A DNA stretch of 64,000 bases, from IMG/VR virus record IMGVR_UViG_2840842423_000001, positions 32,001-96,000 of that record; one strand, 5' to 3'. A program made the translations under genes and the position numbers. The stretch is from a virus (Duplodnaviria > Caudoviricetes). Below the pieces are notes generated by a model. It did not search any database, was not told where the DNA came from, and worked only from the letters and a program-made list of their open reading frames with translations. This document shows, piece after piece, positions 1 through 64,000 of this stretch (positions are counted from its first letter, which is position 1; each line of letters opens with the position of its first letter).

Positions 1-521
1 GCCGGATTCGACACTAAACATGACGCAAATAGAGCATTTCTACCATCATTGTAATGAATCTTGCGAATTCCATCATCAGTAATTTCTTCGTATCCTTGTA
101 CCAAGATTTCGCAACTGGTATTAAGATTGCTTTCAGAAAATAGTTCAACTATTGCCTCACAAACACGGCTGTAGCGTTTCATGACTCTGATTTGACCACA
201 TAGATATAAGGTGTCTCCATCTTCCTCTTGCCAAAAATCCACAAAACTACCAATTTGATCTGTTCCCAATTCTCCATCGGCAGTGAGATTGTGTGACAAC
301 TGTGTAAAATCCCCTTCTTCGAGTCTATCTCTATCTACTACAAAGGGGATTCCTATCAGTTTATCCTTGTTTTGCACATTTTTCTCTATGAAATCGGATG
401 TAAAAACAGCACCGTTTAAATTGGGTTTATTACTCAAAATTCTTATGTTTAAAGTCATATAGATGTCATTAGTGCTTTGCAAATCTAAAATCTTAGGCTT
501 TACAGAAATCTGTTCCTTCAA
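1..521 (-). CDS. YonD-like head morphogenesis / prohead protease-scaffold protein (5' part; runs off window)
   Basis: TTG start at 521 after RBS AAGGGTGGTGA; open frame MKEQISVKPK...PNLNGAVF...QIGSF...TSCEILV...FASCLVSNP to the window edge; position downstream of portal as SPbeta yonD. Confidence 0.6.
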   Translation of the reverse strand, partial: MKEQISVKPKILDLQSTNDIYMTLNIRILSNKPNLNGAVFTSDFIEKNVQNKDKLIGIPFVVDRDRLEEGDFTQLSHNLTADGELGTDQIGSFVDFWQEEDGDTLYLCGQIRVMKRYSRVCEAIVELFSESNLNTSCEILVQGYEEITDDGIRKIHYNDGRNALFASCLVSNP

Positions 522-552
522 ATTTTCTCACCACCCTTCAAAGTGTATAATA

Positions 553-705
553 TTATTTATTACCTTCTTCATACTTACACTGACCATCTTTACAATCACA
601 TGTCTGTTGAACAGCGCCCAATTCTAAAAATGAATCATTGCGTCTATTGAATACTTCAACTTGGTTCTTACATTTGTCTTTTAGGTTTGGTTGATAACCT
701 TTCAT
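553..705 (-). CDS. small Cys-containing hypothetical protein (50 aa)
   Basis: ATG at 705 after AAAGAGGTG RBS; shorter than the 94-aa track ORF. Confidence 0.5.
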   Translation of the reverse strand: MKGYQPNLKDKCKNQVEVFNRRNDSFLELGAVQQTCDCKDGQCKYEEGNK

Positions 706-718
706 ATATATCACCTCT

Positions 719-2290
719 TTATTTAGCGGCTCTCGGAGTATTATTATTATTGTCTGTTTTTGATTTCTCGGTGTTTTCGTTCGATGGTGGATTGCTATTT
801 GGGTTCTGTAAGTCTTTGCCACTGCTCGTATGTGCATTTAGCGGTGGAGTAAACCAAGTAGCTGTATCCAATGTTTCTTTTTCATATTTGGATTGATTAA
901 TCATTGCGTTTAGTGATCCACTTCCAAAAATCGCATTTAACCAAGGCTCAATCACTCCGGTTTGCTGATAAAATTCTTTAAATTTTTCAATTTCTGACTC
1001 TTTTTCCAAGATGGTCGTTCTATCCAAAACCAATTTACACCTTTGGTTTTTAGGTAATACCATCTTAATGTAATCATTTAACACAGTTTCAAATTGCTCT
1101 AAAATCGTAGTAATGTAGCTAAAGAATTTGCTATGGTTTACATTGGCAGAAGCGTAGTTACCTTCAAGACCTGCCAGTAAACTTGGACTTACACCTAAAT
1201 TTTGGTATATGTCATTATTCATTTTGCTGTACAACTCTTCCTTAAACAGTGTAGTATCCATTTTTACCGTGTCTAACTCTAAGAAATGAGGAAGAGCTAT
1301 TAGCCCGTTGCCTCCTTCATTTTTCTGGATTCTACCATCGTCTTTTTTAGTAATTATTTTGCTCACTTCTCGGAAATAAGCTTGCAATACTTCTTTTGGA
1401 ACAGGCTTAGTTTGCTCTTTGTCGATGTGACTCGCCTGTAAAACCAAAATTTGCTGGAGCAGCCTATTTGAAACTGATCTTTCGACCTTATTGATAACTT
1501 CTTTTTGTAAAATTGATTGCCACGCACCTAATGTTAGGGGAAGCCCAAAAGGTTGTCCCCTCCGCACTCCAATATTCAAAACGTGACAATTGCTAATTTC
1601 TACATATCTATCTTTCTCTTTATCATTGCTATTTCTGTATGCGTTGTAACTTTGTACCGTAACTTCATTAGGTAAAGAATTGATTTTTATCATTTTATCT
1701 TCCATGTTTCTAATAGAGTCTAATGTCTTAAAATCAAACTCAACTATCCATTTTCCATTCCTTTGTTCTCTAATCACGATGTCATCTAAATCTAAAAATT
1801 GTACGTACTGTCTATTCCGCAAGCAAGTAACTATAGTTCCTAACTCGGAAATTTCAAGCAGTCCATCTCTGAGCACCTGAACCACATCAATATCATCCAA
1901 AAAATCCTGAACTTTCTTCTCATGTTTCTTATTACGCTCTACGTCATCATAGTTAGACCAAATAAGATTATATTTCAATGTAGGCAAAGACTGCACCATA
2001 CGTAACACATCTTTCAATATTCCATGTCTATTAGTCAAATAGGTAGAAGCATTTCTAATTTGCTTAATGTGAGCTTGTGGATTCATCAGATACTTATACA
2101 AATCTGTAATCTTGATATCTGCTGAACTTGCATAACTGTTTCCAAATTGCGAAACATAATCTGATAAACCTGCTAATTCCATCCATGAATCAGAGTAGTC
2201 ATTGAATTCAGTAGATTGTGTTTCTGTATTGTTTTCTGTTTCTTTAGTAATAATAATTACCTCCTTTCGTTTAGTGTATATGTCTAACAT
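719..2290 (-). CDS. phage portal protein (SPbeta YonE-like)
   Basis: ~520 aa directly downstream of terminase; GxPxxL motif, 'LGVSPSLLAG..GNYASANVN' portal-like C-terminal segment; true start probably just after AAAGGAGGT RBS (~2255). Confidence 0.8.
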   Translation of the reverse strand: MLDIYTKRKEVIIITKETENNTETQSTEFNDYSDSWMELAGLSDYVSQFGNSYASSADIKITDLYKYLMNPQAHIKQIRNASTYLTNRHGILKDVLRMVQSLPTLKYNLIWSNYDDVERNKKHEKKVQDFLDDIDVVQVLRDGLLEISELGTIVTCLRNRQYVQFLDLDDIVIREQRNGKWIVEFDFKTLDSIRNMEDKMIKINSLPNEVTVQSYNAYRNSNDKEKDRYVEISNCHVLNIGVRRGQPFGLPLTLGAWQSILQKEVINKVERSVSNRLLQQILVLQASHIDKEQTKPVPKEVLQAYFREVSKIITKKDDGRIQKNEGGNGLIALPHFLELDTVKMDTTLFKEELYSKMNNDIYQNLGVSPSLLAGLEGNYASANVNHSKFFSYITTILEQFETVLNDYIKMVLPKNQRCKLVLDRTTILEKESEIEKFKEFYQQTGVIEPWLNAIFGSGSLNAMINQSKYEKETLDTATWFTPPLNAHTSSGKDLQNPNSNPPSNENTEKSKTDNNNNTPRAAK

Positions 2291-2333
2291 GTATTTAATA
2301 TAATATTGTTTAATTATTGAAGATGTATATAGA

Positions 2334-3575
2334 TCAGAACCCAGATTGCATGAAAAACATGTAGTCTGACATATCTTCTTGTTTTCCGCGCAACATTTCT
2401 CTCTCCAATTGATTAGCTATATAGTTAAAATACATCGTACTAGAGAATCTATCCTTCCTAGCTGATCTCTGTTCTTTAAGTTTAATCAACCCACTGTCAG
2501 AATTACGCTCACCTTCGAGATTGATCATTTCATTAATCAACAGTGTAGTTTGCGCATACGGTAATTCCATTTCTGCCTGCACTTCTGGTGGCAACTTATC
2601 AAACCCTTTAATCTTTCTTAAAAAATCTCTACCTTCATTATCTGGAACAAGCAATCTAACTTTTCCACGTTGTAGTCCATCCTTTAATGAAATAGCAGCT
2701 TCACTGTTTAGTTGAGCATTGCCTTTAATAGAGTAGATAACTTTTTCTGCATCTGAATATGTACAACGTATAGCCATTTTTTCATCATTTATACATGAAA
2801 TTGGCTCATATTCTGTTCCTCTTTCATCATCAAGCAATGGAACAACTAATTGATCATATACACCTAACCCTACGCCCATAGTATCCAACACAATATAGTC
2901 TATATCAAAGTCATCGTACATTTGTCTGATACGTACAGCTTGTGCTTGTGTATGTCCACCCTCTAAAGATTCCATATAAGATATTTCTCGTGTATAACCG
3001 TTGGCTGTTGGAATTAGTCTTGCCACAGTAAAAATACTAGCATCATTACGGTTTCCTGCCATTGCAGCAATGTCACAGCTTAATATTCTAATTTCATCTT
3101 TCTTTTTGGTATCAGGTTTGAACTTTTTATCTCTAAGCAAATCATATGTATTAGGTGGGTAGAGTGGTCTTGGTATTTTTCTGTTCCTGTGTAACTCTTC
3201 AAAATTGTAGTATGCTTTTTCAGATTCACCATAGAATAGGCACTCCATTTCTATTGAAAATTCAATCCTATTAAAATCGCTTTCAGCCATTTCATCTTCT
3301 ATTTGGTTTCTATCTAAAAGATTCTCTTTGATAGCTAATTGGTAGGGGAGACCACAAACAAAATATTTTCTACCTTCCATCATGGAGTCAAAATAGGCTT
3401 GCATACGTTTGTAAGACCAATGGAACTTGTACCATGCAGAGCTTAGATATAACTCTTGGTTACGTTCAATAAGGTGGGCGTATTCTGGTTTCTTTAAGTA
3501 ACCCGGGTTTCTTGGAGCCGACAAAAATTTACGTAAAACGCTGGAAATGACACTTATGTCAACCATCCTAAATTC
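2334..3575 (-). CDS. terminase large subunit, exon 3 (rest of ATPase and RNase H-like nuclease domain)
   Basis: Begins EFRMVD completing Walker B; LSSAW coupling motif, SCDIA, NDAS, KDRFSS nuclease motifs; SPbeta YonF-like. Confidence 0.9.
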
Positions 3576-3849
3576 CGTTTTTAGTCATATAGAGGCGCTA
3601 ATCTCTATACAGTTCGCTTATGAACTTCTACATGTTTCCATATAGTCTAGACTATCTCATCATCCACATAGAGGGATGCTTCCTGTTTCCACTGTCAAAA
3701 GCTTACAGTGTACGCCTTCCGGCTAGTCGTTGAACCTTCTCCTTTAAGGAGCTTGGCTGCTGATTGTCCTCAACATTACTTGTTAGGAGTTCCCAGCAAT
3801 TTAAGAAGTTTTCGCTATTGCATCACTGTCAATAGGGGACTAATTATTA
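3576..3849 (-). ncRNA. group I intron (274 nt, no ORF) in terL Walker B
   Basis: Exon ends GAU with P1 GGAU/GUCC; core AAUUGCUGGGAACUCCU, AAUCAGCAGCCAAG, UUCAACGACUAG, GAGAUAGUCUA; ends AAAACG; splicing gives in-frame ILIVD|EFRMVD. Confidence 0.92.
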
Positions 3850-4131
3850 ATCCACAATTAGGATGTTTGCTCTCTTTCCTCGCGCACCATCGTTCGCTGC
3901 TACAGTTTTAATCCAACTACCATTATGGAATAAAACTTGCGGATCTTTTGAGCCTGTGTTTATATCACTTATTTCTCTTTTTAATCCCGGAGAGTCATGT
4001 CTAATTTCCTCTATCTTTTCAATTACTTCTCTGGATTGGCTACGCAAGCCAGCAGCTATGACTATCTTCGAATTCGGCTTAAGAACCGAAACTACGCAAC
4101 AGTAAATAGCTGTCAAAAAGGTTTTTCCCTG
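3850..4131 (-). CDS. terminase large subunit, exon 2
   Basis: [11 protein letters not shown]...FHNGSWI...[12 protein letters not shown]: second half of Walker A through first half of Walker B. Confidence 0.9.
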
Positions 4132-4507
4132 CAATTTCGTGTTTATATTAAGTCGCCAGTCTTAATACAGATTTTAATCTCTTATGCTTTCACACAAGAA
4201 CAGACTATTTCTTCATCCTCAGCATTATCTGTTAGGAGCAACCCGCTTCCACCACCAGTGGCTTGTGATGTACTTCCTTTCGGAATAGTCGTTGAACGTT
4301 TCTCTATTCGAGACTTCGCTGCATGAACATCCATTGTCTCAACAATTAGGATTTTGTCCGTATGTTATCCCTTTACTTTTTTCTGCTTTCGCTCCTTCAC
4401 GTCTAGGTTTCTTTCATCCTTCCGTTGTGGCAAAAGGGCTTTAGGAGTTGCCTGCAATTCAAGTTGTGCTCTGTGCATGTTTCCATACACACGGGGCAGA
4501 ATTAGTT
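4132..4507 (-). ncRNA. group I intron (~376 nt, no ORF) in terL Walker A
   Basis: P1 GGGGU/GCCCC; core AAUUGCAGGCAACUCCUAAAG, AUGCAGCGAAG, UUCAACGACUAU, GAAAUAGUCUG, P9 with GAAA loop; terminal G at 4132 before CAG GGA AAA ACC. Confidence 0.9.
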
Positions 4508-4784
4508 ACCCCCTCGACGCAAAATACATAAAATAGTTATTAAACATCATCATCATAATCAATATCTGTTGGAACATTTTCAGTTTAATTCCAAAATAGT
4601 CCTCAACAAATCGATGTGGATTGGCTCTATAGAAACTCGTCCACACTCCCACACCTTCCATTAACCGTTCTGACTTTGTTAAATTGTCATTATGTTTGTT
4701 AACATTTCTTCCAGCTTTAAATATGTTGTTACCTTTGTGGCGTTTGTTTCTCTCGGTTTGAAAAGGAACTTGGTTGCTACTCAT
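4508..4784 (-). CDS. terminase large subunit, exon 1
   Basis: [23 protein letters not shown]...FASRG; adenine-binding Q and first half of Walker A; overlaps the stop of the upstream gene. Confidence 0.88.
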
Positions 4785-5689
4785 TTATCATCACCATCAT
4801 AACTAGGTGGTGTCACAGTATATTTACTAGTTTCTTTATCATAGTCATCTTTAGTGTCATTCTCATGACCCAACATTCTACTCAAATGCCCTTTAAAGAA
4901 CACGTCTATATATTTCTTAATCTTATTAACATCTTTCCATTCTGGATCTGGCTCCGGAATTGGTCGCTCATCTTCAAATTTTTTAATCAATGTGCCAAAT
5001 GTAGCTTGATCCGTTGCGTTTGCACCAGTCTCTTGCATTGGCTTAATATTTGCAGATGTGAATATATCTTGTAGTGTTTTCAAATCCTTATCTACAGCTA
5101 CACCTTTTTCTCGATTCTGTTTAATTGTTAATCGTTGATGTGCAGCTTCTTGGAATAGTACTTCCATAGTATAAGAATCAGCTTCATACGCATTAAGAAA
5201 TGTTTCATACTCTGTCTGCAAAAATTCATATTCTTCCAATGAAAATCCTCTACCCCAGAACTGGATTAATTGTCCCATCTCTTCTTCGGTAAAACCAATT
5301 TCGTCATGATTATAATCTGAAACCTTCTTAATTAACTCATCGCTATCTTCACCAAATTCGGAATCAACATAAGTTCTGCCTATGTTTTGTTTCATTCCTA
5401 ACAACCGCATATACTCACCAGTCAAATTCTTCTTCTCTGACTTCTTAGCAGATGAATACATTTCATGTAAGTATGGTCTATCTATAGCTCTCAAAGCTTC
5501 AATGAGAGAAGACTTGTTTTCAAAATCAACTATATCCCAAAAGCATTGCTTGCAAATAGACAGTCTTTGATCTGCGTTCAGTAGTGTATTTGCAGTCATA
5601 TAGAAATCTATTGTTGTTTTCTTTTCTATTAAACATTTGCTACAAACTTTGGATTTTGGCAATTTGAGTTCCTTCGTATCTTTAGTCAA
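4781..5689 (-). CDS. YonG-like protein (candidate terminase small subunit), N-terminal CxxC...CxxC
   Basis: Immediately upstream of terL; '[22 protein letters not shown]' C-terminal segment typical of this family; TTG start at 5689 after AAGGAG. Confidence 0.65.
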
Positions 5690-5987
5690 ATTATAAAACT
5701 CCTTTCTATTCAAATTTAAACTAAAATAAGATTCTTAATCGCCCACCCGAAATATTCAGATGGACTCAAAGAATCTTATGATTCAAGTCAAACATAATAT
5801 TATTTACATATTAGATACTGCCCACATCTTTGCTTTAGGGGAATAGCATCCATAATATTATTTTTTCACATTACAACTATGCAGTTGTAATATGCCGTTA
5901 TGTCGGAGCACTAAGTATCTGCTTTAGCGCTAACTTTAAACCTCACACTAAATGGTGGTGAAACACCAGTCCATCCAATCATAAAAC

Positions 5988-6425
5988 TTACTCTGTCTCA
6001 GTCTCTGCCTCTTTTTTCTTAGCGTCTTTCTCATCGCTCAAAGCACTATACAGATACTCAAATGCATAACTTTCTCGACCATTCCATTCAACCTCTGACT
6101 CTTCTAATGATTGTTTAATTGACTTCAAAATCACTTGAGAATCTCCACTATCAATAACAATTTTTTCTTTTGTAAATTCTCCCATTGTCTTAAGATATTC
6201 TTCTTTATCCTTACATTTTTTATCTTCTATAATGGGGTTGCCATCCTCATCTAGTTCATAATATTCTTTTTGAATCTCTTTTTGCTCTTCAACTATGCGA
6301 GTTAACTTCTCACTCAATTCTTTAGCTAATCGTGTACGATGAATAGATTTCAAACCCTTTAAAGATAATTTATCTAACACATTAATACAATTTGCTACTT
6401 GTACATACTCAATTTTTAATTTCAT
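5988..6425 (-). CDS. DUF1617-like phage protein
   Basis: 145 aa, 'LSLKGLKSIHRTRL' pattern; RBS AAAGGGAG. Confidence 0.5.
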   Translation of the reverse strand: MKLKIEYVQVANCINVLDKLSLKGLKSIHRTRLAKELSEKLTRIVEEQKEIQKEYYELDEDGNPIIEDKKCKDKEEYLKTMGEFTKEKIVIDSGDSQVILKSIKQSLEESEVEWNGRESYAFEYLYSALSDEKDAKKKEAETETE

Positions 6426-6512
6426 TTATAACATTCTCCCTTTTCTTCTTAGTAACATATATTATTATTTAATTATAAACGTTCCATTCCAATTAAACAC
6501 AAGTTTTATAGA

Positions 6513-6836
6513 TTAAGCTCCACCTGATCCATCTATCAACGCTTTCAACTCATCAATAGCAGCTTGAATATCTGTAGCAGTTAATCCACTAGTTGTATTA
6601 TCGTATGAATTCGTAATAAAACCACTATCATTACTCAAATCATTAGTGCTGCTTGGAATAGTAGGCTTGCTAGTTAAATCTCCATATGCGTGTGTATGGC
6701 TGGTGTCTGCATAGCTGCCCACAGGTTGATATGTGTCATCATGATTATGATCCGCTGAAGCATATTCATTATGACTGTGACTTACATTAGCCTTGCCATC
6801 TAAATCTGATTGTTTTGCAATTTGTATATCTGCCAA
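6513..6836 (-). CDS. small virion-associated protein with HxH repeats (fibre/decoration-like)
   Basis: KANVSHSH, ADHNH, TSHTH motifs and 'LTATDIQAAIDELK'. Confidence 0.5.
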   Translation of the reverse strand: MADIQIAKQSDLDGKANVSHSHNEYASADHNHDDTYQPVGSYADTSHTHAYGDLTSKPTIPSSTNDLSNDSGFITNSYDNTTSGLTATDIQAAIDELKALIDGSGGA

Positions 6837-7052
6837 TTAATTCACCGCCTTTACAAAAACATTTCCGCTTGAATCACTGTACATGTAAGCATTCTTATTT
6901 TCTTGGGAATAAAATACATTTCCATTTGCGTCAATATGAATAGGATCAACTGGTGTAAATACAATATTTCCATTGCTATCTATTGCTACATCTTCGTTTC
7001 CACTTGAACCGTCTGAGCTAGCACTACCTAAAAAATATCCTCGACCTAGCAT
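6837..7052 (-). CDS. hypothetical protein with DxNGN repeats
   Basis: ATG overlapping upstream stop (TAATG); DSNGNI / DANGNV / DSSGNV repeats. Confidence 0.5.
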   Translation of the reverse strand: MLGRGYFLGSASSDGSSGNEDVAIDSNGNIVFTPVDPIHIDANGNVFYSQENKNAYMYSDSSGNVFVKAVN

Positions 7053-7312
7053 TAACTTCCACCAACCCAAAAGTATTCTATTCCATCCTCAAGAAATTTA
7101 AAAGAACTAATCATTGCATCGTTTTGTTCTGTAGAGAATCCCATTCCACCTTTTAAAAAGATGGGGTTGCTTCCATTGATACTTACTGTACAATCTGTTG
7201 AATTGGACACTGAAAATTTGTATATATTGACCTTATTGGGAATTATTTCCTCATTCGCTACACTAGTCTGAATTGAATCAGAACCATGGAACTGTGAGCC
7301 AAATTGTCTCAT
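7052..7312 (-). CDS. hypothetical beta-rich protein
   Basis: 86 aa, RBS AGGAGGATGAGG. Confidence 0.55.
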   Translation of the reverse strand: MRQFGSQFHGSDSIQTSVANEEIIPNKVNIYKFSVSNSTDCTVSINGSNPIFLKGGMGFSTEQNDAMISSFKFLEDGIEYFWVGGS

Positions 7313-7376
7313 TCTACCTCATCCTCCTTTAGCTATTAAGAGGATGAATATTAGACAATTACATCCTCATGTTTTA

Positions 7377-7976
7377 CTACAAAATCTCGTCCACAATTCC
7401 ATATTCTTTTGCTTGTTGAGCCGTCATCCACCACTCACGATCTGACATGGAATCATATTTTTCTTCTGTGATGTTTGTGTTGTCTACAACAAATCGTTTC
7501 ACTTGGTCGTCTTTTGCCTCCTGAAATCTAATGGTATCTTTTACTTTATTTGAACTTCCTTGTAAAAATGTAGAACCATCATGCAAGAGTATATTAGAGT
7601 GCTCATATGCAAATGTCTTATGAAATGCAATAGCCAATAGCCCACCCATACTTGCTGACAAACCTAGTAGATATCCGTGTACAGGGATCTTAGATTTCTG
7701 TATAACTTCAGCTAGAACCATACCTCCGTACAAATCTCCGCCCGGGCTATTTAAATAAATATTTATAGGTTGATTCTTTGGAATTTCTGCGTCTTCCTTA
7801 TTCCATTTCAAGATTTGCATGATTGCTCGCTCAACCAGTGAGTCATCTACTTGCTGATTGATAATAATTTCACGATTCTTTAAATGGTCAAAGAATACAT
7901 ACTCTTCAAATGAGCCAGTTTCATCTAACATAGCTATATAATCTTTACTGTACATTTCTTTACTCATCAACATCAC
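7377..7976 (-). CDS. clpP: ClpP-family serine protease
   Basis: YLNSPGG, catalytic Ser in SASMG, His in LLHDG, DREWWMTAQQAKEYGIVD. Confidence 0.9.
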   Translation of the reverse strand: MMLMSKEMYSKDYIAMLDETGSFEEYVFFDHLKNREIIINQQVDDSLVERAIMQILKWNKEDAEIPKNQPINIYLNSPGGDLYGGMVLAEVIQKSKIPVHGYLLGLSASMGGLLAIAFHKTFAYEHSNILLHDGSTFLQGSSNKVKDTIRFQEAKDDQVKRFVVDNTNITEEKYDSMSDREWWMTAQQAKEYGIVDEIL

Positions 7977-8058
7977 CGTTCCTTATTATAATATTTAATA
8001 GAACGGCATCGGACAACAATCAAGTTGTCATACCAGTTTGTTCCAATCAAACCCAACC

Positions 8059-8298
8059 CTAATTCAGAAACTCATCTTCACTAGGAGTCTGAGTTAACAC
8101 CTGTGTCTTAAACTCAATGTCATCTACCAATGCTGCTCTATAACCTTCTTGGTGAGCATCTTCATAAAGTCCTCGTAATATGTGACGCACTTCATCCTTA
8201 GAATCACTCTTTAATGCAATTTCTAGATGACTTTCTATAGTATGGCAAGTTTCACAATCACATTGTTCTTCCTCTTGAAACTTGAAAATATTACTCAT
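8059..8298 (-). CDS. hypothetical protein (CxCxxC)
   Basis: 79 aa with AAAGGAG RBS. Confidence 0.55.
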   Translation of the reverse strand: MSNIFKFQEEEQCDCETCHTIESHLEIALKSDSKDEVRHILRGLYEDAHQEGYRAALVDDIEFKTQVLTQTPSEDEFLN

Positions 8299-8334
8299 TT
8301 GAAAACTCCTTTTGGTTTGGTTGTGTGGTATTGT

Positions 8335-9231
8335 TTAGCTATTATCATTGATATTAAACACATCTTCATTTACTAACTCTTCATAATCCTCTTTATACAT
8401 CCACTTAAATCCTTTATACATTTCCAATATACCAGTACAACACTGTCGAATTAACTGTCTAGTATAACCACTCTCTTGCGCTTGTTTCATAGAACTGTAT
8501 TCAACGATCAACTCCAACTCGCTAGAAAGTTGTACAACTCCTTGAGTTTTTTGATTGTTCTTCGTTCTATCTTTTATTAATTCATTAATGTTAATATCAG
8601 TATCGAACTTGTCTTTGTATAAAAATATACTTCCACCACATGTTCTATATTTACCTTTTAAACATTTCACAATGTTTGTAGCCAGTAAATCGTTCTCTCT
8701 GGCACAATGATTTATATTCTTCCAGTGAATAATAGTTTTATTCTTTATAGCTATTTGGGTAATGGGAATTTCTTGTGATTCATTGTATTCAACTATCATA
8801 TGATAATTCTTAGGTACTTTGCCCTTTAGAGAGTTACTTATATTCTGTTTATGTGATTCAGGAAGCTTCCTCCCTAATTGTATTGCTGAAATCTTCTGTC
8901 TAGACTCTTCGGTATGTTTTAATCCTAAACTCCCGTCCCCACCGAGAGTCATGTTGTAACCAAACTCTTTAATATTTGACTTATATTCATTTATGTAGTA
9001 CATCTCTCGCTCATTTACTATGTCTTCCGAACACTCTTCTAAGATTTCAAATGTAAAGTATTTTTCTCCGTACTTATTCCACGATCTTTGCAAATGTTTG
9101 TTCGGATGATAATCTTTTAGTAATGACGATCGATGCTCGCGTAACCTTTTATTAAGATGTACAGATTTACCGATATAAACTTTTCCGTTAACTGTGTTCG
9201 TTATTTTATATATGCCAGTCTGTTGAGACGT
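8335..9231 (-). CDS. free-standing GIY-YIG homing endonuclease with NUMOD3/NUMOD1-type modules; ACG in place of start codon
   Basis: Frame extends upstream of track ORF: TGIYKITNTVNGKVYIGKS...RLREH; GYNMTLGG, HTEESRQKIS, ATNIVKCLKGK, GFKWMY; RBS GGAGG 8 nt before ACG at 9231. Confidence 0.85.
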   Translation of the reverse strand, partial: TSQQTGIYKITNTVNGKVYIGKSVHLNKRLREHRSSLLKDYHPNKHLQRSWNKYGEKYFTFEILEECSEDIVNEREMYYINEYKSNIKEFGYNMTLGGDGSLGLKHTEESRQKISAIQLGRKLPESHKQNISNSLKGKVPKNYHMIVEYNESQEIPITQIAIKNKTIIHWKNINHCARENDLLATNIVKCLKGKYRTCGGSIFLYKDKFDTDININELIKDRTKNNQKTQGVVQLSSELELIVEYSSMKQAQESGYTRQLIRQCCTGILEMYKGFKWMYKEDYEELVNEDVFNINDNS

Positions 9232-9313
9232 TTGATTTCCCTCCGCTCATATAAATAGAGGGTAGTGGGCACTTAACCCCACAATGCGTCACCCGATATT
9301 ATTATAATATTGT

Positions 9314-10507
9314 TTAGTTCTTAAATTTGATTATGTATTCACATTCCATCCCAATCTCTTTATCAAACACAAAGAACTTTTGAGATGGTCTTCCACCATA
9401 TCTGCCTTGAGTAGCAAAATCATCATTTCCTATCATGGAAGAGTTGACACATACAGTAGTCACACCATGTTCTCTGGTATAGTTATGATGAATATGTCCT
9501 GAAAAAATGTAAGAAGGAATCACACCGACCAATTGTGGCAACCTAGTAACAGCTCTATCGGCTTGGTCAAAATTGCCATGTGTATAGATTACATCCTGAT
9601 CGAATATTTTGGCTACAATATATCCATCTTTATCGGTAATCATTTCAAGATTATCTAAATGGCTTAATCTAGCTTCTAAGAACCAAGGAACAAGGTACTC
9701 AAAGTTTTCAGTGATGCCGACTTCTGATTTCTTTCCTGCGCGACCATGGTTCCCAATCACATTATAGTAAACAATATTAGGAAACACATTGGCTAATTCA
9801 TTGATTGCTTCTGCTAGTCTTTCAGATACATACTTAATCTGTTCAATTAAATCTTCATTAGCTTGAACACGAGTAGATACATGAATAAAACCTGCAAGTA
9901 AATCTCCGAGTTGAGCAATATGTAGTGTTGAAATTTTATGCTGAATACCATGCTCAATAGTTTTATCAATCAACTCTCTAAGGCGTAGATTGAAGATATC
10001 CTTATTGTACCTGTTGGTATTGTTATCTATTTCCATTCCAAAATGCCAATCAGACCATAGAGACAATCCATGTTTTTCCTCATCTGAAACCATATGTATC
10101 GAGTTGTTCTGAGGAAGTGGCTTGACTTTCTCTAACTCGCCTACAGCATAACGTATGTCATCTTGAAGTTTCTCGAACCTAGCAGAGTTGCGAACCATCT
10201 TGCGATATTCACGTTTCTGATCTTGTTGACGAACCTTTTCTTTTTCTTGTTCAAGTCTGGCTTCTTCATATAGTTGTAGGCGTTCATCATCCAAGTTGTT
10301 CTGAAGTATGTAATCCCGCCATTTTTTGTATAGTGCATAATCCTTACGCCATTTACTCTCATCATAGCTCTTTCCAGAAGCCTCATTAAGTAAATTAGCT
10401 ATAGTATATTTGTCAATGTCGTAGTCATCTTGATTCTCAAAAAGACGAATGTGATAGCTATCAACACTTTCATCTTCACGTCTTTGCAAGTGCTCAGGTG
10501 TAATCAT
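9314..10507 (-). CDS. yonJ: YonJ-like metallophosphoesterase
   Basis: SDWH, GDL, GNHG, HG, GHIH calcineurin-like motifs; synteny with yonK. Confidence 0.75.
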   Translation of the reverse strand: MITPEHLQRREDESVDSYHIRLFENQDDYDIDKYTIANLLNEASGKSYDESKWRKDYALYKKWRDYILQNNLDDERLQLYEEARLEQEKEKVRQQDQKREYRKMVRNSARFEKLQDDIRYAVGELEKVKPLPQNNSIHMVSDEEKHGLSLWSDWHFGMEIDNNTNRYNKDIFNLRLRELIDKTIEHGIQHKISTLHIAQLGDLLAGFIHVSTRVQANEDLIEQIKYVSERLAEAINELANVFPNIVYYNVIGNHGRAGKKSEVGITENFEYLVPWFLEARLSHLDNLEMITDKDGYIVAKIFDQDVIYTHGNFDQADRAVTRLPQLVGVIPSYIFSGHIHHNYTREHGVTTVCVNSSMIGNDDFATQGRYGGRPSQKFFVFDKEIGMECEYIIKFKN

Positions 10508-10716
10508 TATTCCACGTTTCCTTCGAGCACAACATCTTCCTTGATAGAGATATTGACTAAGCGACTAAGATCCTCCGTTGCAAACTCCCTTAAATGATCG
10601 GTCAATGAGAATGTTTCAGTTCCATCCTTTGTAACTTCATGAACTAAAATTTCTCCGTTTTCTTGAAATTCAATCGCTGCTTTTTGGAATGTAATATTGT
10701 TATTTAATTTCGCCAT
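10507..10716 (-). CDS. yonK: YonK-like small protein
   Basis: 'HEVTKDGTETFSL...VNISIKED' pattern, coupled to yonJ. Confidence 0.65.
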   Translation of the reverse strand: MAKLNNNITFQKAAIEFQENGEILVHEVTKDGTETFSLTDHLREFATEDLSRLVNISIKEDVVLEGNVE

Positions 10717-10978
10717 ATATAATCATTCTCCCTTGTTATTCTAAGTTTATTTGACTTCATGTTTTTGTTATGTTATTATTTACTTTATAGTTCGCGTTTA
10801 ATGGTAGCGAAACACCAGTTTGAATCATCTGTTTTAATGGATGACAGAAAACCGCTTTGCAAGGTGTCTACTAAGGCAAGACCTCTCCACCTTATATAAA
10901 ATAAGGTAGTTAGAAAAACAATCTAACTACAACCACAAAATCGATATAAAGTCGAAAGTGGTGTAATACTATTTAGCT

Positions 10979-11629
10979 TTAAATCAATTCATCGGCATCG
11001 TTAGCCAAACGCCCTCTAAAATTCCAACTTAATTCACAAGTATGTGCATAATCTTTATTCTTAAAATGCTCTATGTAAGGTAAAAATCCACTATCTTGTA
11101 TTCTTTCTAGGTCGATTTGCCCCGTATGTCCGATCATAATTACAGTACAATCGTCATGTATCCTAGTTAACAATTTACGTAACTCTGATTTGGTAAAGTT
11201 TTGAACTTCGTCCAAAATAACTGTTTTATTTTTAATATTTGTACCTCTGGCGAATACATGCGACTTCGCTTCAACCCATGTGTTACCATTTTTAACGTTT
11301 TCAACATTTTCTTCCGTTGCAATAACCTTGTCTGGATGCTCGTTTATTTCAATCAACGCATCCTTGAGTGGTTGAATATATTTCATTTCTTTTTCTTCCA
11401 CAGACCCCGGTGTAAATCCAAGCGAATTTTCTTCCACTGGACTAAAAACATAAAGCAAATCTTTTCCGATAATCTTTGCACAAGCCACGGCTAATGTCGT
11501 TTTACCCGTTCCACTACGAGCGTTAACAATAGTCAGTTGATTATCTATAATTGAATCGACATACTCTTTTTGCTCATTTGTTAATTTATTTGCGTATCCG
11601 AATAGTAAATTATCCTTTGGTAGTGGCAT
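10979..11629 (-). CDS. phoH: PhoH-family ATPase
   Basis: SGTGKTTLA, LGFTPG, RGTNI, DEVQN, LLTRIH, GHTGQID. Confidence 0.9.
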   Translation of the reverse strand: MPLPKDNLLFGYANKLTNEQKEYVDSIIDNQLTIVNARSGTGKTTLAVACAKIIGKDLLYVFSPVEENSLGFTPGSVEEKEMKYIQPLKDALIEINEHPDKVIATEENVENVKNGNTWVEAKSHVFARGTNIKNKTVILDEVQNFTKSELRKLLTRIHDDCTVIMIGHTGQIDLERIQDSGFLPYIEHFKNKDYAHTCELSWNFRGRLANDADELI

Positions 11630-11768
11630 ATAGTTGTCTCCTAAGTTTATTTAGGTATCAGTGAGTGGAAGGGGATTGTTTTTACCCCTTGCTTCCACTG
11701 TTAGACACTCTAGTTTGTATTGTATATTATCATATATTATTGTTTATCTATGGATTATATTTTATGTA

Positions 11769-12053
11769 TTATTTAACTAGTTCCTTCAAATGTTCTGAAG
11801 CCTTAAATTTTGGAGCCGTCTTAGCCTCAATTTGAATCTCAGATCCATCTTGTGGGTTCCTGCCTTTACGAGCAGCCTTCTCAACTGTGCCCAATTTACC
11901 TAGTCCACCCAACGGAACTTTTTTACCTTCCACAAGTGCATCTTCCACAGTCTCAAATACTCCAGCAATAACTTTCTCTGCCTCTACCTGTTTAATATTC
12001 AACTTTTCTGCTACTGCTTTCTTAAACTCATCTTTTTTCATGTTTACTGACAT
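11769..12053 (-). CDS. HU-family DNA-binding protein (SPbeta YonN-like)
   Basis: ARKGRNPQDGSEIQIEAKTAPKFKASEHLK; ATG at 12053 after AAAGGGAG. Confidence 0.92.
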   Translation of the reverse strand: MSVNMKKDEFKKAVAEKLNIKQVEAEKVIAGVFETVEDALVEGKKVPLGGLGKLGTVEKAARKGRNPQDGSEIQIEAKTAPKFKASEHLKELVK

Positions 12054-12176
12054 AATTGATCTTCTCCCTTTTTCTTCTAATATAATAGTATGTAACTCAC
12101 GTTTATAGACACCCACACCCGAGGGAAGTCATTCTGTCATGTCATGGAATCGAACCATGATACACCCTTCATAACA

Positions 12177-12520
12177 TAATATAAACTTTCCAGCTAATCT
12201 GCCAAGCAGTACTCTCTGAGTCAACAAACAACCACTCATAGACTGTTAATCTTGGATTTTATCGAACTTATCAAATTTGATTCCTAAACTTTACATCAAA
12301 AGAGCTTTAATACTTAAACTTTAAGAAATGAGCTTGTAAACTTTGAGCTTTTATGCTCTTGGGTTTTTATTTGCCTTTATATCTCTGTTATCACACAGGA
12401 GTATAAAGCAAATACTATTTTAATAGACACTCTTCTCTAAAGTATGTAAGTTTTAGGACGTTGCCCACGCCCAAAGGGTGTTTTGATTTAGAAAGTTTCG
12501 ATTAACTGGAAGTTATATTA
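12177..12520 (-). ncRNA. putative structured ncRNA (~345 nt) with closing stem and AAAG(C/U)U(C/U) repeats
   Basis: 5' UAAUAUAACUUCCAGUUAAUC pairs with 3' GAUUAGCUGGAAAGUUUAUAUUA; inner CCAAG/CUUGG stem; six strong short repeats at 12286-12351; no ORF. Confidence 0.6.
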
Positions 12521-12567
12521 AGTTAAATTTATATGTGTATAACCTATTATATGTTATTATTTATCTA

Positions 12568-13191
12568 TTATTCACTAACATTAATTGTAGTAATTGCGTT
12601 GCTCGTCGAGAGCACATGATCCACTTCCGTCAGAAAGTCTTCAATCTTCTGTTCCAACTTTTCAATCTGTGTCTTCAATCCAATAGGATCAATCAACTTA
12701 GCTTCATTTTGCTCCTTAAATGATTTCACTACTGAATCGGTTTGCTGCACATCAGTTTTAGCTTCTTTGCTAAACAAAGTTTCTAGATGCTTATCTAATC
12801 TACGATTCATGTCGTCATTAACATCATCTACACGACTAACAATTTGAGTGTAAGTATTTTTCAACCTATTTAACAAGTGTTCTTCATACTCAATAGAAGA
12901 TTTACGCTCAATTGCTTCTGCAACTGTGTATTTGACTCCTGCAATTTCAACCTTAGTAGTAGCGTTTGACATTACAATAGCTGATTTAACCTCATTTCTA
13001 CGTGCGATTAAATCATTGACTGAATCAAAGTCAGATTTAACCGTTTGTTCTAAATCCTCTTTTGTATCATATCCAGTCATTACCTTTTTACCAACTGAAT
13101 ATCCACCGAATATAGAATCACTGATTTTGCGTGAGATCCTTTTGTTGAGCATTTTGATTTCTGATAAGCTGCGTGTTATTGATATTTCCAT
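12568..13191 (-). CDS. conserved helical hypothetical protein (~207 aa)
   Basis: 'SITRSLSEIKMLNKRI...SNATTKVEIAG..YTVAEAIERK...LIDPIGL...EVDHVLSTSNAITTI'; own promoter and AAAGGAG RBS. Confidence 0.75.
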   Translation of the reverse strand: MEISITRSLSEIKMLNKRISRKISDSIFGGYSVGKKVMTGYDTKEDLEQTVKSDFDSVNDLIARRNEVKSAIVMSNATTKVEIAGVKYTVAEAIERKSSIEYEEHLLNRLKNTYTQIVSRVDDVNDDMNRRLDKHLETLFSKEAKTDVQQTDSVVKSFKEQNEAKLIDPIGLKTQIEKLEQKIEDFLTEVDHVLSTSNAITTINVSE

Positions 13192-13257
13192 ATAAAACAT
13201 CTCCTTTTTATTCTTTGAATTTTATTTGTTGATAAGCAACTATCTGATTCTATATAC

Positions 13258-13286
13258 ATTATACAATATTATTTACTTATAGTCAA
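13258..13286 (-). promoter_or_regulatory. sigma-A promoter with AATATT operator-like motif in spacer
   Basis: TTGACT-17-TATAAT on minus strand. Confidence 0.75.
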
Positions 13287-13429
13287 CTAGATTTGAAAAT
13301 TCTTTTAAAAAAGTTTTGTGAGATGGTTTTGTGAGATAGCCTACTAATAATAGAGTAATCTCCTCTTCATATATAAATAATATATGAGAGTCGTTATTTC
13401 TTAGCAATATCAAGGAATTTAGAGCTTTC

Positions 13430-14245
13430 CTACTCCGTTACATTGCGATAACGACGGACTCTTTTTGCTGTTTTAATTCTTTCAATTTCTTTTTTACATT
13501 TATCACAATACTTTGTGCTATTAGATTTTACTCTGATGGGTACTTCGCATTCTTCACACTCTTTAACATTCTTCACACCCTTGTGTAAATCATAGTACAG
13601 ACCAATATTTTCATAATCTACAATCTTTAAAGATTCATTGCCACTTTCAGAAATCTCATTAATAAACACTAGCTTGATCATTCCTTGGTTTAATACTTCA
13701 ACCAAACCTAAACTGCTAAAATATCTAACAACATCATTGATATTACTGTAACCATCTTTCTTCATCATAGTGCTTGTTACTTGAGATGATTTAACCAGCT
13801 CATTGTATTTACGTAATGGATTCCCAAAAATATGTTCACTGTTAGGCTCTTTACCTGTTTTAATGTTATAAGATTCCATACTCAATTTATCCAAAACGAG
13901 TAAAGTAAAAATAATCTTCCTATATTTGTAATCTATTTTCAGTTTATCTATGTAATTCAATTCTTCTTTTGTAACAACTATTTTCTCAATTTCTACTAAT
14001 TTATTCTTCTTATTTGAAGCATGATTTAAAGCGGCGTTGATTGCTTGATAATACTTGACTCTGTTATAACCTTCAATGTTTTTCTCACAGAAATCATACA
14101 ATGCAATCCTACGATCTTTTCTCTCTTTATCCTCTACATCTCTGTAATACTTTGCAAGAACCCTCATTCCTGATTTTAAAAATTTTCCTTGAAATCCTTC
14201 TTTTAATATTCTTTCGGCATGTGTCTTTTGGTTATACTCATACAA
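13430..14245 (-). CDS. hypothetical protein with C-terminal Zn ribbon, coupled to RNAP gene
   Basis: CEECEVPIRVKSNSTKYCDKC; starts 1 nt after the yonO stop. Confidence 0.7.
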   Translation of the reverse strand: MYEYNQKTHAERILKEGFQGKFLKSGMRVLAKYYRDVEDKERKDRRIALYDFCEKNIEGYNRVKYYQAINAALNHASNKKNKLVEIEKIVVTKEELNYIDKLKIDYKYRKIIFTLLVLDKLSMESYNIKTGKEPNSEHIFGNPLRKYNELVKSSQVTSTMMKKDGYSNINDVVRYFSSLGLVEVLNQGMIKLVFINEISESGNESLKIVDYENIGLYYDLHKGVKNVKECEECEVPIRVKSNSTKYCDKCKKEIERIKTAKRVRRYRNVTE

Positions 14246-14246
14246 T

Positions 14247-17033
14247 CTATAACTCCACCTTTCTTAGATTGTAACGTTTGTTTAAATATGTAAAACTTCC
14301 AGTCTCATCCTCTACAGGAACACAGATTTCCTTAGTATTACTCTTGATGTTCTGGTATATTTGTTCACCATATATATTCCACAATATATCTTTATTGAAC
14401 TTTCCTTCATCCACATAAAACATATAAATAAGATAGTCTACAGCTTCAACTACATTAGAACAAACTTCATTCATTTCCTTTTTGAATTTTTCATAATGTC
14501 CTATTATTGATATGTATTTTTCTTCGTCGAATCCGTCTTTCTTTGATGAACTATTTAGAAAAGCAAAGCTACTAACGTTGCTTCTGTATCGAGAGTATAC
14601 TTCAACTACTTTCTTATATTTGTCTTCATCTACTCCACTAAAATCACTACTCATCAACAACTGGTGATAAACTTCTTCATTTTTACTCACGATATTCTTA
14701 ATCTTAAAGTCAACTGTCTCGATATATCTACATAGATTGTTCATGACACACTCACTATCATTGACAGGAGAGTATTTTTCAAACAAGTGTAAGAAATCAA
14801 TTTGCTCTTTAGTCTTTCTTTTTAATGATTTAAGTTCTTCTAATGTCATACCAAATTTCTGTTGTGTAGAAACATCATATTTTTTATAATGAGTCTTATA
14901 TTTTCTTTTTGTGTCAGGATAGAGATACGTAAAGAAATATGGATGTTTATCAAGTAAAATACTATTCAAAAATTCCTTTTCGTCCTTGACGCTATCAACA
15001 TCAACACCATTCACCTTTTGATATTTAGTCCAAGGGGAGGGGATACCTTTCACGTTCTCTCCAATTTTTGCTTTATCTATCTGGGCAGACTGCAATTTTG
15101 TACACATGCGGATTCGGTTTAAAGTCACATCATACTCATCTGTGCCTTCTTTTAACTCTGAAAGTAATGCGTACCCAGATGTACTCTTATTTGTTATTGA
15201 GCCGATTATAGAACCGAAACTAAATAAATCTGACTTATATAACGCTTCTTCTGTTAAAATCTGTTTTTCCGGTTTAGGTGCTTCATATACAACAGGTAAT
15301 TCATCCTGATAAACTCCACTAATAACTGTTGGATCAGATGTTGTTGCTAAAATATCATAATCAAAATCCGATCCTGCCCACCTTACAGTTTCATCACCAT
15401 GTATGTTTACGAGGATTCCCGTATAACAATATTTGTACCATTCATTCAGATTTTTACTTTCTTTTAAATCCAACAAAACATGCTCGCTGCGATAGGTGAG
15501 GGGAGACCTCATCGAATCCACTTTCTTAACACCTTTTTTATTCCAGTAGTTTGAATAGTATTCTCCTGCACCCAACAATCCTGTAACATCATCATGACCA
15601 CAAACGTGTTGCATTTGAGCATAGGGATCGCTTACTATAACTTGGAAATTCCCATCTACAATGATGTCTCCAAGGCAGGCACGTTGGATCTTTCGTTTAA
15701 CCATGTCATGAATTTTACGTTTTATATATTTGTCGTTAATCAAGTTGTGGTTTAGCAATAATGATTTAACCCAATAGTTTTCACCATGATTTATTAATCT
15801 ATCAATTTTTTCTTCTGTAACATTCTCACCCATCAAAAACAGAAGGGTGTAGTATATATTTTCTGAGCTAATTCCTGTAATCCAATCCACAAACTTTTCA
15901 GATACTTTTTCTATGTCTTTTTTGTTTAAATTTAAAGTCTGCATAAACTGATAATTCATGGACAATATATCTTTATCTTGTTTAGGAGTATATAATGTAA
16001 CTCCCCATTTCAAATTATTATCTTCACAGTTCTTTTCATACACTTCAATAGAAGGAAACGAGTCCCATAATTTAAACTGACTTTCTGATAAAATTACATC
16101 GATGTCTCTAAGATCAGCGGTAATAGGATTTTCACCTTCGTCTTTATAGGATGTATTAATTGTGTAATTTCCACTATTTTCTTCTTCACAAAATTTATGT
16201 ATATCAAAAGTACAAAGCATTCCTTTAATGTAGTTTTGGCGTATACACCATTGAGCTGGTACATAGTCTAATTCCAACTCCTTTGCCCACTTCTTCGATT
16301 GTTCTACACTTATTAAACCTTGACCGTCAAAACGGTCAAATAACTCAGTGATTGTTGTTTCTTCCATAGTGTCATCTTTGTCCCAATCATCGTTTTCTGT
16401 TACAAAGTGCGCATTAAACTCTGTTTTGCTCTCGTAGTCTGGAACTAAGGCGAATCTCGGTGTAGGTACAACTTTAGTGCTTGAGCCAGCTAACCCCTTA
16501 TATGCATTAAATTTGCTTGGAGCCATTGGAATGGTTTTATCTCTACCATTGTCCATGATTCTGTGCAATTCCTTTACAGTTTTTTCTTCGCAAAAAGTTA
16601 CCGTAGAGGTTCTAGATTGACTAGCAGAAGAGTTAAACCTCTTATATATCTTCCCGTTTAGCCGCAAACCGTTTTTGTACAAGTGAGTGTAGTGGCTATT
16701 ATGATCCATTACAATTGTAATGTATTCCGGCATGTATAGAACTTTATTAATTTTATCTTGTATAGATTGAATTTTTGCAACATTGCTATCTGAATGTTCC
16801 TGTTTTCTTAAGTAGTTTCTTTTCTTGTGCAGTCCTTCTAAATTATCATAATCAATTTCTCTTTTATGTATATCTCTTATTGAACGCAATACTTGGCTAT
16901 CAAACAACGCAATCACTTCGTTATTCTCTTTTGCTTCGTCAAAGGTTAGGTTGATGTCATAATCGAATTCTTTTAACCTCGAAGACTTGAATTTAAATGT
17001 GTAGAATTGTCTGGTTTTCAATAATTCATGCAC
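14247..17033 (-). CDS. yonO: YonO-like single-subunit double-psi-beta-barrel RNA polymerase
   Basis: 928 aa; SASQSR, FDGQGLI, KGML, RSP, catalytic GSDFDYD, QSAQIDKAK; upstream of late operon as in SPbeta. Confidence 0.85.
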   Translation of the reverse strand: MHELLKTRQFYTFKFKSSRLKEFDYDINLTFDEAKENNEVIALFDSQVLRSIRDIHKREIDYDNLEGLHKKRNYLRKQEHSDSNVAKIQSIQDKINKVLYMPEYITIVMDHNSHYTHLYKNGLRLNGKIYKRFNSSASQSRTSTVTFCEEKTVKELHRIMDNGRDKTIPMAPSKFNAYKGLAGSSTKVVPTPRFALVPDYESKTEFNAHFVTENDDWDKDDTMEETTITELFDRFDGQGLISVEQSKKWAKELELDYVPAQWCIRQNYIKGMLCTFDIHKFCEEENSGNYTINTSYKDEGENPITADLRDIDVILSESQFKLWDSFPSIEVYEKNCEDNNLKWGVTLYTPKQDKDILSMNYQFMQTLNLNKKDIEKVSEKFVDWITGISSENIYYTLLFLMGENVTEEKIDRLINHGENYWVKSLLLNHNLINDKYIKRKIHDMVKRKIQRACLGDIIVDGNFQVIVSDPYAQMQHVCGHDDVTGLLGAGEYYSNYWNKKGVKKVDSMRSPLTYRSEHVLLDLKESKNLNEWYKYCYTGILVNIHGDETVRWAGSDFDYDILATTSDPTVISGVYQDELPVVYEAPKPEKQILTEEALYKSDLFSFGSIIGSITNKSTSGYALLSELKEGTDEYDVTLNRIRMCTKLQSAQIDKAKIGENVKGIPSPWTKYQKVNGVDVDSVKDEKEFLNSILLDKHPYFFTYLYPDTKRKYKTHYKKYDVSTQQKFGMTLEELKSLKRKTKEQIDFLHLFEKYSPVNDSECVMNNLCRYIETVDFKIKNIVSKNEEVYHQLLMSSDFSGVDEDKYKKVVEVYSRYRSNVSSFAFLNSSSKKDGFDEEKYISIIGHYEKFKKEMNEVCSNVVEAVDYLIYMFYVDEGKFNKDILWNIYGEQIYQNIKSNTKEICVPVEDETGSFTYLNKRYNLRKVEL

Positions 17034-17056
17034 TCCTTTATTAAATATAATATTGT

Positions 17057-18889
17057 TTATCTATTTTGTTTTTGCTTACGTTTCTTTCTACATGACTTGC
17101 AACGTTTTGGTAAATTGAATCCCTTGTTTAGATAGAATTTTATCTCGCCAGCCTTTAATAGAATGTTTTTGTTACATTCTTTGCACATAATGTTGAGATC
17201 ATGTTGAATTAAGCTTAAAATCGTACTCATTAATTCCGACTCATAATCATCGATTTCCTTAATTTTCTCTCTGTCCAATATATTGTTCTCACCAATAACT
17301 GTTCTTCCGAAATACAAGTTATCTTTATGAATATATAAAATGGGACGGATTAAACTCAATCTATAATAATTGTCGATCAGCTTGTGGATTCTTATCTCTA
17401 TCAAACTCTCAGAATAATATTTACATTCCAACGAGTAGTTCACATTCCTACTTTTGATGACGCGTTTTCGTCTTTTACGTCCTGTTTTAGCTTTTTCTTC
17501 ATAAATGTCTATAAACTTTATTTTGCGACACATGATATCCATCTCTTGTAGTATGCCTTCCAATTCGTTTATGTTATCGAATTTATCTACATTGTTTACA
17601 TATCCATCTATTTTTTTATCATCAAGATATTCAATAATGGAAAAGTAATCATTTGAATGAGCAATTTCTTTAGGGATTTCAATACCAATTATTGTGCGTG
17701 AACCATAACAGAAGTCAGCACGCATAGTCTGAAAGTTTAATCGCAGATTGTATCTTTTGTCGATTTGTTTGTATTTCTCTTCAATATAGTTAATTGCATT
17801 TAGTAGCACGCTGTTGTTTTTGGAAATGGCAATATCCTTTTGAATTTGCTCTTTCTTTTTGATTTCAATAATTATATTTCTTACACTATCGTTAATTTCA
17901 TTAGCTGTATATTTCAAAATATCATAACCTTTATAAAAGCCACTTTCGTTGCGAATCTCAATCTTCTTTGTCCAGTATTTCGTAGCCCAAGAATTCACAA
18001 AACCAGACTTTTCAGCATAATAACCACTTTTTTCTGAGTTATATTCTCTTAGCAATTCGTTGAAAACTACTTCTTGTTTATAGTTTAAGTAATCTTTATA
18101 TACATTAGCGCAGCTTTGTTTATTTAGTATGTGATAAACCAAATCCTTTTCTTCACCATCAATTACATCAATAACCAAAGTCAAATGCTCAATATCGACT
18201 TCACCTTTCTTGTACCTGAAAACATCTTCCCAAAACCAATCCAACTTTTTAACTCTTTCTTTAGCATTTCTCCTAACACCACTGCTCATCAACTCTTCCT
18301 TATATTTACCAATCGTATTATAATAAGTATCATTTCTCTTAGTATTAAAACACTTTCCATTATAAAACAATGCCTTAAACTTAGGTATTTCATCTTGCTT
18401 CATCAAACTTTTTACATCTACTTCAACCACAATATTCTTTAATTCCAACCACATATCTAAATAATCTTTAACCTTCTTCTGATTTGAATAGTTCATCTCA
18501 AAGTATATTGTTTCTCCACATTCAGTCTCAATGGTCATATCAGGTCTATAAACACCATCTTCTACATCATGTGGCTGCTCTACAGACACATTTTTACACA
18601 CATATTCTCTTTCCTTATCTGCTATAACAGTGAATGTATCACCAGATTCTAAGAATCTATGCTTGAACCACCAGTGAATCATTGTCTCTGAACTACATTT
18701 ACTTGCATCCACATGTGCAAAATGTGGTGTAATTCGCTTTGATTCAATTGCTTTTGGCTTCAAATCTGATCCACATATTGGACAGTTATATGTATTGTGC
18801 TTGTTCTTTTTATCAACTTCATTTATCGTTATTATATTTTTTGCTTCATCTCTAGCAAACCATAGTTTTACATTTTCATAACTCAACAC
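17057..18889 (-). CDS. CoiA-like Zn finger / PD-(D/E)XK protein with C-terminal zinc ribbon
   Basis: CPICG...HFAH...ETMIH, RPD...FEMNYSN; C-terminal CKEC...GFNLPKRCKSCR. Confidence 0.6.
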   Translation of the reverse strand: MLSYENVKLWFARDEAKNIITINEVDKKNKHNTYNCPICGSDLKPKAIESKRITPHFAHVDASKCSSETMIHWWFKHRFLESGDTFTVIADKEREYVCKNVSVEQPHDVEDGVYRPDMTIETECGETIYFEMNYSNQKKVKDYLDMWLELKNIVVEVDVKSLMKQDEIPKFKALFYNGKCFNTKRNDTYYNTIGKYKEELMSSGVRRNAKERVKKLDWFWEDVFRYKKGEVDIEHLTLVIDVIDGEEKDLVYHILNKQSCANVYKDYLNYKQEVVFNELLREYNSEKSGYYAEKSGFVNSWATKYWTKKIEIRNESGFYKGYDILKYTANEINDSVRNIIIEIKKKEQIQKDIAISKNNSVLLNAINYIEEKYKQIDKRYNLRLNFQTMRADFCYGSRTIIGIEIPKEIAHSNDYFSIIEYLDDKKIDGYVNNVDKFDNINELEGILQEMDIMCRKIKFIDIYEEKAKTGRKRRKRVIKSRNVNYSLECKYYSESLIEIRIHKLIDNYYRLSLIRPILYIHKDNLYFGRTVIGENNILDREKIKEIDDYESELMSTILSLIQHDLNIMCKECNKNILLKAGEIKFYLNKGFNLPKRCKSCRKKRKQKQNR

Positions 18890-18913
18890 TTTACCTCCTT
18901 ATTTATGGTATTA

Positions 18914-19126
18914 TTAATCTATTAGATAACCATACAACTCCCAATCAAACTCACTCACATAATCTTCATTATAGCTATCCCATCTAATACTACTTATACC
19001 ATTCTCACTTTTATCTTCACCAACCTCATCATCCCATCCAAATCTCTCATCCTCACACAAACCACTACGTCTCAAATGTTCTTCATATTTTTTATCAATC
19101 TCTAATTGTGAATCTTCCCAAATCAT
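18914..19126 (-). CDS. small acidic Trp-rich hypothetical protein
   Basis: 70 aa with GGTGAG RBS, downstream of the promoter at 19240-19268. Confidence 0.45.
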   Translation of the reverse strand: MIWEDSQLEIDKKYEEHLRRSGLCEDERFGWDDEVGEDKSENGISSIRWDSYNEDYVSEFDWELYGYLID

Positions 19127-19239
19127 GTCGTACTCACCATATCCTTTTCCCCTTTTCCTCTATGTAGTATAGTATGTTATTATATATCTATTGGTCACTC
19201 AAATTTAATTAACTGGCTCCTAACATTCTATCTATATAC

Positions 19240-19268
19240 ATTATATAATATTATTTCATTATAGTCAA
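19240..19268 (-). promoter_or_regulatory. sigma-A promoter (leftward, RNAP operon) with AATAATATTAT in spacer
   Basis: TTGACT-17-TATAAT; near-identical to the 13258-13286 promoter. Confidence 0.75.
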
Positions 19269-19584
19269 CCTATTTCACAAATTATTTTTAAAAGTTTAAA
19301 AACCTACTCCATCCCACAATATACTCAGCATTATCTACATCTATTATATAGGAAGAGACACGTTTCCATCTTGTATTACTCCGTCTGATCATCTCACACC
19401 CAGACACCACACAACCATCACAGGAGTCATTTACAGACCTCCTGAGACGTTCTATTTACATTTGAATACCTAGCCTACCAAATCACTCAATCAATCCACA
19501 ACACACCTTAAAACAAATATAATGTTATTTAGTTATTAATTTATCTCAACAAACCAACATTTTAATCTTATTTTTAATATGCAG

Positions 19585-19613
19585 TTGACAATAGACAATT
19601 AATATTATATAAT
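19585..19613 (+). promoter_or_regulatory. sigma-A promoter for recD2
   Basis: TTGACA-17-TATAAT with AATATTA abutting -10. Confidence 0.75.
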
Positions 19614-19656
19614 CAATACATATATTAAATATAATACATAAAAGGAGCGATTTAAT

Positions 19657-21900
19657 TTGAGCCAAGAAGAAATCATGGAACTTAATGTAACAATTAAACG
19701 GAAGCTATATCATAGCACTGAAAATATGTGGGGTGTTTTTGCTGCCATTCCAAACAACAACCGCACAATTGAGTTAAATTCATTTGGGAATATAGCAATC
19801 AGTGGTAATACGGCTGATTTATTAGAAGGAAATGACTATAATATAATAGTTGAACCGAATGATCACCCTAAATATGGCAAAGGATTCACCATTCTCTCTG
19901 TAGAGGCTAAACGTCCTGAAACAATCAAGGAGCAGCAAGATTATGTGAAAGCTTTAATCACAGACAAGCAATATGAATCAATTATAAAAGTGTATCCAAA
20001 TCACAAACTGCTTGATATGTTTGACAATGATGAGATTGACTATACAAAGATTCATGGGATTGGCGAATCTACATATGACAAGATTAAAGGTAAATTAGTA
20101 AACAACTTAGAAATCCAAGAAGCATTAGTTGAACTAAAAGAATTCGATATTACATATGAAGCAACTAAAAGACTAATCAATCACTTTGGTTCAGCATCGG
20201 CATTAGTACAAAGTGTGAGAAATAATGTATATAATCTATGTGCCGCAGATAATTTTGGATTCAAAAAGGTTGATTCCTACGCAATGCATAGAGGAGACGA
20301 CCCAACTAGTCCACACCGGATTGAATCAGCGATTAGATATACATTGGAGCAAGACGCTTCAAGTGGACACTCTTGGATCAGTAGAAGAGAATTAATTGAA
20401 CAACTAGAAGAAATGTTGAAGATTGAAGAATCATACATAATGAATACTATAGAGGAATTGGAAAATTCCGGTGTTAAGGAAACCAATTTATACATAAAGG
20501 ATAATAAGGTCGCTTTATACAAGAATTACTACTTTGAGAAAACTATTAAGGATAAATTGATGAGTATGTTGAATGAATCCTGTCCCACAAGCAAGGTGAA
20601 CAGTACAGATGTTATTGCTAAACAAGAAGAACAAGGTGGATTTGAATTTACCGACGAACAAAGAAATGCAATTCAATTAGCTATTGATAATAATGTACTG
20701 GCAATAAATGGGAAAGGTGGCGTTGGTAAAACCTTCAGTATTAAAGGGGTTTTAAAGGCATTGAAGGACTATTCCTACATGACAACAGCTCTCAGTGGGA
20801 AAGCAACTCGTGTCCTAGCTTCTCATGGATTGGAATCAATGACTATACACAGAATGCTTGGTATAGATAAGTATGGCAAATTCATCCACAATGATAAATT
20901 CAACCTCCCGTATGACATTGTGGTATTGGATGAATCTAGTATGGCTAACAACTTCCTCATCTATAGTGTAGTTATAGCCCTTAAACCGGGTGCTAAGATG
21001 ATATTCGTTGGAGATAATGGACAACTTCCATCGATTGGGACTGGTGCAGTCTACGATTCAATTTTAAACGAAGGAAGAGACATAATACCACAACAAGAGT
21101 TGACCAAGATTCAACGTCAAGCTGCTAAATCAGGTATTATATTGGCAGCAAATGATATTCGTGAAGGTAGACATATCACTGACAAATATAATTACAAACA
21201 GGAAACATTAGGCGAATTGCGTGACATGACAACCATCCCTGTTGATAAAGAAACAGATATTACTGATATGATACTTTCTATATGTGAACGTAATAAAAAT
21301 GCTGATCTATTTGAGTTTCAAGTGTTAACTGGGTTACGTGAACGAGGAGAGTTATCTGTTAAAGATCTGAACATTGAATTACAAAAGGTGTTTAATGATA
21401 CAGACAAACCATTCATAAGCAGAGGTGGCTATGATTATCGTGTAGGTGACAAGGTTATACATAATGGGAACAACTATGAAGCAGGAGAAAGCGGAAAAGT
21501 AAAAATATATAACGGAACACTGGGTAGAATTGTAGCGATTGAATTTGATGACGATAAGACAAGGCAGAATCACAGCGTTCATTTTCAATTTGAAGACATT
21601 GATGAAATAATAATATATGATATGAGTGAAATGATTAATGTTGAATTGGCATATGCTATTACAGTTCATAAATCTCAAGGTAGCTCGATTAAACAAGTTA
21701 TATTCACATTTGATTTCTCAGCATATCTTCTGTTGAGTAGAGAATTTGTATATACAGGAATCACCCGTGCCTCTGAAGGTTGTATAATGATAGCTGAGAA
21801 TAATGCGTTGCATTATGCAATTGAGCAGACTGCTGGTGGAAGTCGAAGGACATTTTTGGGCGATATGCTGGTTGAGGATGGGATTAGAGGGGCTAGTTGA
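19657..21900 (+). CDS. recD2: RecD2-like SF1B helicase
   Basis: N-terminal OB and HhH (IHGIG) regions, GKGGVGKT, TIHRMLG, DESSM, VGDNGQLPSIG, YAITVHKSQGS, YTGITRA. Confidence 0.9.
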   Translation: MSQEEIMELNVTIKRKLYHSTENMWGVFAAIPNNNRTIELNSFGNIAISGNTADLLEGNDYNIIVEPNDHPKYGKGFTILSVEAKRPETIKEQQDYVKALITDKQYESIIKVYPNHKLLDMFDNDEIDYTKIHGIGESTYDKIKGKLVNNLEIQEALVELKEFDITYEATKRLINHFGSASALVQSVRNNVYNLCAADNFGFKKVDSYAMHRGDDPTSPHRIESAIRYTLEQDASSGHSWISRRELIEQLEEMLKIEESYIMNTIEELENSGVKETNLYIKDNKVALYKNYYFEKTIKDKLMSMLNESCPTSKVNSTDVIAKQEEQGGFEFTDEQRNAIQLAIDNNVLAINGKGGVGKTFSIKGVLKALKDYSYMTTALSGKATRVLASHGLESMTIHRMLGIDKYGKFIHNDKFNLPYDIVVLDESSMANNFLIYSVVIALKPGAKMIFVGDNGQLPSIGTGAVYDSILNEGRDIIPQQELTKIQRQAAKSGIILAANDIREGRHITDKYNYKQETLGELRDMTTIPVDKETDITDMILSICERNKNADLFEFQVLTGLRERGELSVKDLNIELQKVFNDTDKPFISRGGYDYRVGDKVIHNGNNYEAGESGKVKIYNGTLGRIVAIEFDDDKTRQNHSVHFQFEDIDEIIIYDMSEMINVELAYAITVHKSQGSSIKQVIFTFDFSAYLLLSREFVYTGITRASEGCIMIAENNALHYAIEQTAGGSRRTFLGDMLVEDGIRGAS

Positions 21901-21925
21901 CTAAGGACAAATAATATTATATAAT
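21897..21925 (+). promoter_or_regulatory. sigma-A promoter with AAATAATATTAT in spacer
   Basis: TTGACT-17-TATAAT. Confidence 0.7.
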
Positions 21926-22100
21926 GAATACAAATAGGAAATTTCTAAAAGAAAGGAGGGTAATATATGTTCAACAAAGTAAAAATACTAATTCAAGATT
22001 GGGTAATACGTGTCCATATTATGGTTTTTGCCAAGCGTTTCAAATAAATACAAAATAAACAATCAATATTATATACTTATTATAAGAAAGGGGAAATAAA

Positions 22101-23618
22101 GTGAAGGTAAGCAACTTAATAACAAACGATGACATACAAAATTGGGAAAATGGTGATGTAATTACGATAAAAGCAGGAACGGGCAAAGGAAAAAGTTATT
22201 TTATCAAAAACAACCTATACAACATAGCTAAAAATGAGAATAAAAAGATTTTAATGTTAATACATAGAAAAAATTGTGTTTATCAATTTGAAGAGGAGAT
22301 TCACAAAGATAAAAAATACGATGTTATAGATATAAAAACCTATCAGCATCTAGAACACCTATATAGCCGGAAAAAAGTATTCAACTTCGGAAAATATGAT
22401 TATATAGTATGTGATGAATTCCATTATTTCATTAGTGATGCCAGCTTTAATAAGAAAACTGATATATCGTTTAATCAATTAATGAAGCAAAAGAAGCAAA
22501 TTAAGATACTCATGAGTGCAACAGGAGATAGTGTAACGGATTACATAAATGAACATCAAATAACACAAACCATAGATTACGAAATACCTTTGGATTTTTC
22601 TTTTGTTAAGACACTAACATTCTATAATAAAGATGAAACCTTAAACCATTTCATGCAAGAATCAATCCAAAGAAAAGAAAGAACTATATTTTTCATAAAA
22701 TCAGCTAAGAAGGCTTATGAGCTATACAGTAAGAATCAAAAAAACTCGTTGTTTAATTGCAGTGAAGCAAACAAAAATTACTATAAATTCGTAGACGAAG
22801 AAAAAATCAACAACTTGCTTAAAAATGAGAGTTTTGATGAAACAGCTTTAATCACAACTATGGCTATGGATACTGGCGTTAACATCGTAGATAAAAAGTT
22901 AAAGCACATAGTTTGTGATATTGAAGACATAGGTGTGCTAATTCAATGTATAGGAAGAAAAAGAATAACAGACAAAAATGACAAAATTAATCTCTATGTT
23001 AAATCTGTATCAAATCAGAGGTTAGGAGGAATGGAAACTCAACTGTTGAAAAAGGCAGAAATGGCGCAGTATCTGAGTTCTTTTGGTACAAAAGACTTTA
23101 TTGAAGAATACTATCGTGAAAACGATCAATTTAATATTGTGTATGATGAAATAACGGAGGATGAGAATAAAGCAACGAAAAAAATAAATGAGTTAATGCT
23201 CTATAAGATAATGTGTGACCAAGATGATATGTCTGATATGAAGCGATTTGGTACATACGGATTTTCTAAGCATGTGGCAGATATACTAGGTTTTTATAAT
23301 CCAACCGAAGGATTCCAGTACAGATTGATTGAGGAAGATATCAATGATAGAAATTTAAGTCTATATTTAGATTCTATTACTGGAGTAAAATTGTATAGAG
23401 AGGAAAAAGAGGTTATGAAAGAAACATTTAAAAAGAATGGACTTAGTGCTAGAACATTGGGAATAAATACGCTCAACGGAAATATCAAGGATAGAAAACT
23501 ACCATACATTATTAACACGAAGAATGGAAAGTCATACCGAGATAAAAACAACCAAGTAAAGAAGGAAAAATCCTATTGGATTGTAGGAAAAATAACATTT
23601 AACGAAGATTGTTTGTAG
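22101..23618 (+). CDS. SF2 (DExH) helicase-like protein
   Basis: AGTGKGKS, DEFH, MSAT, MDTGVNI, QCIGRKR. Confidence 0.8.
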   Translation: MKVSNLITNDDIQNWENGDVITIKAGTGKGKSYFIKNNLYNIAKNENKKILMLIHRKNCVYQFEEEIHKDKKYDVIDIKTYQHLEHLYSRKKVFNFGKYDYIVCDEFHYFISDASFNKKTDISFNQLMKQKKQIKILMSATGDSVTDYINEHQITQTIDYEIPLDFSFVKTLTFYNKDETLNHFMQESIQRKERTIFFIKSAKKAYELYSKNQKNSLFNCSEANKNYYKFVDEEKINNLLKNESFDETALITTMAMDTGVNIVDKKLKHIVCDIEDIGVLIQCIGRKRITDKNDKINLYVKSVSNQRLGGMETQLLKKAEMAQYLSSFGTKDFIEEYYRENDQFNIVYDEITEDENKATKKINELMLYKIMCDQDDMSDMKRFGTYGFSKHVADILGFYNPTEGFQYRLIEEDINDRNLSLYLDSITGVKLYREEKEVMKETFKKNGLSARTLGINTLNGNIKDRKLPYIINTKNGKSYRDKNNQVKKEKSYWIVGKITFNEDCL

Positions 23619-23770
23619 AAGAAATTATGTAAAAAGCTCTATATAGAGGTTTTGGTATGTTTTGGTTACAAATAAAAATCAAACAAATAACAACCACCCC
23701 TTGAACGCGACAGCGTGAAAGAAACGTTGGCGCAAGACAACGTAATATTGTAATTATATTTTGAAAACAG

Positions 23771-23799
23771 TTGACTATAAGTAATAAATATTATATAAT
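23771..23799 (+). promoter_or_regulatory. sigma-A promoter for uvrD-like gene
   Basis: TTGACT-17-TATAAT with AATATTA; the track ORF's TTG start is this -35 box. Confidence 0.7.
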
Positions 23800-23839
23800 A
23801 TATATAGATAGTATATTAATAGGAGGAGTTTTAAAAGTT

Positions 23840-25699
23840 ATGACAAAAATAAATTTCAATCCCGAGCAGCAGGTTGCTGTCGATCATTTTGATGGTGCAA
23901 TGGGGGTCATTTCCTCGGCGGGCAGTGGAAAATCTACGATTTTATTAGGCAGAATAGATAAATTGATACGCGAGCACAACATACCAGAAAAATCGATCCT
24001 TGCGATTAGTTTCACGAAGAATACGGCTTCAGAATTACAGTCGAAATTAAAAGCAATGAATCATAAATTCGTGAACGTAGGAACATTTCATGCTATATGT
24101 GGACGTATTCTATATCAAGAAGGGATACAAATAACTGGATACAACATGATTAAAGAATGGCAGGTTGACAATTGTTTTAAAAATATTGATAAAAATGCTG
24201 ACACTAAAGAGATCACAAATTATATTAGCTTCCAAAAAAATTTCATGGTATCATATGATGATGAATTCATAAAAAAAGAATCTGATTACACCATTAAAGA
24301 GCTACGCAAATTCTACAAAGCGTATGAGGACTTGAAGAAACAAAAGAAATTATACGACTTTGATGATTATCTATTATTATGTTTAGAGGTGGTCAAAAAC
24401 AACCCCGATAAATATACATATGATTACATACTTGTAGATGAGCATCAAGATTCTAATTTAGTACAAAATCATTTACTAAAAGAGTGGTGTCAGACTGGCA
24501 ACATATTCACCCTAAGCGACTACCGTCAGGCGATTTTTGAGTTTCGTGGGGGAACTACCGAATACTCCATGAATTTCGATAAGTATTGGAAAGACGCAAC
24601 TATACATAATGTATTTACAAATTACCGATCACCAAAGAACATTGTAGAACAATCTAATCACTTTATCCGTCAATACTACAGTGATTACGAGCATTATGTG
24701 GATGCAAAAGCCCACAACCAAGAAGATGGACACATAGAAGTAAACTCACACTTCAGTAGAGACGTGGAAGGTGTAGAAGTAGCCGATAAGATTGAACAGC
24801 TCATTGAAGATGGAGAGAAACTAAATGAAATAGCTGTTCTATATAGAATGAACGCTCATGCTGATTTCGTTGAGGCTGAGTTAAAAAGACGTAAAATTGA
24901 TTATGAGATTGCTAATGACAGCAGTTTCTTTAAACGTAAAGAAGTTGCTGGGATTCTTGCTATATTAAGATTAGTCCATAATCCACAAGACGATAATGCT
25001 TTTGAAGGTGCGTTTAAAGCCAGAAACTACCCATTAACATACATGAGCAATAAGATATTCAATGATATGCAAAATTACGCAACTAAACACAATACATCTA
25101 TGCTGGATGCAGCAACGGATATGCCATACAGTCAGATGTGGCAAAAAAAGAATATCACAGTATTCAAAAAGATAATCAATAACTTAAGAAAAATGAACGA
25201 AGACGGAGCAAATGTGATTTCTCTTATTGCTCATATAACAAAATCAACAAAGCTAGAAGAAACCATTAAAGAAAAATACAGGAATAAAGAAGAAATAGAT
25301 GAACGTTTGAATAGTATTGAAGTATTGAAAAGTTTCGTCAAAGGCAACAATTTAGAACAATTTATCACATACGTATACAGTAGTTTCACCAAGAAGAAAA
25401 GTAAAAAAGACGCTGTAAAGCTAATGAGTATACATAGAAGTAAAGGTTTAGAGTTTGATAACGTATTCGTTGTAGGTGTGGAAAATGATAAATTTCCACA
25501 TCACTTAAGCAGTCTGGAAGAGGAAGCGAGGCTCTTTTACGTGTCATGCACACGATCTAAGAAAAATTTGTTCATAAGTGAAATTGGTAGGAATACGAGA
25601 TTTATTGTTGAGTATGGGATGGAAAGCAATTCAAGTAAGCAAAATGGCGATCAACATGTCATTAGTAATGTTGACGAATGGATTAAGAATAACTTTTAG
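23840..25699 (+). CDS. UvrD/PcrA-like SF1A helicase
   Basis: AGSGKS, TFHA, VDEHQD, QAIFEFRG, NYRS, SIHRSKGLEF, EEARLFYVSCTRSK; ATG 23840 after AGGAGG. Confidence 0.9.
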   Translation: MTKINFNPEQQVAVDHFDGAMGVISSAGSGKSTILLGRIDKLIREHNIPEKSILAISFTKNTASELQSKLKAMNHKFVNVGTFHAICGRILYQEGIQITGYNMIKEWQVDNCFKNIDKNADTKEITNYISFQKNFMVSYDDEFIKKESDYTIKELRKFYKAYEDLKKQKKLYDFDDYLLLCLEVVKNNPDKYTYDYILVDEHQDSNLVQNHLLKEWCQTGNIFTLSDYRQAIFEFRGGTTEYSMNFDKYWKDATIHNVFTNYRSPKNIVEQSNHFIRQYYSDYEHYVDAKAHNQEDGHIEVNSHFSRDVEGVEVADKIEQLIEDGEKLNEIAVLYRMNAHADFVEAELKRRKIDYEIANDSSFFKRKEVAGILAILRLVHNPQDDNAFEGAFKARNYPLTYMSNKIFNDMQNYATKHNTSMLDAATDMPYSQMWQKKNITVFKKIINNLRKMNEDGANVISLIAHITKSTKLEETIKEKYRNKEEIDERLNSIEVLKSFVKGNNLEQFITYVYSSFTKKKSKKDAVKLMSIHRSKGLEFDNVFVVGVENDKFPHHLSSLEEEARLFYVSCTRSKKNLFISEIGRNTRFIVEYGMESNSSKQNGDQHVISNVDEWIKNNF

Positions 25700-25893
25700 T
25701 CGTGTAGATAAATAATAACATACATAGTTTAATATTAAAAAGATATGGCTAGAATCAATTTCAGACACCCTTGTGACTGTTTTACAGACAAAGCATAATA
25801 AATATATACAAATGTCTTAGAACATCTCATAGAGGTGTCTACGGGTTGAATATGAGATCAAAAATAACACAATAATATATAGGAGGAATATCA

Positions 25894-26469
25894 ATGAGTA
25901 AAATTAAAAATGGGAAACTGTATGAAGAAGTTGAATTCGGATGGGGTAATACAATAGAGGGTGTTGTAAATTTATTGTTAGAATATAAGATTAGAGGGAA
26001 ACTTGTCTATGGAGAGTTCAATCAACATTATCTATATTCGGATACAGTTGATATGGATGTAGCTTATAAGGCGATTACAGGTAAGACTAAGACTGAGTTT
26101 GATGAAGGTCAGAGGAAGTCTAGAGAAGATGTGGAGAGACGAGATAGAGAGCATGAGGATAAGATTCCAGAGTTGGAACAGTATTGGATGAAAAGAGGTA
26201 AAGAGGTGTTAGCAGAGGATAAATGGAAACTGTGGGACGAGATTGTGCCTGTTAGGCTGAGAGATCTATATCAAGGTATGGAGTTAGGTAACTGTTTGAG
26301 TATAGTGGAGATATTGGGTGGAGGACAGAAGGGGGATGTGGATACGTTGGAGGTTGCCAAGAAAGAGATTGATAGGCAGAATCATTCTGGTATGTCATAT
26401 GGATTAGTGTGTAGTATGGTTGGGGAATTTAGTGATAGAGGAAAAGAGTTTGTGGAGTATGTACAATGA
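25894..26469 (+). CDS. conserved phage hypothetical protein (HSGMS motif)
   Basis: 191 aa, AGGAGG RBS. Confidence 0.7.
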   Translation: MSKIKNGKLYEEVEFGWGNTIEGVVNLLLEYKIRGKLVYGEFNQHYLYSDTVDMDVAYKAITGKTKTEFDEGQRKSREDVERRDREHEDKIPELEQYWMKRGKEVLAEDKWKLWDEIVPVRLRDLYQGMELGNCLSIVEILGGGQKGDVDTLEVAKKEIDRQNHSGMSYGLVCSMVGEFSDRGKEFVEYVQ

Positions 26470-26588
26470 TTGAATGGATAATTGATATGTTGTTGGATGG
26501 GATTAGAGATGAGGTTGGTGAGTGGAGTGATATTGATGATTGGGATGAAGGATGGAATGAGATAGATAGTTGGAAAGATGATTGGTGA
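26466..26588 (+). CDS. 40-aa acidic Trp/Asp-rich peptide
   Basis: ATGA overlap with upstream stop; MIEWIIDMLLDGIRDEVGEWSDIDDWDEGWNEIDSWKDDW. Confidence 0.35.
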   Translation: MIEWIIDMLLDGIRDEVGEWSDIDDWDEGWNEIDSWKDDW

Positions 26589-26616
26589 GACAAATAATAT
26601 TATATGTGGATATGCG

Positions 26617-26650
26617 AGGTAGTTGCTAATATGCATCTACCTTTTTGTTT
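26617..26650 (+). terminator. intrinsic terminator
   Basis: AGGTAG-TTGC...GCAT-CTACCT followed by TTTTGTTTT. Confidence 0.65.
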
Positions 26651-26654
26651 TGGA

Positions 26655-27105
26655 TAAATTAGCCCCCGGTGGGTGATGGGATGTGTTGATGATTGGTTAT
26701 CGTATAGAGGGTGAATTGAATGATAGAAGATGGTGAGATTATGTAGGTGTGGTAAGGGAAAATTGAGGGACAGGAGATAGTTGTTGTGAGATGAGTAAAT
26801 GAGGATGTGAGATGTGTATCGAGATAATGTGGGAATGATGGGGAAAATTGAGGGTGTAGGGAAGGAGTGATGAGGGATTGGATAAGATGTTGGAAGATTG
26901 AGGGAAAATGGGATAGTGGAAAATGTGGATGAATAGGGAGAATATATCGGATGCGTTCGATGACATTTACGATGACGGAGAGGTGAAAATTGAGAGAAAA
27001 ATTGAAAATATGGGATAAAGTGGAAAATTAAGTTGGTGCGTGAATGTAGCTGCTCCCGGTTTAGAAAATGAGAACAAGTGATCCCATAGATGTAAATATG
27101 CCCCC
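26655..27105. repeat. candidate terminal-repeat/packaging region bounded by TAAAT(TA/AT)GCCCCC motifs
   Basis: TAAATTAGCCCCC at 26655 and TAAATATGCCCCC at 27093 enclose a C-depleted noncoding tract; skew flips just after. Confidence 0.4.
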
Positions 27106-27382
27106 ATTACTGCCTTTTACAATGGTGGTATAATATGCATTATAGCACCATTGGAATATATAATCATGAATTTGCTGCATTTTGGATAATCAAAATTTCA
27201 CCCATGATAACAGGGAAAAATCGAAGTATAAAAAGTATATCGATTATTACAAAATTATATATAATGAAGTACTGTATCACTCACATAGTACACTGGTTAA
27301 CTAGTCAACTAACTAACCTATAGTTTTCCACACCTCATCACATAGTTTTCATAACTACATAGATAAATAAATAATACTATAT

Positions 27383-27398
27383 TGTTTCACGTGAGACA
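27383..27398. promoter_or_regulatory. parS-like (Spo0J/ParB) site
   Basis: TGTTTCACGTGAGACA, one mismatch to TGTTNCACGTGAAACA. Confidence 0.65.
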
Positions 27399-27652
27399 TT
27401 TTCCATATCCATAAATTGAAATAATAAAATATCAAAATATCAAAAAATAGAAAATCAATGTATCATAATATATCATAACATCCTAACTATATATAATCTG
27501 TATACTATAATCTATCCACAAAATAACATGCTGACTTCCACCATTTAATCTTATCCATACTATACACAATATGTCAACCAACAACCCACAATAACCAACA
27601 AACATATCCCAAAATGTTCACAAATTTGTCACATAATAATCCACCAAAAGAC

Positions 27653-27799
27653 TTGCACCAATAACTAATAAATGTTATACTATAAGTATAGCAAATAAGA
27701 AAAACAACAAACACAGGCAACAAACATCTTATAATTAATAAATATTATACTAAAAACTTCACGAAAGTACTTGACATACTAAACGATACATAGTATAAT
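27653..27799 (+). promoter_or_regulatory. tandem sigma-A promoters heading the early region
   Basis: TTGCAC-17-TATACT (27653-27681) and TTGACA-17-TATAAT (27771-27799). Confidence 0.75.
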
Positions 27800-27852
27800 A
27801 TAAGTATAAGGTAGAGAAACAACAAAGCAACAAACAAGTGAGATCAACCTCA

Positions 27853-27951
27853 CACCTTGAAAACAAACTATATAAAACTTGCATAGAAAGGAATGTCTAA
27901 CAATAAACTGCAAGGAATGATATAGCAAGGTTTAGCACCTTGAAAACTAAA
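27853..27951 (+). promoter_or_regulatory. two boxA-like antitermination motifs
   Basis: CACCTTGAAAACAAAC (27853) and CACCTTGAAAACTAAA (27936), similar to Firmicute rrn boxA CTTTGAAAACT. Confidence 0.55.
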
Positions 27952-28198
27952 TAACACCATACAGTAGTTACAAGCTTACTACTTTACAAAAAAATGCAGA
28001 CTACAGACTATACTGTCACACGTATAGTGTTAGACTATCGACAAGACAAGCCATGACATACTTTCCAGTATCGAGCTTGTAAGATCAATACATTTTAATA
28101 TGATATGAAATACATTTATCTATATGATCATACAATCTTACAATAGATAACAGTTTGATATGATATTAAAATAAATCATTATAAAGGGGAATGTTAAA

Positions 28199-28519
28199 AT
28201 GAAAAAAGAAATACTTGCAATAAAAAGGAACAGTTTTTATGAATTATTTGATTATTTAAAGAGAGATGTTACAAGAATATTATCAGAAAACGACGAACAG
28301 AAAAAACGCAGTTTAAGATATAAGCTTTCAACAAAATGCAAGGAATGGACTGAACGTTTGCCTATAAAGGTAGAGAATGGAATCATTACGCATGATGAAG
28401 CTCAGAACGTTTTCAACGAAACAATCGAAATAGCTAGACAAACGGGTTTAATCGTTGAAAAAGACAAGAATGGGGAAATTCACTTTTTTAATACATTGAA
28501 TTTACAAATAAATATCTAA
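28199..28519 (+). CDS. hypothetical early protein
   Basis: 106 aa, AAAGGGG RBS, first gene after leader. Confidence 0.6.
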   Translation: MKKEILAIKRNSFYELFDYLKRDVTRILSENDEQKKRSLRYKLSTKCKEWTERLPIKVENGIITHDEAQNVFNETIEIARQTGLIVEKDKNGEIHFFNTLNLQINI

Positions 28520-28793
28520 AATAAATCAATATAAAGGAGATCACAAACAATGAACAAAACAAACTATATTTTTCAACTATCTGAACAAACTCAAAAGGAG
28601 ATCACAACCGAACTAAAACAAGTATTCGGCAAAGATGATAATGAAAATATTCAACTTGCATTAGATAGCAGGCTATGCGACTTGTCAGATACAATAGACA
28701 TTGAAAAGTACCTATAATATACATAACCAATTTGCTGCTTTTCACCATTTTAAAATTTTAACTACAAATTAACCACAAAGGAGACAACAAAAA

Positions 28794-29024
28794 ATGAACA
28801 GACTAATAAACTTATTCAATAATCGTAAAGATCACTATGATGCATTAGAGGTTACACCAACCATGCAAGAGTTATTTATGTTAGGTGAAACAATCAACCA
28901 AAACTACAAAGAAGCATATGATGACTATTTCAAACACTATCACAAACAAATAGGTAATAACAAACAACCATATACAATCTATCTATGGTTAGACATTAAG
29001 GAAGGTTTAACATTCGAATGGTAA
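28794..29024 (+). CDS. hypothetical protein
   Basis: AAAGGAG RBS. Confidence 0.55.
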   Translation: MNRLINLFNNRKDHYDALEVTPTMQELFMLGETINQNYKEAYDDYFKHYHKQIGNNKQPYTIYLWLDIKEGLTFEW

Positions 29025-29130
29025 AATTAATTGTATGTTAAAGGATATAAGCTAAACGGTTTATATCCTTTATAGATATAATTAATAATCAATATCTAAA
29101 ATAATTCAATACAAAAGGGGAAATACTATA

Positions 29131-29373
29131 ATGAATTTTTATAGCATGGATATAAAGGAAATTGAGAACACTTTAAACATTAATCACATTACTAAAAGCA
29201 TACACGACAAAGAACAAGCAACAAGCACTATATTAGATGACTGGGAACAAGTTCAAAGCTTATTAAATCAATTCAAACAATCACATAATATTATAAGCGT
29301 ATACGGTTATGAACTAGTACACGACAACCATTTTATAAAATTGTACTACAAAGAAACATATTCCAATAGCTAA
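29131..29373 (+). CDS. hypothetical protein
   Basis: AAAAGGGG RBS. Confidence 0.55.
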   Translation: MNFYSMDIKEIENTLNINHITKSIHDKEQATSTILDDWEQVQSLLNQFKQSHNIISVYGYELVHDNHFIKLYYKETYSNS

Positions 29374-29446
29374 AATTTTAAAACGCCAAAGTGCAGCACT
29401 TTTACATTTTAAAATTCCAAAATAAATCAATACAAAGGAGAGCAAA

Positions 29447-29761
29447 ATGAAAACAATACTAATCACCTTATTATTGTCTAGTCAACTAATCGGAGGTTTT
29501 CAATCAATCAATACAAATCAAACAAACGTAGGCAACAAACAACCATATCAATATGAAATAACTAACATAACAAATAACACAATACATGGTATACCAATCA
29601 ATAAAGCAAGCCATGACAACAAAAGCATATTCTTATATGATCATGAAATATCTTTCAATGTATCTGTTGGTGACAAAATACAAATCGTATGGGGAAATGA
29701 GGAGGATATATTCAAAAGTATTACAAAAGTAAAATATAGTATCACAAAAGGAGATCATTAA
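29447..29761 (+). CDS. hypothetical protein with N-terminal signal-like segment
   Basis: MKTILITLLLSSQLIGG; AAAGGAG RBS. Confidence 0.55.
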   Translation: MKTILITLLLSSQLIGGFQSINTNQTNVGNKQPYQYEITNITNNTIHGIPINKASHDNKSIFLYDHEISFNVSVGDKIQIVWGNEEDIFKSITKVKYSITKGDH

Positions 29762-29762
29762 A

Positions 29763-30119
29763 ATGACAATCACTAAACAAATTAACAACAAATCAAAAGG
29801 AATTTACTCAAGCAATTATGAGTGGGCAAAAGATGTTAAACAGGAAGATGCTTTAAACTGTTTTAACAGGCTTTCTCGTTCAACCTTACAATTAATGACT
29901 TACAATAACATTGACGCTTCAATCGCTTCATATCATGATTTGGAATCACTTGCTAAAGTTTACAATAGTCACTTATCAGATAATAAAGCTTTCTACTATG
30001 GTAATAATAAAGTAGTAAACTACTTAAACGATTTACAATCACAAGTTATAGATATTGTTGCATACACAGACAAACAACAATATGAAATATTTCTATCTAA
30101 CAAATCTAAGAATAACTAA
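29763..30119 (+). CDS. hypothetical protein
   Basis: AAAGGAG RBS. Confidence 0.55.
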   Translation: MTITKQINNKSKGIYSSNYEWAKDVKQEDALNCFNRLSRSTLQLMTYNNIDASIASYHDLESLAKVYNSHLSDNKAFYYGNNKVVNYLNDLQSQVIDIVAYTDKQQYEIFLSNKSKNN

Positions 30120-30265
30120 TAAATACCATATTAATAATATTATTTTATGCTAGTTAGAAACAATCTATTTACACTCTAGTTTGTTTCTAACAATGGATAG
30201 CATAATATTATCCAAAGTGCTGGAATTGACCAATTTAAAATTTTAACTAAAAGGAGATATTAAAA

Positions 30266-30877
30266 ATGTTAAACACAAATAAAAAATATGCAATTGTAAT
30301 GTTTGAAAACAATGCAGAAGAAAAAGAATACATCTACTATGGAAGAACTGAAAATGTAAATCATATATTAATCAAATCAGATGCGAGTATAATTAATATT
30401 GTAGAAGTGAAATATTTTAACAACACTGATGAAATGGATCTGATTTTAGAAACTGTCAGAAATGACTTTACAAACGATGAAATTTTAGAAGATGTATCTT
30501 TTTACAACAGTGATTATTTTATAGAGAAAAATAATATCCATACAGAAAAAATGATTACACTATACGACTATAACAAAAATATTTACACTCTACTTAGAAA
30601 ATGGTTTCATGCTAAAAATGAGGTAAAAAGCAATTTAAATAAAGATAGTAAAGGCTATTACATTATAGAAAAAGGATTGAACTTATTCAATCCTAACAAA
30701 TTATACCTAACAGAAAAAGACGCTAAACAGTATCATAAAAAGGAATATTTAAATATAAAATTGAATGAATTAAAGAAGAACAAAAGCAATTGGATAATAA
30801 AAGAAACAATCACAGAAAAAGAATTTGCTAATAGATGTAATTTTTTAGATAGAATGAATAATGTAAAAATGATATAA
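30266..30877 (+). CDS. hypothetical protein
   Basis: 203 aa, AAAGGAG RBS. Confidence 0.6.
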   Translation: MLNTNKKYAIVMFENNAEEKEYIYYGRTENVNHILIKSDASIINIVEVKYFNNTDEMDLILETVRNDFTNDEILEDVSFYNSDYFIEKNNIHTEKMITLYDYNKNIYTLLRKWFHAKNEVKSNLNKDSKGYYIIEKGLNLFNPNKLYLTEKDAKQYHKKEYLNIKLNELKKNKSNWIIKETITEKEFANRCNFLDRMNNVKMI

Positions 30878-30911
30878 AATAATTCTAAAATATGAAAAGA
30901 GGTACTACAAA

Positions 30912-31127
30912 ATGAATCCAATTTCATTATTAAAAACCATTGAAACTATGTCACATGAGGAAGTTTTCAACTATGCATTTTACCACCTAAACGGTACACA
31001 AATAAGAAACATTATAAATTATTATGACAATGAATTTTCCACCTTCTTACAATATGATGAAAATTTACAATCATTAAATGATAACATAAAAGATAAGATG
31101 CAAATTTTCAGAGATAGACTATATTAA
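30912..31127 (+). CDS. hypothetical protein
   Basis: AGAGGT RBS. Confidence 0.5.
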   Translation: MNPISLLKTIETMSHEEVFNYAFYHLNGTQIRNIINYYDNEFSTFLQYDENLQSLNDNIKDKMQIFRDRLY

Positions 31128-31435
31128 AAGCTTATATCTAAAAAACGAATCATTTTAAGCTATCCTACACGCTTTAAAATATGATTATAACCTATAAATC
31201 ACGTATCACTCAAAAGCAGCATATTACGCTTTAAAATGATTTATAGGTTATTGTGATACTTTCAAGCATATAACCATACACAATAACTATATAATATTAT
31301 ATTAATAAATTTCAATATTCTTATTGACATTATCCCATAATAGGTATATAATATTATATATCAAGTCAAACAGTATCAGATCAATCACAAATACATAAAC
31401 ACACATTTTTATAAAATATCACTGGAGGTTATCAC

Positions 31436-31912
31436 ATGAATATTAAATTTTTCAATCAATCAGTATCAACTATAAAGGAACTAAAACAAGCTTACCGCAA
31501 ACTTGCTAAACAATTCCATCCAGACTTAAACGAACACGACACAACCGAACAAATGAAACAAATCAATAAAGAATACGAATATCTATTTGCCACAGTAGAA
31601 ACTACAAAGGATAACAAAGAAGGGCACACAGTCAATGATAACTACAGATCAATCATAAACCAATTACTCAAACATGAGGGTATTACAATCAATCTAATAG
31701 GCACATGGATATGGTTAGAAGGAAACACATACCCAATTAAAGATGAAATTAAAAAGCTAGGTTTCAGGTTTCAAAGATCATCAAAAAAATGGTACTTAGG
31801 AGAATTTGACACTAAAAAGAAAAAAGGCAAATTATCATGGAATCAGAAAATAGAAAAATATGGGCAGGAACAATTACATTCTAAAGGTAATAAGCCTTTC
31901 CAATTGACTTAA
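31436..31912 (+). CDS. J-domain (DnaJ-like) protein
   Basis: ELKQAYRKLAKQFHPDLN...MKQINKEY; C-terminal 'IGTWIWLEGNT...LGFRF...KKWY'. Confidence 0.8.
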   Translation: MNIKFFNQSVSTIKELKQAYRKLAKQFHPDLNEHDTTEQMKQINKEYEYLFATVETTKDNKEGHTVNDNYRSIINQLLKHEGITINLIGTWIWLEGNTYPIKDEIKKLGFRFQRSSKKWYLGEFDTKKKKGKLSWNQKIEKYGQEQLHSKGNKPFQLT

Positions 31913-32011
31913 TAAAGTGAGATTTTTCTCACTTTAAAGGTTGCAAACTAAAACAACAAATTGCAGCTTTTAAAGTTAGAAAAATACAATTACAAAAAGG
32001 AGTATTATAAA

Positions 32012-32206
32012 ATGAATAAAGATCAATTTACAAATGAAAGAGTATGTAAGTTATTAGATGAAAAAGGAAACTGGAAATATACAGTCAAAGCAATTTATGA
32101 CGGTAGAGGGTTTTATAAGTGGTGTATTCTTGCATTAGCTAAACATACAACAAAAAGTAAATGGGCAAAATTAAATAAAAAGAATACACTAGAAATTTAC
32201 GAATAA
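32012..32206 (+). CDS. hypothetical protein
   Basis: ATG after AAAGGAG. Confidence 0.5.
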   Translation: MNKDQFTNERVCKLLDEKGNWKYTVKAIYDGRGFYKWCILALAKHTTKSKWAKLNKKNTLEIYE

Positions 32207-32238
32207 CAAATAAACTAAATACAAAAGGAGAAAATAAA

Positions 32239-32511
32239 ATGGACAAATATTTTATCGATATTTCAAAAGGTGACAATCACGGATTTATTTATCTTTATGA
32301 GAATTATCTATCCAATAATGAAAATGAAATTACTGTTATAAATGAACCACAGTTTCACACTTTAACAGTTTCAAAAAATAACATTATAGAGATATCCAAA
32401 GAACAATATTCTTTATTGTTAGAAGTCAATTATCAAGGTTTGGATAATGTGGATATATTGACACAAATTTTTAAGAAATTAAATTTTAAAGATGGAATAT
32501 ACAATATCTAA
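32239..32511 (+). CDS. hypothetical protein
   Basis: AAAGGAG RBS. Confidence 0.5.
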   Translation: MDKYFIDISKGDNHGFIYLYENYLSNNENEITVINEPQFHTLTVSKNNIIEISKEQYSLLLEVNYQGLDNVDILTQIFKKLNFKDGIYNI

Positions 32512-32814
32512 AATAACCATAAAAGGAGAATACACATGAACAACCTAACAAAAGAGGAATCAAAAGCACTAAGAATGTTAATTGTAAATGAGATCAACGA
32601 GGTTAATTATGATATGAATAAGCATAACGAAAAAGAACTATCAGAGGAATTAAAAATATTGAAAAGCTTATGGAAAAAGTTTTCATCTGTCACACCTTTT
32701 TAAAGTAATATAAAAAACCGTACAAGTCTTTTTAATGATACATAAGCCTATTAGAACTATTAAAAAGACTTGCAACAGTCTTTAAATACATACTTTAAAA
32801 AGGAGACCATAAAA

Positions 32815-33081
32815 ATGAATAAATTTACAGTAACAAACGAGTTTATAAATCAAATGATAGAAATTGCTAACAATCAAGGGATAGATTACAACATGTTTGA
32901 AGGTTCATTGACTGACAATTTTATATTTTACGACACAGAGAGAATAAAAATTACAGAGGTTGGCCAATCAAAATATCTCATTATCAAAGAAAATTTTGTC
33001 AATACATGGACAAGTGAATTGGAATTAATAGCAACAAATGAAATCAGCACAGTTGAAAAATATGAAGAAATTTTTATTTAA
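32815..33081 (+). CDS. hypothetical protein
   Basis: ATG after AAAGGAG; 'EGSLTDNF...ENFVNTWTS'. Confidence 0.55.
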   Translation: MNKFTVTNEFINQMIEIANNQGIDYNMFEGSLTDNFIFYDTERIKITEVGQSKYLIIKENFVNTWTSELELIATNEISTVEKYEEIFI

Positions 33082-33111
33082 AATACAATCAATCAAAAGG
33101 AGATCCAAAAA

Positions 33112-33345
33112 ATGAAAACAAACCTATACCAAAAGTTTAAAAAATATCAAGTTTCAAACGTATCATCTGTAAGGGAATTTATAGAAAGGTATTACAAGCC
33201 TACACGCTTAAAAGATACACAAGGAATGGAAGGCAGAAAAGAAAGGCTTATTTCCAATTATGAAAAAGAATTAAAAGAGTGTGGTTATTGCTTCATTTCA
33301 CATCATGACAATATTACTGGTGAAGTAGTTTCATTCTATGGATAA
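33112..33345 (+). CDS. hypothetical protein
   Basis: AAAGGAG RBS; 'ISHHDNITGE'. Confidence 0.55.
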   Translation: MKTNLYQKFKKYQVSNVSSVREFIERYYKPTRLKDTQGMEGRKERLISNYEKELKECGYCFISHHDNITGEVVSFYG

Positions 33346-33446
33346 TCACATGCAGGATGTTTTGTTTCCTGCTTTAATGTAATAATATTATATTGGATTG
33401 TTACATTAAAGCAATAAATAAAATTCAATCTAAAAGGAGAATACAA

Positions 33447-33857
33447 ATGACATATACTATTCAATCAAAAGAAACAGATTTAATCAATGTATTAAACAAT
33501 CTCAACGAAGATCATAAAATTACAATCATAGGTATTAATGATTTTGGCTTCCCTCAAGTATCACAAACGAAATTTCATTCAATAGAGATCAAAGAAAATT
33601 ATTCTCAAAGGTTTGTATATCTCATTCATAAACCAAAACACAAACGCAAGCATTATAAAAAGTCGTTGGATAGCAAAGACATAATTATACTTAATGACTG
33701 GCATGACATTAGCACAGAATCACAGCATAAAACGACATATAAGGATGACCATATTATCAAAAAATCCATATATACTTCATTCGATACTACTTTCTTAAAA
33801 GAAATAGATTTAATCTATAACACAGAAAAACTATACTCACACATTGCAGCAAATTAG
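33447..33857 (+). CDS. hypothetical protein
   Basis: ATG after AAAGGAG. Confidence 0.55.
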   Translation: MTYTIQSKETDLINVLNNLNEDHKITIIGINDFGFPQVSQTKFHSIEIKENYSQRFVYLIHKPKHKRKHYKKSLDSKDIIILNDWHDISTESQHKTTYKDDHIIKKSIYTSFDTTFLKEIDLIYNTEKLYSHIAAN

Positions 33858-34412
33858 TAAATTCGTTTTTCTAATATGGATATGATCATTAACACCATTC
33901 TAAACAGATCGTATCCATCCATGGACAAATGAATTACATAATAGAATAACCAACAAACATAAGTCTAAAAGGAGGTTGCAAGCATGATTAAACGCTTAAT
34001 CATTGATGCATTGATAGACGTATTACCAAAGAATCGAACAGATTTTTATATGTGTATTCTATTCGTATTATCAGTATCATTCTTATGTTTCACCATGATA
34101 AACTCATAATAAATAAAAAATATTATATTTAACAAAACACTTTACACTTTTAAAATTTTATGTTATACTGTATTTACAAGGTTAAGAAACACTTAAAAAC
34201 TTTGTTCCTTGTCTTAAATGTTTAATATTTATTATACTGTATTCGCATTGAACATTTAAGAGAGGGATAGGAACTCTTTTTATAGTAGGCAATATAATTT
34301 ATTCTTTGCCCAAAGGATTGAAACACGTATTCTAATTGCAGCAATTCAATCTTTTAGGGAAAGAATAAACAATGTAAACTACACAATAATAACAAACTAA
34401 AGGAGCAAACAA

Positions 34413-34625
34413 ATGTATAAGCATTATGAATTTAAAGGCACACATAAAGCAAATAATAAGCCAATCAATATCCATGTATACATAAAAGATAATACTCTTA
34501 CATTACACGCATTCGGACAAATAACAAATTATCCTGCAATCATTGAAAAAGAGGTTATTCAATCATTACAACATGATTACAATTTAACTTTAATCACTGA
34601 TGATCAACTGGAAAATGTTTCATAA
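34413..34625 (+). CDS. hypothetical protein
   Basis: AAGGAG RBS. Confidence 0.5.
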   Translation: MYKHYEFKGTHKANNKPINIHVYIKDNTLTLHAFGQITNYPAIIEKEVIQSLQHDYNLTLITDDQLENVS

Positions 34626-34660
34626 TTTGATAAACAAAATATCATTGGAGGATCATAAAA

Positions 34661-34900
34661 ATGCAAAATAAATCAGAATTTATAACACTTGTAAAAGCAA
34701 TTTTAAGCGACATGAGAGCCAATAACGATTTAATCAATACCAACAACAGGGAAAGGCTATTATCCTATCTAGGACAGTTTGATGCCAGCACAAACAAGTT
34801 AATATTAGACTTTTATAAGATTAATAAAACTATTGCTAAAAATGGAGGCATTCCAGTATTAAAAGAGATCATTAATAAATTTGAAACAAAAACATTCTAA
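34661..34900 (+). CDS. hypothetical protein
   Basis: GGAGG RBS. Confidence 0.5.
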   Translation: MQNKSEFITLVKAILSDMRANNDLINTNNRERLLSYLGQFDASTNKLILDFYKINKTIAKNGGIPVLKEIINKFETKTF

Positions 34901-34996
34901 TAAATAATAAATATTGTATTGACATTTATATACTCTATATGGTAGAATGTAATTAACAGTTAAGCAACAACAAATATTATAAAAGGTGGCAATCAC

Positions 34997-36862
34997 ATGT
35001 TAAACGTAGAATTAAAAATCAATGACGAATTAAAAGGAATCGAATTATATTTTGACTCTATACCTAATCCAGAGGTTAGAAATACTTTAAAATCAAGTAA
35101 ATTTCGCTTCTCAAGTCGTAAAAAATGTTGGTATGCGAAACAAAATGAAGATACTTTTAAAATAGCTAACGCATTAACAAATAGTAATATTACAACAACA
35201 GATACACAAAATGCAGCAATTAAGAAAACAACCAACAAAAATACACTATCTCTATGGGAAGCTACACAATGGATAGATATAGAAGTTAATAACAATCAAG
35301 AAACAAAACAAATGGCAAAGGAAATAAGACAACATCTTAAAAAACGTTTTCCACAATGTAAAATAAGCGTTACAAGCGATTACAACCATATCAATGTAAC
35401 CATTAAACAATCACCATATAATGAAGATAGCCAGTATTTAAAAGCTATTAGAAACTATTGTAACAACTTAGTTAATGCGTATAAACATTGCTACAATGCA
35501 GGCGATCCATATACAGACATTCCTGCAAGCTATAATTTCTATTTCTTCAATACAAGTGTTAACTATGATTACAACCAAACAGAAGTCACGGAAGAAGTTA
35601 AAAAGAATATGGAATTATTTGATCAACAACAGGCATTATATGAGCAAGCAGAAGAAGCAAGAAAAGAAGAAGAGTATCAAGAATACATGAAACAACAAGA
35701 GTTACGCAATATTGAATATAAAAAGCAACAAGAAGAAACACAGAAGCAAGTTGAACATATTAACAATAGTATTAACGTAAAATCATTAGAAGATGATAAA
35801 CAATACTATATTATTGGTGCAGAATTCGCAAACTTAAATAAAAACAATACTTTGGATCAATATATAGAAGAAGTACAAAAAGGTGATTATTCACTTGAAA
35901 ATGTAAAGGTTACAAAAGAGCTGCATTTTGACAATCAAGAAGCATTAACAAATTATTCCAATATGTTACTAAACAATTTTGAATTTTTACAAGAGACAGG
36001 AGGAAGCTATACAGAGGATAACCGTATTAATTCAATGACAGACTTTCACAACATGGATAAAATGGAAAGAAACACCGTACAATGGAATTTAACGGGTGTA
36101 GCAGTATTCTACAATGATAAATTACAATTTGTTATAGATGCACAAGGACATGACTATGCACGTTATGTTGGATTAACTGATAACGCAACAATACAAATAG
36201 ATTTTACTTTTGATCAAGTACTAGAAGGTGAAGAACTTCAAGAATTAAAATTAAAAGCTGACGAACTGGAAAGCATTTCTACTGATACAATAACAGAATT
36301 AAATATAATTGACACATGGCAAACTGAACACTGGACAGAATACAAGGACACCATAAAAGATAAATTAAAACAGTATCAATTTAAACTAACTAAAGGTATC
36401 ATACAACAATTAGAAATAGAGTCACTCAAAACTAACATGTATAAACTGTTAATCGAAGTAGACGGCATACAGGATCAATTTATGGAAGCTAATATTAAAC
36501 AAGGCGAAAAGCTTACACTATTCTATATATCAGATTGGGGAAGTATAGTTACAAGTAGAATTACTTTTGATAATTGTATCCCAACAAAATACGCACAGTA
36601 TGACAACGCTATTAAATTAACATTTACACCAGAACGAAAAAGAAAGTTACATTATAACTATTTTCATTCCACACTATTAGTATATAAAGGATGGCACGAA
36701 CTACCAGAAGAAGTATTACACACTGTAGAACATACTGGCAATATGAGAATAACAAAAAGTAAATACCATTCAGTCGATAATAGGCAATATGATGAGATAT
36801 TAAGCCATTATAAGCGACAGGATATTATTCCAATCATAAACACCTACAAGCCAGTATTTTAA
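34997..36862 (+). CDS. polyvalent-type protein with LPD29-like domain
   Basis: 'AKEIRQHLKKRFPQCKISVTSDYNHINVTI...DPYTD' and N-terminal 'GIELYFDSIP..EVRNTLKSSKFRFS..KKCWY' modules. Confidence 0.6.
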   Translation: MLNVELKINDELKGIELYFDSIPNPEVRNTLKSSKFRFSSRKKCWYAKQNEDTFKIANALTNSNITTTDTQNAAIKKTTNKNTLSLWEATQWIDIEVNNNQETKQMAKEIRQHLKKRFPQCKISVTSDYNHINVTIKQSPYNEDSQYLKAIRNYCNNLVNAYKHCYNAGDPYTDIPASYNFYFFNTSVNYDYNQTEVTEEVKKNMELFDQQQALYEQAEEARKEEEYQEYMKQQELRNIEYKKQQEETQKQVEHINNSINVKSLEDDKQYYIIGAEFANLNKNNTLDQYIEEVQKGDYSLENVKVTKELHFDNQEALTNYSNMLLNNFEFLQETGGSYTEDNRINSMTDFHNMDKMERNTVQWNLTGVAVFYNDKLQFVIDAQGHDYARYVGLTDNATIQIDFTFDQVLEGEELQELKLKADELESISTDTITELNIIDTWQTEHWTEYKDTIKDKLKQYQFKLTKGIIQQLEIESLKTNMYKLLIEVDGIQDQFMEANIKQGEKLTLFYISDWGSIVTSRITFDNCIPTKYAQYDNAIKLTFTPERKRKLHYNYFHSTLLVYKGWHELPEEVLHTVEHTGNMRITKSKYHSVDNRQYDEILSHYKRQDIIPIINTYKPVF

Positions 36863-37018
36863 CTGTATAGCAGCAGTTTATAGGTTTCCTGCTATAACAA
36901 AAAACCTATAAATAATTAATATTATACTTGCTTTATATATCCCATATATGGTATAATGAACTTACAGTAAAGAAACTAATAATTACCAATCACAAGAATA
37001 TCTTTAGGAGGTTGTAAC

Positions 37019-37264
37019 ATGTATAAGAAGCAAGATACAAATGAATTTATCGCTTTCAAGTCTTTATTCAATCAAAATTTACATGACGCATTAATGGACA
37101 ATGACATTGCAGCATTGATGGATATGCTTCATAAGGATTATAAACATGAAACATATAACGATTTTTATAATCATACTAAAATAAACACAAAGGAAATTAA
37201 AGAACAGTACAATCAATTCATGCAAGACATCGCAAATGATCCATACTTAATTTATAAACTATAA
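37019..37264 (+). CDS. hypothetical protein
   Basis: AGGAGG RBS. Confidence 0.55.
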   Translation: MYKKQDTNEFIAFKSLFNQNLHDALMDNDIAALMDMLHKDYKHETYNDFYNHTKINTKEIKEQYNQFMQDIANDPYLIYKL

Positions 37265-37306
37265 CAGTATCACAGATCATGATAATATCAATAGGAGGGT
37301 TAACAA

Positions 37307-37528
37307 ATGGAATCATTCTACAAAGGCTACAAATTTACAATTGAAGCAACAGATATTATAGGTGGAATCCGAATTTATCACAATAATGAAAAGCATGTTG
37401 TAGCACGAAAAGGAAGTTACGAAGGCAGAACATTTTCAGATTTGTTTGCAATCACTGAGGAACTAAAGGCATTAATTGATAATGACAATTTTACTTCAAT
37501 TAAACAATTGCCAGATCACAAATTTTGA
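37307..37528 (+). CDS. hypothetical protein
   Basis: AGGAGG RBS. Confidence 0.55.
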   Translation: MESFYKGYKFTIEATDIIGGIRIYHNNEKHVVARKGSYEGRTFSDLFAITEELKALIDNDNFTSIKQLPDHKF

Positions 37529-37564
37529 ATTAGATTAAAAATACAATACATGGAGGAATTTAAA

Positions 37565-38245
37565 ATGACAGTAGCAACTATTAACATTGAAGAAATCTTA
37601 GGACATATGGTAAAAGCTGAAATTAGTGTAAATGGAATGCTTGGAACAACCAGAATTAATGAAGAGGGTAGAATTGTTTACAGTTTACACAATCAGTCTT
37701 TGTTCTTTTTACCTAAAGGAAAGAGAAACAAGGGTTATGCAATTAGGGGTGAGGAAAACATTCATAGTGTAGAAATAATTAAAAAGGATAACAAAAAGCA
37801 CAATGAATATATTAATGACTATTTAAATAGGGAGCAATTAGAAAGAGATCATATTGAAAGAAGAAGGGAACACAATAAGCAACAGGAGCAAGCTAGGAAA
37901 GAACAATTCGATAGAGAGCGTCAAAGAGAAAAAGCAGCAAAAGAAAAAGAGATTAAAGAAGCTAAGGCATTAGGTGGCTATGAAGAATTAGAAAATGAAG
38001 TTATTGAACTATACGAACAAGACGGAGAATTTTATAATGAAAGTTTTGTAAAAACATTCACTGTTCCTTTATTGAATAAATTGATTAATAAAAGTATTCC
38101 CAACATAAACGAATATAATAAACACTATTTCGATAAGAAACGTAATCCCAAACTTTGTAAGCTAATTGAAGCTAAACTAAACATTAAATTGGTAAACACT
38201 CAAAAAGGAAATGTAATCAAATTAAATGAGTATTTAAATCAATAA
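37565..38245 (+). CDS. hypothetical coiled-coil protein
   Basis: ATG after GGAGG. Confidence 0.6.
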   Translation: MTVATINIEEILGHMVKAEISVNGMLGTTRINEEGRIVYSLHNQSLFFLPKGKRNKGYAIRGEENIHSVEIIKKDNKKHNEYINDYLNREQLERDHIERRREHNKQQEQARKEQFDRERQREKAAKEKEIKEAKALGGYEELENEVIELYEQDGEFYNESFVKTFTVPLLNKLINKSIPNINEYNKHYFDKKRNPKLCKLIEAKLNIKLVNTQKGNVIKLNEYLNQ

Positions 38246-38318
38246 ATAAACAATAACATACTTGACTTCTATATACTCTAAATGGTACAATGTATATAGA
38301 AGTTAAGGAGGGAAAATA

Positions 38319-38519
38319 ATGAATACAAGCACGAAAGAATATGAGGACTTGATGAGATGGGTAATGAATGATATTAGAGATTTACCCAAAGATGTAAAAG
38401 GAAAGGCCAGAAAGCAATTTAACGACTATCTTATGATGACAGTTATGAACTTGGATATGTTTTGCGTAATAAATAATGAGACTGAATTTCAACGCTTTAA
38501 AACGGATCTGATAAACTGA
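38319..38519 (+). CDS. hypothetical protein
   Basis: AAGGAGG RBS after promoter cassette. Confidence 0.55.
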   Translation: MNTSTKEYEDLMRWVMNDIRDLPKDVKGKARKQFNDYLMMTVMNLDMFCVINNETEFQRFKTDLIN

Positions 38520-38611
38520 ATATAGTTACATAGCAGGTTAGCAAATGAACATGTTAGCCTGCTGCAATTCAATAATCAATCAACAATAATATTAACAGGA
38601 GGTTTCACAAA

Positions 38612-39043
38612 ATGAATTTATACAGTCAATTAAAACAAGCACACGAAAAAGAGGTAAACAGTTTTCCCATGAAATTTGCTTTTAGTGATGATCAATTTAA
38701 TCAAAGTATGCAAGAATTAGGATTAACCAAAGATGATACTGATAAAGTGATTAGTATTGGTGCAGGAGGTTTCATCCGTAAAATTGATATAGAAGCATAT
38801 AGAGAGTTATTTGCACGAATGGAACGGGAACATGATCAAGCTATAGAAAACGATACAACAGGCACAGGGTTTATTAAAGATATGTTTAAATATGAGTTAG
38901 GCAACCATGAATATGGCTACACTTATGAAATAAATGATACATTAAGAGCATTAAGTTTAACATATGAAGAAGTAAAACAGTCGGATAAATTGCAGCAAGG
39001 TTTAAAATTAGCTACAGAAGAGTGTTTGCAAAGCGTAGAATAA
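38612..39043 (+). CDS. conserved phage/ICE hypothetical protein
   Basis: 'FAFSDDQF...SIGAGGFI...MFKYELGNHEY'; AGGAGG RBS. Confidence 0.65.
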   Translation: MNLYSQLKQAHEKEVNSFPMKFAFSDDQFNQSMQELGLTKDDTDKVISIGAGGFIRKIDIEAYRELFARMEREHDQAIENDTTGTGFIKDMFKYELGNHEYGYTYEINDTLRALSLTYEEVKQSDKLQQGLKLATEECLQSVE

Positions 39044-39465
39044 ATTAATAAAATTAGGAGGTTTGAATATGAGCAATAAATTATATATAGTCATTGAGGA
39101 CAATGCAGAGGAAGGTGTAGAATCATTCCTATTCAAAGATAAGGAGAAGGCAGCAGAAGCATTTAAAGCTATCATACAAGAGTATAAAGAGAGCATAGGC
39201 AAACTAGGTAATTATTCTGAAATAAATGATACATGGGCAGATATTCTCGATGTGCATAATGATCCAGTGGCCAGAGTATTTTGGCAGGAGAAAACAGTAA
39301 AATAAATTAATAAATAAATAACATTATACTTGTATTATTATACTTTATGTGGTAGAATATTATTAAGAGTTAAGAAACAAAGCAGGGTTATTTCCTGCTA
39401 TGAGGTTATAATATTATATTGTAATTTGATAGCAGAAAATAATATAATCAAAGGAGATTATTATA

Positions 39466-39810
39466 ATGAAATTCAAAAAGACAACACACTATTTGGATCA
39501 TAAATACATTGACAAAAAGGAATACTACAGAGAAGTGAAAGAAGGTTATATCTTTACTGTACTCACTAAAGACAATTACAAAACAGATTTGTTTGTTTAT
39601 AAAATGAGTGATAAATGGCTTGTGAATACGGCAGATGGTAGTTTTCAATTGATCAAGGAGAAACAAGACACACGCAAACAAGCAGCAGAACAAGCACAGA
39701 CAATTATATCCATGCTTAATCTTAATAAGTACAATGAAGCTATACAAGGAATGAAAGAGGTTAAAAGCAAGCTTACACAAGTTGAAAAAGCAACTTCAAA
39801 TGGTAACTAA
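39466..39810 (+). CDS. hypothetical protein
   Basis: AAAGGAG RBS. Confidence 0.55.
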   Translation: MKFKKTTHYLDHKYIDKKEYYREVKEGYIFTVLTKDNYKTDLFVYKMSDKWLVNTADGSFQLIKEKQDTRKQAAEQAQTIISMLNLNKYNEAIQGMKEVKSKLTQVEKATSNGN

Positions 39811-39926
39811 AAGAAAGTAATAAATAATTAATATTATACTTGCATTAACATACAATGCATGATACAATTGATTTAAGAGTTAAGGAAGAACAAACAAAAC
39901 TATAAAAATAAAAAGGTGGAATTAAA

Positions 39927-40295
39927 ATGAACAACAAAAAATTAATGGAAAAGGTTATTGAATTAGATACGCAAACTTTACATACTAGGGAGCAAAGCGA
40001 ACGTGTGATGGTACAAATTGCCATTATCCGCAAAGCGTTTGGAGTTAAAAATTATGAAACAGACTCAAAAGTATTAGATTTTGAAAGAGAACAAATTTTA
40101 TCAGATCAAGAAATTGAAAAAGAGTTTAAACGTTATATAGGTTTCTGGGAGTGGGCTATTGAAACAAACAATCCAGACAAAGCCAAGTATTTTGAGAATC
40201 GAGTTTACTACTTTATTGATGGTGTACGATTTTTCGATGAAAAACTAGCAGAAAATTTTACAAAGTCATTCATGAACAATTTAAACGCAGCATAA
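39927..40295 (+). CDS. hypothetical protein
   Basis: AAAGGTGG RBS after promoter cassette. Confidence 0.55.
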   Translation: MNNKKLMEKVIELDTQTLHTREQSERVMVQIAIIRKAFGVKNYETDSKVLDFEREQILSDQEIEKEFKRYIGFWEWAIETNNPDKAKYFENRVYYFIDGVRFFDEKLAENFTKSFMNNLNAA

Positions 40296-40398
40296 ACTTT
40301 TAATAAATAAACAATATCATTCTTGTATTACCTAACTATATATGGTGCAATAGATTTAAGAGTTAGGTAATACAAGAAATAAATTAGGAGGATTTAAA

Positions 40399-40608
40399 AT
40401 GAAAGAGAAATACTACTTAAACTTTAATGATTTGAATGAGGAAGTACAAGAAAGGATCGTACAGGATGCAATTATTGATTTAGAGGATGAGCAAGACAAA
40501 GAGGAATTACAAGAGGAAGCTGCATTAATGAATATGGATTATGATGAATTTATTACAGAAAAAGCAGAGCGTTATATGATCAACTTTGATTTTGAATTTA
40601 ATGTTTAA
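40399..40608 (+). CDS. small acidic protein
   Basis: AGGAGG RBS; very D/E rich. Confidence 0.55.
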   Translation: MKEKYYLNFNDLNEEVQERIVQDAIIDLEDEQDKEELQEEAALMNMDYDEFITEKAERYMINFDFEFNV

Positions 40609-40854
40609 CGAAAATTGAATTTATTGGAGAGTGTAAAAAATGGAAATCAATAAAACCATTCTTAAATTATTGCAAGGTAGCACAATTAGAATGTCTTATG
40701 ATGATTTTGAAACATTAACAGATCATATTCAGAATGAAGTAAGTGACAATGTTTATAAGCAATTCAACAGTTTAAAATCATACAATGATACACTAGGAAC
40801 AATTAAAGTATTAAAAGTATCGCTGTAAAAAATATAATTAAGGAGAATCGCAAA

Positions 40855-41010
40855 ATGTTTCAAACTAAAAAGGAATATTGTGTAAATTGTGGATACTATT
40901 CTCATGAAGTGCATGAAAAGAATCCCATCAAAAAGAAAACTGGATTAGGAAAATTATTATTTTGTAATGAACATTGTTTTGAAGAATGGAATGATGAAGA
41001 AGATTTATAA
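40855..41010 (+). CDS. small Zn-finger protein (CxxC...FCxxxC)
   Basis: MFQTKKEYCVNCG...LFCNEHC; AAGGAG RBS; not in track (<60 aa). Confidence 0.55.
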   Translation: MFQTKKEYCVNCGYYSHEVHEKNPIKKKTGLGKLLFCNEHCFEEWNDEEDL

Positions 41011-41038
41011 AAAGTCTATAACAAAAGGAGATATTAAA

Positions 41039-41368
41039 ATGAATAAAGAAATTAAAGAATTGATTAGCAAAGTTGAAAGTTTAGAGTGGACAGTGGACAA
41101 AGAAGGGGATAACGAATACAGATTGAGCAAGTACAGTCCAGCAGGGCAAGACTTTAGTATAGTAGTAGAAGGTGAAGAGGTCGAAGAGTTAATCGAAAGC
41201 ATTTATCAAGTTTATAATGACTTTGACACATCAGAAGAGACTTACCTATGGTTAGACAATACAGGGCATGGAACAAATGGAGCGCCATATCATATGAAGG
41301 ATTTACTGGAGGATATGGAAGCTTGTGAACAAATGATATCAGACTTGTATGATGAGTTGAATAAATAA
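41039..41368 (+). CDS. conserved phage hypothetical protein
   Basis: 'KYSPAGQDFS...GHGTNGAPY'; ATG after AAAGGAG. Confidence 0.6.
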   Translation: MNKEIKELISKVESLEWTVDKEGDNEYRLSKYSPAGQDFSIVVEGEEVEELIESIYQVYNDFDTSEETYLWLDNTGHGTNGAPYHMKDLLEDMEACEQMISDLYDELNK

Positions 41369-41470
41369 AACAATAAATAAATAATATTATACTTGTAATA
41401 CTATCCTGTATATGGTATAATTAATTTAAGAGTTAAGAAGCAAGCAAAAGATCAAATAGGAGGAATTAAA

Positions 41471-42960
41471 ATGATCATAGGGTATAACTTAGAGGGTAAT
41501 ATAGAGTGTTTAGAGTGTGTAAAGGGATTTATAAACGACACTTTCAACGGTAATGAGGATGATTTTTTAGACTATGTAGAAGTAAACGAGTGCGCAATAG
41601 ACATATCGGACTTGAAAGATAATGGAAATACTAAAGGATATGGGCATATTGAGTGTGTTTCTTGTAAGAAAACGATTAATTAAAACTATAAATTTATCTT
41701 GAAAGGGAGAATGTAAAATGAATAAGATCGAACAAAATAAACAAAATAAGGAAATTGTAAACGGGTATAAAGAAACCATAAAAGAGATTAAAAATAATCT
41801 GTACAATGTTACTTCTATTAAGCATAGACATTATTTAATTAATACTATAAAAGAAACAGACAACTATATAAAAAGAATGGAATACTTTGCAGTGCAGTAA
41901 AAACAACATTTTATTAAAATTTGAAAGGGTTGACTATGTATGTTGGCTATTTATGGAAAGTTAAAAAATGAAAAACGTTTCAGAATGTATAATTTGAAAG
42001 AAGATTGTTTTGTAGAAAGAAAAATTTTTGTGACACTATTCCATGAGAGTCAAAAAGACGAATTACAGGAAGACGTTGACTATATGAATAAGCATAATCC
42101 TAATTATATTTTTGAATTAAGAAAAGTGTAATTTGGTAAACTTTAATAATTCACGATAAAATCAATAATTCATGAAGGAGAATGTAGTATGGAACATATA
42201 AAAGTATTGGGTTATTTTAAAGAAAGTGAAGTGGTTTTTAATCCAGAAAATGAAAAGTTATTATATTTTGTAGCATATGAGAATAGCTACAATTATAGTC
42301 AAAGAGACCAATTGGAGGGCAAGAAGTGGGTGGAGGGTTTTAATGTTATGGATGGACATTTTCAATTAATGGATAGAAATTATCTTATCTCATGTAAGGA
42401 AATATCAAAATATGAATATCTAAAAGCTACAGAAGGATACGTGACACCAGAAGTATACTTGTAATATAATAAAATTAATGCTTTATGAGAGGAGAAAATA
42501 TAATGTATGTAAATTGGATTGATAAAGATGGTAGGCATTCAGTCAAATGTAGCGATAAGATAACAGCTAAAATTCTTTATAAACAAATAAAGGACTTCAA
42601 AGTAAAAGAAATTAGCAATGACGAATATGGATTCACAGGGTATAAAAATTCAAAATATAGGCTTTTAGCAGTATAGATAAAACCATTATTTCACATTAAA
42701 AGGAGAAGATGAAAATGAGATATATTATTGTAGATCAGTTTACAAATGATGATTATGTAAATATTTATGTTGCAGATGATAAGGAGAATGACTTTTTAGA
42801 AATAGAACAGGACAATGAACTTCCAGACGCTTACAAGCTAATAGAACAATTTAAAAAGGAGTACAACATTAATACTATTGAGTTTGTTCTATATGACAGT
42901 GGTCACGTAACACAGGATGGTAATAATACTGAAATATATAGAAGGTCAATAGAAGCTTAA
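41471..42960 (+). other. run of six small ORFs (41471, 41718, 41940, 42189, 42503, 42709)
   Basis: Each has an RBS; most are followed by a TAAAA-N6-(T/A)TTTA-type palindrome. Confidence 0.55.
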
Positions 42961-42998
42961 TTAAGATAAAACAAATATATTATTGGGAGTGAGCAAAG

Positions 42999-43143
42999 AT
43001 GGTTAAATTTATGAATACCATGGAAAGATGTTTAGATTGTGGGGGGAAAATTACAAGAAAATGCAATACCAATTAAAAGTGAAAACGGGCAGCATTTTTG
43101 TTCTAATTGGTGCAAAGATAATTGGGTGTCAGATACTAATTAA
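42999..43143 (+). pseudogene. Zn-finger ORF interrupted by +1 frameshift in a homopolymer
   Basis: Removing one base from GGGGGGAAAA (43041-43050) gives CLDCGGKLQ...HFCSNWC. Confidence 0.5.
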
Positions 43144-43822
43144 ATTTAATCATTGAAAAGGGGTAATACAAAATGAAGTTCACAAGAGAAGAAATGTTAG
43201 ATGACTTTAAAGAGTTAGAAATGGACTTAGAAGGCAGTTTAAACAATATGAGTATTTACCTTAGTATGAACGACAAAGAACTAGAAAATACTCATAAAGA
43301 TATGTTAGATGCAAAGTACATGGAAGAGTATAATTAAACAATACCATAAAGGAGTGTGTAAAAATGGAACACATACAAGCATACAATGACAACGAATTAA
43401 TATTTGAAGGTGAAGTTGGTGAATTTTTAAAGCTGCAAAACGATAGTGATGGATTTTTAGAATACATTATCGAAAGTAGAACAGATGATATTATAGAATT
43501 TCCGGAAACTATAAACGGAGATTGGAAATTTATTATTAAGTAGCTTAACCATTAAGTAAACAATATTATATAAGGAGAATCGCAATGAATAGATTTGAGT
43601 ATGAAACAGATAATGGATGGGTCGTTGGTTATTTTGATATTTATCAAGCTAGGAACGGATTTATTTATTTAGTCATGGGCAACAATTTTACAAAACTCAC
43701 ATTGGGGCAGATAGAACAATTAAACATCAATTGTTACTCACTAAAAGATTATGATCACGACGATTTTGTAAAAGCATATAATTTACCATTTTGAATTAGA
43801 CCATAGAAAGGAGGTTGTCATA

Positions 43823-44209
43823 TTGGATTTAAACAAATGGAAACAGGACATCCACGAACAATATGTTTTACTACAAACCAATTTAAAGAACATCAAACAC
43901 ACTTCATTATACACAAGTCTACAGAATACAATAAACAACAGAGATGAAACAAGCTGCACATTAAACGATTTTTTAGAGAATCATTTTCAATTATCCAATA
44001 TATACAATCAGTTCCACCAATTACAGTCAGAGCGTTTAGAATGGCTTAAGGAATACACTAATAGCAACAGTATAAAAGATAATGAATACTATAGACATAT
44101 GGCTTATAAGGTCATACATGAGGATATAGTATTATATAGTCTACAATTAATTATGAATGATCATACACCAGAGTTAACAGTACAGCAAAATAAATTGCAA
44201 CATACTTGA
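43823..44209 (+). CDS. hypothetical protein
   Basis: AAGGAGG RBS, TTG start. Confidence 0.55.
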   Translation: MDLNKWKQDIHEQYVLLQTNLKNIKHTSLYTSLQNTINNRDETSCTLNDFLENHFQLSNIYNQFHQLQSERLEWLKEYTNSNSIKDNEYYRHMAYKVIHEDIVLYSLQLIMNDHTPELTVQQNKLQHT

Positions 44210-44240
44210 TTATATTGTATAATGTCAGACAGATAGGAGA

Positions 44241-44582
44241 GTGTACAACACAGTGTATGATCAAAAGACATTAGGTTTATTAGGTGGAAAAGAACTACTG
44301 GAGCAAAAAATCAAAGCTAATAATTTTATGGGGGGTAAAATATTTACTCAACAATGGGTATTACTGGCATTCTCTTTTCACGGTTGCAAGCATACTAATT
44401 TTTTAACTATTTCAAAACGTGGAAAATATAATCTCATTGGAGAATACATTTTCATATTTTACAAAATTTCATTGTTCAGACATAAAAAGATAAAAACAAT
44501 TGAGGATGTAACAAATGATATTGTATTATCGACATTCGAGAAAGAAACAAAGTTAAAATTAGCGGATAAAGTGATCCAGTGA
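44241..44582 (+). CDS. hypothetical protein
   Basis: 113 aa ORF. Confidence 0.45.
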   Translation: MYNTVYDQKTLGLLGGKELLEQKIKANNFMGGKIFTQQWVLLAFSFHGCKHTNFLTISKRGKYNLIGEYIFIFYKISLFRHKKIKTIEDVTNDIVLSTFEKETKLKLADKVIQ

Positions 44583-44702
44583 ATAATATTGATTATCTAA
44601 TAAATAATTAATATTATATTGACATTTATATACTTTGTATGGTACAATGTAATTAAGAGTTAAAAGACACAAAGATAAATAATAAATTAGGAGTGAGTTA
44701 TT

Positions 44703-45392
44703 ATGATTAAGAAGGTAGTGTTAACAAGCAGTGGAATTAAAAACAAACAGGTTATAGAACATGAAAAAATCAACGATTTTCAAACATATTTGCTAAAGGA
44801 TCAGTTAAACGATTTAGAAAATAATTATGATAAAGAAGAACAGGAGCAGTATAAAAGACATTTATTATTATTGGTGGAAGTAGACAAACATCTATTCACT
44901 GTATGTCATTTAGATCAAATTGAAATGATAAAACAGTATGATGGCAACCAAATATTAGAAATGCTTATCAGCAATTTCAATAAAGAGTTATCGGGTAATA
45001 AAGCTATCAATTGGGGAATGGCACAATATTTAAATAAAGAAGATGAATTTAATCAAGTAAAAGAAAATAAAAGAAAAGAAAATGAACGATACAAATTAGA
45101 ACAAAAACAAATACGAGAAGAAAAAGAAAAGCAACATCAGAAAGAACGTGATAGAGAGTTAGAAACATCTTTAAATGAGTTGTTAGCAGGAAATAAAATC
45201 GATAATTATGATTTTGTTGATTTATGTGACAAATACAGTATCAAATTACCTTTACGTACTAGAGGATGGGCTTTAAAGAGTTTGAACGAAATAGGCAAAG
45301 ATCAATATTCATACGGTGGCAATCCTTCTAAAGTGGTGTTCAATTATGTTGAAAAATTAATCAACGTGGCAATGACAGAACAAGCAATCTAA
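44703..45392 (+). CDS. hypothetical protein
   Basis: 229 aa; 'IKLPLRTRGW'; after promoter cassette. Confidence 0.6.
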   Translation: MIKKVVLTSSGIKNKQVIEHEKINDFQTYLLKDQLNDLENNYDKEEQEQYKRHLLLLVEVDKHLFTVCHLDQIEMIKQYDGNQILEMLISNFNKELSGNKAINWGMAQYLNKEDEFNQVKENKRKENERYKLEQKQIREEKEKQHQKERDRELETSLNELLAGNKIDNYDFVDLCDKYSIKLPLRTRGWALKSLNEIGKDQYSYGGNPSKVVFNYVEKLINVAMTEQAI

Positions 45393-45494
45393 TTGTAATA
45401 AATAATTAATAATATATTATAGGATAACTATTGCAATGTTATCCTATAAATGGTATAATGTAGCTAAGTTAAAATTAAATGGAGGTTTTACAAA

Positions 45495-45761
45495 ATGGTA
45501 GATACTTTTAAAGTCAATCAATGTAGAAAACAGTCTGCAAAAGAAATCGGCACAGCACTCAATGAGTGTAACATGTTATTCAAATGTGATATTGAAGATC
45601 AAGCAAACAAGATTGTTTTTCATATTATAACAGATAGCGTGGATATTCAATACACAGAATTAGATAACAAAAGAATGGATAACTTTCTAAGTGTATTAAA
45701 AGATTTTGTCGTCAATAAAGAGGACATTGAAGAATTGAAAGAAGAATTGTTAGTAGTATAA
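45495..45761 (+). CDS. hypothetical protein
   Basis: GGAGG RBS. Confidence 0.55.
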   Translation: MVDTFKVNQCRKQSAKEIGTALNECNMLFKCDIEDQANKIVFHIITDSVDIQYTELDNKRMDNFLSVLKDFVVNKEDIEELKEELLVV

Positions 45762-45788
45762 TTCAATAAATAAATGGAGGTTTTACAA

Positions 45789-45968
45789 ATGGAAAAAGTA
45801 ATAATTAAAATCAAAACTGAAAATGCAGCGTTTGAAGAAGTTGGAGTAGGTAATGAATTAGCTAGAATATTAAAAGATATGGCAGATCAATTGGAAGATG
45901 CTTACAATTTTCCTAAAACATTAATGGATCTGAATGGTAATAAAGTTGGTACAGTGGAGTACGAATAA
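45789..45968 (+). CDS. hypothetical protein
   Basis: 'ENAAFE...ELARILK...DLNGNKVG'; GGAGG RBS. Confidence 0.6.
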   Translation: MEKVIIKIKTENAAFEEVGVGNELARILKDMADQLEDAYNFPKTLMDLNGNKVGTVEYE

Positions 45969-46037
45969 AATCACAGTTTTATCTGAAAATTTATGATACA
46001 ATTTAAAATAATATAAGGGATAGGGAGAGGTTTAAAA

Positions 46038-46394
46038 ATGAAAAAGAAAGTTGTCGGTTTATTAATGGTAGGATTATTATTGGGAGGTACAGTCACTTAT
46101 GCAGCAACAAATTATTATGCAGATTTAATACTCAATCAAGAGGATCAAATGATGAATGAAATAAGCGAATACTATAATCAGAATTTTAAAGAAAGAGGAG
46201 AATTACAACATCGGGATATGGTGCATTACGCAACAATGGAGAGAGAATCTTTGATGGATAGAATGAAATCAAAAATAGATGAAAAAGTAGCAAGTGATGC
46301 AGATAATCGCAGAAAAGAACATGTTAAGCATATTGATAACGCAGTAACAGGACTTGAAGAAGAATTGTTGAATTATATTAATGAATTAGAATAG
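46038..46394 (+). CDS. exported hypothetical protein
   Basis: Signal peptide MKKKVVGLLMVGLLLGGTVTYA. Confidence 0.6.
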   Translation: MKKKVVGLLMVGLLLGGTVTYAATNYYADLILNQEDQMMNEISEYYNQNFKERGELQHRDMVHYATMERESLMDRMKSKIDEKVASDADNRRKEHVKHIDNAVTGLEEELLNYINELE

Positions 46395-46582
46395 AGCAGG
46401 GTTTATACCTGCTATAAAGGTATATGAGCATATTCACCATGTATCCTTATAATAGGTATAAATAAACAACAATACAAGGAGATGATCTATAATGACAATA
46501 AATAAATAATATTATACTTTCGATAGTACAATAGATATGATACAATAAATTTACAGTAAGAAATCAATGAGGAGGTAATGAT

Positions 46583-46891
46583 ATGCTAACAATATTAGAT
46601 AGAGATATTGAGATAGTAGAAAACATATTAGGGGATCATAGTAGTTTAGAGGTGACACATTGTTATGATGACTCACGTTCAGTAGGAGACTTCAAAGAAG
46701 CCTTAGAAGAGGTTTTAAACAGTCTAACAGACAAAGAAGAATATATAGAAGAGTATAAAGAGGAAATTGCAGATCACCAACAGGATAAAAAGGAAATGTT
46801 AAAGCATATTAAACGACTTGAAAAGATGCTTAATAAGCGTGAAGTTAAATTTAAAAACTGGGAAGCTGTAGAAGATGATTTGAATTATTAG
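46583..46891 (+). CDS. hypothetical acidic coiled-coil protein
   Basis: GAGGAGG RBS. Confidence 0.55.
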   Translation: MLTILDRDIEIVENILGDHSSLEVTHCYDDSRSVGDFKEALEEVLNSLTDKEEYIEEYKEEIADHQQDKKEMLKHIKRLEKMLNKREVKFKNWEAVEDDLNY

Positions 46892-46937
46892 TACCATGGA
46901 TTGAAAATAACATATCATAATATATGGAGGTTATACA

Positions 46938-47312
46938 ATGAGAAAGCAAACTAAAAAGCAATTGCAGGATTTTAACAATGAAGTCATTGAGATATTAGAA
47001 TTTTACGGTGCGAGCAGGGTCGAGAATCCTCATACTAGAATGATCACTTATATAATTGACAGTGAGAAAATTGGTGAGTTATCAATCAAACTGGAATATG
47101 AAACATCACGTATATATACAATATATACTAAGTTTGATGATCCAGAGAAAGCTGTTAAGTTTTTCAATATATCAGTACACAATGGCAAAATGAATAGTCA
47201 TGAATATAGTCCAGAACCATGTTTAACGTTTATTGATGAGTTATTGGATAACTACAATCAGATCAATGGAATTGATTCACATGCAGCTTATTTAGAGGTT
47301 AATAGCAATTAA
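46938..47312 (+). CDS. hypothetical protein
   Basis: GGAGG RBS. Confidence 0.55.
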   Translation: MRKQTKKQLQDFNNEVIEILEFYGASRVENPHTRMITYIIDSEKIGELSIKLEYETSRIYTIYTKFDDPEKAVKFFNISVHNGKMNSHEYSPEPCLTFIDELLDNYNQINGIDSHAAYLEVNSN

Positions 47313-47567
47313 TATTAAATAGGAGGTAGTAAAAATGATTAAATTAAATGTTGGCAGCGATTATGAATTTACAGACACAGACGGAACAAAATATGAGGGA
47401 ACGCTATTTGAAAATATCAATGGTTGCTTAGGGTTTGATCTATTTGATGACAGTAGCGTAGAGAAGAGTATTGATGAAATTAAGGAAATCGAAGAAATAG
47501 CTGTATGAAACAGGAATTTTATAGTATGACTTATGATAGAATTGCAAACAAAAGGAGAGTATATTGA

Positions 47568-47804
47568 ATGGATAAAAAGGATTTACTTATGACATTAAAA
47601 ATCGAAAGAGATTATGCTAAACGTCAAGCATTGCAGGAAATAGGTATTTTAAGAGGGATTTTAGATAAGGTAGAGCAGAGGGTTGTTGATGGTAGTATTA
47701 TAGCAGATGATGGGTTGCAAGGCAATGAGTGGCGTTTATATAAAGCATTATCGAACTTAGAACAAATGAATACTCATATAAAAAATATCAATGAATTAAA
47801 ATAG
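47568..47804 (+). CDS. hypothetical protein
   Basis: AAAGGAG RBS; followed by hairpin TTAATTGGCAG...CTGCCAATTAA. Confidence 0.55.
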   Translation: MDKKDLLMTLKIERDYAKRQALQEIGILRGILDKVEQRVVDGSIIADDGLQGNEWRLYKALSNLEQMNTHIKNINELK

Positions 47805-48302
47805 AAAATAGTATTAATTGGCAGTCTGAAATACGGCTGCCAATTAAGATAAAACTATAACAGGAGTGAATTATAATATGGGAACATTTAAAGTTATCTT
47901 TACCTATGAAAATGGTCTTACACATGTATTAACTTATAAAGATGTAATAAGAGACAAAGAGAAAATTTTACATGCAGCGTTAAAAGATAATGAACATGGT
48001 TATTCAGATATTCATTCCATACAGATTATCGAATATGACTTTTAAATTACAAAAGGGTTGTATAGGTATAAAAAGGTCATTTAAGGTTGCAAAAGGAGTT
48101 GTAACAATTGATAAAAATTTATATTCACTGGCAACATAGACAGGATCAATATATAGTTATGGCTGTTGATGGTGAAACAATATTATATTCAGATATAGTA
48201 ATGAGCGAGGTTTTAGAACTCACACTATCCATGCTAAAAGAATCTTTTTCTAGCACTCATAAAGAAATTAAAGAATACAGGAGATATATTTAAAAATGAA
48301 GG

Positions 48303-49073
48303 GTGATGTTATTGATGAAAACAATTGTATTTTTAACTAGTGTATTTATAGGACTTTTTGGAGCAACGGATATTGTAAAAGCAGACGCAGAGGTAAAGGA
48401 ACAACCAACAACATTTTTTATAGTACCACACCAAGACGATGAGATGTTAACATATGGAGTTGCCATATTAAACCATACATGGCATGGAGATAATGTTCAT
48501 GTGGTATTAATGACAGATGGGGCTGCAAGTAGAGTGTATGAATTATTAAACAAAAAATTAGATAATCCATTAACTAGGCAAGAATTCAGTGAAGCAAGAT
48601 TAAAAGAATTTAAGCACAGTATGATGATTTTAGGTGTGCCAGATGAAAATATTCATGTAAAAAATTATCCAGATGGTGGTTTACAAGTAGCAGATGTTGA
48701 GAGCACAATTTTAGCAATTCAAAAAGAATATCCTAACGCAAAATTTAAAGCTATGAGTTATTTGGATGATCACAATGACCACAAAGTGTCAGGATTAGCT
48801 TTACAAAACCTGTATGACAAAGGGATAGTAAAGGATGCACGTTTCTATTTTAAACCTTCTCAATTTGGTACAGAACGTTTTAGTGGAGCAATTAAGGATA
48901 AGTACTTACCAGAGTATAAACCATTCATCCATGCAGGAGTTGAGGTTTACAAAAAGTGGCAGCCTCAAATTGGAAGATATGCAATTGGAAACACAAGTGT
49001 TGGCAAAAGTTTTGAATTGTTAAAGAATAGTCCAACTAGTATGTACCATGTTCCGGGATATAAATTGAAATGA
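48303..49073 (+). CDS. exported PIG-L/LmbE-family deacetylase
   Basis: VPHQDDE and HNDH metal motifs, ARLKEF, YPDGGL; N-terminal signal peptide ending VKA. Confidence 0.85.
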   Translation: MMLLMKTIVFLTSVFIGLFGATDIVKADAEVKEQPTTFFIVPHQDDEMLTYGVAILNHTWHGDNVHVVLMTDGAASRVYELLNKKLDNPLTRQEFSEARLKEFKHSMMILGVPDENIHVKNYPDGGLQVADVESTILAIQKEYPNAKFKAMSYLDDHNDHKVSGLALQNLYDKGIVKDARFYFKPSQFGTERFSGAIKDKYLPEYKPFIHAGVEVYKKWQPQIGRYAIGNTSVGKSFELLKNSPTSMYHVPGYKLK

Positions 49074-49205
49074 TTTAATAAATTAAAAGTATTATATTAA
49101 TAATATATAAACAAACAATTGGAACTAATCATCAAAAATTTCAATTGTTTGTAAGATCACAAATGTAGTATAATATTATTCATAATAAGAAAAGGGGAGA
49201 ATATC

Positions 49206-49772
49206 ATGTCAAACGAAAAGTTGAAACAAATTGTCAAATCAAAATGGTTTAAATTGGGTATTGTGGGAACTGTATTAGTAGCTATTGGAGCATTTCTTTT
49301 TATGAACATTAGCAGTAAAGGAGTAGCAAAAAACTTTGCCGAGGACTATATGGATGCTGTAAAGAATGGAGAAGACACATCAGACTTCATAAGTCGTAGC
49401 GAAGAAGGCTTTATTGATGTATTTGATTATGATTATTTAAAAGAAGTTGAAATGGAGCAGGAGAAGGTTATAATGTCATTAAATTATGAGGATTATGAAA
49501 TATTGCAAGAGTATGGCGAAAAAAATGATTTTGATTCATACGATGAATTTAAAAAACATTATAAAGACTTGTTTTCAGATCATGAAATCATAAGGGAATC
49601 AGATATGTCTTTAGAGTTATGGGAGGAAGGAGAATTCAAAGATCGGTATAGCTTCCTGTATGATGTGACTATTGCTAACGGATTGGGACAGAAGATTTAC
49701 AAGAAAGCTGAATTAACTGTTGAGAAAAATGTTTTAGGAGAACATGAGATTACATTTATTGATATTAAATAA
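49206..49772 (+). CDS. membrane-anchored acidic protein
   Basis: Single N-terminal TM helix then D/E-rich domain. Confidence 0.6.
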   Translation: MSNEKLKQIVKSKWFKLGIVGTVLVAIGAFLFMNISSKGVAKNFAEDYMDAVKNGEDTSDFISRSEEGFIDVFDYDYLKEVEMEQEKVIMSLNYEDYEILQEYGEKNDFDSYDEFKKHYKDLFSDHEIIRESDMSLELWEEGEFKDRYSFLYDVTIANGLGQKIYKKAELTVEKNVLGEHEITFIDIK

Positions 49773-50083
49773 AACGATTAGATGGCTATGAGTAATGTGC
49801 ATCTTATATTTACGTTGCTCATAATATCACTGGCACACGGAGGGTTGTATGGAGAATAACAATAGCTACAAACTCAATTTAGCAATGGAAAAGACTGAAC
49901 GACTATTTCAGCTTAGTGTAATCAACGCATATGAATACGGGCAATTAAATCGTTATTTTATAAGTAAGTATAGCAGCACAAAACTAAGCAGAATGTTTAA
50001 GAAGGACTACAATCCTTCTTCTGATAAACTTAAAAATATTATATGTACTGTAAATAAGGAAATCATAAAAGGAGACTAACAAT

Positions 50084-50302
50084 ATGATCAATTTAAAACT
50101 AAAGGAATATCTAAAGGAAAAGAAAATTAGTATACAGTGGCTACATGAGGTGACTGGAATTAGATACGCAACGTTATATAATATGATCCACAAGAAACAC
50201 AAGAGTATAAATTTAAAATATCTATATTCTATAATGGATGCATTGAATGTTAGAGATATGAGTTTAATATTTGAAAAACAAGCAAAAGAAAGGAAGTCTT
50301 AA
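50084..50302 (+). CDS. Cro/C1-type HTH regulator
   Basis: LKEYLKEKKISIQWLHEVTGIRYATLYNM...SINLKYLYSIMDAL. Confidence 0.8.
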   Translation: MINLKLKEYLKEKKISIQWLHEVTGIRYATLYNMIHKKHKSINLKYLYSIMDALNVRDMSLIFEKQAKERKS

Positions 50303-50827
50303 TATGTTAACAACAGTAGGAGCTATTCCTTACGATGGATTTAAAGAGAGGGTTAATATTATAAAGATGTTAGAGAACAGTTATAAAGGTGCAAAGATTC
50401 GATTTGATGATGATATTGTATCTTATGAGTATAAAGTAAAAGATAATTAATAATATATTGACATCCTTCATATTATGTGATACACTTAATGTACGTTATT
50501 AAGAACAGTCACATGATGATAAAAGGAGGATGTAAAAGATGGGAAAAGTTATTGATCTACAGGAATACAGAATTGAGCAACAGTACATAGCATTCTATTC
50601 TACACGTTTGGACTTATCTAAGGACATACAGTATAAAGATAAAGAGAACAGACGTGATGCGGCTAAAAAGATGCAATTAAGCTACATGAGAGTGCTAACT
50701 TATGGTATTGATAATAAGACAAGTTAGGAGAGGTTGTGATATGAAATAGTTGTATTTTTACATTGATTGAAATATCGCTGGCTTTATTTACAAATGATCA
50801 AACAATAATATAAAGGGAGAGATTAAG

Positions 50828-51670
50828 ATGAATGGATTAGCAGTTAAAGAAGTGGAGTTTAATGGTGATGTGTTGTTAGCGGCACAAGACAAACAAAGTG
50901 AAAAGGTGTATATTACAGTTGCAGGAGTTTGTGAAGGAATAGGTTTAAATGAAAACCAAAAGGATAGGCAAGTTAAAAATATACAAAGTGATATTGTTCT
51001 GTCACAAGGGGTTAAAAACCTCTCCGTCAAATTTGACGGACAGTCCAGACACGTTGTGGGAGTAGAGTTAGATTTTCTTCCATTGTGGTTAGCTAAGATT
51101 TCTATTACGCCAAAGATGAAAAAAGAATTACCTAAAATGGTTGATAAATTAATCGAATATCAGATTAAGGCAAAAGAAGTTCTTGCTAATGCTTTTGTTC
51201 ATAATGTGACTCAAATTGTACCACAGAATTACAAAGAGTCTTTAAAGGCTTTACTGGCAGAAGTTGAAAAGAACGAAGAGTTAGAGCAGACTATTTTGAT
51301 TCAAGAACCTAAAGTTAAGGAGCATGAACACTTTATAGCGAGTAGAGGATTGCAGGAAATGGGATCAGTCTCAAAGTCTTTAAAAGTTGGTAGAACATAT
51401 CTGTTTCGCTTTCTACGAGAGGATGATGTTAAGGTTATGATGAAGGGCAGAGTTACGCCTTATCAAAGTTACATTGATCGTGGCTGGTTCACAGTTATAA
51501 TGAGAACCAAAAATGGGATGACAAGACCGAAGACATATGTTACACCAAAAGGTGTTAGTGGTATTAGTAAGTTGCTAAGAAAGCATATAGACAAATATCC
51601 ATATATGTATAAGTTTAAAGATGTGGTATTTACACAATCTGAATTATCGCAGGCAAATAAAGATAAATAA
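50828..51670 (+). CDS. phage antirepressor (P22 Ant N-terminal plus KilAC/ANT domain)
   Basis: VEFNGD...FLPLWLAKISIT; PKV...VGRTYLFRFLRE...PYQSYIDRGWF...TYVTPKG. Confidence 0.85.
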   Translation: MNGLAVKEVEFNGDVLLAAQDKQSEKVYITVAGVCEGIGLNENQKDRQVKNIQSDIVLSQGVKNLSVKFDGQSRHVVGVELDFLPLWLAKISITPKMKKELPKMVDKLIEYQIKAKEVLANAFVHNVTQIVPQNYKESLKALLAEVEKNEELEQTILIQEPKVKEHEHFIASRGLQEMGSVSKSLKVGRTYLFRFLREDDVKVMMKGRVTPYQSYIDRGWFTVIMRTKNGMTRPKTYVTPKGVSGISKLLRKHIDKYPYMYKFKDVVFTQSELSQANKDK

Positions 51671-51830
51671 TAACAGATAAATCAATTATATTTATCTGTT
51701 ATAGTTATACATAATAAATATTATAAAAAAATCATGTATATTGCAAATACTTCTTGACTATACTTGTATTGTATGGTATTGTTTACTTAATGAGACATAC
51801 ATAACCAATATTATAAAAGGAAGTGAGAAC

Positions 51831-51965
51831 ATGTTAACAGATTTACTAGGCTATTACAAAAGGAATGTAAATAAAATGTCGGATCAGCAGATTAAGAAGT
51901 CTAAACATGATTTAGAACAAATTTTACGAATCATGGACAAAAAACTAATTAAGGATGTGGTATAA
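51831..51965 (+). CDS. small protein heading the yopP-Q-R operon
   Basis: ATG after AAAGGAAGTG; abuts yopP. Confidence 0.45.
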   Translation: MLTDLLGYYKRNVNKMSDQQIKKSKHDLEQILRIMDKKLIKDVV

Positions 51966-53012
51966 ATGTTGGCTGAAAAGGTTGTACCAATTAAAAATGA
52001 AAATGATGATGGTAGTAAAAGAGGATTCAATACAGAAGTATATGATCAGATTATGAGATTCATCAGAGACTTCTCAAGATCAAGTGAGAATACTGGATCT
52101 GCATATGAAAGAGATATTAGAAACTTCTTTCTTAAAACTAGAGACAAACAAATTGAACATTTAATCAAAAATGATTTAGAATATACAATAGAAGAGTTTG
52201 AGGATTACTATGCTTATCTTATCGATGAACGTAAAGTCTCTATTGTTACAGCGAACAGATATATTGGAGCTATAAGTGAATGTATAAAACACTTAAGAAG
52301 AAGAAGGCTGATTAATGATATATCCTTTTTAGACATTAAGAAGCACTCGGGAACGACTGACAGATACGGTATACTAACACTCAATGAAGTTGAGAAGATG
52401 GCAGAATTAGCTTCTAAACAAGGCAGAGGGAACATAGGAAGAATTAAGCAGCTGATGATACTCTTTGCATTAGATACTTGCGCAAGGCGGAATGATTGTC
52501 TTACAATCAAATGGTCTAACTTTACAGTGAATGAACATGATGTAGGTATTCACATGATTGGAAAAGGTAACAAAGACTTTAAACCTTCAATTAGTAAAGA
52601 ATTTTATAATGAGTTGTTGACTCTTAAACAATCTGAGAGTGAGTTTGTTTTCAATATACATGTTAATACAGTTAATAGAATGATGGATGATTTAAGAAGA
52701 GACATGAATATCCCAAAAGAAAGAAATATTGTATTCCATTCATTTAAGAAGACTGGTGTACAGTTTATTTGGAAAAAGACTGGTGACATTAATCAAGCTA
52801 GGAAAGCAGCCAATCACAGCAGTATCAAAACAACAGATATTTATATCAATAGAGAAGAGAATTACGGTATCATGGGTGCTATTTCATCTGGATCAAGTGT
52901 TGATGAAGAATTGTTTGAGGGAGCTAGTCATGAAGAATTATTGAAAGCAATTAGAGGATTAGGAAAAGACCAACAGATGTATATTAATTTACAATTAAAC
53001 AAACAAAAATAA
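51966..53012 (+). CDS. yopP: tyrosine-recombinase-fold protein (SPbeta YopP-like)
   Basis: SAM-like N-terminus (SENTGSAYERDIRNFF), ARRND, GKGNK, FHSFKK, ANHSS..TTDIY; synteny. Confidence 0.75.
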   Translation: MLAEKVVPIKNENDDGSKRGFNTEVYDQIMRFIRDFSRSSENTGSAYERDIRNFFLKTRDKQIEHLIKNDLEYTIEEFEDYYAYLIDERKVSIVTANRYIGAISECIKHLRRRRLINDISFLDIKKHSGTTDRYGILTLNEVEKMAELASKQGRGNIGRIKQLMILFALDTCARRNDCLTIKWSNFTVNEHDVGIHMIGKGNKDFKPSISKEFYNELLTLKQSESEFVFNIHVNTVNRMMDDLRRDMNIPKERNIVFHSFKKTGVQFIWKKTGDINQARKAANHSSIKTTDIYINREENYGIMGAISSGSSVDEELFEGASHEELLKAIRGLGKDQQMYINLQLNKQK

Positions 53013-53080
53013 AATTGGTAAAACTTACCTTTACATTAATTAGATAACAGTATATTATAAAATTAGAGGAGTGTTAAATT

Positions 53081-54421
53081 GTGAAACAAGATAAAACTCG
53101 TCAAGAATTAGAAGAAAATTTGATACAACCGACTTTATCAGTGAAAAGAAAACGAAAGATTGTACAAGAGATTAAAGATAGCTTATTCAATAATCACAAA
53201 ATAATTGGTGGAAATACACAATCTTGGATCAATGATCCAGAAACTGAATTACCATTGTTAGATTGGAGAATACTATACTTATTTGCCAAACAAATCCATT
53301 CTAAAATTAATCAATCTAATATTAACCCGGATCATTTTTACACAGAGGTAGAAGCTAAGAAGGCACAACAGTATACCGGAAACTTAACAATAATGGAAGA
53401 TGTATCACTTCCTATGGTATTCAATGACGTTACAGAATTAAGATATGGAACGTATTTAACTCATATTAGCGCAAAACTACTAGCTCAAATGAGTTCAACA
53501 TTGTTAAATTATAATTTTGACATACAAAGAGAAGCGACCAAAATAACAAGGAACAATGAGACAATCAAAGAAGCTACTTTAGTTTTGAAAAACGTATTAG
53601 AAATTAAAAGTCATTTAAAACAAGATTCATTAGAATCAACAAATATTGTATTTAATGCAGCAATAGGTACAGCAGACGATGGAGATGAATTAACTTACAA
53701 TCCAGAAACTAAACAACTACAGATTAACAAGGGCACAATTATTGACATTGTAGATGGATATCACAGGTGCAAAGGAAGTGAGTTAGCTCTAAACGAAAAT
53801 CCAGATATCAATTTTAAATTTTCATTAATTATATTAAACTATACAGATGACCGAGCTGCCAATTATCAAGGGCAGTTAGCAGAAGCAACACCAATGTCTA
53901 AACCAAAGAAGAAACAACTGTCATCTAAAAGACATTCTGATGCTATTGTAAGAGAACTAATGACACAATCCGAACTAAAGGACAAAGTGGCTGTTGCCCG
54001 TGTTCCAAGTGCACGTAATAAAGAATTAGTAACTTACGATGTCTTATCTGATACCATTGATGAACAATTTAAATTGGATAGAATGATTGATGTTCATAAA
54101 GTAACTAATTATCTAAAAACTTATTTTAATATCCTGTTAGGTGAATATGCAGAACAATTCATAGAGAACCCTATTGAGTGGAAAAAGAAATCGGTCATGG
54201 TTGAGAATAACATGTTTATAGGCTATATTGTTTTAGCAAGAAGAATGTATGAACTAGGAATAGATGCAGTAAACGTTATTGATTATATAGATAGTATTGA
54301 TTTTGATAAAAATAACGAGTTGTGGCAAGATATAGGATTCTTAAATGAAGATAAAAATTTAAATAAAACTATGTCAGCGAGAAATGCTATAGAAAACTAC
54401 TTTAAACAATTGGAATTGTAA
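53081..54421 (+). CDS. yopQ: DndB/DGQHR-like protein (SPbeta YopQ-like)
   Basis: YNFDIQRE, IVDGYHR motif; between yopP and yopR. Confidence 0.7.
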   Translation: MKQDKTRQELEENLIQPTLSVKRKRKIVQEIKDSLFNNHKIIGGNTQSWINDPETELPLLDWRILYLFAKQIHSKINQSNINPDHFYTEVEAKKAQQYTGNLTIMEDVSLPMVFNDVTELRYGTYLTHISAKLLAQMSSTLLNYNFDIQREATKITRNNETIKEATLVLKNVLEIKSHLKQDSLESTNIVFNAAIGTADDGDELTYNPETKQLQINKGTIIDIVDGYHRCKGSELALNENPDINFKFSLIILNYTDDRAANYQGQLAEATPMSKPKKKQLSSKRHSDAIVRELMTQSELKDKVAVARVPSARNKELVTYDVLSDTIDEQFKLDRMIDVHKVTNYLKTYFNILLGEYAEQFIENPIEWKKKSVMVENNMFIGYIVLARRMYELGIDAVNVIDYIDSIDFDKNNELWQDIGFLNEDKNLNKTMSARNAIENYFKQLEL

Positions 54422-54440
54422 CCAAAAGGAGTGTAAGATA

Positions 54441-55409
54441 ATGGAATTGTACAATCAAAGCACTAAGATGGAGTATTTAGACACACTAGCCAGCCCAGAC
54501 GTACAAACATTACTAAGATCGGTTTTTGAGAAATCTAAGAATACAGAGATTCTTTATGACAAAGATTTACATTCATTTAGCTTGGGTCAAATTGAAGAAG
54601 TAATAAGAAACATCAATCCTGCAACATTAAACAGCGTCTCTAACACTAAGAGTAGAATTAACACTTATCTAATATGGGCAATTAACAATGGAAGAAGAGA
54701 GAACAACATTAATCCATTAGCAGGAACGACTAAAGAATGGGAAAGAAAATTTATAGATAATGTTTCACAAAGATATTTATCAGAAACAGACATGTTTGAT
54801 CTTACAGAAATGTTATTAAATGCTCAAGATCAAGCCTTGATTCAATGTATATTTGAAGGAATATCTGGACAAGCAATGTCAGAATTAATCTCTATGAACT
54901 ATCACAGAATTAATTGGAATGACAATGAAGTCACTGTTAAAGATGTTAAAACCAATAACTTCAGAACAGTCAAAGTAAGTAATAGATGTATAAAATTTAT
55001 TGAGAATGCATATAGACAACAGGTATTTACCGCAGAAGATACAGAAAATGAAAAGCAATTAGCTGAATTTGAAGGGTCAGTTTTTAAAAACACGGTATGG
55101 AAAAACACAAGAAATCATAAGGTTAGCAGAGGAAACTTAGCGAAAAGATTGTATATAATAAAAGATAAATATGAAATGGATTCTTTAACTGTAAATACAA
55201 TCAGTGAATCTGGAAGAATTAAAATGGCTGCCGATTTATATAGAGAACGAGGAAAACTTGGCAAACAAGAGTTTACTGAAATAGGAGACAGATTTAACAT
55301 TAATAAAATGACTGTAAATGGTTACTCTTATTACGATACAGCAAAAATGAAAAATTATATTGATAGTGAAAATTTAAAAGAGATGTATAATTTAGATGTA
55401 GAGTTTTAA
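54441..55409 (+). CDS. yopR: lysogeny master repressor MrpR (YopR-like, degenerate integrase fold)
   Basis: LYNQSTKMEYL...EILYDKDLHSF...LLNAQDQALIQCIFEGISG...SEL...ISESGRI. Confidence 0.75.
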   Translation: MELYNQSTKMEYLDTLASPDVQTLLRSVFEKSKNTEILYDKDLHSFSLGQIEEVIRNINPATLNSVSNTKSRINTYLIWAINNGRRENNINPLAGTTKEWERKFIDNVSQRYLSETDMFDLTEMLLNAQDQALIQCIFEGISGQAMSELISMNYHRINWNDNEVTVKDVKTNNFRTVKVSNRCIKFIENAYRQQVFTAEDTENEKQLAEFEGSVFKNTVWKNTRNHKVSRGNLAKRLYIIKDKYEMDSLTVNTISESGRIKMAADLYRERGKLGKQEFTEIGDRFNINKMTVNGYSYYDTAKMKNYIDSENLKEMYNLDVEF

Positions 55410-55609
55410 TCCCAAATTATTTTTTTGGGATACATAAAAAACAAAAAATAATATATTGATTGAGGAATACGAGTATATAAAGTGAAAGCATGTTATATAT
55501 TGGTGTGGCTTAATCAATGTGACAAAAAGTGCTAACTTTGTAATATAGCTGTATTAATTGTCACAAAAGGTATTGCCAAAGTTACCAAAAAATAGTATAC
55601 TATTTCTAC

Positions 55610-55621
55610 AAACATTTGTTC
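55610..55621. promoter_or_regulatory. possible LexA (SOS) box just downstream of a sigma-A promoter
   Basis: AAAC-ATTT-GTTC (1 mismatch to GAAC-N4-GTTC) after TTGCCA-17-TATACT. Confidence 0.4.
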
Positions 55622-55667
55622 TATAATTTGTTCGTACCAATAAAAAAGTAGAGGAGATTATTACATC

Positions 55668-55862
55668 ATGGGGACTAAAAATCGATATTATGGGGAATTG
55701 GTTTTAGGTGTTGTAGCAAAGTCAAAACTGGAACTTGAAGAATTTCAAAACGCATTTGATGAGGATGGGCTTAGAGCAGAATTGGTTTTGCAGTTGTTAG
55801 ATGGTACGAAGAGTGTTTCAGAGGTTTTGGAAATATATTCTACAAAGTGGGAATCATTCTGA
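55668..55862 (+). CDS. hypothetical protein
   Basis: GAGGAG RBS. Confidence 0.55.
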   Translation: MGTKNRYYGELVLGVVAKSKLELEEFQNAFDEDGLRAELVLQLLDGTKSVSEVLEIYSTKWESF

Positions 55863-56905
55863 TATAGTACAAAGGTAGAGAATGAATTAATATGTTATAT
55901 AATTAATGTCATCAAAGTATACATAACTCACAGTAAAATGTACTTTGCATCGGACGTAATAAAAACGCAGATCACTTTGATGACAATACTTTTAGGGAAA
56001 GATTGACTTTTAGGATATAAAGTTATATAATTTAATTAACGGATAATAAATATTATATAATGATATGTAAGTTAAGAGAATAATTAGGTGTGTCACACAG
56101 TTACTTATGGGAGTACAGTAAGTGGTAGAGATAATTGAGAATGAATTTGAGGAGGAAGGATAGTAATGAATAATGATTTAGAGCATCCAGACATAACTAA
56201 AATACGTAAAGATGGATATTTACATATGGAGAGACAAACAGATAATACAGTTGAGGAAAATGAAGAAGACGAGTGAAAGGAATATGGATATGAAATTGGA
56301 TATATTAGAGGATGATGAGTTGTTTAGACTTGCTGCACATCAAGGTGGATATAACGAATATATAGATAAAGAATGGAAGAGCAGATACAGATTAAGTTTT
56401 CCGTATCAATTAGTGGCAGATGAACAAAAGGTATATAATGCTTTATTGGATCAGAAGATTGATTACGTTGACTGTGATATAAAAATTGTGGAGCAATCTA
56501 AAATAATAAAAGGAGTGTGCTAAAATGAATATTGAATTGATTAATTATCTTGAGCAACGCATAGAACAGTCTAACAATCTTAAATTTAGCAAGGAAACAC
56601 ATAAGGCAGACCAGTTGTTTTTCAATGGTCAAGAACAGGCATTTAAAGAGATTGTAGACTATCTACAAGGAAAATACTTCATTAATGTCGAAGGAAAAAC
56701 AGATACATTCTAATTATGATACGGTATAAATTATTAATTTATTGGGAGGAATTAAAATGAAAATAAGTAGGCGAGACGTTTTTAAGATGTTAGACAGAGA
56801 TTGTGTCGATTCGCAATCGGCTGAATTAATCAAAGAATACATTAACAGAATTCTAAAACAAGTACCAAATAGCAATGTAAAATAAAGCTGTTACTTGAAG
56901 GAGAA

Positions 56906-57289
56906 GTGAAGATGAAGATAAAAACATTTGACAATGGATTAGTTGTTAAGCATCGTAAATCTGCAATTATATTTGAAAATGCAAATGGCAAAAAAGAAAA
57001 AGAAGAACATTTTTCTTATCACTTTTCAGATGAAGATTTTAAAAGGTTTATGGAGTATATTAAAGAAGCTGCCAATGAATCATGGGCTAATATAACACCT
57101 AAAGAAGCAAATAGCATGGGAACTGATTATGATGAATACTATGACCGTAGATATGATGATAATGGGTATTTAACTATCGGAGACTATGGCATCAAAATAA
57201 GAGCACCATATTGGTCGACTGATACTTTATACCAGTTCAATAAGCCTAAAATACAATCATTTATTTACGACTTACAAAAGGCTAATTAA
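56906..57289 (+). CDS. hypothetical protein
   Basis: 127 aa, AAGGAG RBS. Confidence 0.6.
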   Translation: MKMKIKTFDNGLVVKHRKSAIIFENANGKKEKEEHFSYHFSDEDFKRFMEYIKEAANESWANITPKEANSMGTDYDEYYDRRYDDNGYLTIGDYGIKIRAPYWSTDTLYQFNKPKIQSFIYDLQKAN

Positions 57290-59123
57290 AACTATTGATT
57301 TATTCAGATAGGAGGTAGGGGAATGGAGTTATTAAAGTGTGCAAAATGCGATACTGAATTGTCAGACAAGATGGAGATAGAATATAGTCGTTGGGTCACA
57401 GAATACTTTTGCAATCCAGACTGTGCTATGTCGTATTACTTTGAATATATGGGCAGTGTTCCGTTTGATGTACACGACTTACCAGAAAGCCTTAAACATA
57501 ATAAGGTGAAAGCCGTCAATGGAAAACTATATGATATCAGTTAAAACAATTATTTTATTGAGAGAAGGAGCTGAAAGATGATGAGCGAATTAAAACTAAA
57601 AACATCTATGGAAGTTGAGATTGATAAAGAAGTTCCAAATAACGAAATTCATGTGTATGACAAAAATGGAGAATTTGTTGGTAAAATTAAAAACATTAGA
57701 GAAGAAAATTCTAAATGAAAACTATAATTTAAGGAGATGAACAAATGATAAGAAAAGAGAAATCATGCGTATATTTTCTGATTAAAAATGGTACAGAAAT
57801 CAACACAGAAGTAATACATCTAAATGATGCTTCGGAATCAGATGTTATATTGAAAGCCAAAATGAAACTAACTGTAGAACTAGGAATAAATATTGACTTC
57901 ATAGCAGATAAAGTTGGCAGAAACAAAGTACACGATGGTGATTGGACGTTTGTTGATTTTGTGGAATATATAGATTAAATATTATAATATGCTGAGGTGA
58001 AAAATGATAAACCATAAATTAATCGAACAGGATATATTGGAAGGTGGCTATCCTGAGAACATTAAAGATCAAGTTGTTTCTTTAGTTAAACGGATTGAAG
58101 AATTAGAAGGAGAAAATAGATATCTGAAAAATAATAGTGATAATAGCATTGAATTTGAAACTTATAGAAAGTGTGTAAGAGGAGACATTTAACAAATCTA
58201 AACTATATATGGGAGTGATATTATGACAAACTGCAAGATATGTGGCAATCATATGGGTATGTATTTTCAATATGCAGGTAGAGTTATAGATGTTGATTGT
58301 GAGCGTTTCGGAATATATTGTAGACGGTGTGCAATGGTTGATACAGAAAAATTACAGAGCAAGCGCTTTGTTGAGTATTATAAGGATAATGCAATTTATA
58401 TGAAAGAAGGAAATTATTATCCATATTGGGAGTGTCCATATCATTTTAAAAATATTGAAGATGTAAGAGCAAGAATAGATGATTCACATGCAGCCATCGT
58501 TGATATGGAAAACCTTAAATTTGTAAACAGTTTGAAATAAATTCCAATACTTACTTAAAAGGAGAGACATGTGATGGAAGTAACATTAGAACAATTAACA
58601 ACAATTAATCCAAAGGACTTAAAAGCACCTTATTATAGAATGATGCTTAAATCAGCAATTAAACACGTAGAAGAACAAGGTGGCAAAGCATGAGTACATC
58701 CTCATGTACTGGCTGACTTTGGTATTAAATCCAATTAAATCTAAATTTATTAAGGAGGAGCTAAAATGAAAAAAGAGGTTTCTGGAAAAGCTTATACAAC
58801 TGTAATTATGGAAATTGAAATAGACGATAGTGAGTTAGAGGGTTTAGCTCAAGAGGAAATTAATGAACTGTTTGTTGAGAAAGCCTATGATAGCTTTGGT
58901 GGCATTGACAGCTTTCTTGGAAATGGAGGAGCAGATAAGCTGATAGGTGTTACTGGCATCAATGAAAGTATCTATGGTGATGGTGAAGTGGATTTTGATG
59001 AAGTAGAGAATGTTGAAGATTGAATAAAAGAATACTTTCATTGTAATTTAACAGCGACTTGGAAATATCACGGTGATTTTAGATCAAATAGAGATTTTAA
59101 ATAAATATTAGGAGATGAATTAA

Positions 59124-59528
59124 ATGGGATTAGATGTAAGTCACGATGCTTTTAATGGCGCATATTCTGCATTCAATCGTTTTAGATGGTTCGTATTAAA
59201 ATCAATTGGAGGTAGTTATCCACCACATGGAAACAAAGAACTAAATGAGGGTTATTGGTATTTCGGAGATGGGTACTCTCCAGAAACACACAAAGGATTA
59301 ACGGAATTTTTAAAACATTCAGACTGTGATGGAGAAATTAGTCCAGAAATGTGTAAGATTGTTGCTGATGAATTGGAAGAGATTATGCCACAGATCGAGA
59401 AGTTAGCAGAAACAGAAGAGTCTTATGGACATATTAAAGGAAATGGTGGATATGTAGAAGTTACTAAGAGATTTATAGAAGGATGTAGACTGGCACATGA
59501 AAGAAATGAGCCTTTAGAATTTCTTTAA
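59124..59528 (+). CDS. conserved phage hypothetical protein (HSDCDG motif)
   Basis: MGLD...GAYSAFNRFR...HSDCDGEI. Confidence 0.65.
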   Translation: MGLDVSHDAFNGAYSAFNRFRWFVLKSIGGSYPPHGNKELNEGYWYFGDGYSPETHKGLTEFLKHSDCDGEISPEMCKIVADELEEIMPQIEKLAETEESYGHIKGNGGYVEVTKRFIEGCRLAHERNEPLEFL

Positions 59529-59566
59529 AACATGCATTATAACGAGAAAAGGAGAAGTGAAGAATA

Positions 59567-59846
59567 ATGAATGAGACTAAATATCAATATTTACTATTTG
59601 CATTTGACAGTCACGAAGCAGGCGGTGGCATGGAAGATTTAATTTTTTAAATTCAATACACTAAAAGATATTATAAGTTTTGAATATCAAAATTTATATC
59701 ATTATCAATTAGTTAGTACAAGGGATTTTTCTTTTAAAGAATTTACGACTAATATTATTTATCGTGTAGGCGATGACGATTTTGAGGAAATTATCGGACG
59801 AAGACGAGTGGAATTTATTAATTGGCTGACTAGAGAATTAGTCTAA
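59567..59846 (+). pseudogene. ORF interrupted by +1 frameshift in a T6 run
   Basis: Deleting one T at 59643-59648 restores a continuous ~92-aa ORF ending at 59846. Confidence 0.5.
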
Positions 59847-61125
59847 ATAAAATCCACATTTTAAATGAACAATAGGAGGAGCTTAAATGACTAGATTTTA
59901 TGTTGAGCACAACAATAGTACAGATATGTATGAAATATTTGATGGATTTAGGGATAAGCCCATTGAGGATAACAGTGATGAAAAATATATCAGCAACAAA
60001 TGTGGTCGGTTAAATCAGGATGTTGAACAAGGTGTCATAACTGAAAATAACAACCCTGAATATTCACATGATTGGTAACACAATTAAAGCAGTCTCACAC
60101 TAAAAGGAGATGGAGAAATGTCATTATCAATAGCAATATTAGTATGGTTGATTATTGGGTTTATTGTGGGGCTATATTCAGTTAAAGACTTTGATGAACA
60201 GGATCATAGAGAATATTGGGAGTCATCTGGTCTAGGTAAAATGACTGGATATCCCAAAAAACCTAAAATGTTTGATATAGTCATCTACACCTCACTAGGG
60301 TTATACGGTCTATTCGTTGTAATTAAAAATCGATTGAAATAACAGACTTATTAAAAGGAGAATGAAAAAATGGACAGAAAATTATTTAATATAGTGCAAG
60401 GGTATAATGGTTTAGCAAATGACATTTATTTTAAGTTGATAGACGAATTAAAAATTGATATGGATGTAGCTGAAGAGTTGACACAAAAGGTGTACGACTA
60501 TAGTGACAAGGTACTTAAAACTGGCAACTATGTTGATCGAGACATGTTTGTAGATAAGTGGACTCATTTAAATAAGAAATATAATGAGTTGGAAAAATAT
60601 CATAAGTTTCATGTTATTTACGAATACGATAACGGATTAATTTTGGGTGAGACAACATCTGGGCTAGGTTATCTAATTCCAAAAGATCACTTGGAAAAAT
60701 ATTAATAAGTTGAATGTTTAGTTCAAAATAGTGAGGTGATGACAAATGTACGAACCATATTTTTTAGAATATCGAAGAGATGGAAGATTAGAACTCTATG
60801 AAACCGATGGAACTTTTTACAACCATGATTCACAAGATTTGCTAATTGCTACACTGTATGACGATGAAGAAGCAGAGAGATTGTGTAGGATTCTAAATGA
60901 TATTTACTATGGAAAGATTCAATTAAAATAATCATTTTAAAAGGATGGAAGATATGAGTGAATCTCAAGGTCTGTATAAGATGTATTTAAGAGGGTTGGT
61001 AACATTCGAACAATTGACAGGCTTTATTCATGACAAATTAATAACCGAAACGTTCGAAAGTTTGGGTGTTAGTTCTGAACACTTTAAATAAAAGAGCGAA
61101 TTTATATAAAAGGGGGGTATGTTAA

Positions 61126-61380
61126 TTGGAAATTAAATTTAAAAATGGCAGTCTCATAAATACACTAGAATCAGAAAACATAATCAGAGGTAGTCAGAGT
61201 AAAAATATTGAGTGGGTCAAAAGTGATAAGCCAATGAGTGAGTACTTTATTAAGTATATTCTTAATGGTGAAAAATTCGATTTTAATGATTTTAGAACAA
61301 AAGAAGAATTTAACAACTATGAAAAAGAATTGAATGAGTTTTTACAATCATATTTCATAATTGACAATGAAGGTATTTAA
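61126..61380 (+). CDS. small protein with terminase-like FxNGSxI...RG segment
   Basis: IKFKNGSLINTLESENIIRG; AAGGGGGG RBS. Confidence 0.5.
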   Translation: MEIKFKNGSLINTLESENIIRGSQSKNIEWVKSDKPMSEYFIKYILNGEKFDFNDFRTKEEFNNYEKELNEFLQSYFIIDNEGI

Positions 61381-61389
61381 GCAAATGAG

Positions 61390-61614
61390 GTGTTACTTAT
61401 GGAGACTGCTTCTGTTCTGACCAACTTAGAACGAAAAATAATAACTATTATTCAACACCATAATAAAAGAGGTCGATCCACATCATTAAGGGAATTAAAA
61501 ATGCGGTTGAGTCATGAAGAATCTAAGATTCAAAGTACAATCGAGGATCTAATCAAAAGAGAGTGGATCAAGATTCATGAAAATGAGTGGACAGTAGTTA
61601 AGAAGTTATTTTAA
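61390..61614 (+). CDS. winged-helix (LexA-N-like) DNA-binding protein
   Basis: LTNLERKIITII...TSLRELKMRL...IEDLIKREWI. Confidence 0.55.
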   Translation: MLLMETASVLTNLERKIITIIQHHNKRGRSTSLRELKMRLSHEESKIQSTIEDLIKREWIKIHENEWTVVKKLF

Positions 61615-62003
61615 ATTACTTTATAATTGTGGATGCCTTTACAACGAATAACAGGAGGATGAAAAATGACTTATATGAACATGAGCGACTTTGATATAGA
61701 AGTACTAGAAGTTAGACGTAAGGCAAAAGAACACTTTAATAATATGAGCAGCGAAGAATTTAGGGAGTTTATGGGTGATATGTTAATAGACAAAGAAGAT
61801 GATAACAGAGTGTTAGTTGGTAAGAATTATGAGGAGATTTTAGAAATAATAAACGAACAAGTGTATTCCGCTGATATATCTAAGTTGGCAGATATTGCGA
61901 GAGAGTTGTTGGACTGTTCTTGGTATGCTGATCATACACGATAAAAGGCTCGTTTTATTTTATTTTATAGTTGACAGAAAATGCGAAGGAGTGATTTTTT
62001 TAA

Positions 62004-62393
62004 ATGAGAGAGATTAAATTTAGAGCTTGGATAGAAAAAGATAAAAAAATGGTTGATTTGTCTAGTTTAGAGTTTGATCGTTGCGGATTCCCCGAAGCAG
62101 AAGGAGACCAAATTTTATTCGAAGTGGGTTACAGAAAAAGAAAAAGTGATTGGGTCTATAAAACTGCCAGAAACATTGTTGTCATGCAATACACAGGTTT
62201 GAAAGATCGCTATAACACTGAAATTTACGAAGGTGACTATGTAATCGGTATTAATCGAATTACCGAAGCAGAAATAGAGCACGAGGTAACATTTTTAAAT
62301 GGTTGCTTTATGTTCGGCAACTGGAACGCTCATGAATACTTCAATAAACATGCAGAAATATTTATTTCGGGGAACAAATTTGAAAATAAGTAA
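62004..62393 (+). CDS. yopX: YopX-family protein
   Basis: MREIKFRAW...MQYTGLKD...EIYEGD...GNKFEN. Confidence 0.9.
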   Translation: MREIKFRAWIEKDKKMVDLSSLEFDRCGFPEAEGDQILFEVGYRKRKSDWVYKTARNIVVMQYTGLKDRYNTEIYEGDYVIGINRITEAEIEHEVTFLNGCFMFGNWNAHEYFNKHAEIFISGNKFENK

Positions 62394-62697
62394 TTCGCAT
62401 TCCGATTATGTTGCGAACCAGTAGATAAAAAAATGAGGTGATTAAAAGTGAATAACATCATAAATCAATATGCATATAAGAAAGCAGGGCATTTATCCAA
62501 TTTAATTGGTAAAGTTGAGATCAGTGAAAGCATCATGTATACATATCAGCTAAAGTTTCACTCTGGAACAGTTACAGGATTTGATCATGTTGATGATATT
62601 GTGGTTGTGGAGTTTGGTGACACTGGAGAATGAGCACAAATTATATCATTGACATTTATCATCAAACGATGTAATATGTACAAGTGTTAGCAACAAT

Positions 62698-62771
62698 GTA
62701 CCCTTAGCTTAGTTGGTCAGAGCCATCGGCTCATAACCGATAGGTCGTAGGTTCGAATCCTACAGGGTACA
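62698..62771 (+). tRNA. tRNA-Ile2 (anticodon CAT; lysidine type), CCA not encoded
   Basis: Acceptor GTACCCT/AGGGTAC, anticodon arm ATCGG-CTCATAA-CCGAT, T arm GTAGG-TTCGAAT-CCTAC; body resembles Bacillus tRNA-Ile(CAU); Met not excluded. Confidence 0.85.
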
Positions 62772-62829
62772 CTTTAAATTTTTTACAATGGGTAAATAGT
62801 GCTATACTATATAATAAGGAGATGTGAAT

Positions 62830-64000
62830 ATGCGGAGCAAATTACAGTTATTGATTGAACAATTGAATCACGCCAATCATGAGTATTACAATTTGAATGA
62901 ACCTGTTCTTTCAGATAAAGAGTATGATAAGTTGTATGACGAGTTGTTACAACTAGAAAAAGAATCCAATATTTTATATTCCAATTCACCTAGTCAAAAT
63001 GTAGGCTATGAAGTTAAATCAGAACTAACAAAAGTCAAACATGAAATTCCGTTATTGTCACTTGACAAAACAAAATCATTGGATGAGTTAGAAGAGTTTA
63101 TTGGTGATAAAGAGTGTATTTTAAGTATAAAATTAGATGGTTTAGCTACTAAAATATCTTATCAAAATGGACAGTTGCGGCAAGGTTCAACGAGAGGTTC
63201 TGGAACAATAGGGGAAGATATTTCACATAATGTTAAAGTGTTTAAGAATGTACCACTGAATAGCGATGTGGATGTTACTGTTGTAGGCGAATCAATTATA
63301 ACTGACAATGACTTTAATATTATAAATGAACAATTCAATGAGGAAGATAAGTATAGTAATTCGCGTAATCTTGTAAGTGGATCTGTTCGACAGTTGAATA
63401 GTGAAATTTGTAAAGATAGACATGTGAAATTTATTGCTTATGGGATTCAAAGCAGTGATTTTAATTTCAAAAAGAGCGAGTTGGAGAGCCTAAGTAGACA
63501 AGGATTTGATGTTGTTCCATATAAATATGTCAGCAGTGAAAACTTTAGAGAAGCAGTTGTAGAATTACAATCCATTGCTAAAGAATTAGGATATCCAACA
63601 GATGGTTTGGTATGCACATACGATAATATTCAGTTTAGCAATTCATTAGGAAGTACATCAAAGTTTCCAAGGCATTCAATTGCTTTAAAGCATGATGATG
63701 AGGTACATGAGACGACTTTCAGAGGATTGGAATTGAACACAACAAGAACAGGAATTGTTTCATTGGTAGGTTTGTTTGATCCTGTGAATATCGATGGAGC
63801 TATGGTCAGTAAAGCTTCATTACACAACGTAGATATATTTGAATCATTGCAACTAGGCATAGGTGACACAATCACTGTAAGACGTGCTAATATGGTTATT
63901 CCTCAGATTATGGACAATCTAACAAGAAGCAACACTTTTAAGATACCACAGACTTGTAATGAATGTGGTTCACAGGTAGAAGTTAGAACACAAAAAGAAG
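62830..64000 (+). CDS. ligA: NAD-dependent DNA ligase (5' part; runs off window)
   Basis: HEYYNLNEPVLSDKEYDKLYDEL, PLLSLDK, KLDG, STRG, RNLVSGSVRQL, DGLV, ASLHN. Confidence 0.92.
   Translation, partial: MRSKLQLLIEQLNHANHEYYNLNEPVLSDKEYDKLYDELLQLEKESNILYSNSPSQNVGYEVKSELTKVKHEIPLLSLDKTKSLDELEEFIGDKECILSIKLDGLATKISYQNGQLRQGSTRGSGTIGEDISHNVKVFKNVPLNSDVDVTVVGESIITDNDFNIINEQFNEEDKYSNSRNLVSGSVRQLNSEICKDRHVKFIAYGIQSSDFNFKKSELESLSRQGFDVVPYKYVSSENFREAVVELQSIAKELGYPTDGLVCTYDNIQFSNSLGSTSKFPRHSIALKHDDEVHETTFRGLELNTTRTGIVSLVGLFDPVNIDGAMVSKASLHNVDIFESLQLGIGDTITVRRANMVIPQIMDNLTRSNTFKIPQTCNECGSQVEVRTQKE

Follow-up and report, generated by a model that had tools for sequence, protein, structure and literature searches.

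Partner gene and genomic surroundings

The DNA analysed here is a stretch of 64,000 nucleotides from a phage of the Caudoviricetes, in the following called the window, to whose positions all coordinates refer. On its minus strand, a gene for a helical protein (12568..13200) is directly followed by a structured RNA at 12188-12511, whose closing stem can be extended to 12177-12520. All elements that an initial annotation, made from the letters alone, had named for this region are present in the sequence. The open reading frame comprises 210 aa starting from the ATG at 13200, and a further ATG at 13191 is located 9 nt past a GGAG. Because of this spacing, and because the database copy P0002 is also 207 aa long, we assume that ATG 13191 is probably the true start with a product of 207 aa, as had been proposed. 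Upstream of the gene, the sigma-70-like promoter TTGACT-17-TATAAT (13258..13286, minus strand), also part of the initial annotation, agrees with the consensus in 11 of 12 positions; it is a consensus match only, and the whole scan is no richer in such sites than shuffled sequences (9 vs 9.1 sites). The promoter scan gave no convincing promoter between gene and RNA in the window. A self-contained cassette consisting of gene and RNA, as proposed initially, is supported. The neighbouring genes on the plus strand encode RecD2- and UvrD-type helicases and not the late operon that had been assumed to be the neighbour. The habitat of the cassette is phage early and tRNA regions and not defence loci, and it is a core feature in 745 lytic-phage records.

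The partner protein belongs to phrog_1491 (E 2.1e-66), with residues 5-209 aligned to positions 4-210 of the 211 profile positions. Its AF2 model (pLDDT 82.9) contains five main helices and four strands of 4 residues each, which is in line with the helical protein predicted earlier. A search against Pfam assigned no family and gave only sub-threshold coiled-coil matches, and PADLOC and NCBIfam returned no family match, including no ToxN-like or other defence family. A Foldseek comparison of the model with the PDB reached a best E-value of 0.097, the best Z-score in a wide fold search (VIA) was 8.8 for syntaxin, which is in the range expected for generic helical bundles, and the ESM Atlas search retrieved unnamed viral clusters only. 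As the sequence profile also found no match below E 0.03 in the PDB, these structure and profile searches revealed no recognisable RNA-binding fold, and Foldseek and VIA yielded generic helical bundles only, with no RRM-type match among them. Overall, the protein has an acidic character (pI 5.4, with a family median of 5.64), but contains a conserved basic patch (R67, R68, K72, K100) beside the motif SNAxT...TVAEAIERK. The names of 253 homologues are all 'hypothetical' or carry an unverified 'tail fiber' label, and the PHROG label of phrog_1491 is 'tail fiber protein', an unverified annotation as well.

Fold and heptamer tract of the downstream RNA

The RNA has a length of about 324 nt in the window and of 264-464 nt in relatives. 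It is enclosed by the stem P1 (5' strand 12500..12520, 3' strand 12177..12199, both on the minus strand, as are all RNA elements described below), in which a core of 12511-12500 with 12199-12188 is extended to about 12520/12177. The MFE fold (-100.8 kcal/mol, z -3.65; 0/100 shuffles as good) recovers this pairing of the RNA ends, so that the closed structure described before stands. The 5' strand of P1 is followed by the conserved junction J (GAAAC...AAAUCAAAAC, 12479..12499), which is connected to the 3' domain GAUAAAAUCC (12200..12263) by long-range helices: helix a or P2 pairs 12496-12490 with 12217-12211, and helix c at 12488-12484 may pair with the loop of Pb. Apart from the 3' strand of helix a, the 3' domain comprises the Pb hairpin (12238-12217) with a 12-nt loop and the stem Pa, in which CCAAG (12255-12251) pairs with CUUGG (12206-12202); this stem had been recognised already and shows strong covariation. 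Next to the junction lies an H-type pseudoknot (12456..12478; S1 CCC/GGG, S2 GGGCGU/ACGUCC). It is separated from the heptamer tract by a variable insert (12355..12455), which is 29-206 nt long in homologues. The internal hairpin at 12412-12370 of the initial annotation does exist, but it lies within this non-conserved insert. The pseudoknot at 12478-12456, the helices between 5' junction and 3' domain and a minihelix at 12176-12135, described below, were absent from the earlier reading.

Covariation backs P1, Pa, the 5' H-type pseudoknot and the two long-range helices a and c. For P1 and Pa together, 97.3% of the alignment cells are paired compared to 59.5% in shuffles (0/500 as high), a percentage that is inflated for P1, as its ends were picked by our own helix search, while Pa, a and c were not picked in this way. 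In 303 cells both sides of a pair have changed, and slid controls remained at 49% or below. G-U pairs occupy 86 of the 826 paired cells and would be mismatches on the opposite strand, which ties the fold to the sense strand. Helices a and c reach 6.14 and 6.67 bp in native combinations versus 4.31 and 5.09 bp in non-native ones (0/2000 permutations as high), and on a MAFFT alignment 69.7% of their cells are paired versus 53.9% (0/500). On the unrefined alignment, helices a, b and c are only about 70% paired, and helix b is weak and barely exceeds its non-native control (32/2000 permutations). The pseudoknot scores 12.2 compared to 6.0 in shuffles, and in 29 of 45 homologues it begins 19-23 nt past the 'CG', with stem sequences that are unrelated.

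About one third of the RNA is an A-rich tract of 99 nt (12256..12354) with about 13-14 AAAG(N)U(N) heptamers and a U-rich break past the seventh. The six heptamers named initially (12351-12345, 12344-12338, 12336-12330, 12322-12316, 12308-12302 and 12292-12286) were found at their positions and are part of this conserved tract. The 7-nt periodicity extends across 45 homologues (lag-7 identity 0.487 vs 0.318 in shuffles), and in 41 of them the tract is 95-110 nt long, compared to 29-206 nt for the adjoining insert. The tract is an unstructured, length-constrained loop (about 97-110 nt) that is held out by a compact core. Purifying selection acts on it in the T5-like phages: among 27 T5-like loci only 9.4% of the tract columns are variable compared to 58% of third codon positions, and the tract is about as conserved as non-synonymous codon sites. 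The N positions of the heptamers differ between lineages and are conserved within T5-like phages. Mimicry of a T-loop or anticodon loop by the heptamers was considered and dropped, as the middle U alone is invariant.

Linkage, distribution and relation to known RNAs

A comparison of homologous genes and their downstream regions, which the initial annotation had suggested, returned a similar element at 85 related loci and at 77 of 80 loci from bacterial genomes, with a covarying closing stem. Used alone as the query, the spacer of the window retrieves 12 of the 70 further distinct downstream regions (E <= 3e-5), and the iterated RNA profile matches 70 of 71 downstream regions. Applied to both strands of whole loci (403,404 bases), the profile gave 87 matches, which are all on the gene strand and start no more than 620 nt from the stop of the gene; the window and each of the 85 related loci have such a match, and none lies elsewhere. 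Two of the 80 bacterial-genome loci have 347-587 nt of downstream DNA, yet they contain no RNA match. Starting from the RNA, a search of 118 pattern loci gave 44 matches; the gene is located upstream on the same strand in 42 of them, and the remaining two are at locus edges. The gap between stop codon and RNA is 5-60 nt in most loci and 13 nt in T5-like phages. The pair of gene and RNA occurs in hundreds of phages, including phages of Bacillota, Proteobacteria, Cyanobacteria and others, and phage T5 itself has the RNA, which is unannotated there. In the T5 record AY692264 it corresponds to about 34,950-35,300 on the minus strand, and the T5 protein is encoded by a minus-strand ORF at 15304-15939 of locus L086.

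Depending on the locus, the 3' end of the RNA is followed by a tRNA, a tRNA-like minihelix or a terminator. In the window this position is occupied by a minihelix (12135..12176, minus strand) in which an acceptor-like stem of 7 bp stacks on a stem of 6 bp with the loop UUCGAUU; it has neither D arm nor anticodon arm and is not called as tRNA by ARAGORN. Minihelices of the same shape but of other sequence are present in three close relatives (L001, L008, L009). Of 54 distinct loci, 7 have a tRNA that begins no more than 20 nt from the RNA end, 14 have one that begins within 150 nt, and 35 have one within 2 kb. In two of the 54 loci (L050 and L079) a real tRNA is located inside the variable insert.

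A scan of the window against Rfam gave nothing at the gathering threshold and only chance-level snoRNA and miRNA matches at E <= 10, and ARAGORN together with Rfam detected no tRNA, tmRNA, CRISPR-like or intron model, in accordance with the previous statement that the region is not a CRISPR, a tRNA or an intron. The assumption that the region lies outside Rfam holds for the RNA as a whole, but 86 nt at the 5' end are catalogued in one lineage as RF03100, RAGATH-27, the only coverage of the RNA family in Rfam. This model is matched by 4 of 55 scanned loci (L052, L066, L069 and L082, 77-95 bits), and the window has no match to it at the gathering threshold (76.1 bits) or at E <= 10. At the 5' end of the RNA, the model takes in a portion of the 5' strand of P1, then CCGAAAACUU.AAACUA and finally the hairpin of the pseudoknot. 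Because of this overlap, RAGATH-27 is a fragment of the same RNA family and represents the 5' end of a far larger RNA; as catalogued, it is a candidate motif with one hairpin, in which pairing of P1, the heptamer tract and the 3' domain as well as any link to a protein are missing. No paper on RAGATH-27 was found in our literature search. Literature searches for the RNA and the protein gave no description of either, and pieces of the RNA may be among the 10,006 candidate viral RNAs of PMC10690425.

Several known RNAs resemble parts of this RNA. With tmRNA it shares a pseudoknot that precedes a single-stranded, A-rich region, a long closing helix and a T-arm/acceptor-like element nearby, but the minihelix folds locally, 3' of the closing stem, whereas the tRNA-like domain of tmRNA is formed by the two ends of the RNA. 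Furthermore, the 7-nt period of the tract excludes a conserved reading frame in the manner of a tmRNA tag. A relation to tmRNA, RNase P RNA or Y RNA, considered because of the T-arm and an AAAUCC...GGCUG motif, was rejected since no model matched and the topology is wrong. In the type III toxin-antitoxin RNAs (ToxI, CptI, TenpI), repeats of about 34-45 nt are located upstream of an endoribonuclease toxin gene, with a terminator in between. A protein gene adjoining a tandem-repeat RNA is common to both systems, but the repeats here are 7 nt long and downstream of the gene, and the Pfam and PADLOC searches gave no nuclease signature for the protein. At the gene 32 operator of phage T4, gp32, which has a site size of about 7 nt, cooperatively coats unstructured repeats next to a pseudoknot. 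The present RNA likewise has a pseudoknot beside A/U-rich repeats, which are unstructured and could be covered by a protein in the same cooperative manner; in contrast to this 5' leader, it is a closed RNA downstream of the gene and about ten times larger. Binding of gp32 to a pseudoknot upstream of its own gene is described in PMC10690425.

The VIPR system, in which a RAMP protein (Vipr) acts together with a vrRNA, is similar in that a phage protein is combined with a short-repeat tract of about 100 nt capped by a pseudoknotted region. A vrRNA contains 9-16 tandem copies of a short repeat, in which conserved positions alternate with variable ones; it is capped by a structured pseudoknotted tail and bound by an oligomerising phage protein (bioRxiv 10.64898/2026.04.26.720920). 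In contrast, our protein model is helical whereas Vipr has a RAMP/RRM core, and the repeat is a 7-nt AAAGNUN without hypervariable positions compared to the 5-nt YNNGG with hypervariable NN of vrRNAs (bioRxiv 10.64898/2026.04.26.720920); the tract is also enclosed within a larger closed RNA. VIPR-like hypervariability was rejected on the basis of the few variable tract columns in T5-like loci. GOLLD and ROOL are encoded by phages and prophages near tRNA islands, at times with a tRNA in a linker region, and contain multiple pseudoknots (PMC12286853); the present RNA shares these features. It differs from both in its smaller size, its obligate partner gene and its long heptamer tract, which is unstructured, and the Rfam models of GOLLD and ROOL had no match in the window or in the 55 scanned loci.

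A putative ribonucleoprotein and alternative explanations

With slightly better than even confidence, we favour the view that the cassette encodes a conserved phage ribonucleoprotein, in which the repeat tract of the pseudoknotted RNA holds many copies of the co-encoded protein. Gene and RNA, which are always inherited together, would share a transcript that starts at the promoter at 13286-13258, and the RNA would then be excised from the 3' region of the mRNA. Cleavage could take place within the long P1 stalk by an RNase III-like activity, comparable to rRNA precursors, or by RNase P at the following tRNA or tRNA-like minihelix. Several copies of the protein might bind to the heptamer tract via the basic patch R67, R68, K72 and K100, about one per 7 nt, which would result in a ribonucleoprotein with fixed stoichiometry. 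Binding of the protein to the heptamers is deduced from the strict two-way co-occurrence of gene and RNA, which would equally arise if the RNA were a mere cis element of the partner mRNA. Since the cassette resides in regions of early genes and tRNA genes in large lytic phages, the particle might act in trans, either in the takeover of the host or in metabolism related to RNA, tRNA or translation.

A cis-acting 3' UTR element would remain on the mRNA and set its stability or translation, perhaps with feedback by the protein and without any function in trans. The strict linkage would fit to this explanation, and so would the short distance to the stop codon, which leaves little space for a promoter of the RNA itself, and the lack of a convincing promoter in the interval of the window. 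We nevertheless consider it unlikely, as some 60 conserved pairs, a core with pseudoknots and a 14-repeat tract of fixed length exceed by far what known 3' stabilisers need, as the tract is conserved like non-synonymous codon sites, and as tRNAs directly 3' of the RNA, or inside it in L050 and L079, imply cleavage away from the mRNA. Rather more doubtful is an RNA-centred machine like GOLLD or ROOL, with an RNA that assembles by itself or acts alone and a protein that is a chaperone or only a co-expressed neighbour. The common ecology near tRNA islands (PMC12286853), with a tRNA within 2 kb in most of the distinct loci, and the multiple pseudoknots in the fold are in line with this. However, an obligate partner gene is absent from GOLLD and ROOL, while the present RNA was never found without the gene where upstream DNA is available; their Rfam models do not match, and an unstructured repeat tract that makes up a third of the RNA is a better fit to a ligand platform than to an architectural element.

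The order of pseudoknot and unstructured A/U-rich repeats with a 7-nt period would also be compatible with a sponge or decoy that titrates a protein of host or phage which binds single-stranded nucleic acid (Hfq, S1 or an SSB whose site is about 7 nt) or a defence nuclease, following the logic of the T4 gene 32 operator. This seems improbable to us, since the strict linkage to one particular protein would be left unaccounted for, the same motif is retained in phages of very different hosts, and the element is downstream of the gene and not in a leader. Even less probable is a fixed non-contiguous guide, in which the protein grips the conserved AAAG and U and the variable N positions read a nucleic-acid target. 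It is suggested by the formal likeness to vrRNAs (bioRxiv 10.64898/2026.04.26.720920) and by N positions that vary between lineages but are fixed within T5-like phages. The model is helical and not RAMP/RRM, the repeat is 7 and not 5 nt long, and close relatives show no hypervariability at the N positions; a search of the window for contiguous antisense targets of the tract remained at chance level, with a longest match of 14 nt compared to 12-16 nt in 30 shuffles. The type III toxin-antitoxin analogy of the initial annotation, with the repeat RNA as antidote to a toxic protein, agrees in the general picture of a protein gene beside a repeat RNA. It did not withstand the comparison and is very improbable, considering the 7-nt instead of about 35-nt repeats downstream of the gene, the lack of a ToxN/AbiQ-type or any PADLOC match and of a nuclease fold among the results of the fold searches, and the core position in lytic phages instead of defence islands. 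Finally, phased A-tracts, replication-origin iterons or a protein-binding array could act on the DNA level without a functional RNA, and a region that is rich in AT, contains no ORF, carries short repeats at a regular period and neighbours replication genes has this appearance. This explanation is hardly tenable: the period of 7 bp is not that of the helical repeat, long-range helices covary and contain the G-U cells mentioned above, all profile matches are on the gene strand, and the region is bounded by tRNAs and terminators.

Regarding the favoured ribonucleoprotein, a more far-reaching version would be a new class in which about 14 heptamers are in register for an oligomer of the helical protein and the N positions are read as a non-contiguous guide, template or ruler, acting on nucleic acids of host or competitors or on the tRNA/translation apparatus in many phages, among them T5-like and SPbeta-like ones; in this complete form it appears rather doubtful. 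If the ribonucleoprotein exists, a large complex RNA with a dedicated protein has been overlooked in the annotation of hundreds of phages, and after GOLLD and ROOL it would represent a third class of ornate phage RNAs associated with tRNA islands, the first of them to have an obligatory partner protein. Since the 7-nt repeats form an array of fixed length, the particle may have a defined stoichiometry; host takeover, control of tRNA or translation, or nucleic-acid recognition are its possible tasks. Among these phages is the model phage T5, which offers a tractable E. coli system for direct testing and in which the gene is apparently annotated on the wrong strand.

Distribution of the cassette and linkage of gene and RNA

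All elements listed in the initial annotation, which had described a helical protein followed by a closed RNA of ~345 nt with AAAG(C/U)U(C/U) heptamers, were found where it had placed them, and the RNA occurs once in the window (12188-12511, minus strand). The protein gene is called as an ORF of 210 aa (12568-13200, minus strand) downstream of a sigma-70-like promoter that is strong by consensus (13286-13258, minus strand; 11/12 positions match). An ATG at 13191, located 9 nt after GGAG, gives a 207-aa form, which is the same as the protein-database copy. The gene is directly followed on its own strand by an ORF-free stretch of 450 nt, an HU-type gene (PF00216, ATG 12053) and the PhoH and exonuclease genes. 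On its upstream side the cassette is flanked by a 271-aa protein without assigned family and, two genes away, by a YonO-like single-subunit RNA polymerase of 928 aa (14247-17033, minus strand; PF05183, phrog_8308). Because of this polymerase, together with the HU-type gene, we read the window as a probable SPbeta-like prophage; the layout resembles yonO-yonN of SPbeta. NZ_NPOA01000004.1, a record titled Virgibacillus profundi, contains a sequence identical to that of the protein gene.

The partner protein is a full-length match to phrog_1491 (E 2e-66). Of the 745 phage records in which tblastn detected it, 738 cover 80% or more of the query. Among the carriers are T5-like phages of Salmonella and Escherichia, Otagovirus phages of Pseudomonas (phiPsa374 and relatives), Vibrio phages, Bacillus phages including G, the Lactococcus phages LW81, AM5 and P1048 and jumbo Erwinia phages; further relatives are found in 352 IMG/VR stretches and 172 stretches of species-representative genomes. 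Phage T5 itself (AY692264) carries the cassette, with the protein frame at 35306-35926 (minus strand) and the RNA at ~34950-35239, which lacks an annotation in a record that lists six other small T5 RNAs.

In most loci the gene is followed by 300-700 ORF-free nucleotides. With the window spacer alone as nhmmer query, matches were obtained in 12 of the 70 distinct downstream regions of other loci (E <= 3e-5), and the iterated profile matched 70 of 71. As a control, the profile was searched against both strands of 86 whole-locus sequences totalling 403,404 bases: all 87 matches were on the strand of the gene and started at most 620 nt from its stop, and none was found elsewhere. In an independent set of bacterial-genome loci the RNA matched in 77/80; two of the remaining three have 347-587 nt of downstream DNA and one has none. 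In the reverse direction, a degenerate pattern of the 3' domain retrieved 118 loci, of which 44 had a real match to the RNA profile. The protein gene lies upstream on the same strand in 42 of these 44, and the other two matches are less than 300 nt from the start of the locus. One locus of this search has the protein gene and no RNA match at E < 1e-5. The similar downstream element expected for homologous genes is therefore present, and the linkage part of the proposed protein-RNA pair holds. We consider it nearly certain that the RNA is real, structured and linked to the protein gene.

Conserved fold of the RNA

We aligned 45 distinct RNAs, leaving out 9 near-duplicates of 54. RNAalifold recovered a 15-bp closing stem P1, whose ends had been chosen through our helix search, and a 5-bp stem Pa, chosen independently of that search. 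Together they form 97.3% standard pairs, a share raised for P1 by this choice of ends, compared with 59.5% in shuffles (0/500 as high), with both-side changes in 303 cells and slid controls at 49% or less, so that the anticipated covariation of the closing stem is borne out. G-U pairs make up 86 of 826 cells and therefore the fold is restricted to the sense strand.

The junction 3' of the 5' strand of P1 is conserved (CGAAAAC-N4-AAACUU). An H-type pseudoknot with unrelated stem sequences begins 19-23 nt past the CG of the junction in 29/45 RNAs; its mean score is 12.2 versus 6.0 in shuffles, and 21/45 RNAs score higher than any of their 20 shuffles. A single terminator-like element was called in the region (12467-12481, plus strand); it was rejected as the antisense of pseudoknot stem S2. 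The first part of the junction pairs with a segment 3' of hairpin Pb (helix a) and the second part with the Pb loop (helix c). For 42 of the 45 RNAs (L039, L053 and L055 were left out due to truncation or insertions), native partners of helices a and c form 6.14 and 6.67 contiguous pairs versus 4.31 and 5.09 for non-native ones (0/2000 permutations as high); helix b is weak (32/2000). In a MAFFT alignment helices a and c are 69.7% paired versus 53.9% (0/500 as high). The internal hairpin of the initial annotation exists, but lies within a variable insert of 29-206 nt among homologues. In two loci genuine tRNA genes are located in this insert, between pseudoknot and heptamer tract (L050, 2707-2778; L079, 2713-2786). 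Their excision, if it occurs, would split the RNA into two pieces joined by P1.

Heptamer tract and partner protein

The A-rich tract (A 42%, U 33%) spans from the insert to the motif AUAAAAUCC and consists of seven AAAG-N-U-N units, a U-rich break and four or five further units. Its self-identity falls from 0.487 at lag 7 to 0.450 at lag 14 and 0.409 at lag 21, versus ~0.318 in shuffles, and its length is constrained to 95-110 nt in 41/45 RNAs, with exactly 97 nt in 12. In a set of 27 distinct T5-like loci, the share of variable columns is 9.4% for the tract, compared with 58% at third codon positions, 50% in the variable insert and 10.8% at the other two codon positions. This low variability shows that the exact letters of the tract matter and that it is no diversifying guide.

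The AlphaFold model of the partner protein, based on a 63-sequence alignment, is a long-helix bundle with a small sheet (pLDDT 82.9, pTM 0.77). Foldseek (best E 0.097), a wide VIA structure search (best Z 8.8, generic) and a PDB sequence profile revealed no meaningful relative; Pfam, NCBIfam and PADLOC hold no family for it, and we found no support for the label "tail fiber protein" that is common on homologues. The protein is acidic (pI 5.4), and a conserved basic/polar patch (R68, K72, S78, N79, T82, K100) surrounds the invariant TVAEAI motif. We give an even chance to a model in which many copies of the protein sit on the heptamer tract.

Known systems, RNA ends and neighboring elements

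The likeness to type III toxin-antitoxin systems seen in the initial annotation was given up, as the cassette falls outside their definition; the same applies to tmRNA. GOLLD and ROOL have a tRNA-island ecology and tRNAs in linkers (PMC12286853), features shared by the RNA described here. They gave no match and lack a partner gene. The vrRNAs of VIPR (bioRxiv 10.64898/2026.04.26.720920) are nearest in logic, but their protein fold, repeat unit and variability are different. The Rfam scan assigned nothing to the RNA of the window. Of 55 other loci scanned, 4 have an RNA whose 5' end matches the 86-nt RAGATH-27 model, and RAGATH-27 is therefore a fragment of the larger family. Our literature search found no description of the RNA or protein, and fragments could figure in the supplementary lists of PMC10690425. 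We regard the widespread structured RNA, previously described only as a fragment, as genuine, with an obligate partner protein. In various phages, further Rfam candidate RNAs (RAGATH-36, skipping-rope, drum, FuFi-1) cluster around the cassette at distances of up to 1-2 kb (L002, 1931-2058; L051/L056, ~1642-1732; L011, 3413-3520; L069, 1648-1820).

The RNA is probably co-transcribed with the protein gene, because it starts 5-60 nt past the stop codon in most loci. Of 54 distinct loci, 7 have a tRNA that starts within 20 nt of the 3' end of the RNA, 14 have one that starts within 150 nt, and 35 have one within 2 kb. Directly 3' of the RNA in the window is a tRNA-like minihelix (12135-12176, minus strand), in which an acceptor-like stem stacks onto a T-arm-like stem (loop UUCGAUU), with neither D nor anticodon arm; minihelices of the same shape and different sequence follow the RNA in three other loci (L001, L008, L009). 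The minihelix may be a handle for RNase P or the CCA enzyme. The RNA is presumably processed by tRNA-maturation enzymes, and RNase III may cut in P1. In phiPsa374 and pVp-1 the RNA closes, by eye, with a terminator-like hairpin and a U run.

In the T5 locus (L086, AY692264) the hypothetical CDS T5p083 (15160-15957, plus strand) is annotated opposite a conserved phrog_1491 frame (15304-15939, minus strand) and looks like a wrong-strand call, because this family reads on the minus strand. Three genome contigs with homologue and RNA (L153, L164, L201) are in bins named Bathyarchaeia, Parabacteroides and Phocaeicola MAGs; they are probably phage contigs swept into these bins and not evidence for those hosts. 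The replication-gene region of the window contains two group I introns (3628-3859 and 4181-4540, minus strand), which score 91.9 and 52.2 bits with Rfam, and a homing endonuclease gene of NUMOD/HNH type (8335-9093, minus strand). A tyrosine integrase adjoins a DndB-like protein (51966-54421, plus strand). The tRNA-Met gene close to the end of the window (62698-62772, plus strand) could be an attachment-site region of the prophage.

Follow-up and report, generated by a model that had tools for sequence, protein, structure and literature searches.

Tyrosine recombinases act on inverted arms around a spacer of 6–8 bp, and their two partner sites need identical spacers. The attC sites of integrons often lie at gene ends and include the stop codon. 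Half-sites placed one helical turn apart with mirror symmetry are the classic operator architecture of HTH dimers. ChAP-seq of MrpR is reported to give 10 peaks, every one at SPBRE (PMC10516654).

The window analyzed here is a 64-kb stretch (64,000 nucleotides) of an SPbeta-like prophage of Virgibacillus profundi. Its small-gene boundaries carry a palindrome of 18 bp, ATRAAA-N6-TTTYAT, in which 12 positions are specified and the spacer is strictly 6 bp. The literature searched does not describe this element. Inverted arms around a 6-bp core fit the architecture of a tyrosine-recombinase site, as an earlier note on this DNA had argued. While attC has paired R and L boxes, the boundary element is 18–28 bp long and lacks them. 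Its sequence also differs from SPBRE, the known operator of the MrpR/YopR/SroF-type repressor. A conserved 18-bp element common to SPbeta-like phages of several host genera is real, and the interpretation in the earlier note is partly supported. In our judgment there is an even chance that the palindromes act at the DNA level, as a boundary element where modules are exchanged.

An 18-bp palindrome at small-gene boundaries

Copies are placed between two genes, at or just past the upstream stop and ahead of the next ribosome-binding site (RBS). Genes in the window were called with a crude, purpose-made ORF-plus-RBS caller. The earlier note had listed an inverted repeat at 14 plus-strand positions, and it was found at all 14; the 18-mer register begins 1 base before the TAAAA start coordinates given there. 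4/14 sites have no mismatch: ATAAAA-TCACAG-TTTTAT (45965..45982; TAA is the stop of 45789-45968), ATGAAA-CAGGAA-TTTTAT (47505..47522; TGA is the stop of 47335-47508), ATAAAA-GAATAC-TTTCAT (59024..59041; 4 nt past the TGA stop of 58766-59023) and ATAAAA-GGCTCG-TTTTAT (61941..61958; stop of 61666-61944 in register). One mismatch is found in 6/14: GTAAAA-ACAACA-TTTTAT (41897..41914; TAA is the stop of 41718-41900), ATAAAA-TTAATG-CTTTAT (42469..42486; 8 nt past the stop), ATAAAA-CCATTA-TTTCAC (42677..42694; 4 nt past a TAG stop), TTAAAA-CAATTA-TTTTAT (57541..57558; stop of 57323-57544 in register), ATAAAA-TCCACA-TTTTAA (59847..59864; inside a 358-nt gap with no called gene) and ATAAAA-GAGCGA-ATTTAT (61088..61105; stop of 60954-61091 in register). 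3/14 have two mismatches: TTAAAA-CTATAA-ATTTAT (41680..41697; TAA is the stop of 41471-41683), TTAAAA-CTATTG-ATTTAT (57286..57303; stop of 56912-57289 in register) and TTAAAA-TAATCA-TTTTAA (60923..60940; stop of 60746-60931 within the core, out of arm register). The remaining site, TTAAAA-CATGCA-TTATAA (59525..59542; stop of 59124-59528 in register), is a weak copy with three.

Further plus-strand intergenic copies, absent from that list, are ATAAAA-TCAATA-ATTCAT (42156..42173) and ATAAAA-CAAATA-TATTAT (42966..42983; 9 nt past the stop of 42709-42960), with one mismatch each, and the degenerate ATCAAA-TAGAGA-TTTTAA (59083..59100; two mismatches), just 5' of the RBS of 59124-59528. The 42156 copy lies 28 nt past the stop of 41940-42131, directly before the RBS of 42189, and the 59847 copy lies 22 nt ahead of the start of 59887. 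Matches at 44851 and 49944, within coding sequence, and at 61659, overlapping a start codon, are probably due to chance. A minus-strand copy, previously placed at about 6493-6510, is present at 6492..6509 (ATTAAA-CACAAG-TTTTAT on the plus strand, one mismatch) between genes 5988-6425 and 6513-6836; the late region of the window is minus-strand.

An extended -10-like TGATACAAT comes after the 45965 copy; after the 61941 copy there are a T/A-rich run and TTGACA, a hexamer resembling a -35 box. Because promoter-like sequences follow several sites, the description of the units as promoterless is not general.

The caveat that stops supply part of the left arm holds for 9/14 listed sites, where the TAA/TGA is the stop of the upstream gene. 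In the other 5/14 the arm is off the stop (offsets +8, +4, +4, +322 and -5), so the stop codon alone is insufficient to explain the left arm. The 6-bp spacing was confirmed as the only peak. TAAAA-Nk-TTTTAT with at most one mismatch occurs 21 times at k=6 in 28001-64000, compared with 1–10 times at each of 15 other spacings; between 41.5 and 64 kb, 15 copies of the 18-mer with at most one mismatch have N6 and other spacings give 0–7. Exact TAAAA-N6-TTTTA has 6 matches against 1.16 expected, a count reached in 1/100 shuffles. Enrichment persisted when each intergenic spacer was permuted separately with stop codons and coding sequence held fixed (n=500): the 15 copies present compare with 2.82 on average in the shuffles (sd 0.96, maximum 8). 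At k=6, the small-gene array at 28001-41500, which is even more AT-rich, has 0 exact copies and 1 with at most one mismatch; in positions 1-28000 the corresponding counts are 0 and 4, which does not set k=6 apart from other spacings.

Conservation of the element extends over seven phage lineages. Whole records contain 38 exact copies in Perkons, 30 in FADO, 24 in E3, 21 in Tsamsa and 10 in Staphylococcus phage SPbeta-like, and the AT-rich control phages K, Twort, SPO1 and A511 contain 2, 2, 0 and 0, respectively. The N6 peak recurs in five other phages, with exact copies of 14 in SPBc2 (other spacings 0–3), 22 in the first 50 kb of Perkons (0–2), 13 in E3 (0–3), 18 in FADO (0–2) and 5 in the Staphylococcus phage (0–1). 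An N7 version is found 0 times in Perkons, Tsamsa and phage K and once in FADO. Among 101 strict copies in four genomes, 29/101 have the stop in register, 31/101 lie 1–30 nt past a stop and 9/101 are inside coding sequence; some are in long non-coding gaps or beside convergent genes.

The arms are identical in type at all copies, and each 6-bp core is different within any one genome. Arm variants are mirror-symmetric, ATGAAA on the left matching TTTCAT on the right. In the SPbeta family, weaker outer arms lengthen the element to ~28 bp. These arms, TCTnn...nnAGA, are mirror-symmetric though each is part of a different neighbouring gene, and upstream ORFs that are unrelated to one another end in NTC-stop.

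Cores and gene-block borders in the SPbeta family

Genome comparison shows that, within the SPbeta family, the cores serve as labels of position. A given core is found again at one and the same place on the map, with other genes to its left and right: among 40 18-mers present in at least two genomes, 24/40 have at least two different left and at least two different right neighbours. The order of shared cores does not change from one SPbeta-family genome to another (0 breaks among 21–25 shared cores per genome), and a search for duplicated cores within each genome found none. Since the core travels with neither gene and core order is fixed, the element is a fixed positional site between exchangeable segments and not an ORF+attC cassette, and the integron-like shuffling of ORFs proposed earlier is not supported.

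Cores are also shared between distant lineages, in 21 cases against 8.35 ± 2.87 expected and 10 in a reverse-complement control. One 18-mer, core included, is identical in three host genera with unrelated neighbours. The window's 45965 18-mer is found with 3–4 flanking bases in Staphylococcus phage SPbeta-like and, with one change, upstream of yosL in SPBc2 and Goe11; the neighbours are unrelated each time. In IMG/VR, the 18-mer with its core TCACAG occurs in 55 places, compared with 5 for the reversed core, and falls into 23 left-flank and 24 right-flank clusters. GAATAC, the core at 59024, likewise occurs in copies from the SPbeta family and from the Staphylococcus phage. The cross-lineage sharing and the 18-mer of three genera are equally compatible with a regulator that reads the core.

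Breakpoints were sought in the early regions of five SPbeta-family genomes, pooled as 20 ordered genome pairs. A junction was present in 80/108 motif-bearing and 113/461 motif-less intergenic regions (odds ratio 8.8), with p-values that are inflated because the ordered pairs come from only 5 related phages. Among intergenic regions of at least 12 nt, the motif occurred in 41% of those bordering non-homologous segments, in 25% of those within them and in 12% of those within homologous DNA, so part of the association is an effect of variable regions being richer in motif. 59% of border intergenic regions are without a motif, and 149/492 junction ends are inside genes.

The expectation that gene gain and loss would break at the motif was thus borne out, but breakpoints were not in the core. 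Of 150 junction ends near a motif, none lay within the core and 3 coincided with the left arm's end. They cluster at the outer edges, with 59 block starts at -9 to +2 and 46 block ends at 14 to 26, a placement partly forced by tight intergenic packing, where a junction can hardly fall elsewhere. Phage phi3Ts is reported to be distinguished from phi3T by replacement of the 's' fragment (bioRxiv 10.1101/2020.05.06.055103); the ends of this replacement, checked against motifs, are not at motifs. On these comparisons, motif-bearing boundaries are shown to be places where gene blocks were swapped between well-sampled SPbeta relatives. Comparisons within the SPbeta family, together with a single gene of the window, show that stretches of genes between copies were replaced and the 18-mer with its core was kept.

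This gene (59124..59528, plus strand; 134 aa, phrog_11026) is a single-gene module with 75–78% DNA identity to B. subtilis phage genes. SPbetaL2 and PK-3 have a homologue of it, and in all three phages the gene is flanked on both sides by the motif. Homology begins past the upstream motif, which in SPbetaL2 and PK-3 is in the same place as the 59083 copy, and stops at the downstream one, where they have ATAAAA-TCTTGT-TTTTAA/T at the position of the 59525 copy. For the window's phage, without a close relative for direct comparison, the breakpoint case is largely by analogy and its evidence largely borrowed from Bacillus subtilis phages.

Alternative readings

In an integron-like array, a promoterless RBS+ORF would move as a circle with its own palindrome through a phage recombinase. 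Such an array would place sites at gene ends, often including the stop codon, and would accommodate single-gene differences between relatives that end at sites, as well as a single case that looks like a deletion running from the left arm of one site to that of another (the core found after yoqI in SPBc2 adjoins yoqG in phi3T). It is largely refuted by core context that changes on both sides and is very improbable, given also the fixed core order, the lack of duplicated cores, junctions at both outer edges instead of one crossover point and the promoter-like sequences that several sites precede. An operator of a dimeric phage regulator, a repressor or silencer controlling the early arrays, for example the YopQ/SroE 'second repressor' or the small Cro/C1-type HTH protein, deserves more weight, though we consider it doubtful. 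The sites would then be conserved islands in variable regions and only site-keeping recombinants would survive, an account of the breakpoints that we regard as equally doubtful. Half-sites of 5–6 bp one helical turn apart with mirror-symmetric variants suit an operator, as do the above-chance, orientation-specific core sharing and the 18-mer of three genera. The sites flank the lysogeny module (~47.6-57.2 kb) with none inside it except the coding-sequence copy at 49944, and in SPBc2 and phi3T some promoter copies adjoin an SPBRE/SroF box. SroE is described as needed for lysogeny, its DNA target being given as not known (bioRxiv 10.1101/2025.11.27.690993). The reported ChAP-seq peaks, at SPBRE and not at these sites, exclude MrpR only (PMC10516654). 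Most copies, however, are intra-operon and run from the stop directly to the next RBS without room for a promoter. An operator also leaves unexplained the twofold junction frequency of motif-bearing over other intergenic regions in the same variable segments and the persistence of cores while both neighbours change.

An RNA-level signal on the polycistronic mRNA, such as termination-reinitiation, a processing site or a small hairpin, would account for the tight link to stop codons (29/101 in register), the constant position between stop and next RBS and a modest co-variation of positions 3/16 (G with C in 15/31 copies, A with C in 28/133). Predicted hairpins at 6 window sites are marginal (-0.4 to -2.5 kcal/mol, z-scores +0.56 to -1.78), A-C mismatches occur in 28/164 copies, the arm is not the stop in 5/14 listed sites, and copies are also found in long non-coding gaps and beside convergent genes. 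The element is missing from the prophage's own array at 28–41.5 kb and from four other AT-rich phages whose hosts belong to the same orders, so it is not a general feature of translation; we consider an RNA signal unlikely. Chance is the least credible reading of all. A G+C content of 28–32% and the three left-arm bases provided by TAA would favour it, but it is rejected by the N6-only peak, the stop-preserving shuffle, the array and control-phage counts and the conservation over seven lineages.

Proposed exchange and candidate proteins

In the exchange of modules that we prefer, two phage genomes in one cell would exchange DNA at copies with the same core, and a dimeric phage protein would recognize the copies. 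A YopP-type tyrosine recombinase is the preferred candidate, since such enzymes use inverted arms with a 6–8 bp spacer. Their need for identical partner spacers would explain both the kept cores and why copies within a genome do not delete the intervening DNA. Other candidate mechanisms are exchange through short homology at a site where a protein binds, and an operator whose link to breakpoints is secondary.

The window encodes three proteins of interest, all on the plus strand. The YopP-type recombinase (51966..53012, 348 aa; Pfam Phage_integrase 47.7 bits, cut-off 27.1) is the candidate protein for the sites, and a YopQ/SroE-like protein (53081..54421, 446 aa; Pfam DndB) may be a rival binder. 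YopQ/SroE is ParB-N/DndB-like. The third is a MrpR/YopR/SroF-like repressor with a recombinase fold (54441..55409; Pfam MrpR_N_CB and MrpR_C_cat).

YopP is a conserved, catalytically near-intact tyrosine recombinase. Across six lineages with 26–44% identity, Arg-I, Lys, His-II, His-III and Tyr are invariant among 23 invariant columns in total; the window, SPBc2 and the Staphylococcus phage have lysine in place of the second catalytic arginine. A YopP homologue was found in 6/6 other motif-rich phages searched and 0/4 motif-poor controls, a co-occurrence confounded by the shared descent of all motif-rich phages. That YopP catalyzes exchange at the sites is a tentative proposal, possible but somewhat unlikely. 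Counting against it, the strongly conserved arm is a short one for a tyrosine recombinase, at just 6 bp, all of them A/T. In its favour, the Perkons orthologue ORF64 is reported to have 5/5 active-site residues, and integration is credited to a different enzyme, a serine integrase (PMC13245101).

The palindrome in the window and in other SPbeta-like phages

The window belongs to an SPbeta-like prophage, as judged by PHROG and Pfam scans. Late genes, including those for the portal, protease and tail fibre, occupy 1-19 kb on the minus strand, while helicases and small genes form a long plus-strand array from 19.6 kb onward. The plus strand also encodes a YopP-like tyrosine recombinase (51966-53012), a YopQ-like protein of the DndB family (53081-54421) and an MrpR/YopR-like repressor (54441-55409). 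A 924-aa minus-strand protein (14250-17021) matches a PHROG family without a function name (phrog_8308, E 3.7e-167); judged solely by its size and its position beside the late genes, it is probably a YonO-type single-chain RNA polymerase. A 255-aa PIG-L family (GlcNAc-PI de-N-acetylase-like) protein is encoded at 48306-49073, an odd enzyme for a phage early region. The closest sequenced phage is Psychrobacillus phage Perkons, whose YopQ is 42% identical. Megablast found no close relative at the DNA level in the phage collection (the best hit was a 2% match), and a search of IMG/VR with YopQ found no relatives.

An earlier note had described 14 inverted repeats at small-gene boundaries, and all 14 were recovered at their positions. 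Taken one base wider on each side, the repeat becomes an 18-bp palindrome, ATRAAA-N6-TTTYAT, in which two 6-bp arms enclose a variable 6-bp core. The note had also singled out the spacing of 6, and this preference is borne out. With at most one mismatch, TAAAA-Nk-TTTTAT occurs 21 times in 28-64 kb at k = 6 and 1-10 times at 15 other spacings. Between 41.5 and 64 kb the 18-mer has 4 exact copies at N6 versus 0-1 at other spacings, and 15 copies versus 0-7 when one mismatch is allowed. The enrichment at gene ends that the note anticipated was found as well, since 500 shuffles of the intergenic spacers, with stop codons and coding sequence held fixed, gave 2.82 ± 0.96 copies (maximum 8) versus the 15 seen. 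A wide-flank position weight matrix over-fitted and drew in coding hits, and the 12-position consensus was used instead. Gene calls were made with our own crude caller.

The note had cautioned that stop codons supply part of the left arm. This holds for 9/14 sites, where the arm includes the TAA or TGA stop of the upstream gene, and fails for the other 5/14. The small-gene array at 28-41.5 kb has no N6 peak even though it is more AT-rich than the motif region, and AT-richness and TAA stops therefore fail to explain the motif. Chance as the source of the palindromes is practically negligible. The array at 28001-41500 comprises about 30 small plus-strand genes of 26-29% G+C, with no exact palindrome and one copy with a single mismatch. 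Either its genes are regulated or exchanged under another regime, or the segment has a different origin.

The motif is a family-wide element of SPbeta-like phages. SPBc2 has 14 exact copies at N6 versus 0-3 at other spacings, and the first 50 kb of Perkons has 22 versus 0-2. The same N6-only peak was found in Geobacillus virus E3, B. subtilis phage FADO and a Staphylococcus SPbeta-like phage. Whole records contain 38 (Perkons), 30 (FADO), 24 (E3), 21 (Tsamsa) and 10 (Staphylococcus SPbeta-like) exact copies. An exact N7 version occurs once in FADO and is absent from Perkons, Tsamsa and phage K. The controls K, Twort, SPO1 and A511, large phages that are likewise AT-rich and infect the same host orders, have just 0-2 exact copies each. 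By the crude gene calls, just 9 of the 101 strict copies counted in four genomes are within coding sequence; 29 have a stop codon in register and 31 are located 1-30 nt past a stop. The SPBc2 early region carries about 35 copies, mostly inside operons.

Mosaic joints and persistence of cores

The early regions of SPBc2, phi3T, Goe11, Goe12 and Goe14, referred to here as the SPbeta family, were compared with one another by blastn in every pairing; alignments had to reach 88% identity and 120 bp, and their ends were taken as junctions. The prediction that gene gain and loss breakpoints coincide with the motif was upheld: a junction was found in 80/108 motif-bearing intergenic regions versus 113/461 motif-less ones. 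The odds ratio for the motif with at most one mismatch is 8.8, with p-values that are too optimistic because the five genomes are related and their 20 ordered pairs were pooled; the association runs in the same direction in every single genome pair inspected. When intergenic regions of 12 nt or more are considered, the motif frequency is 41% at the borders of non-homologous segments, 25% inside them and 12% inside homologous DNA. The palindrome is thus strongly associated with mosaic joints. Of the 150 junction ends near a motif, 59 are block starts at positions -9 to +2 and 46 are block ends at positions 14 to 26; 3 lie at the end of the left arm and none within the 6-bp core.

Because no close relatives of the window phage were found, the breakpoint comparison in the window itself is limited to one gene, 59124-59528, which has 75-78% DNA identity to a gene of B. 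subtilis phages. In comparison with SPbetaL2 and PK-3, homology runs from the start-codon region to the stop, with unrelated DNA beyond. In all three genomes one motif copy lies just 5' of the ribosome binding site and another contains the stop codon, and the cores differ. The borders of the 's' fragment in phi3T and phi3Ts were considered as motif joints and rejected, as they are not at motifs. At phi3T 80189 the gene yoqG is followed by core AGACTG, which in SPBc2 (87599/88400) follows yoqI, two genes on (loci L003 and L006). Apparently DNA was deleted here between the left arms of two distinct sites, a rare event that involves only the arms.

Grouping 176 copies from the SPbeta family by their 18-mer gave 68 groups, 40 with at least two members. 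In 24/40 of these, one and the same 18-mer is accompanied by two or more unrelated flanks on each side; ATAAAA-AGACTG-TTTTAA, for example, occurs in three left and four right contexts across the five genomes. The cores in common with SPBc2, 21-25 per genome, have an identical order in every genome with 0 breaks. No core is repeated within a genome (36/36, 35/35, 35/35, 32/32 and 38/38 unique), which is uninformative alone, as chance would produce few collisions in any case. Among 67 cores there is no palindrome.

Cores also persist over larger distances. The 18-mer with core TCACAG was found at 55 places in IMG/VR, versus 5 with the core reversed, and its flanks form 23 left and 24 right clusters. 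In B. subtilis-type copies yosL is the constant right-hand neighbour, with at least six changes of left neighbour. A simple linkage of TCACAG to yosL was ruled out, as the downstream gene in the window is not a YosL homologue. The window cores TCACAG (45965) and GAATAC (59024) are also present in motif copies from the SPbeta family and from the Staphylococcus phage. Window 45961-45986 and positions 7274-7291 of the Staphylococcus SPbeta-like phage (L015) are identical over ATAAAATCACAGTTTTAT and 3-4 flanking bases, with unrelated neighbour genes; the Staphylococcus copy of ATAAAATCACAGTTTTAT lies between YorF-like and Sak4-like genes. Across six lineages 21 cores are common in the same orientation, versus 8.35 ± 2.87 in simulations and 10 in a reverse-complement control. 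The palindrome is a conserved DNA element at gene boundaries whose cores persist as positional labels. The core is an address, not a piece of a mobile cassette.

Symmetry, YopP and possible mechanisms

In the SPbeta family the palindrome continues into weak outer arms, T/C/T at -4 to -2 mirrored by A/R/A at 21-23, which gives an extended site of 28 bp, TCTnnATAAAA-N6-TTTTATnnAGA. The 6-bp arms are nearly invariant. The outer positions are 45-85% conserved and lineage-specific, other lineages having weak outer positions of their own. These positions lie in neighbours that change: NTC-stop closes upstream genes that are unrelated to one another, and nnAGA opens similarly unrelated downstream leaders. 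The symmetry would therefore be maintained through selection acting on the individual modules, not through descent, and this suggests that the site is recognised by a symmetric protein, predicted to be dimeric. An RNA-level signal fits these sites poorly and is quite improbable: the six window sites folded gave no stable hairpin, their energies of -0.4 to -2.5 kcal/mol not surpassing those of shuffled sequences, and the single variable pair (positions 3/16) is an A-C mismatch in 28/164 copies from six lineages. Position 3 (A/G) does co-vary with position 16 (T/C), G occurring with C in 15/31 copies and A with C in 28/133, which is above chance for G3-C16. This may stem from lineage preference, Perkons often having ATGAAA/TTTCAT, rather than from pairing.

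A YopP homologue was found in 6/6 motif-rich phages searched and in 0/4 motif-poor controls. Residues R174, K200, H258, H284 and Y293 (Arg-I, Lys, His-II, His-III and Tyr) are invariant across six lineages with 26-44% identity, while the Arg-II position is K in three lineages and R in three. YopP matches the general Phage_integrase family. Sequence searches against solved structures gave no match at E ≤ 0.001, so the catalytic residues were assigned by family alignment and canonical motif order. In the portion of the Perkons paper covered here, the YopP orthologue (ORF64) is reported to have all active-site residues, Perkons is described as integrating by a serine integrase, and no direct ORF64 homologue is given for Tsamsa at a 30% threshold (PMC13245101). 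In Tsamsa (NC_023007.1) an open frame of 342 aa at 155212-156189 matches the window YopP (E 6e-32, 28% identity). YopP is a conserved and apparently active tyrosine recombinase. Its tie to the sites is co-occurrence alone, which is confounded by common ancestry.

We put the chances that the palindrome is a DNA-level exchange boundary at about even, and catalysis by a recombinase would make up roughly half of that likelihood. Exchange would occur within or at the 18-mer, between same-core copies in two co-resident genomes. Either a site-specific recombinase would act on the 18-mer, or short-homology recombination, by host RecA or the phage Sak4-like YorG, would take place at an island kept for some other reason. 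The arm-spacer-arm design, the strict 6-bp spacer, its intact inheritance and the lack of deletions between unlike cores favour a tyrosine recombinase, while the short conserved arm and the confounded co-occurrence of YopP argue against one. Retention of the spacer in recombinants, with the same core between different flanks, is expected for short-homology exchange too. It is possible, if rather doubtful, that SPbeta-like phages have a built-in address-coded shuffling system, in which a dedicated Xer-like recombinase, YopP, would act on 20-40 dispersed palindromic sites. The distinct 6-bp cores would then restrict exchange to equivalent positions in two phage genomes present in one cell, and modules would therefore be swapped in register without deletions.

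The palindrome might instead be an operator of YopQ/SroE or of a helix-turn-helix protein, the joints being secondary. This explanation, which we hold to be somewhat unlikely, accounts for the deep conservation of some whole 18-mers and for the absence of sites from the lysogeny module, but explains the joints less well. Other regulatory roles were considered and rejected. The sites lie mainly in early arrays, unlike what is expected of a YonO promoter; the sequence differs from the MrpR/SroF operator; and the cleavage motif of MazF, which according to the literature degrades phage mRNAs, does not match. The integron-like cassette array proposed in the earlier note is very improbable. Like integron attC sites, the present elements are imperfect palindromes at the 3' ends of small genes. 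In an integron, however, the site belongs to its gene, and the opposite is true here: the site does not travel with the ORF, given the exchange of both left and right neighbours and the fixed order of cores. An attC site has 57-141 bp, paired R''/L'' and L'/R' boxes and one fixed crossover point, whereas the present element has 18-28 bp and a single arm pair, with junctions at both outer edges. It thus differs from attC in size, box structure, gene linkage and crossover position.

Comparison with known systems

The core-type sites of tyrosine recombinases, such as dif/XerCD (11+6+11), loxP and FRT, have inverted arms, usually of 9-13 bp, around an asymmetric spacer of 6-8 bp. The palindrome resembles them in its inverted arms, its asymmetric spacer, whose length is fixed (every lineage peaks at N6 alone), its length of about 28 bp with the outer arms of the SPbeta family and the intact spacer in recombinants. 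An Xer-like recombinase gene is present in every site-bearing genome searched. The palindrome differs in that a genome has not one site but tens, every one with a spacer of its own, and in strong conservation of only 6 bp per arm; Arg-II is Lys in some YopP proteins. REP/BIME elements are stable G+C-rich hairpins multiplied by the RAYT transposase, whereas the present arms are all A/T and do not fold stably.

Whether the mosaic joints of phage genomes form at special sequences or at random followed by selection is an old question. Susskind and Botstein are said to have proposed, in the modular theory, linkers as boundary sequences in lambdoid phages, which reportedly were later found to be rare. 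Like such linkers, the palindromes are short conserved sequences between modules, and related phages exchange segments while gene order is kept. Unlike them, a single defined palindrome is found at 20-40 boundaries in each genome, with conservation extending over several host genera. Comeau et al. in 2014 are said to have also treated the PeSL regulatory cassettes of T4-type phages. In the part of Arbiol et al. 2010 (PMC2839356) covered here, PeSL is a sigma70-type early promoter with a terminator stem-loop, and recombination takes place between different copies. PeSL, as described there, and the palindrome have in common that they are short, conserved and intergenic, recur many times among small non-essential genes and mark the ends of insertions, deletions and replacements that distinguish close relatives, giving modular shuffling; for the palindrome such junctions were found in the SPbeta family and at window gene 59124-59528. 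The 18-mer differs in lacking a -35/-10 pair and a stable stem and in being a strict 6+6+6 palindrome, and its exchange apparently takes place between same-core copies at the same map position.

In a model family with easy genetics, SPbeta and phi3T, a large proportion of the joints lie at one 18-bp palindrome, and the question of mosaic joints is therefore directly testable. The texts covered name a DNA target for neither YopP nor the second repressor, SroE/YopQ, and the element is an obvious candidate target for either. The sites would be natural places for engineering or swapping modules in large Bacillus phages. Address-coded shuffling, if true, would mean that an enzyme carries out what Botstein's linker model proposes, and would give tyrosine recombinases a new role. 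The element is not mentioned in the covered portions of the SPbeta review, the preprint on relatives, or the MrpR, Perkons and hybrid-phage texts, nor in full-text searches; the SPBc2 genome paper of 1999 and a 2023 study by Brady et al. (Cell Host Microbe) may also bear on the question.

SPBRE, the operator of MrpR/SroF, is likewise a repeated A/T-rich intergenic element of the same phages. In the covered parts of two reports it is an asymmetric box of 15-26 bp, bound as a monomer by a protein of recombinase fold, at about 10 promoters (PMC10516654; bioRxiv 10.1101/2025.11.27.690993). The present element is instead palindromic with a variable core and far from confined to promoters, its SPBc2 early-region copies being mostly operon-internal. 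It differs in sequence and symmetry from the 26-bp SroF box of phi3T, which is separate and adjoins some copies. In the window, four copies of a conserved promoter region occupy longer gaps of the plus-strand array (36857-36968, 39769-39880, 41322-41433 and 46447-46558), and a fifth, partial copy is inverted at 49167. The copies have a common box, ATAAATAAWTAATATTATACTTG, followed about 15 nt on by an extended -10 (TGGTATAAT or TGATACAAT), and may be the window counterpart of the SPBRE/MrpR operator-promoter unit. Another repeat, of 12-14 bases, AAACAATATTAT(A), lies just 3' of or between late genes in the minus-strand region (2298-2311, 9303-9316 and 17045-17059) and twice in the early array (43557-43570 and 48175-48188).
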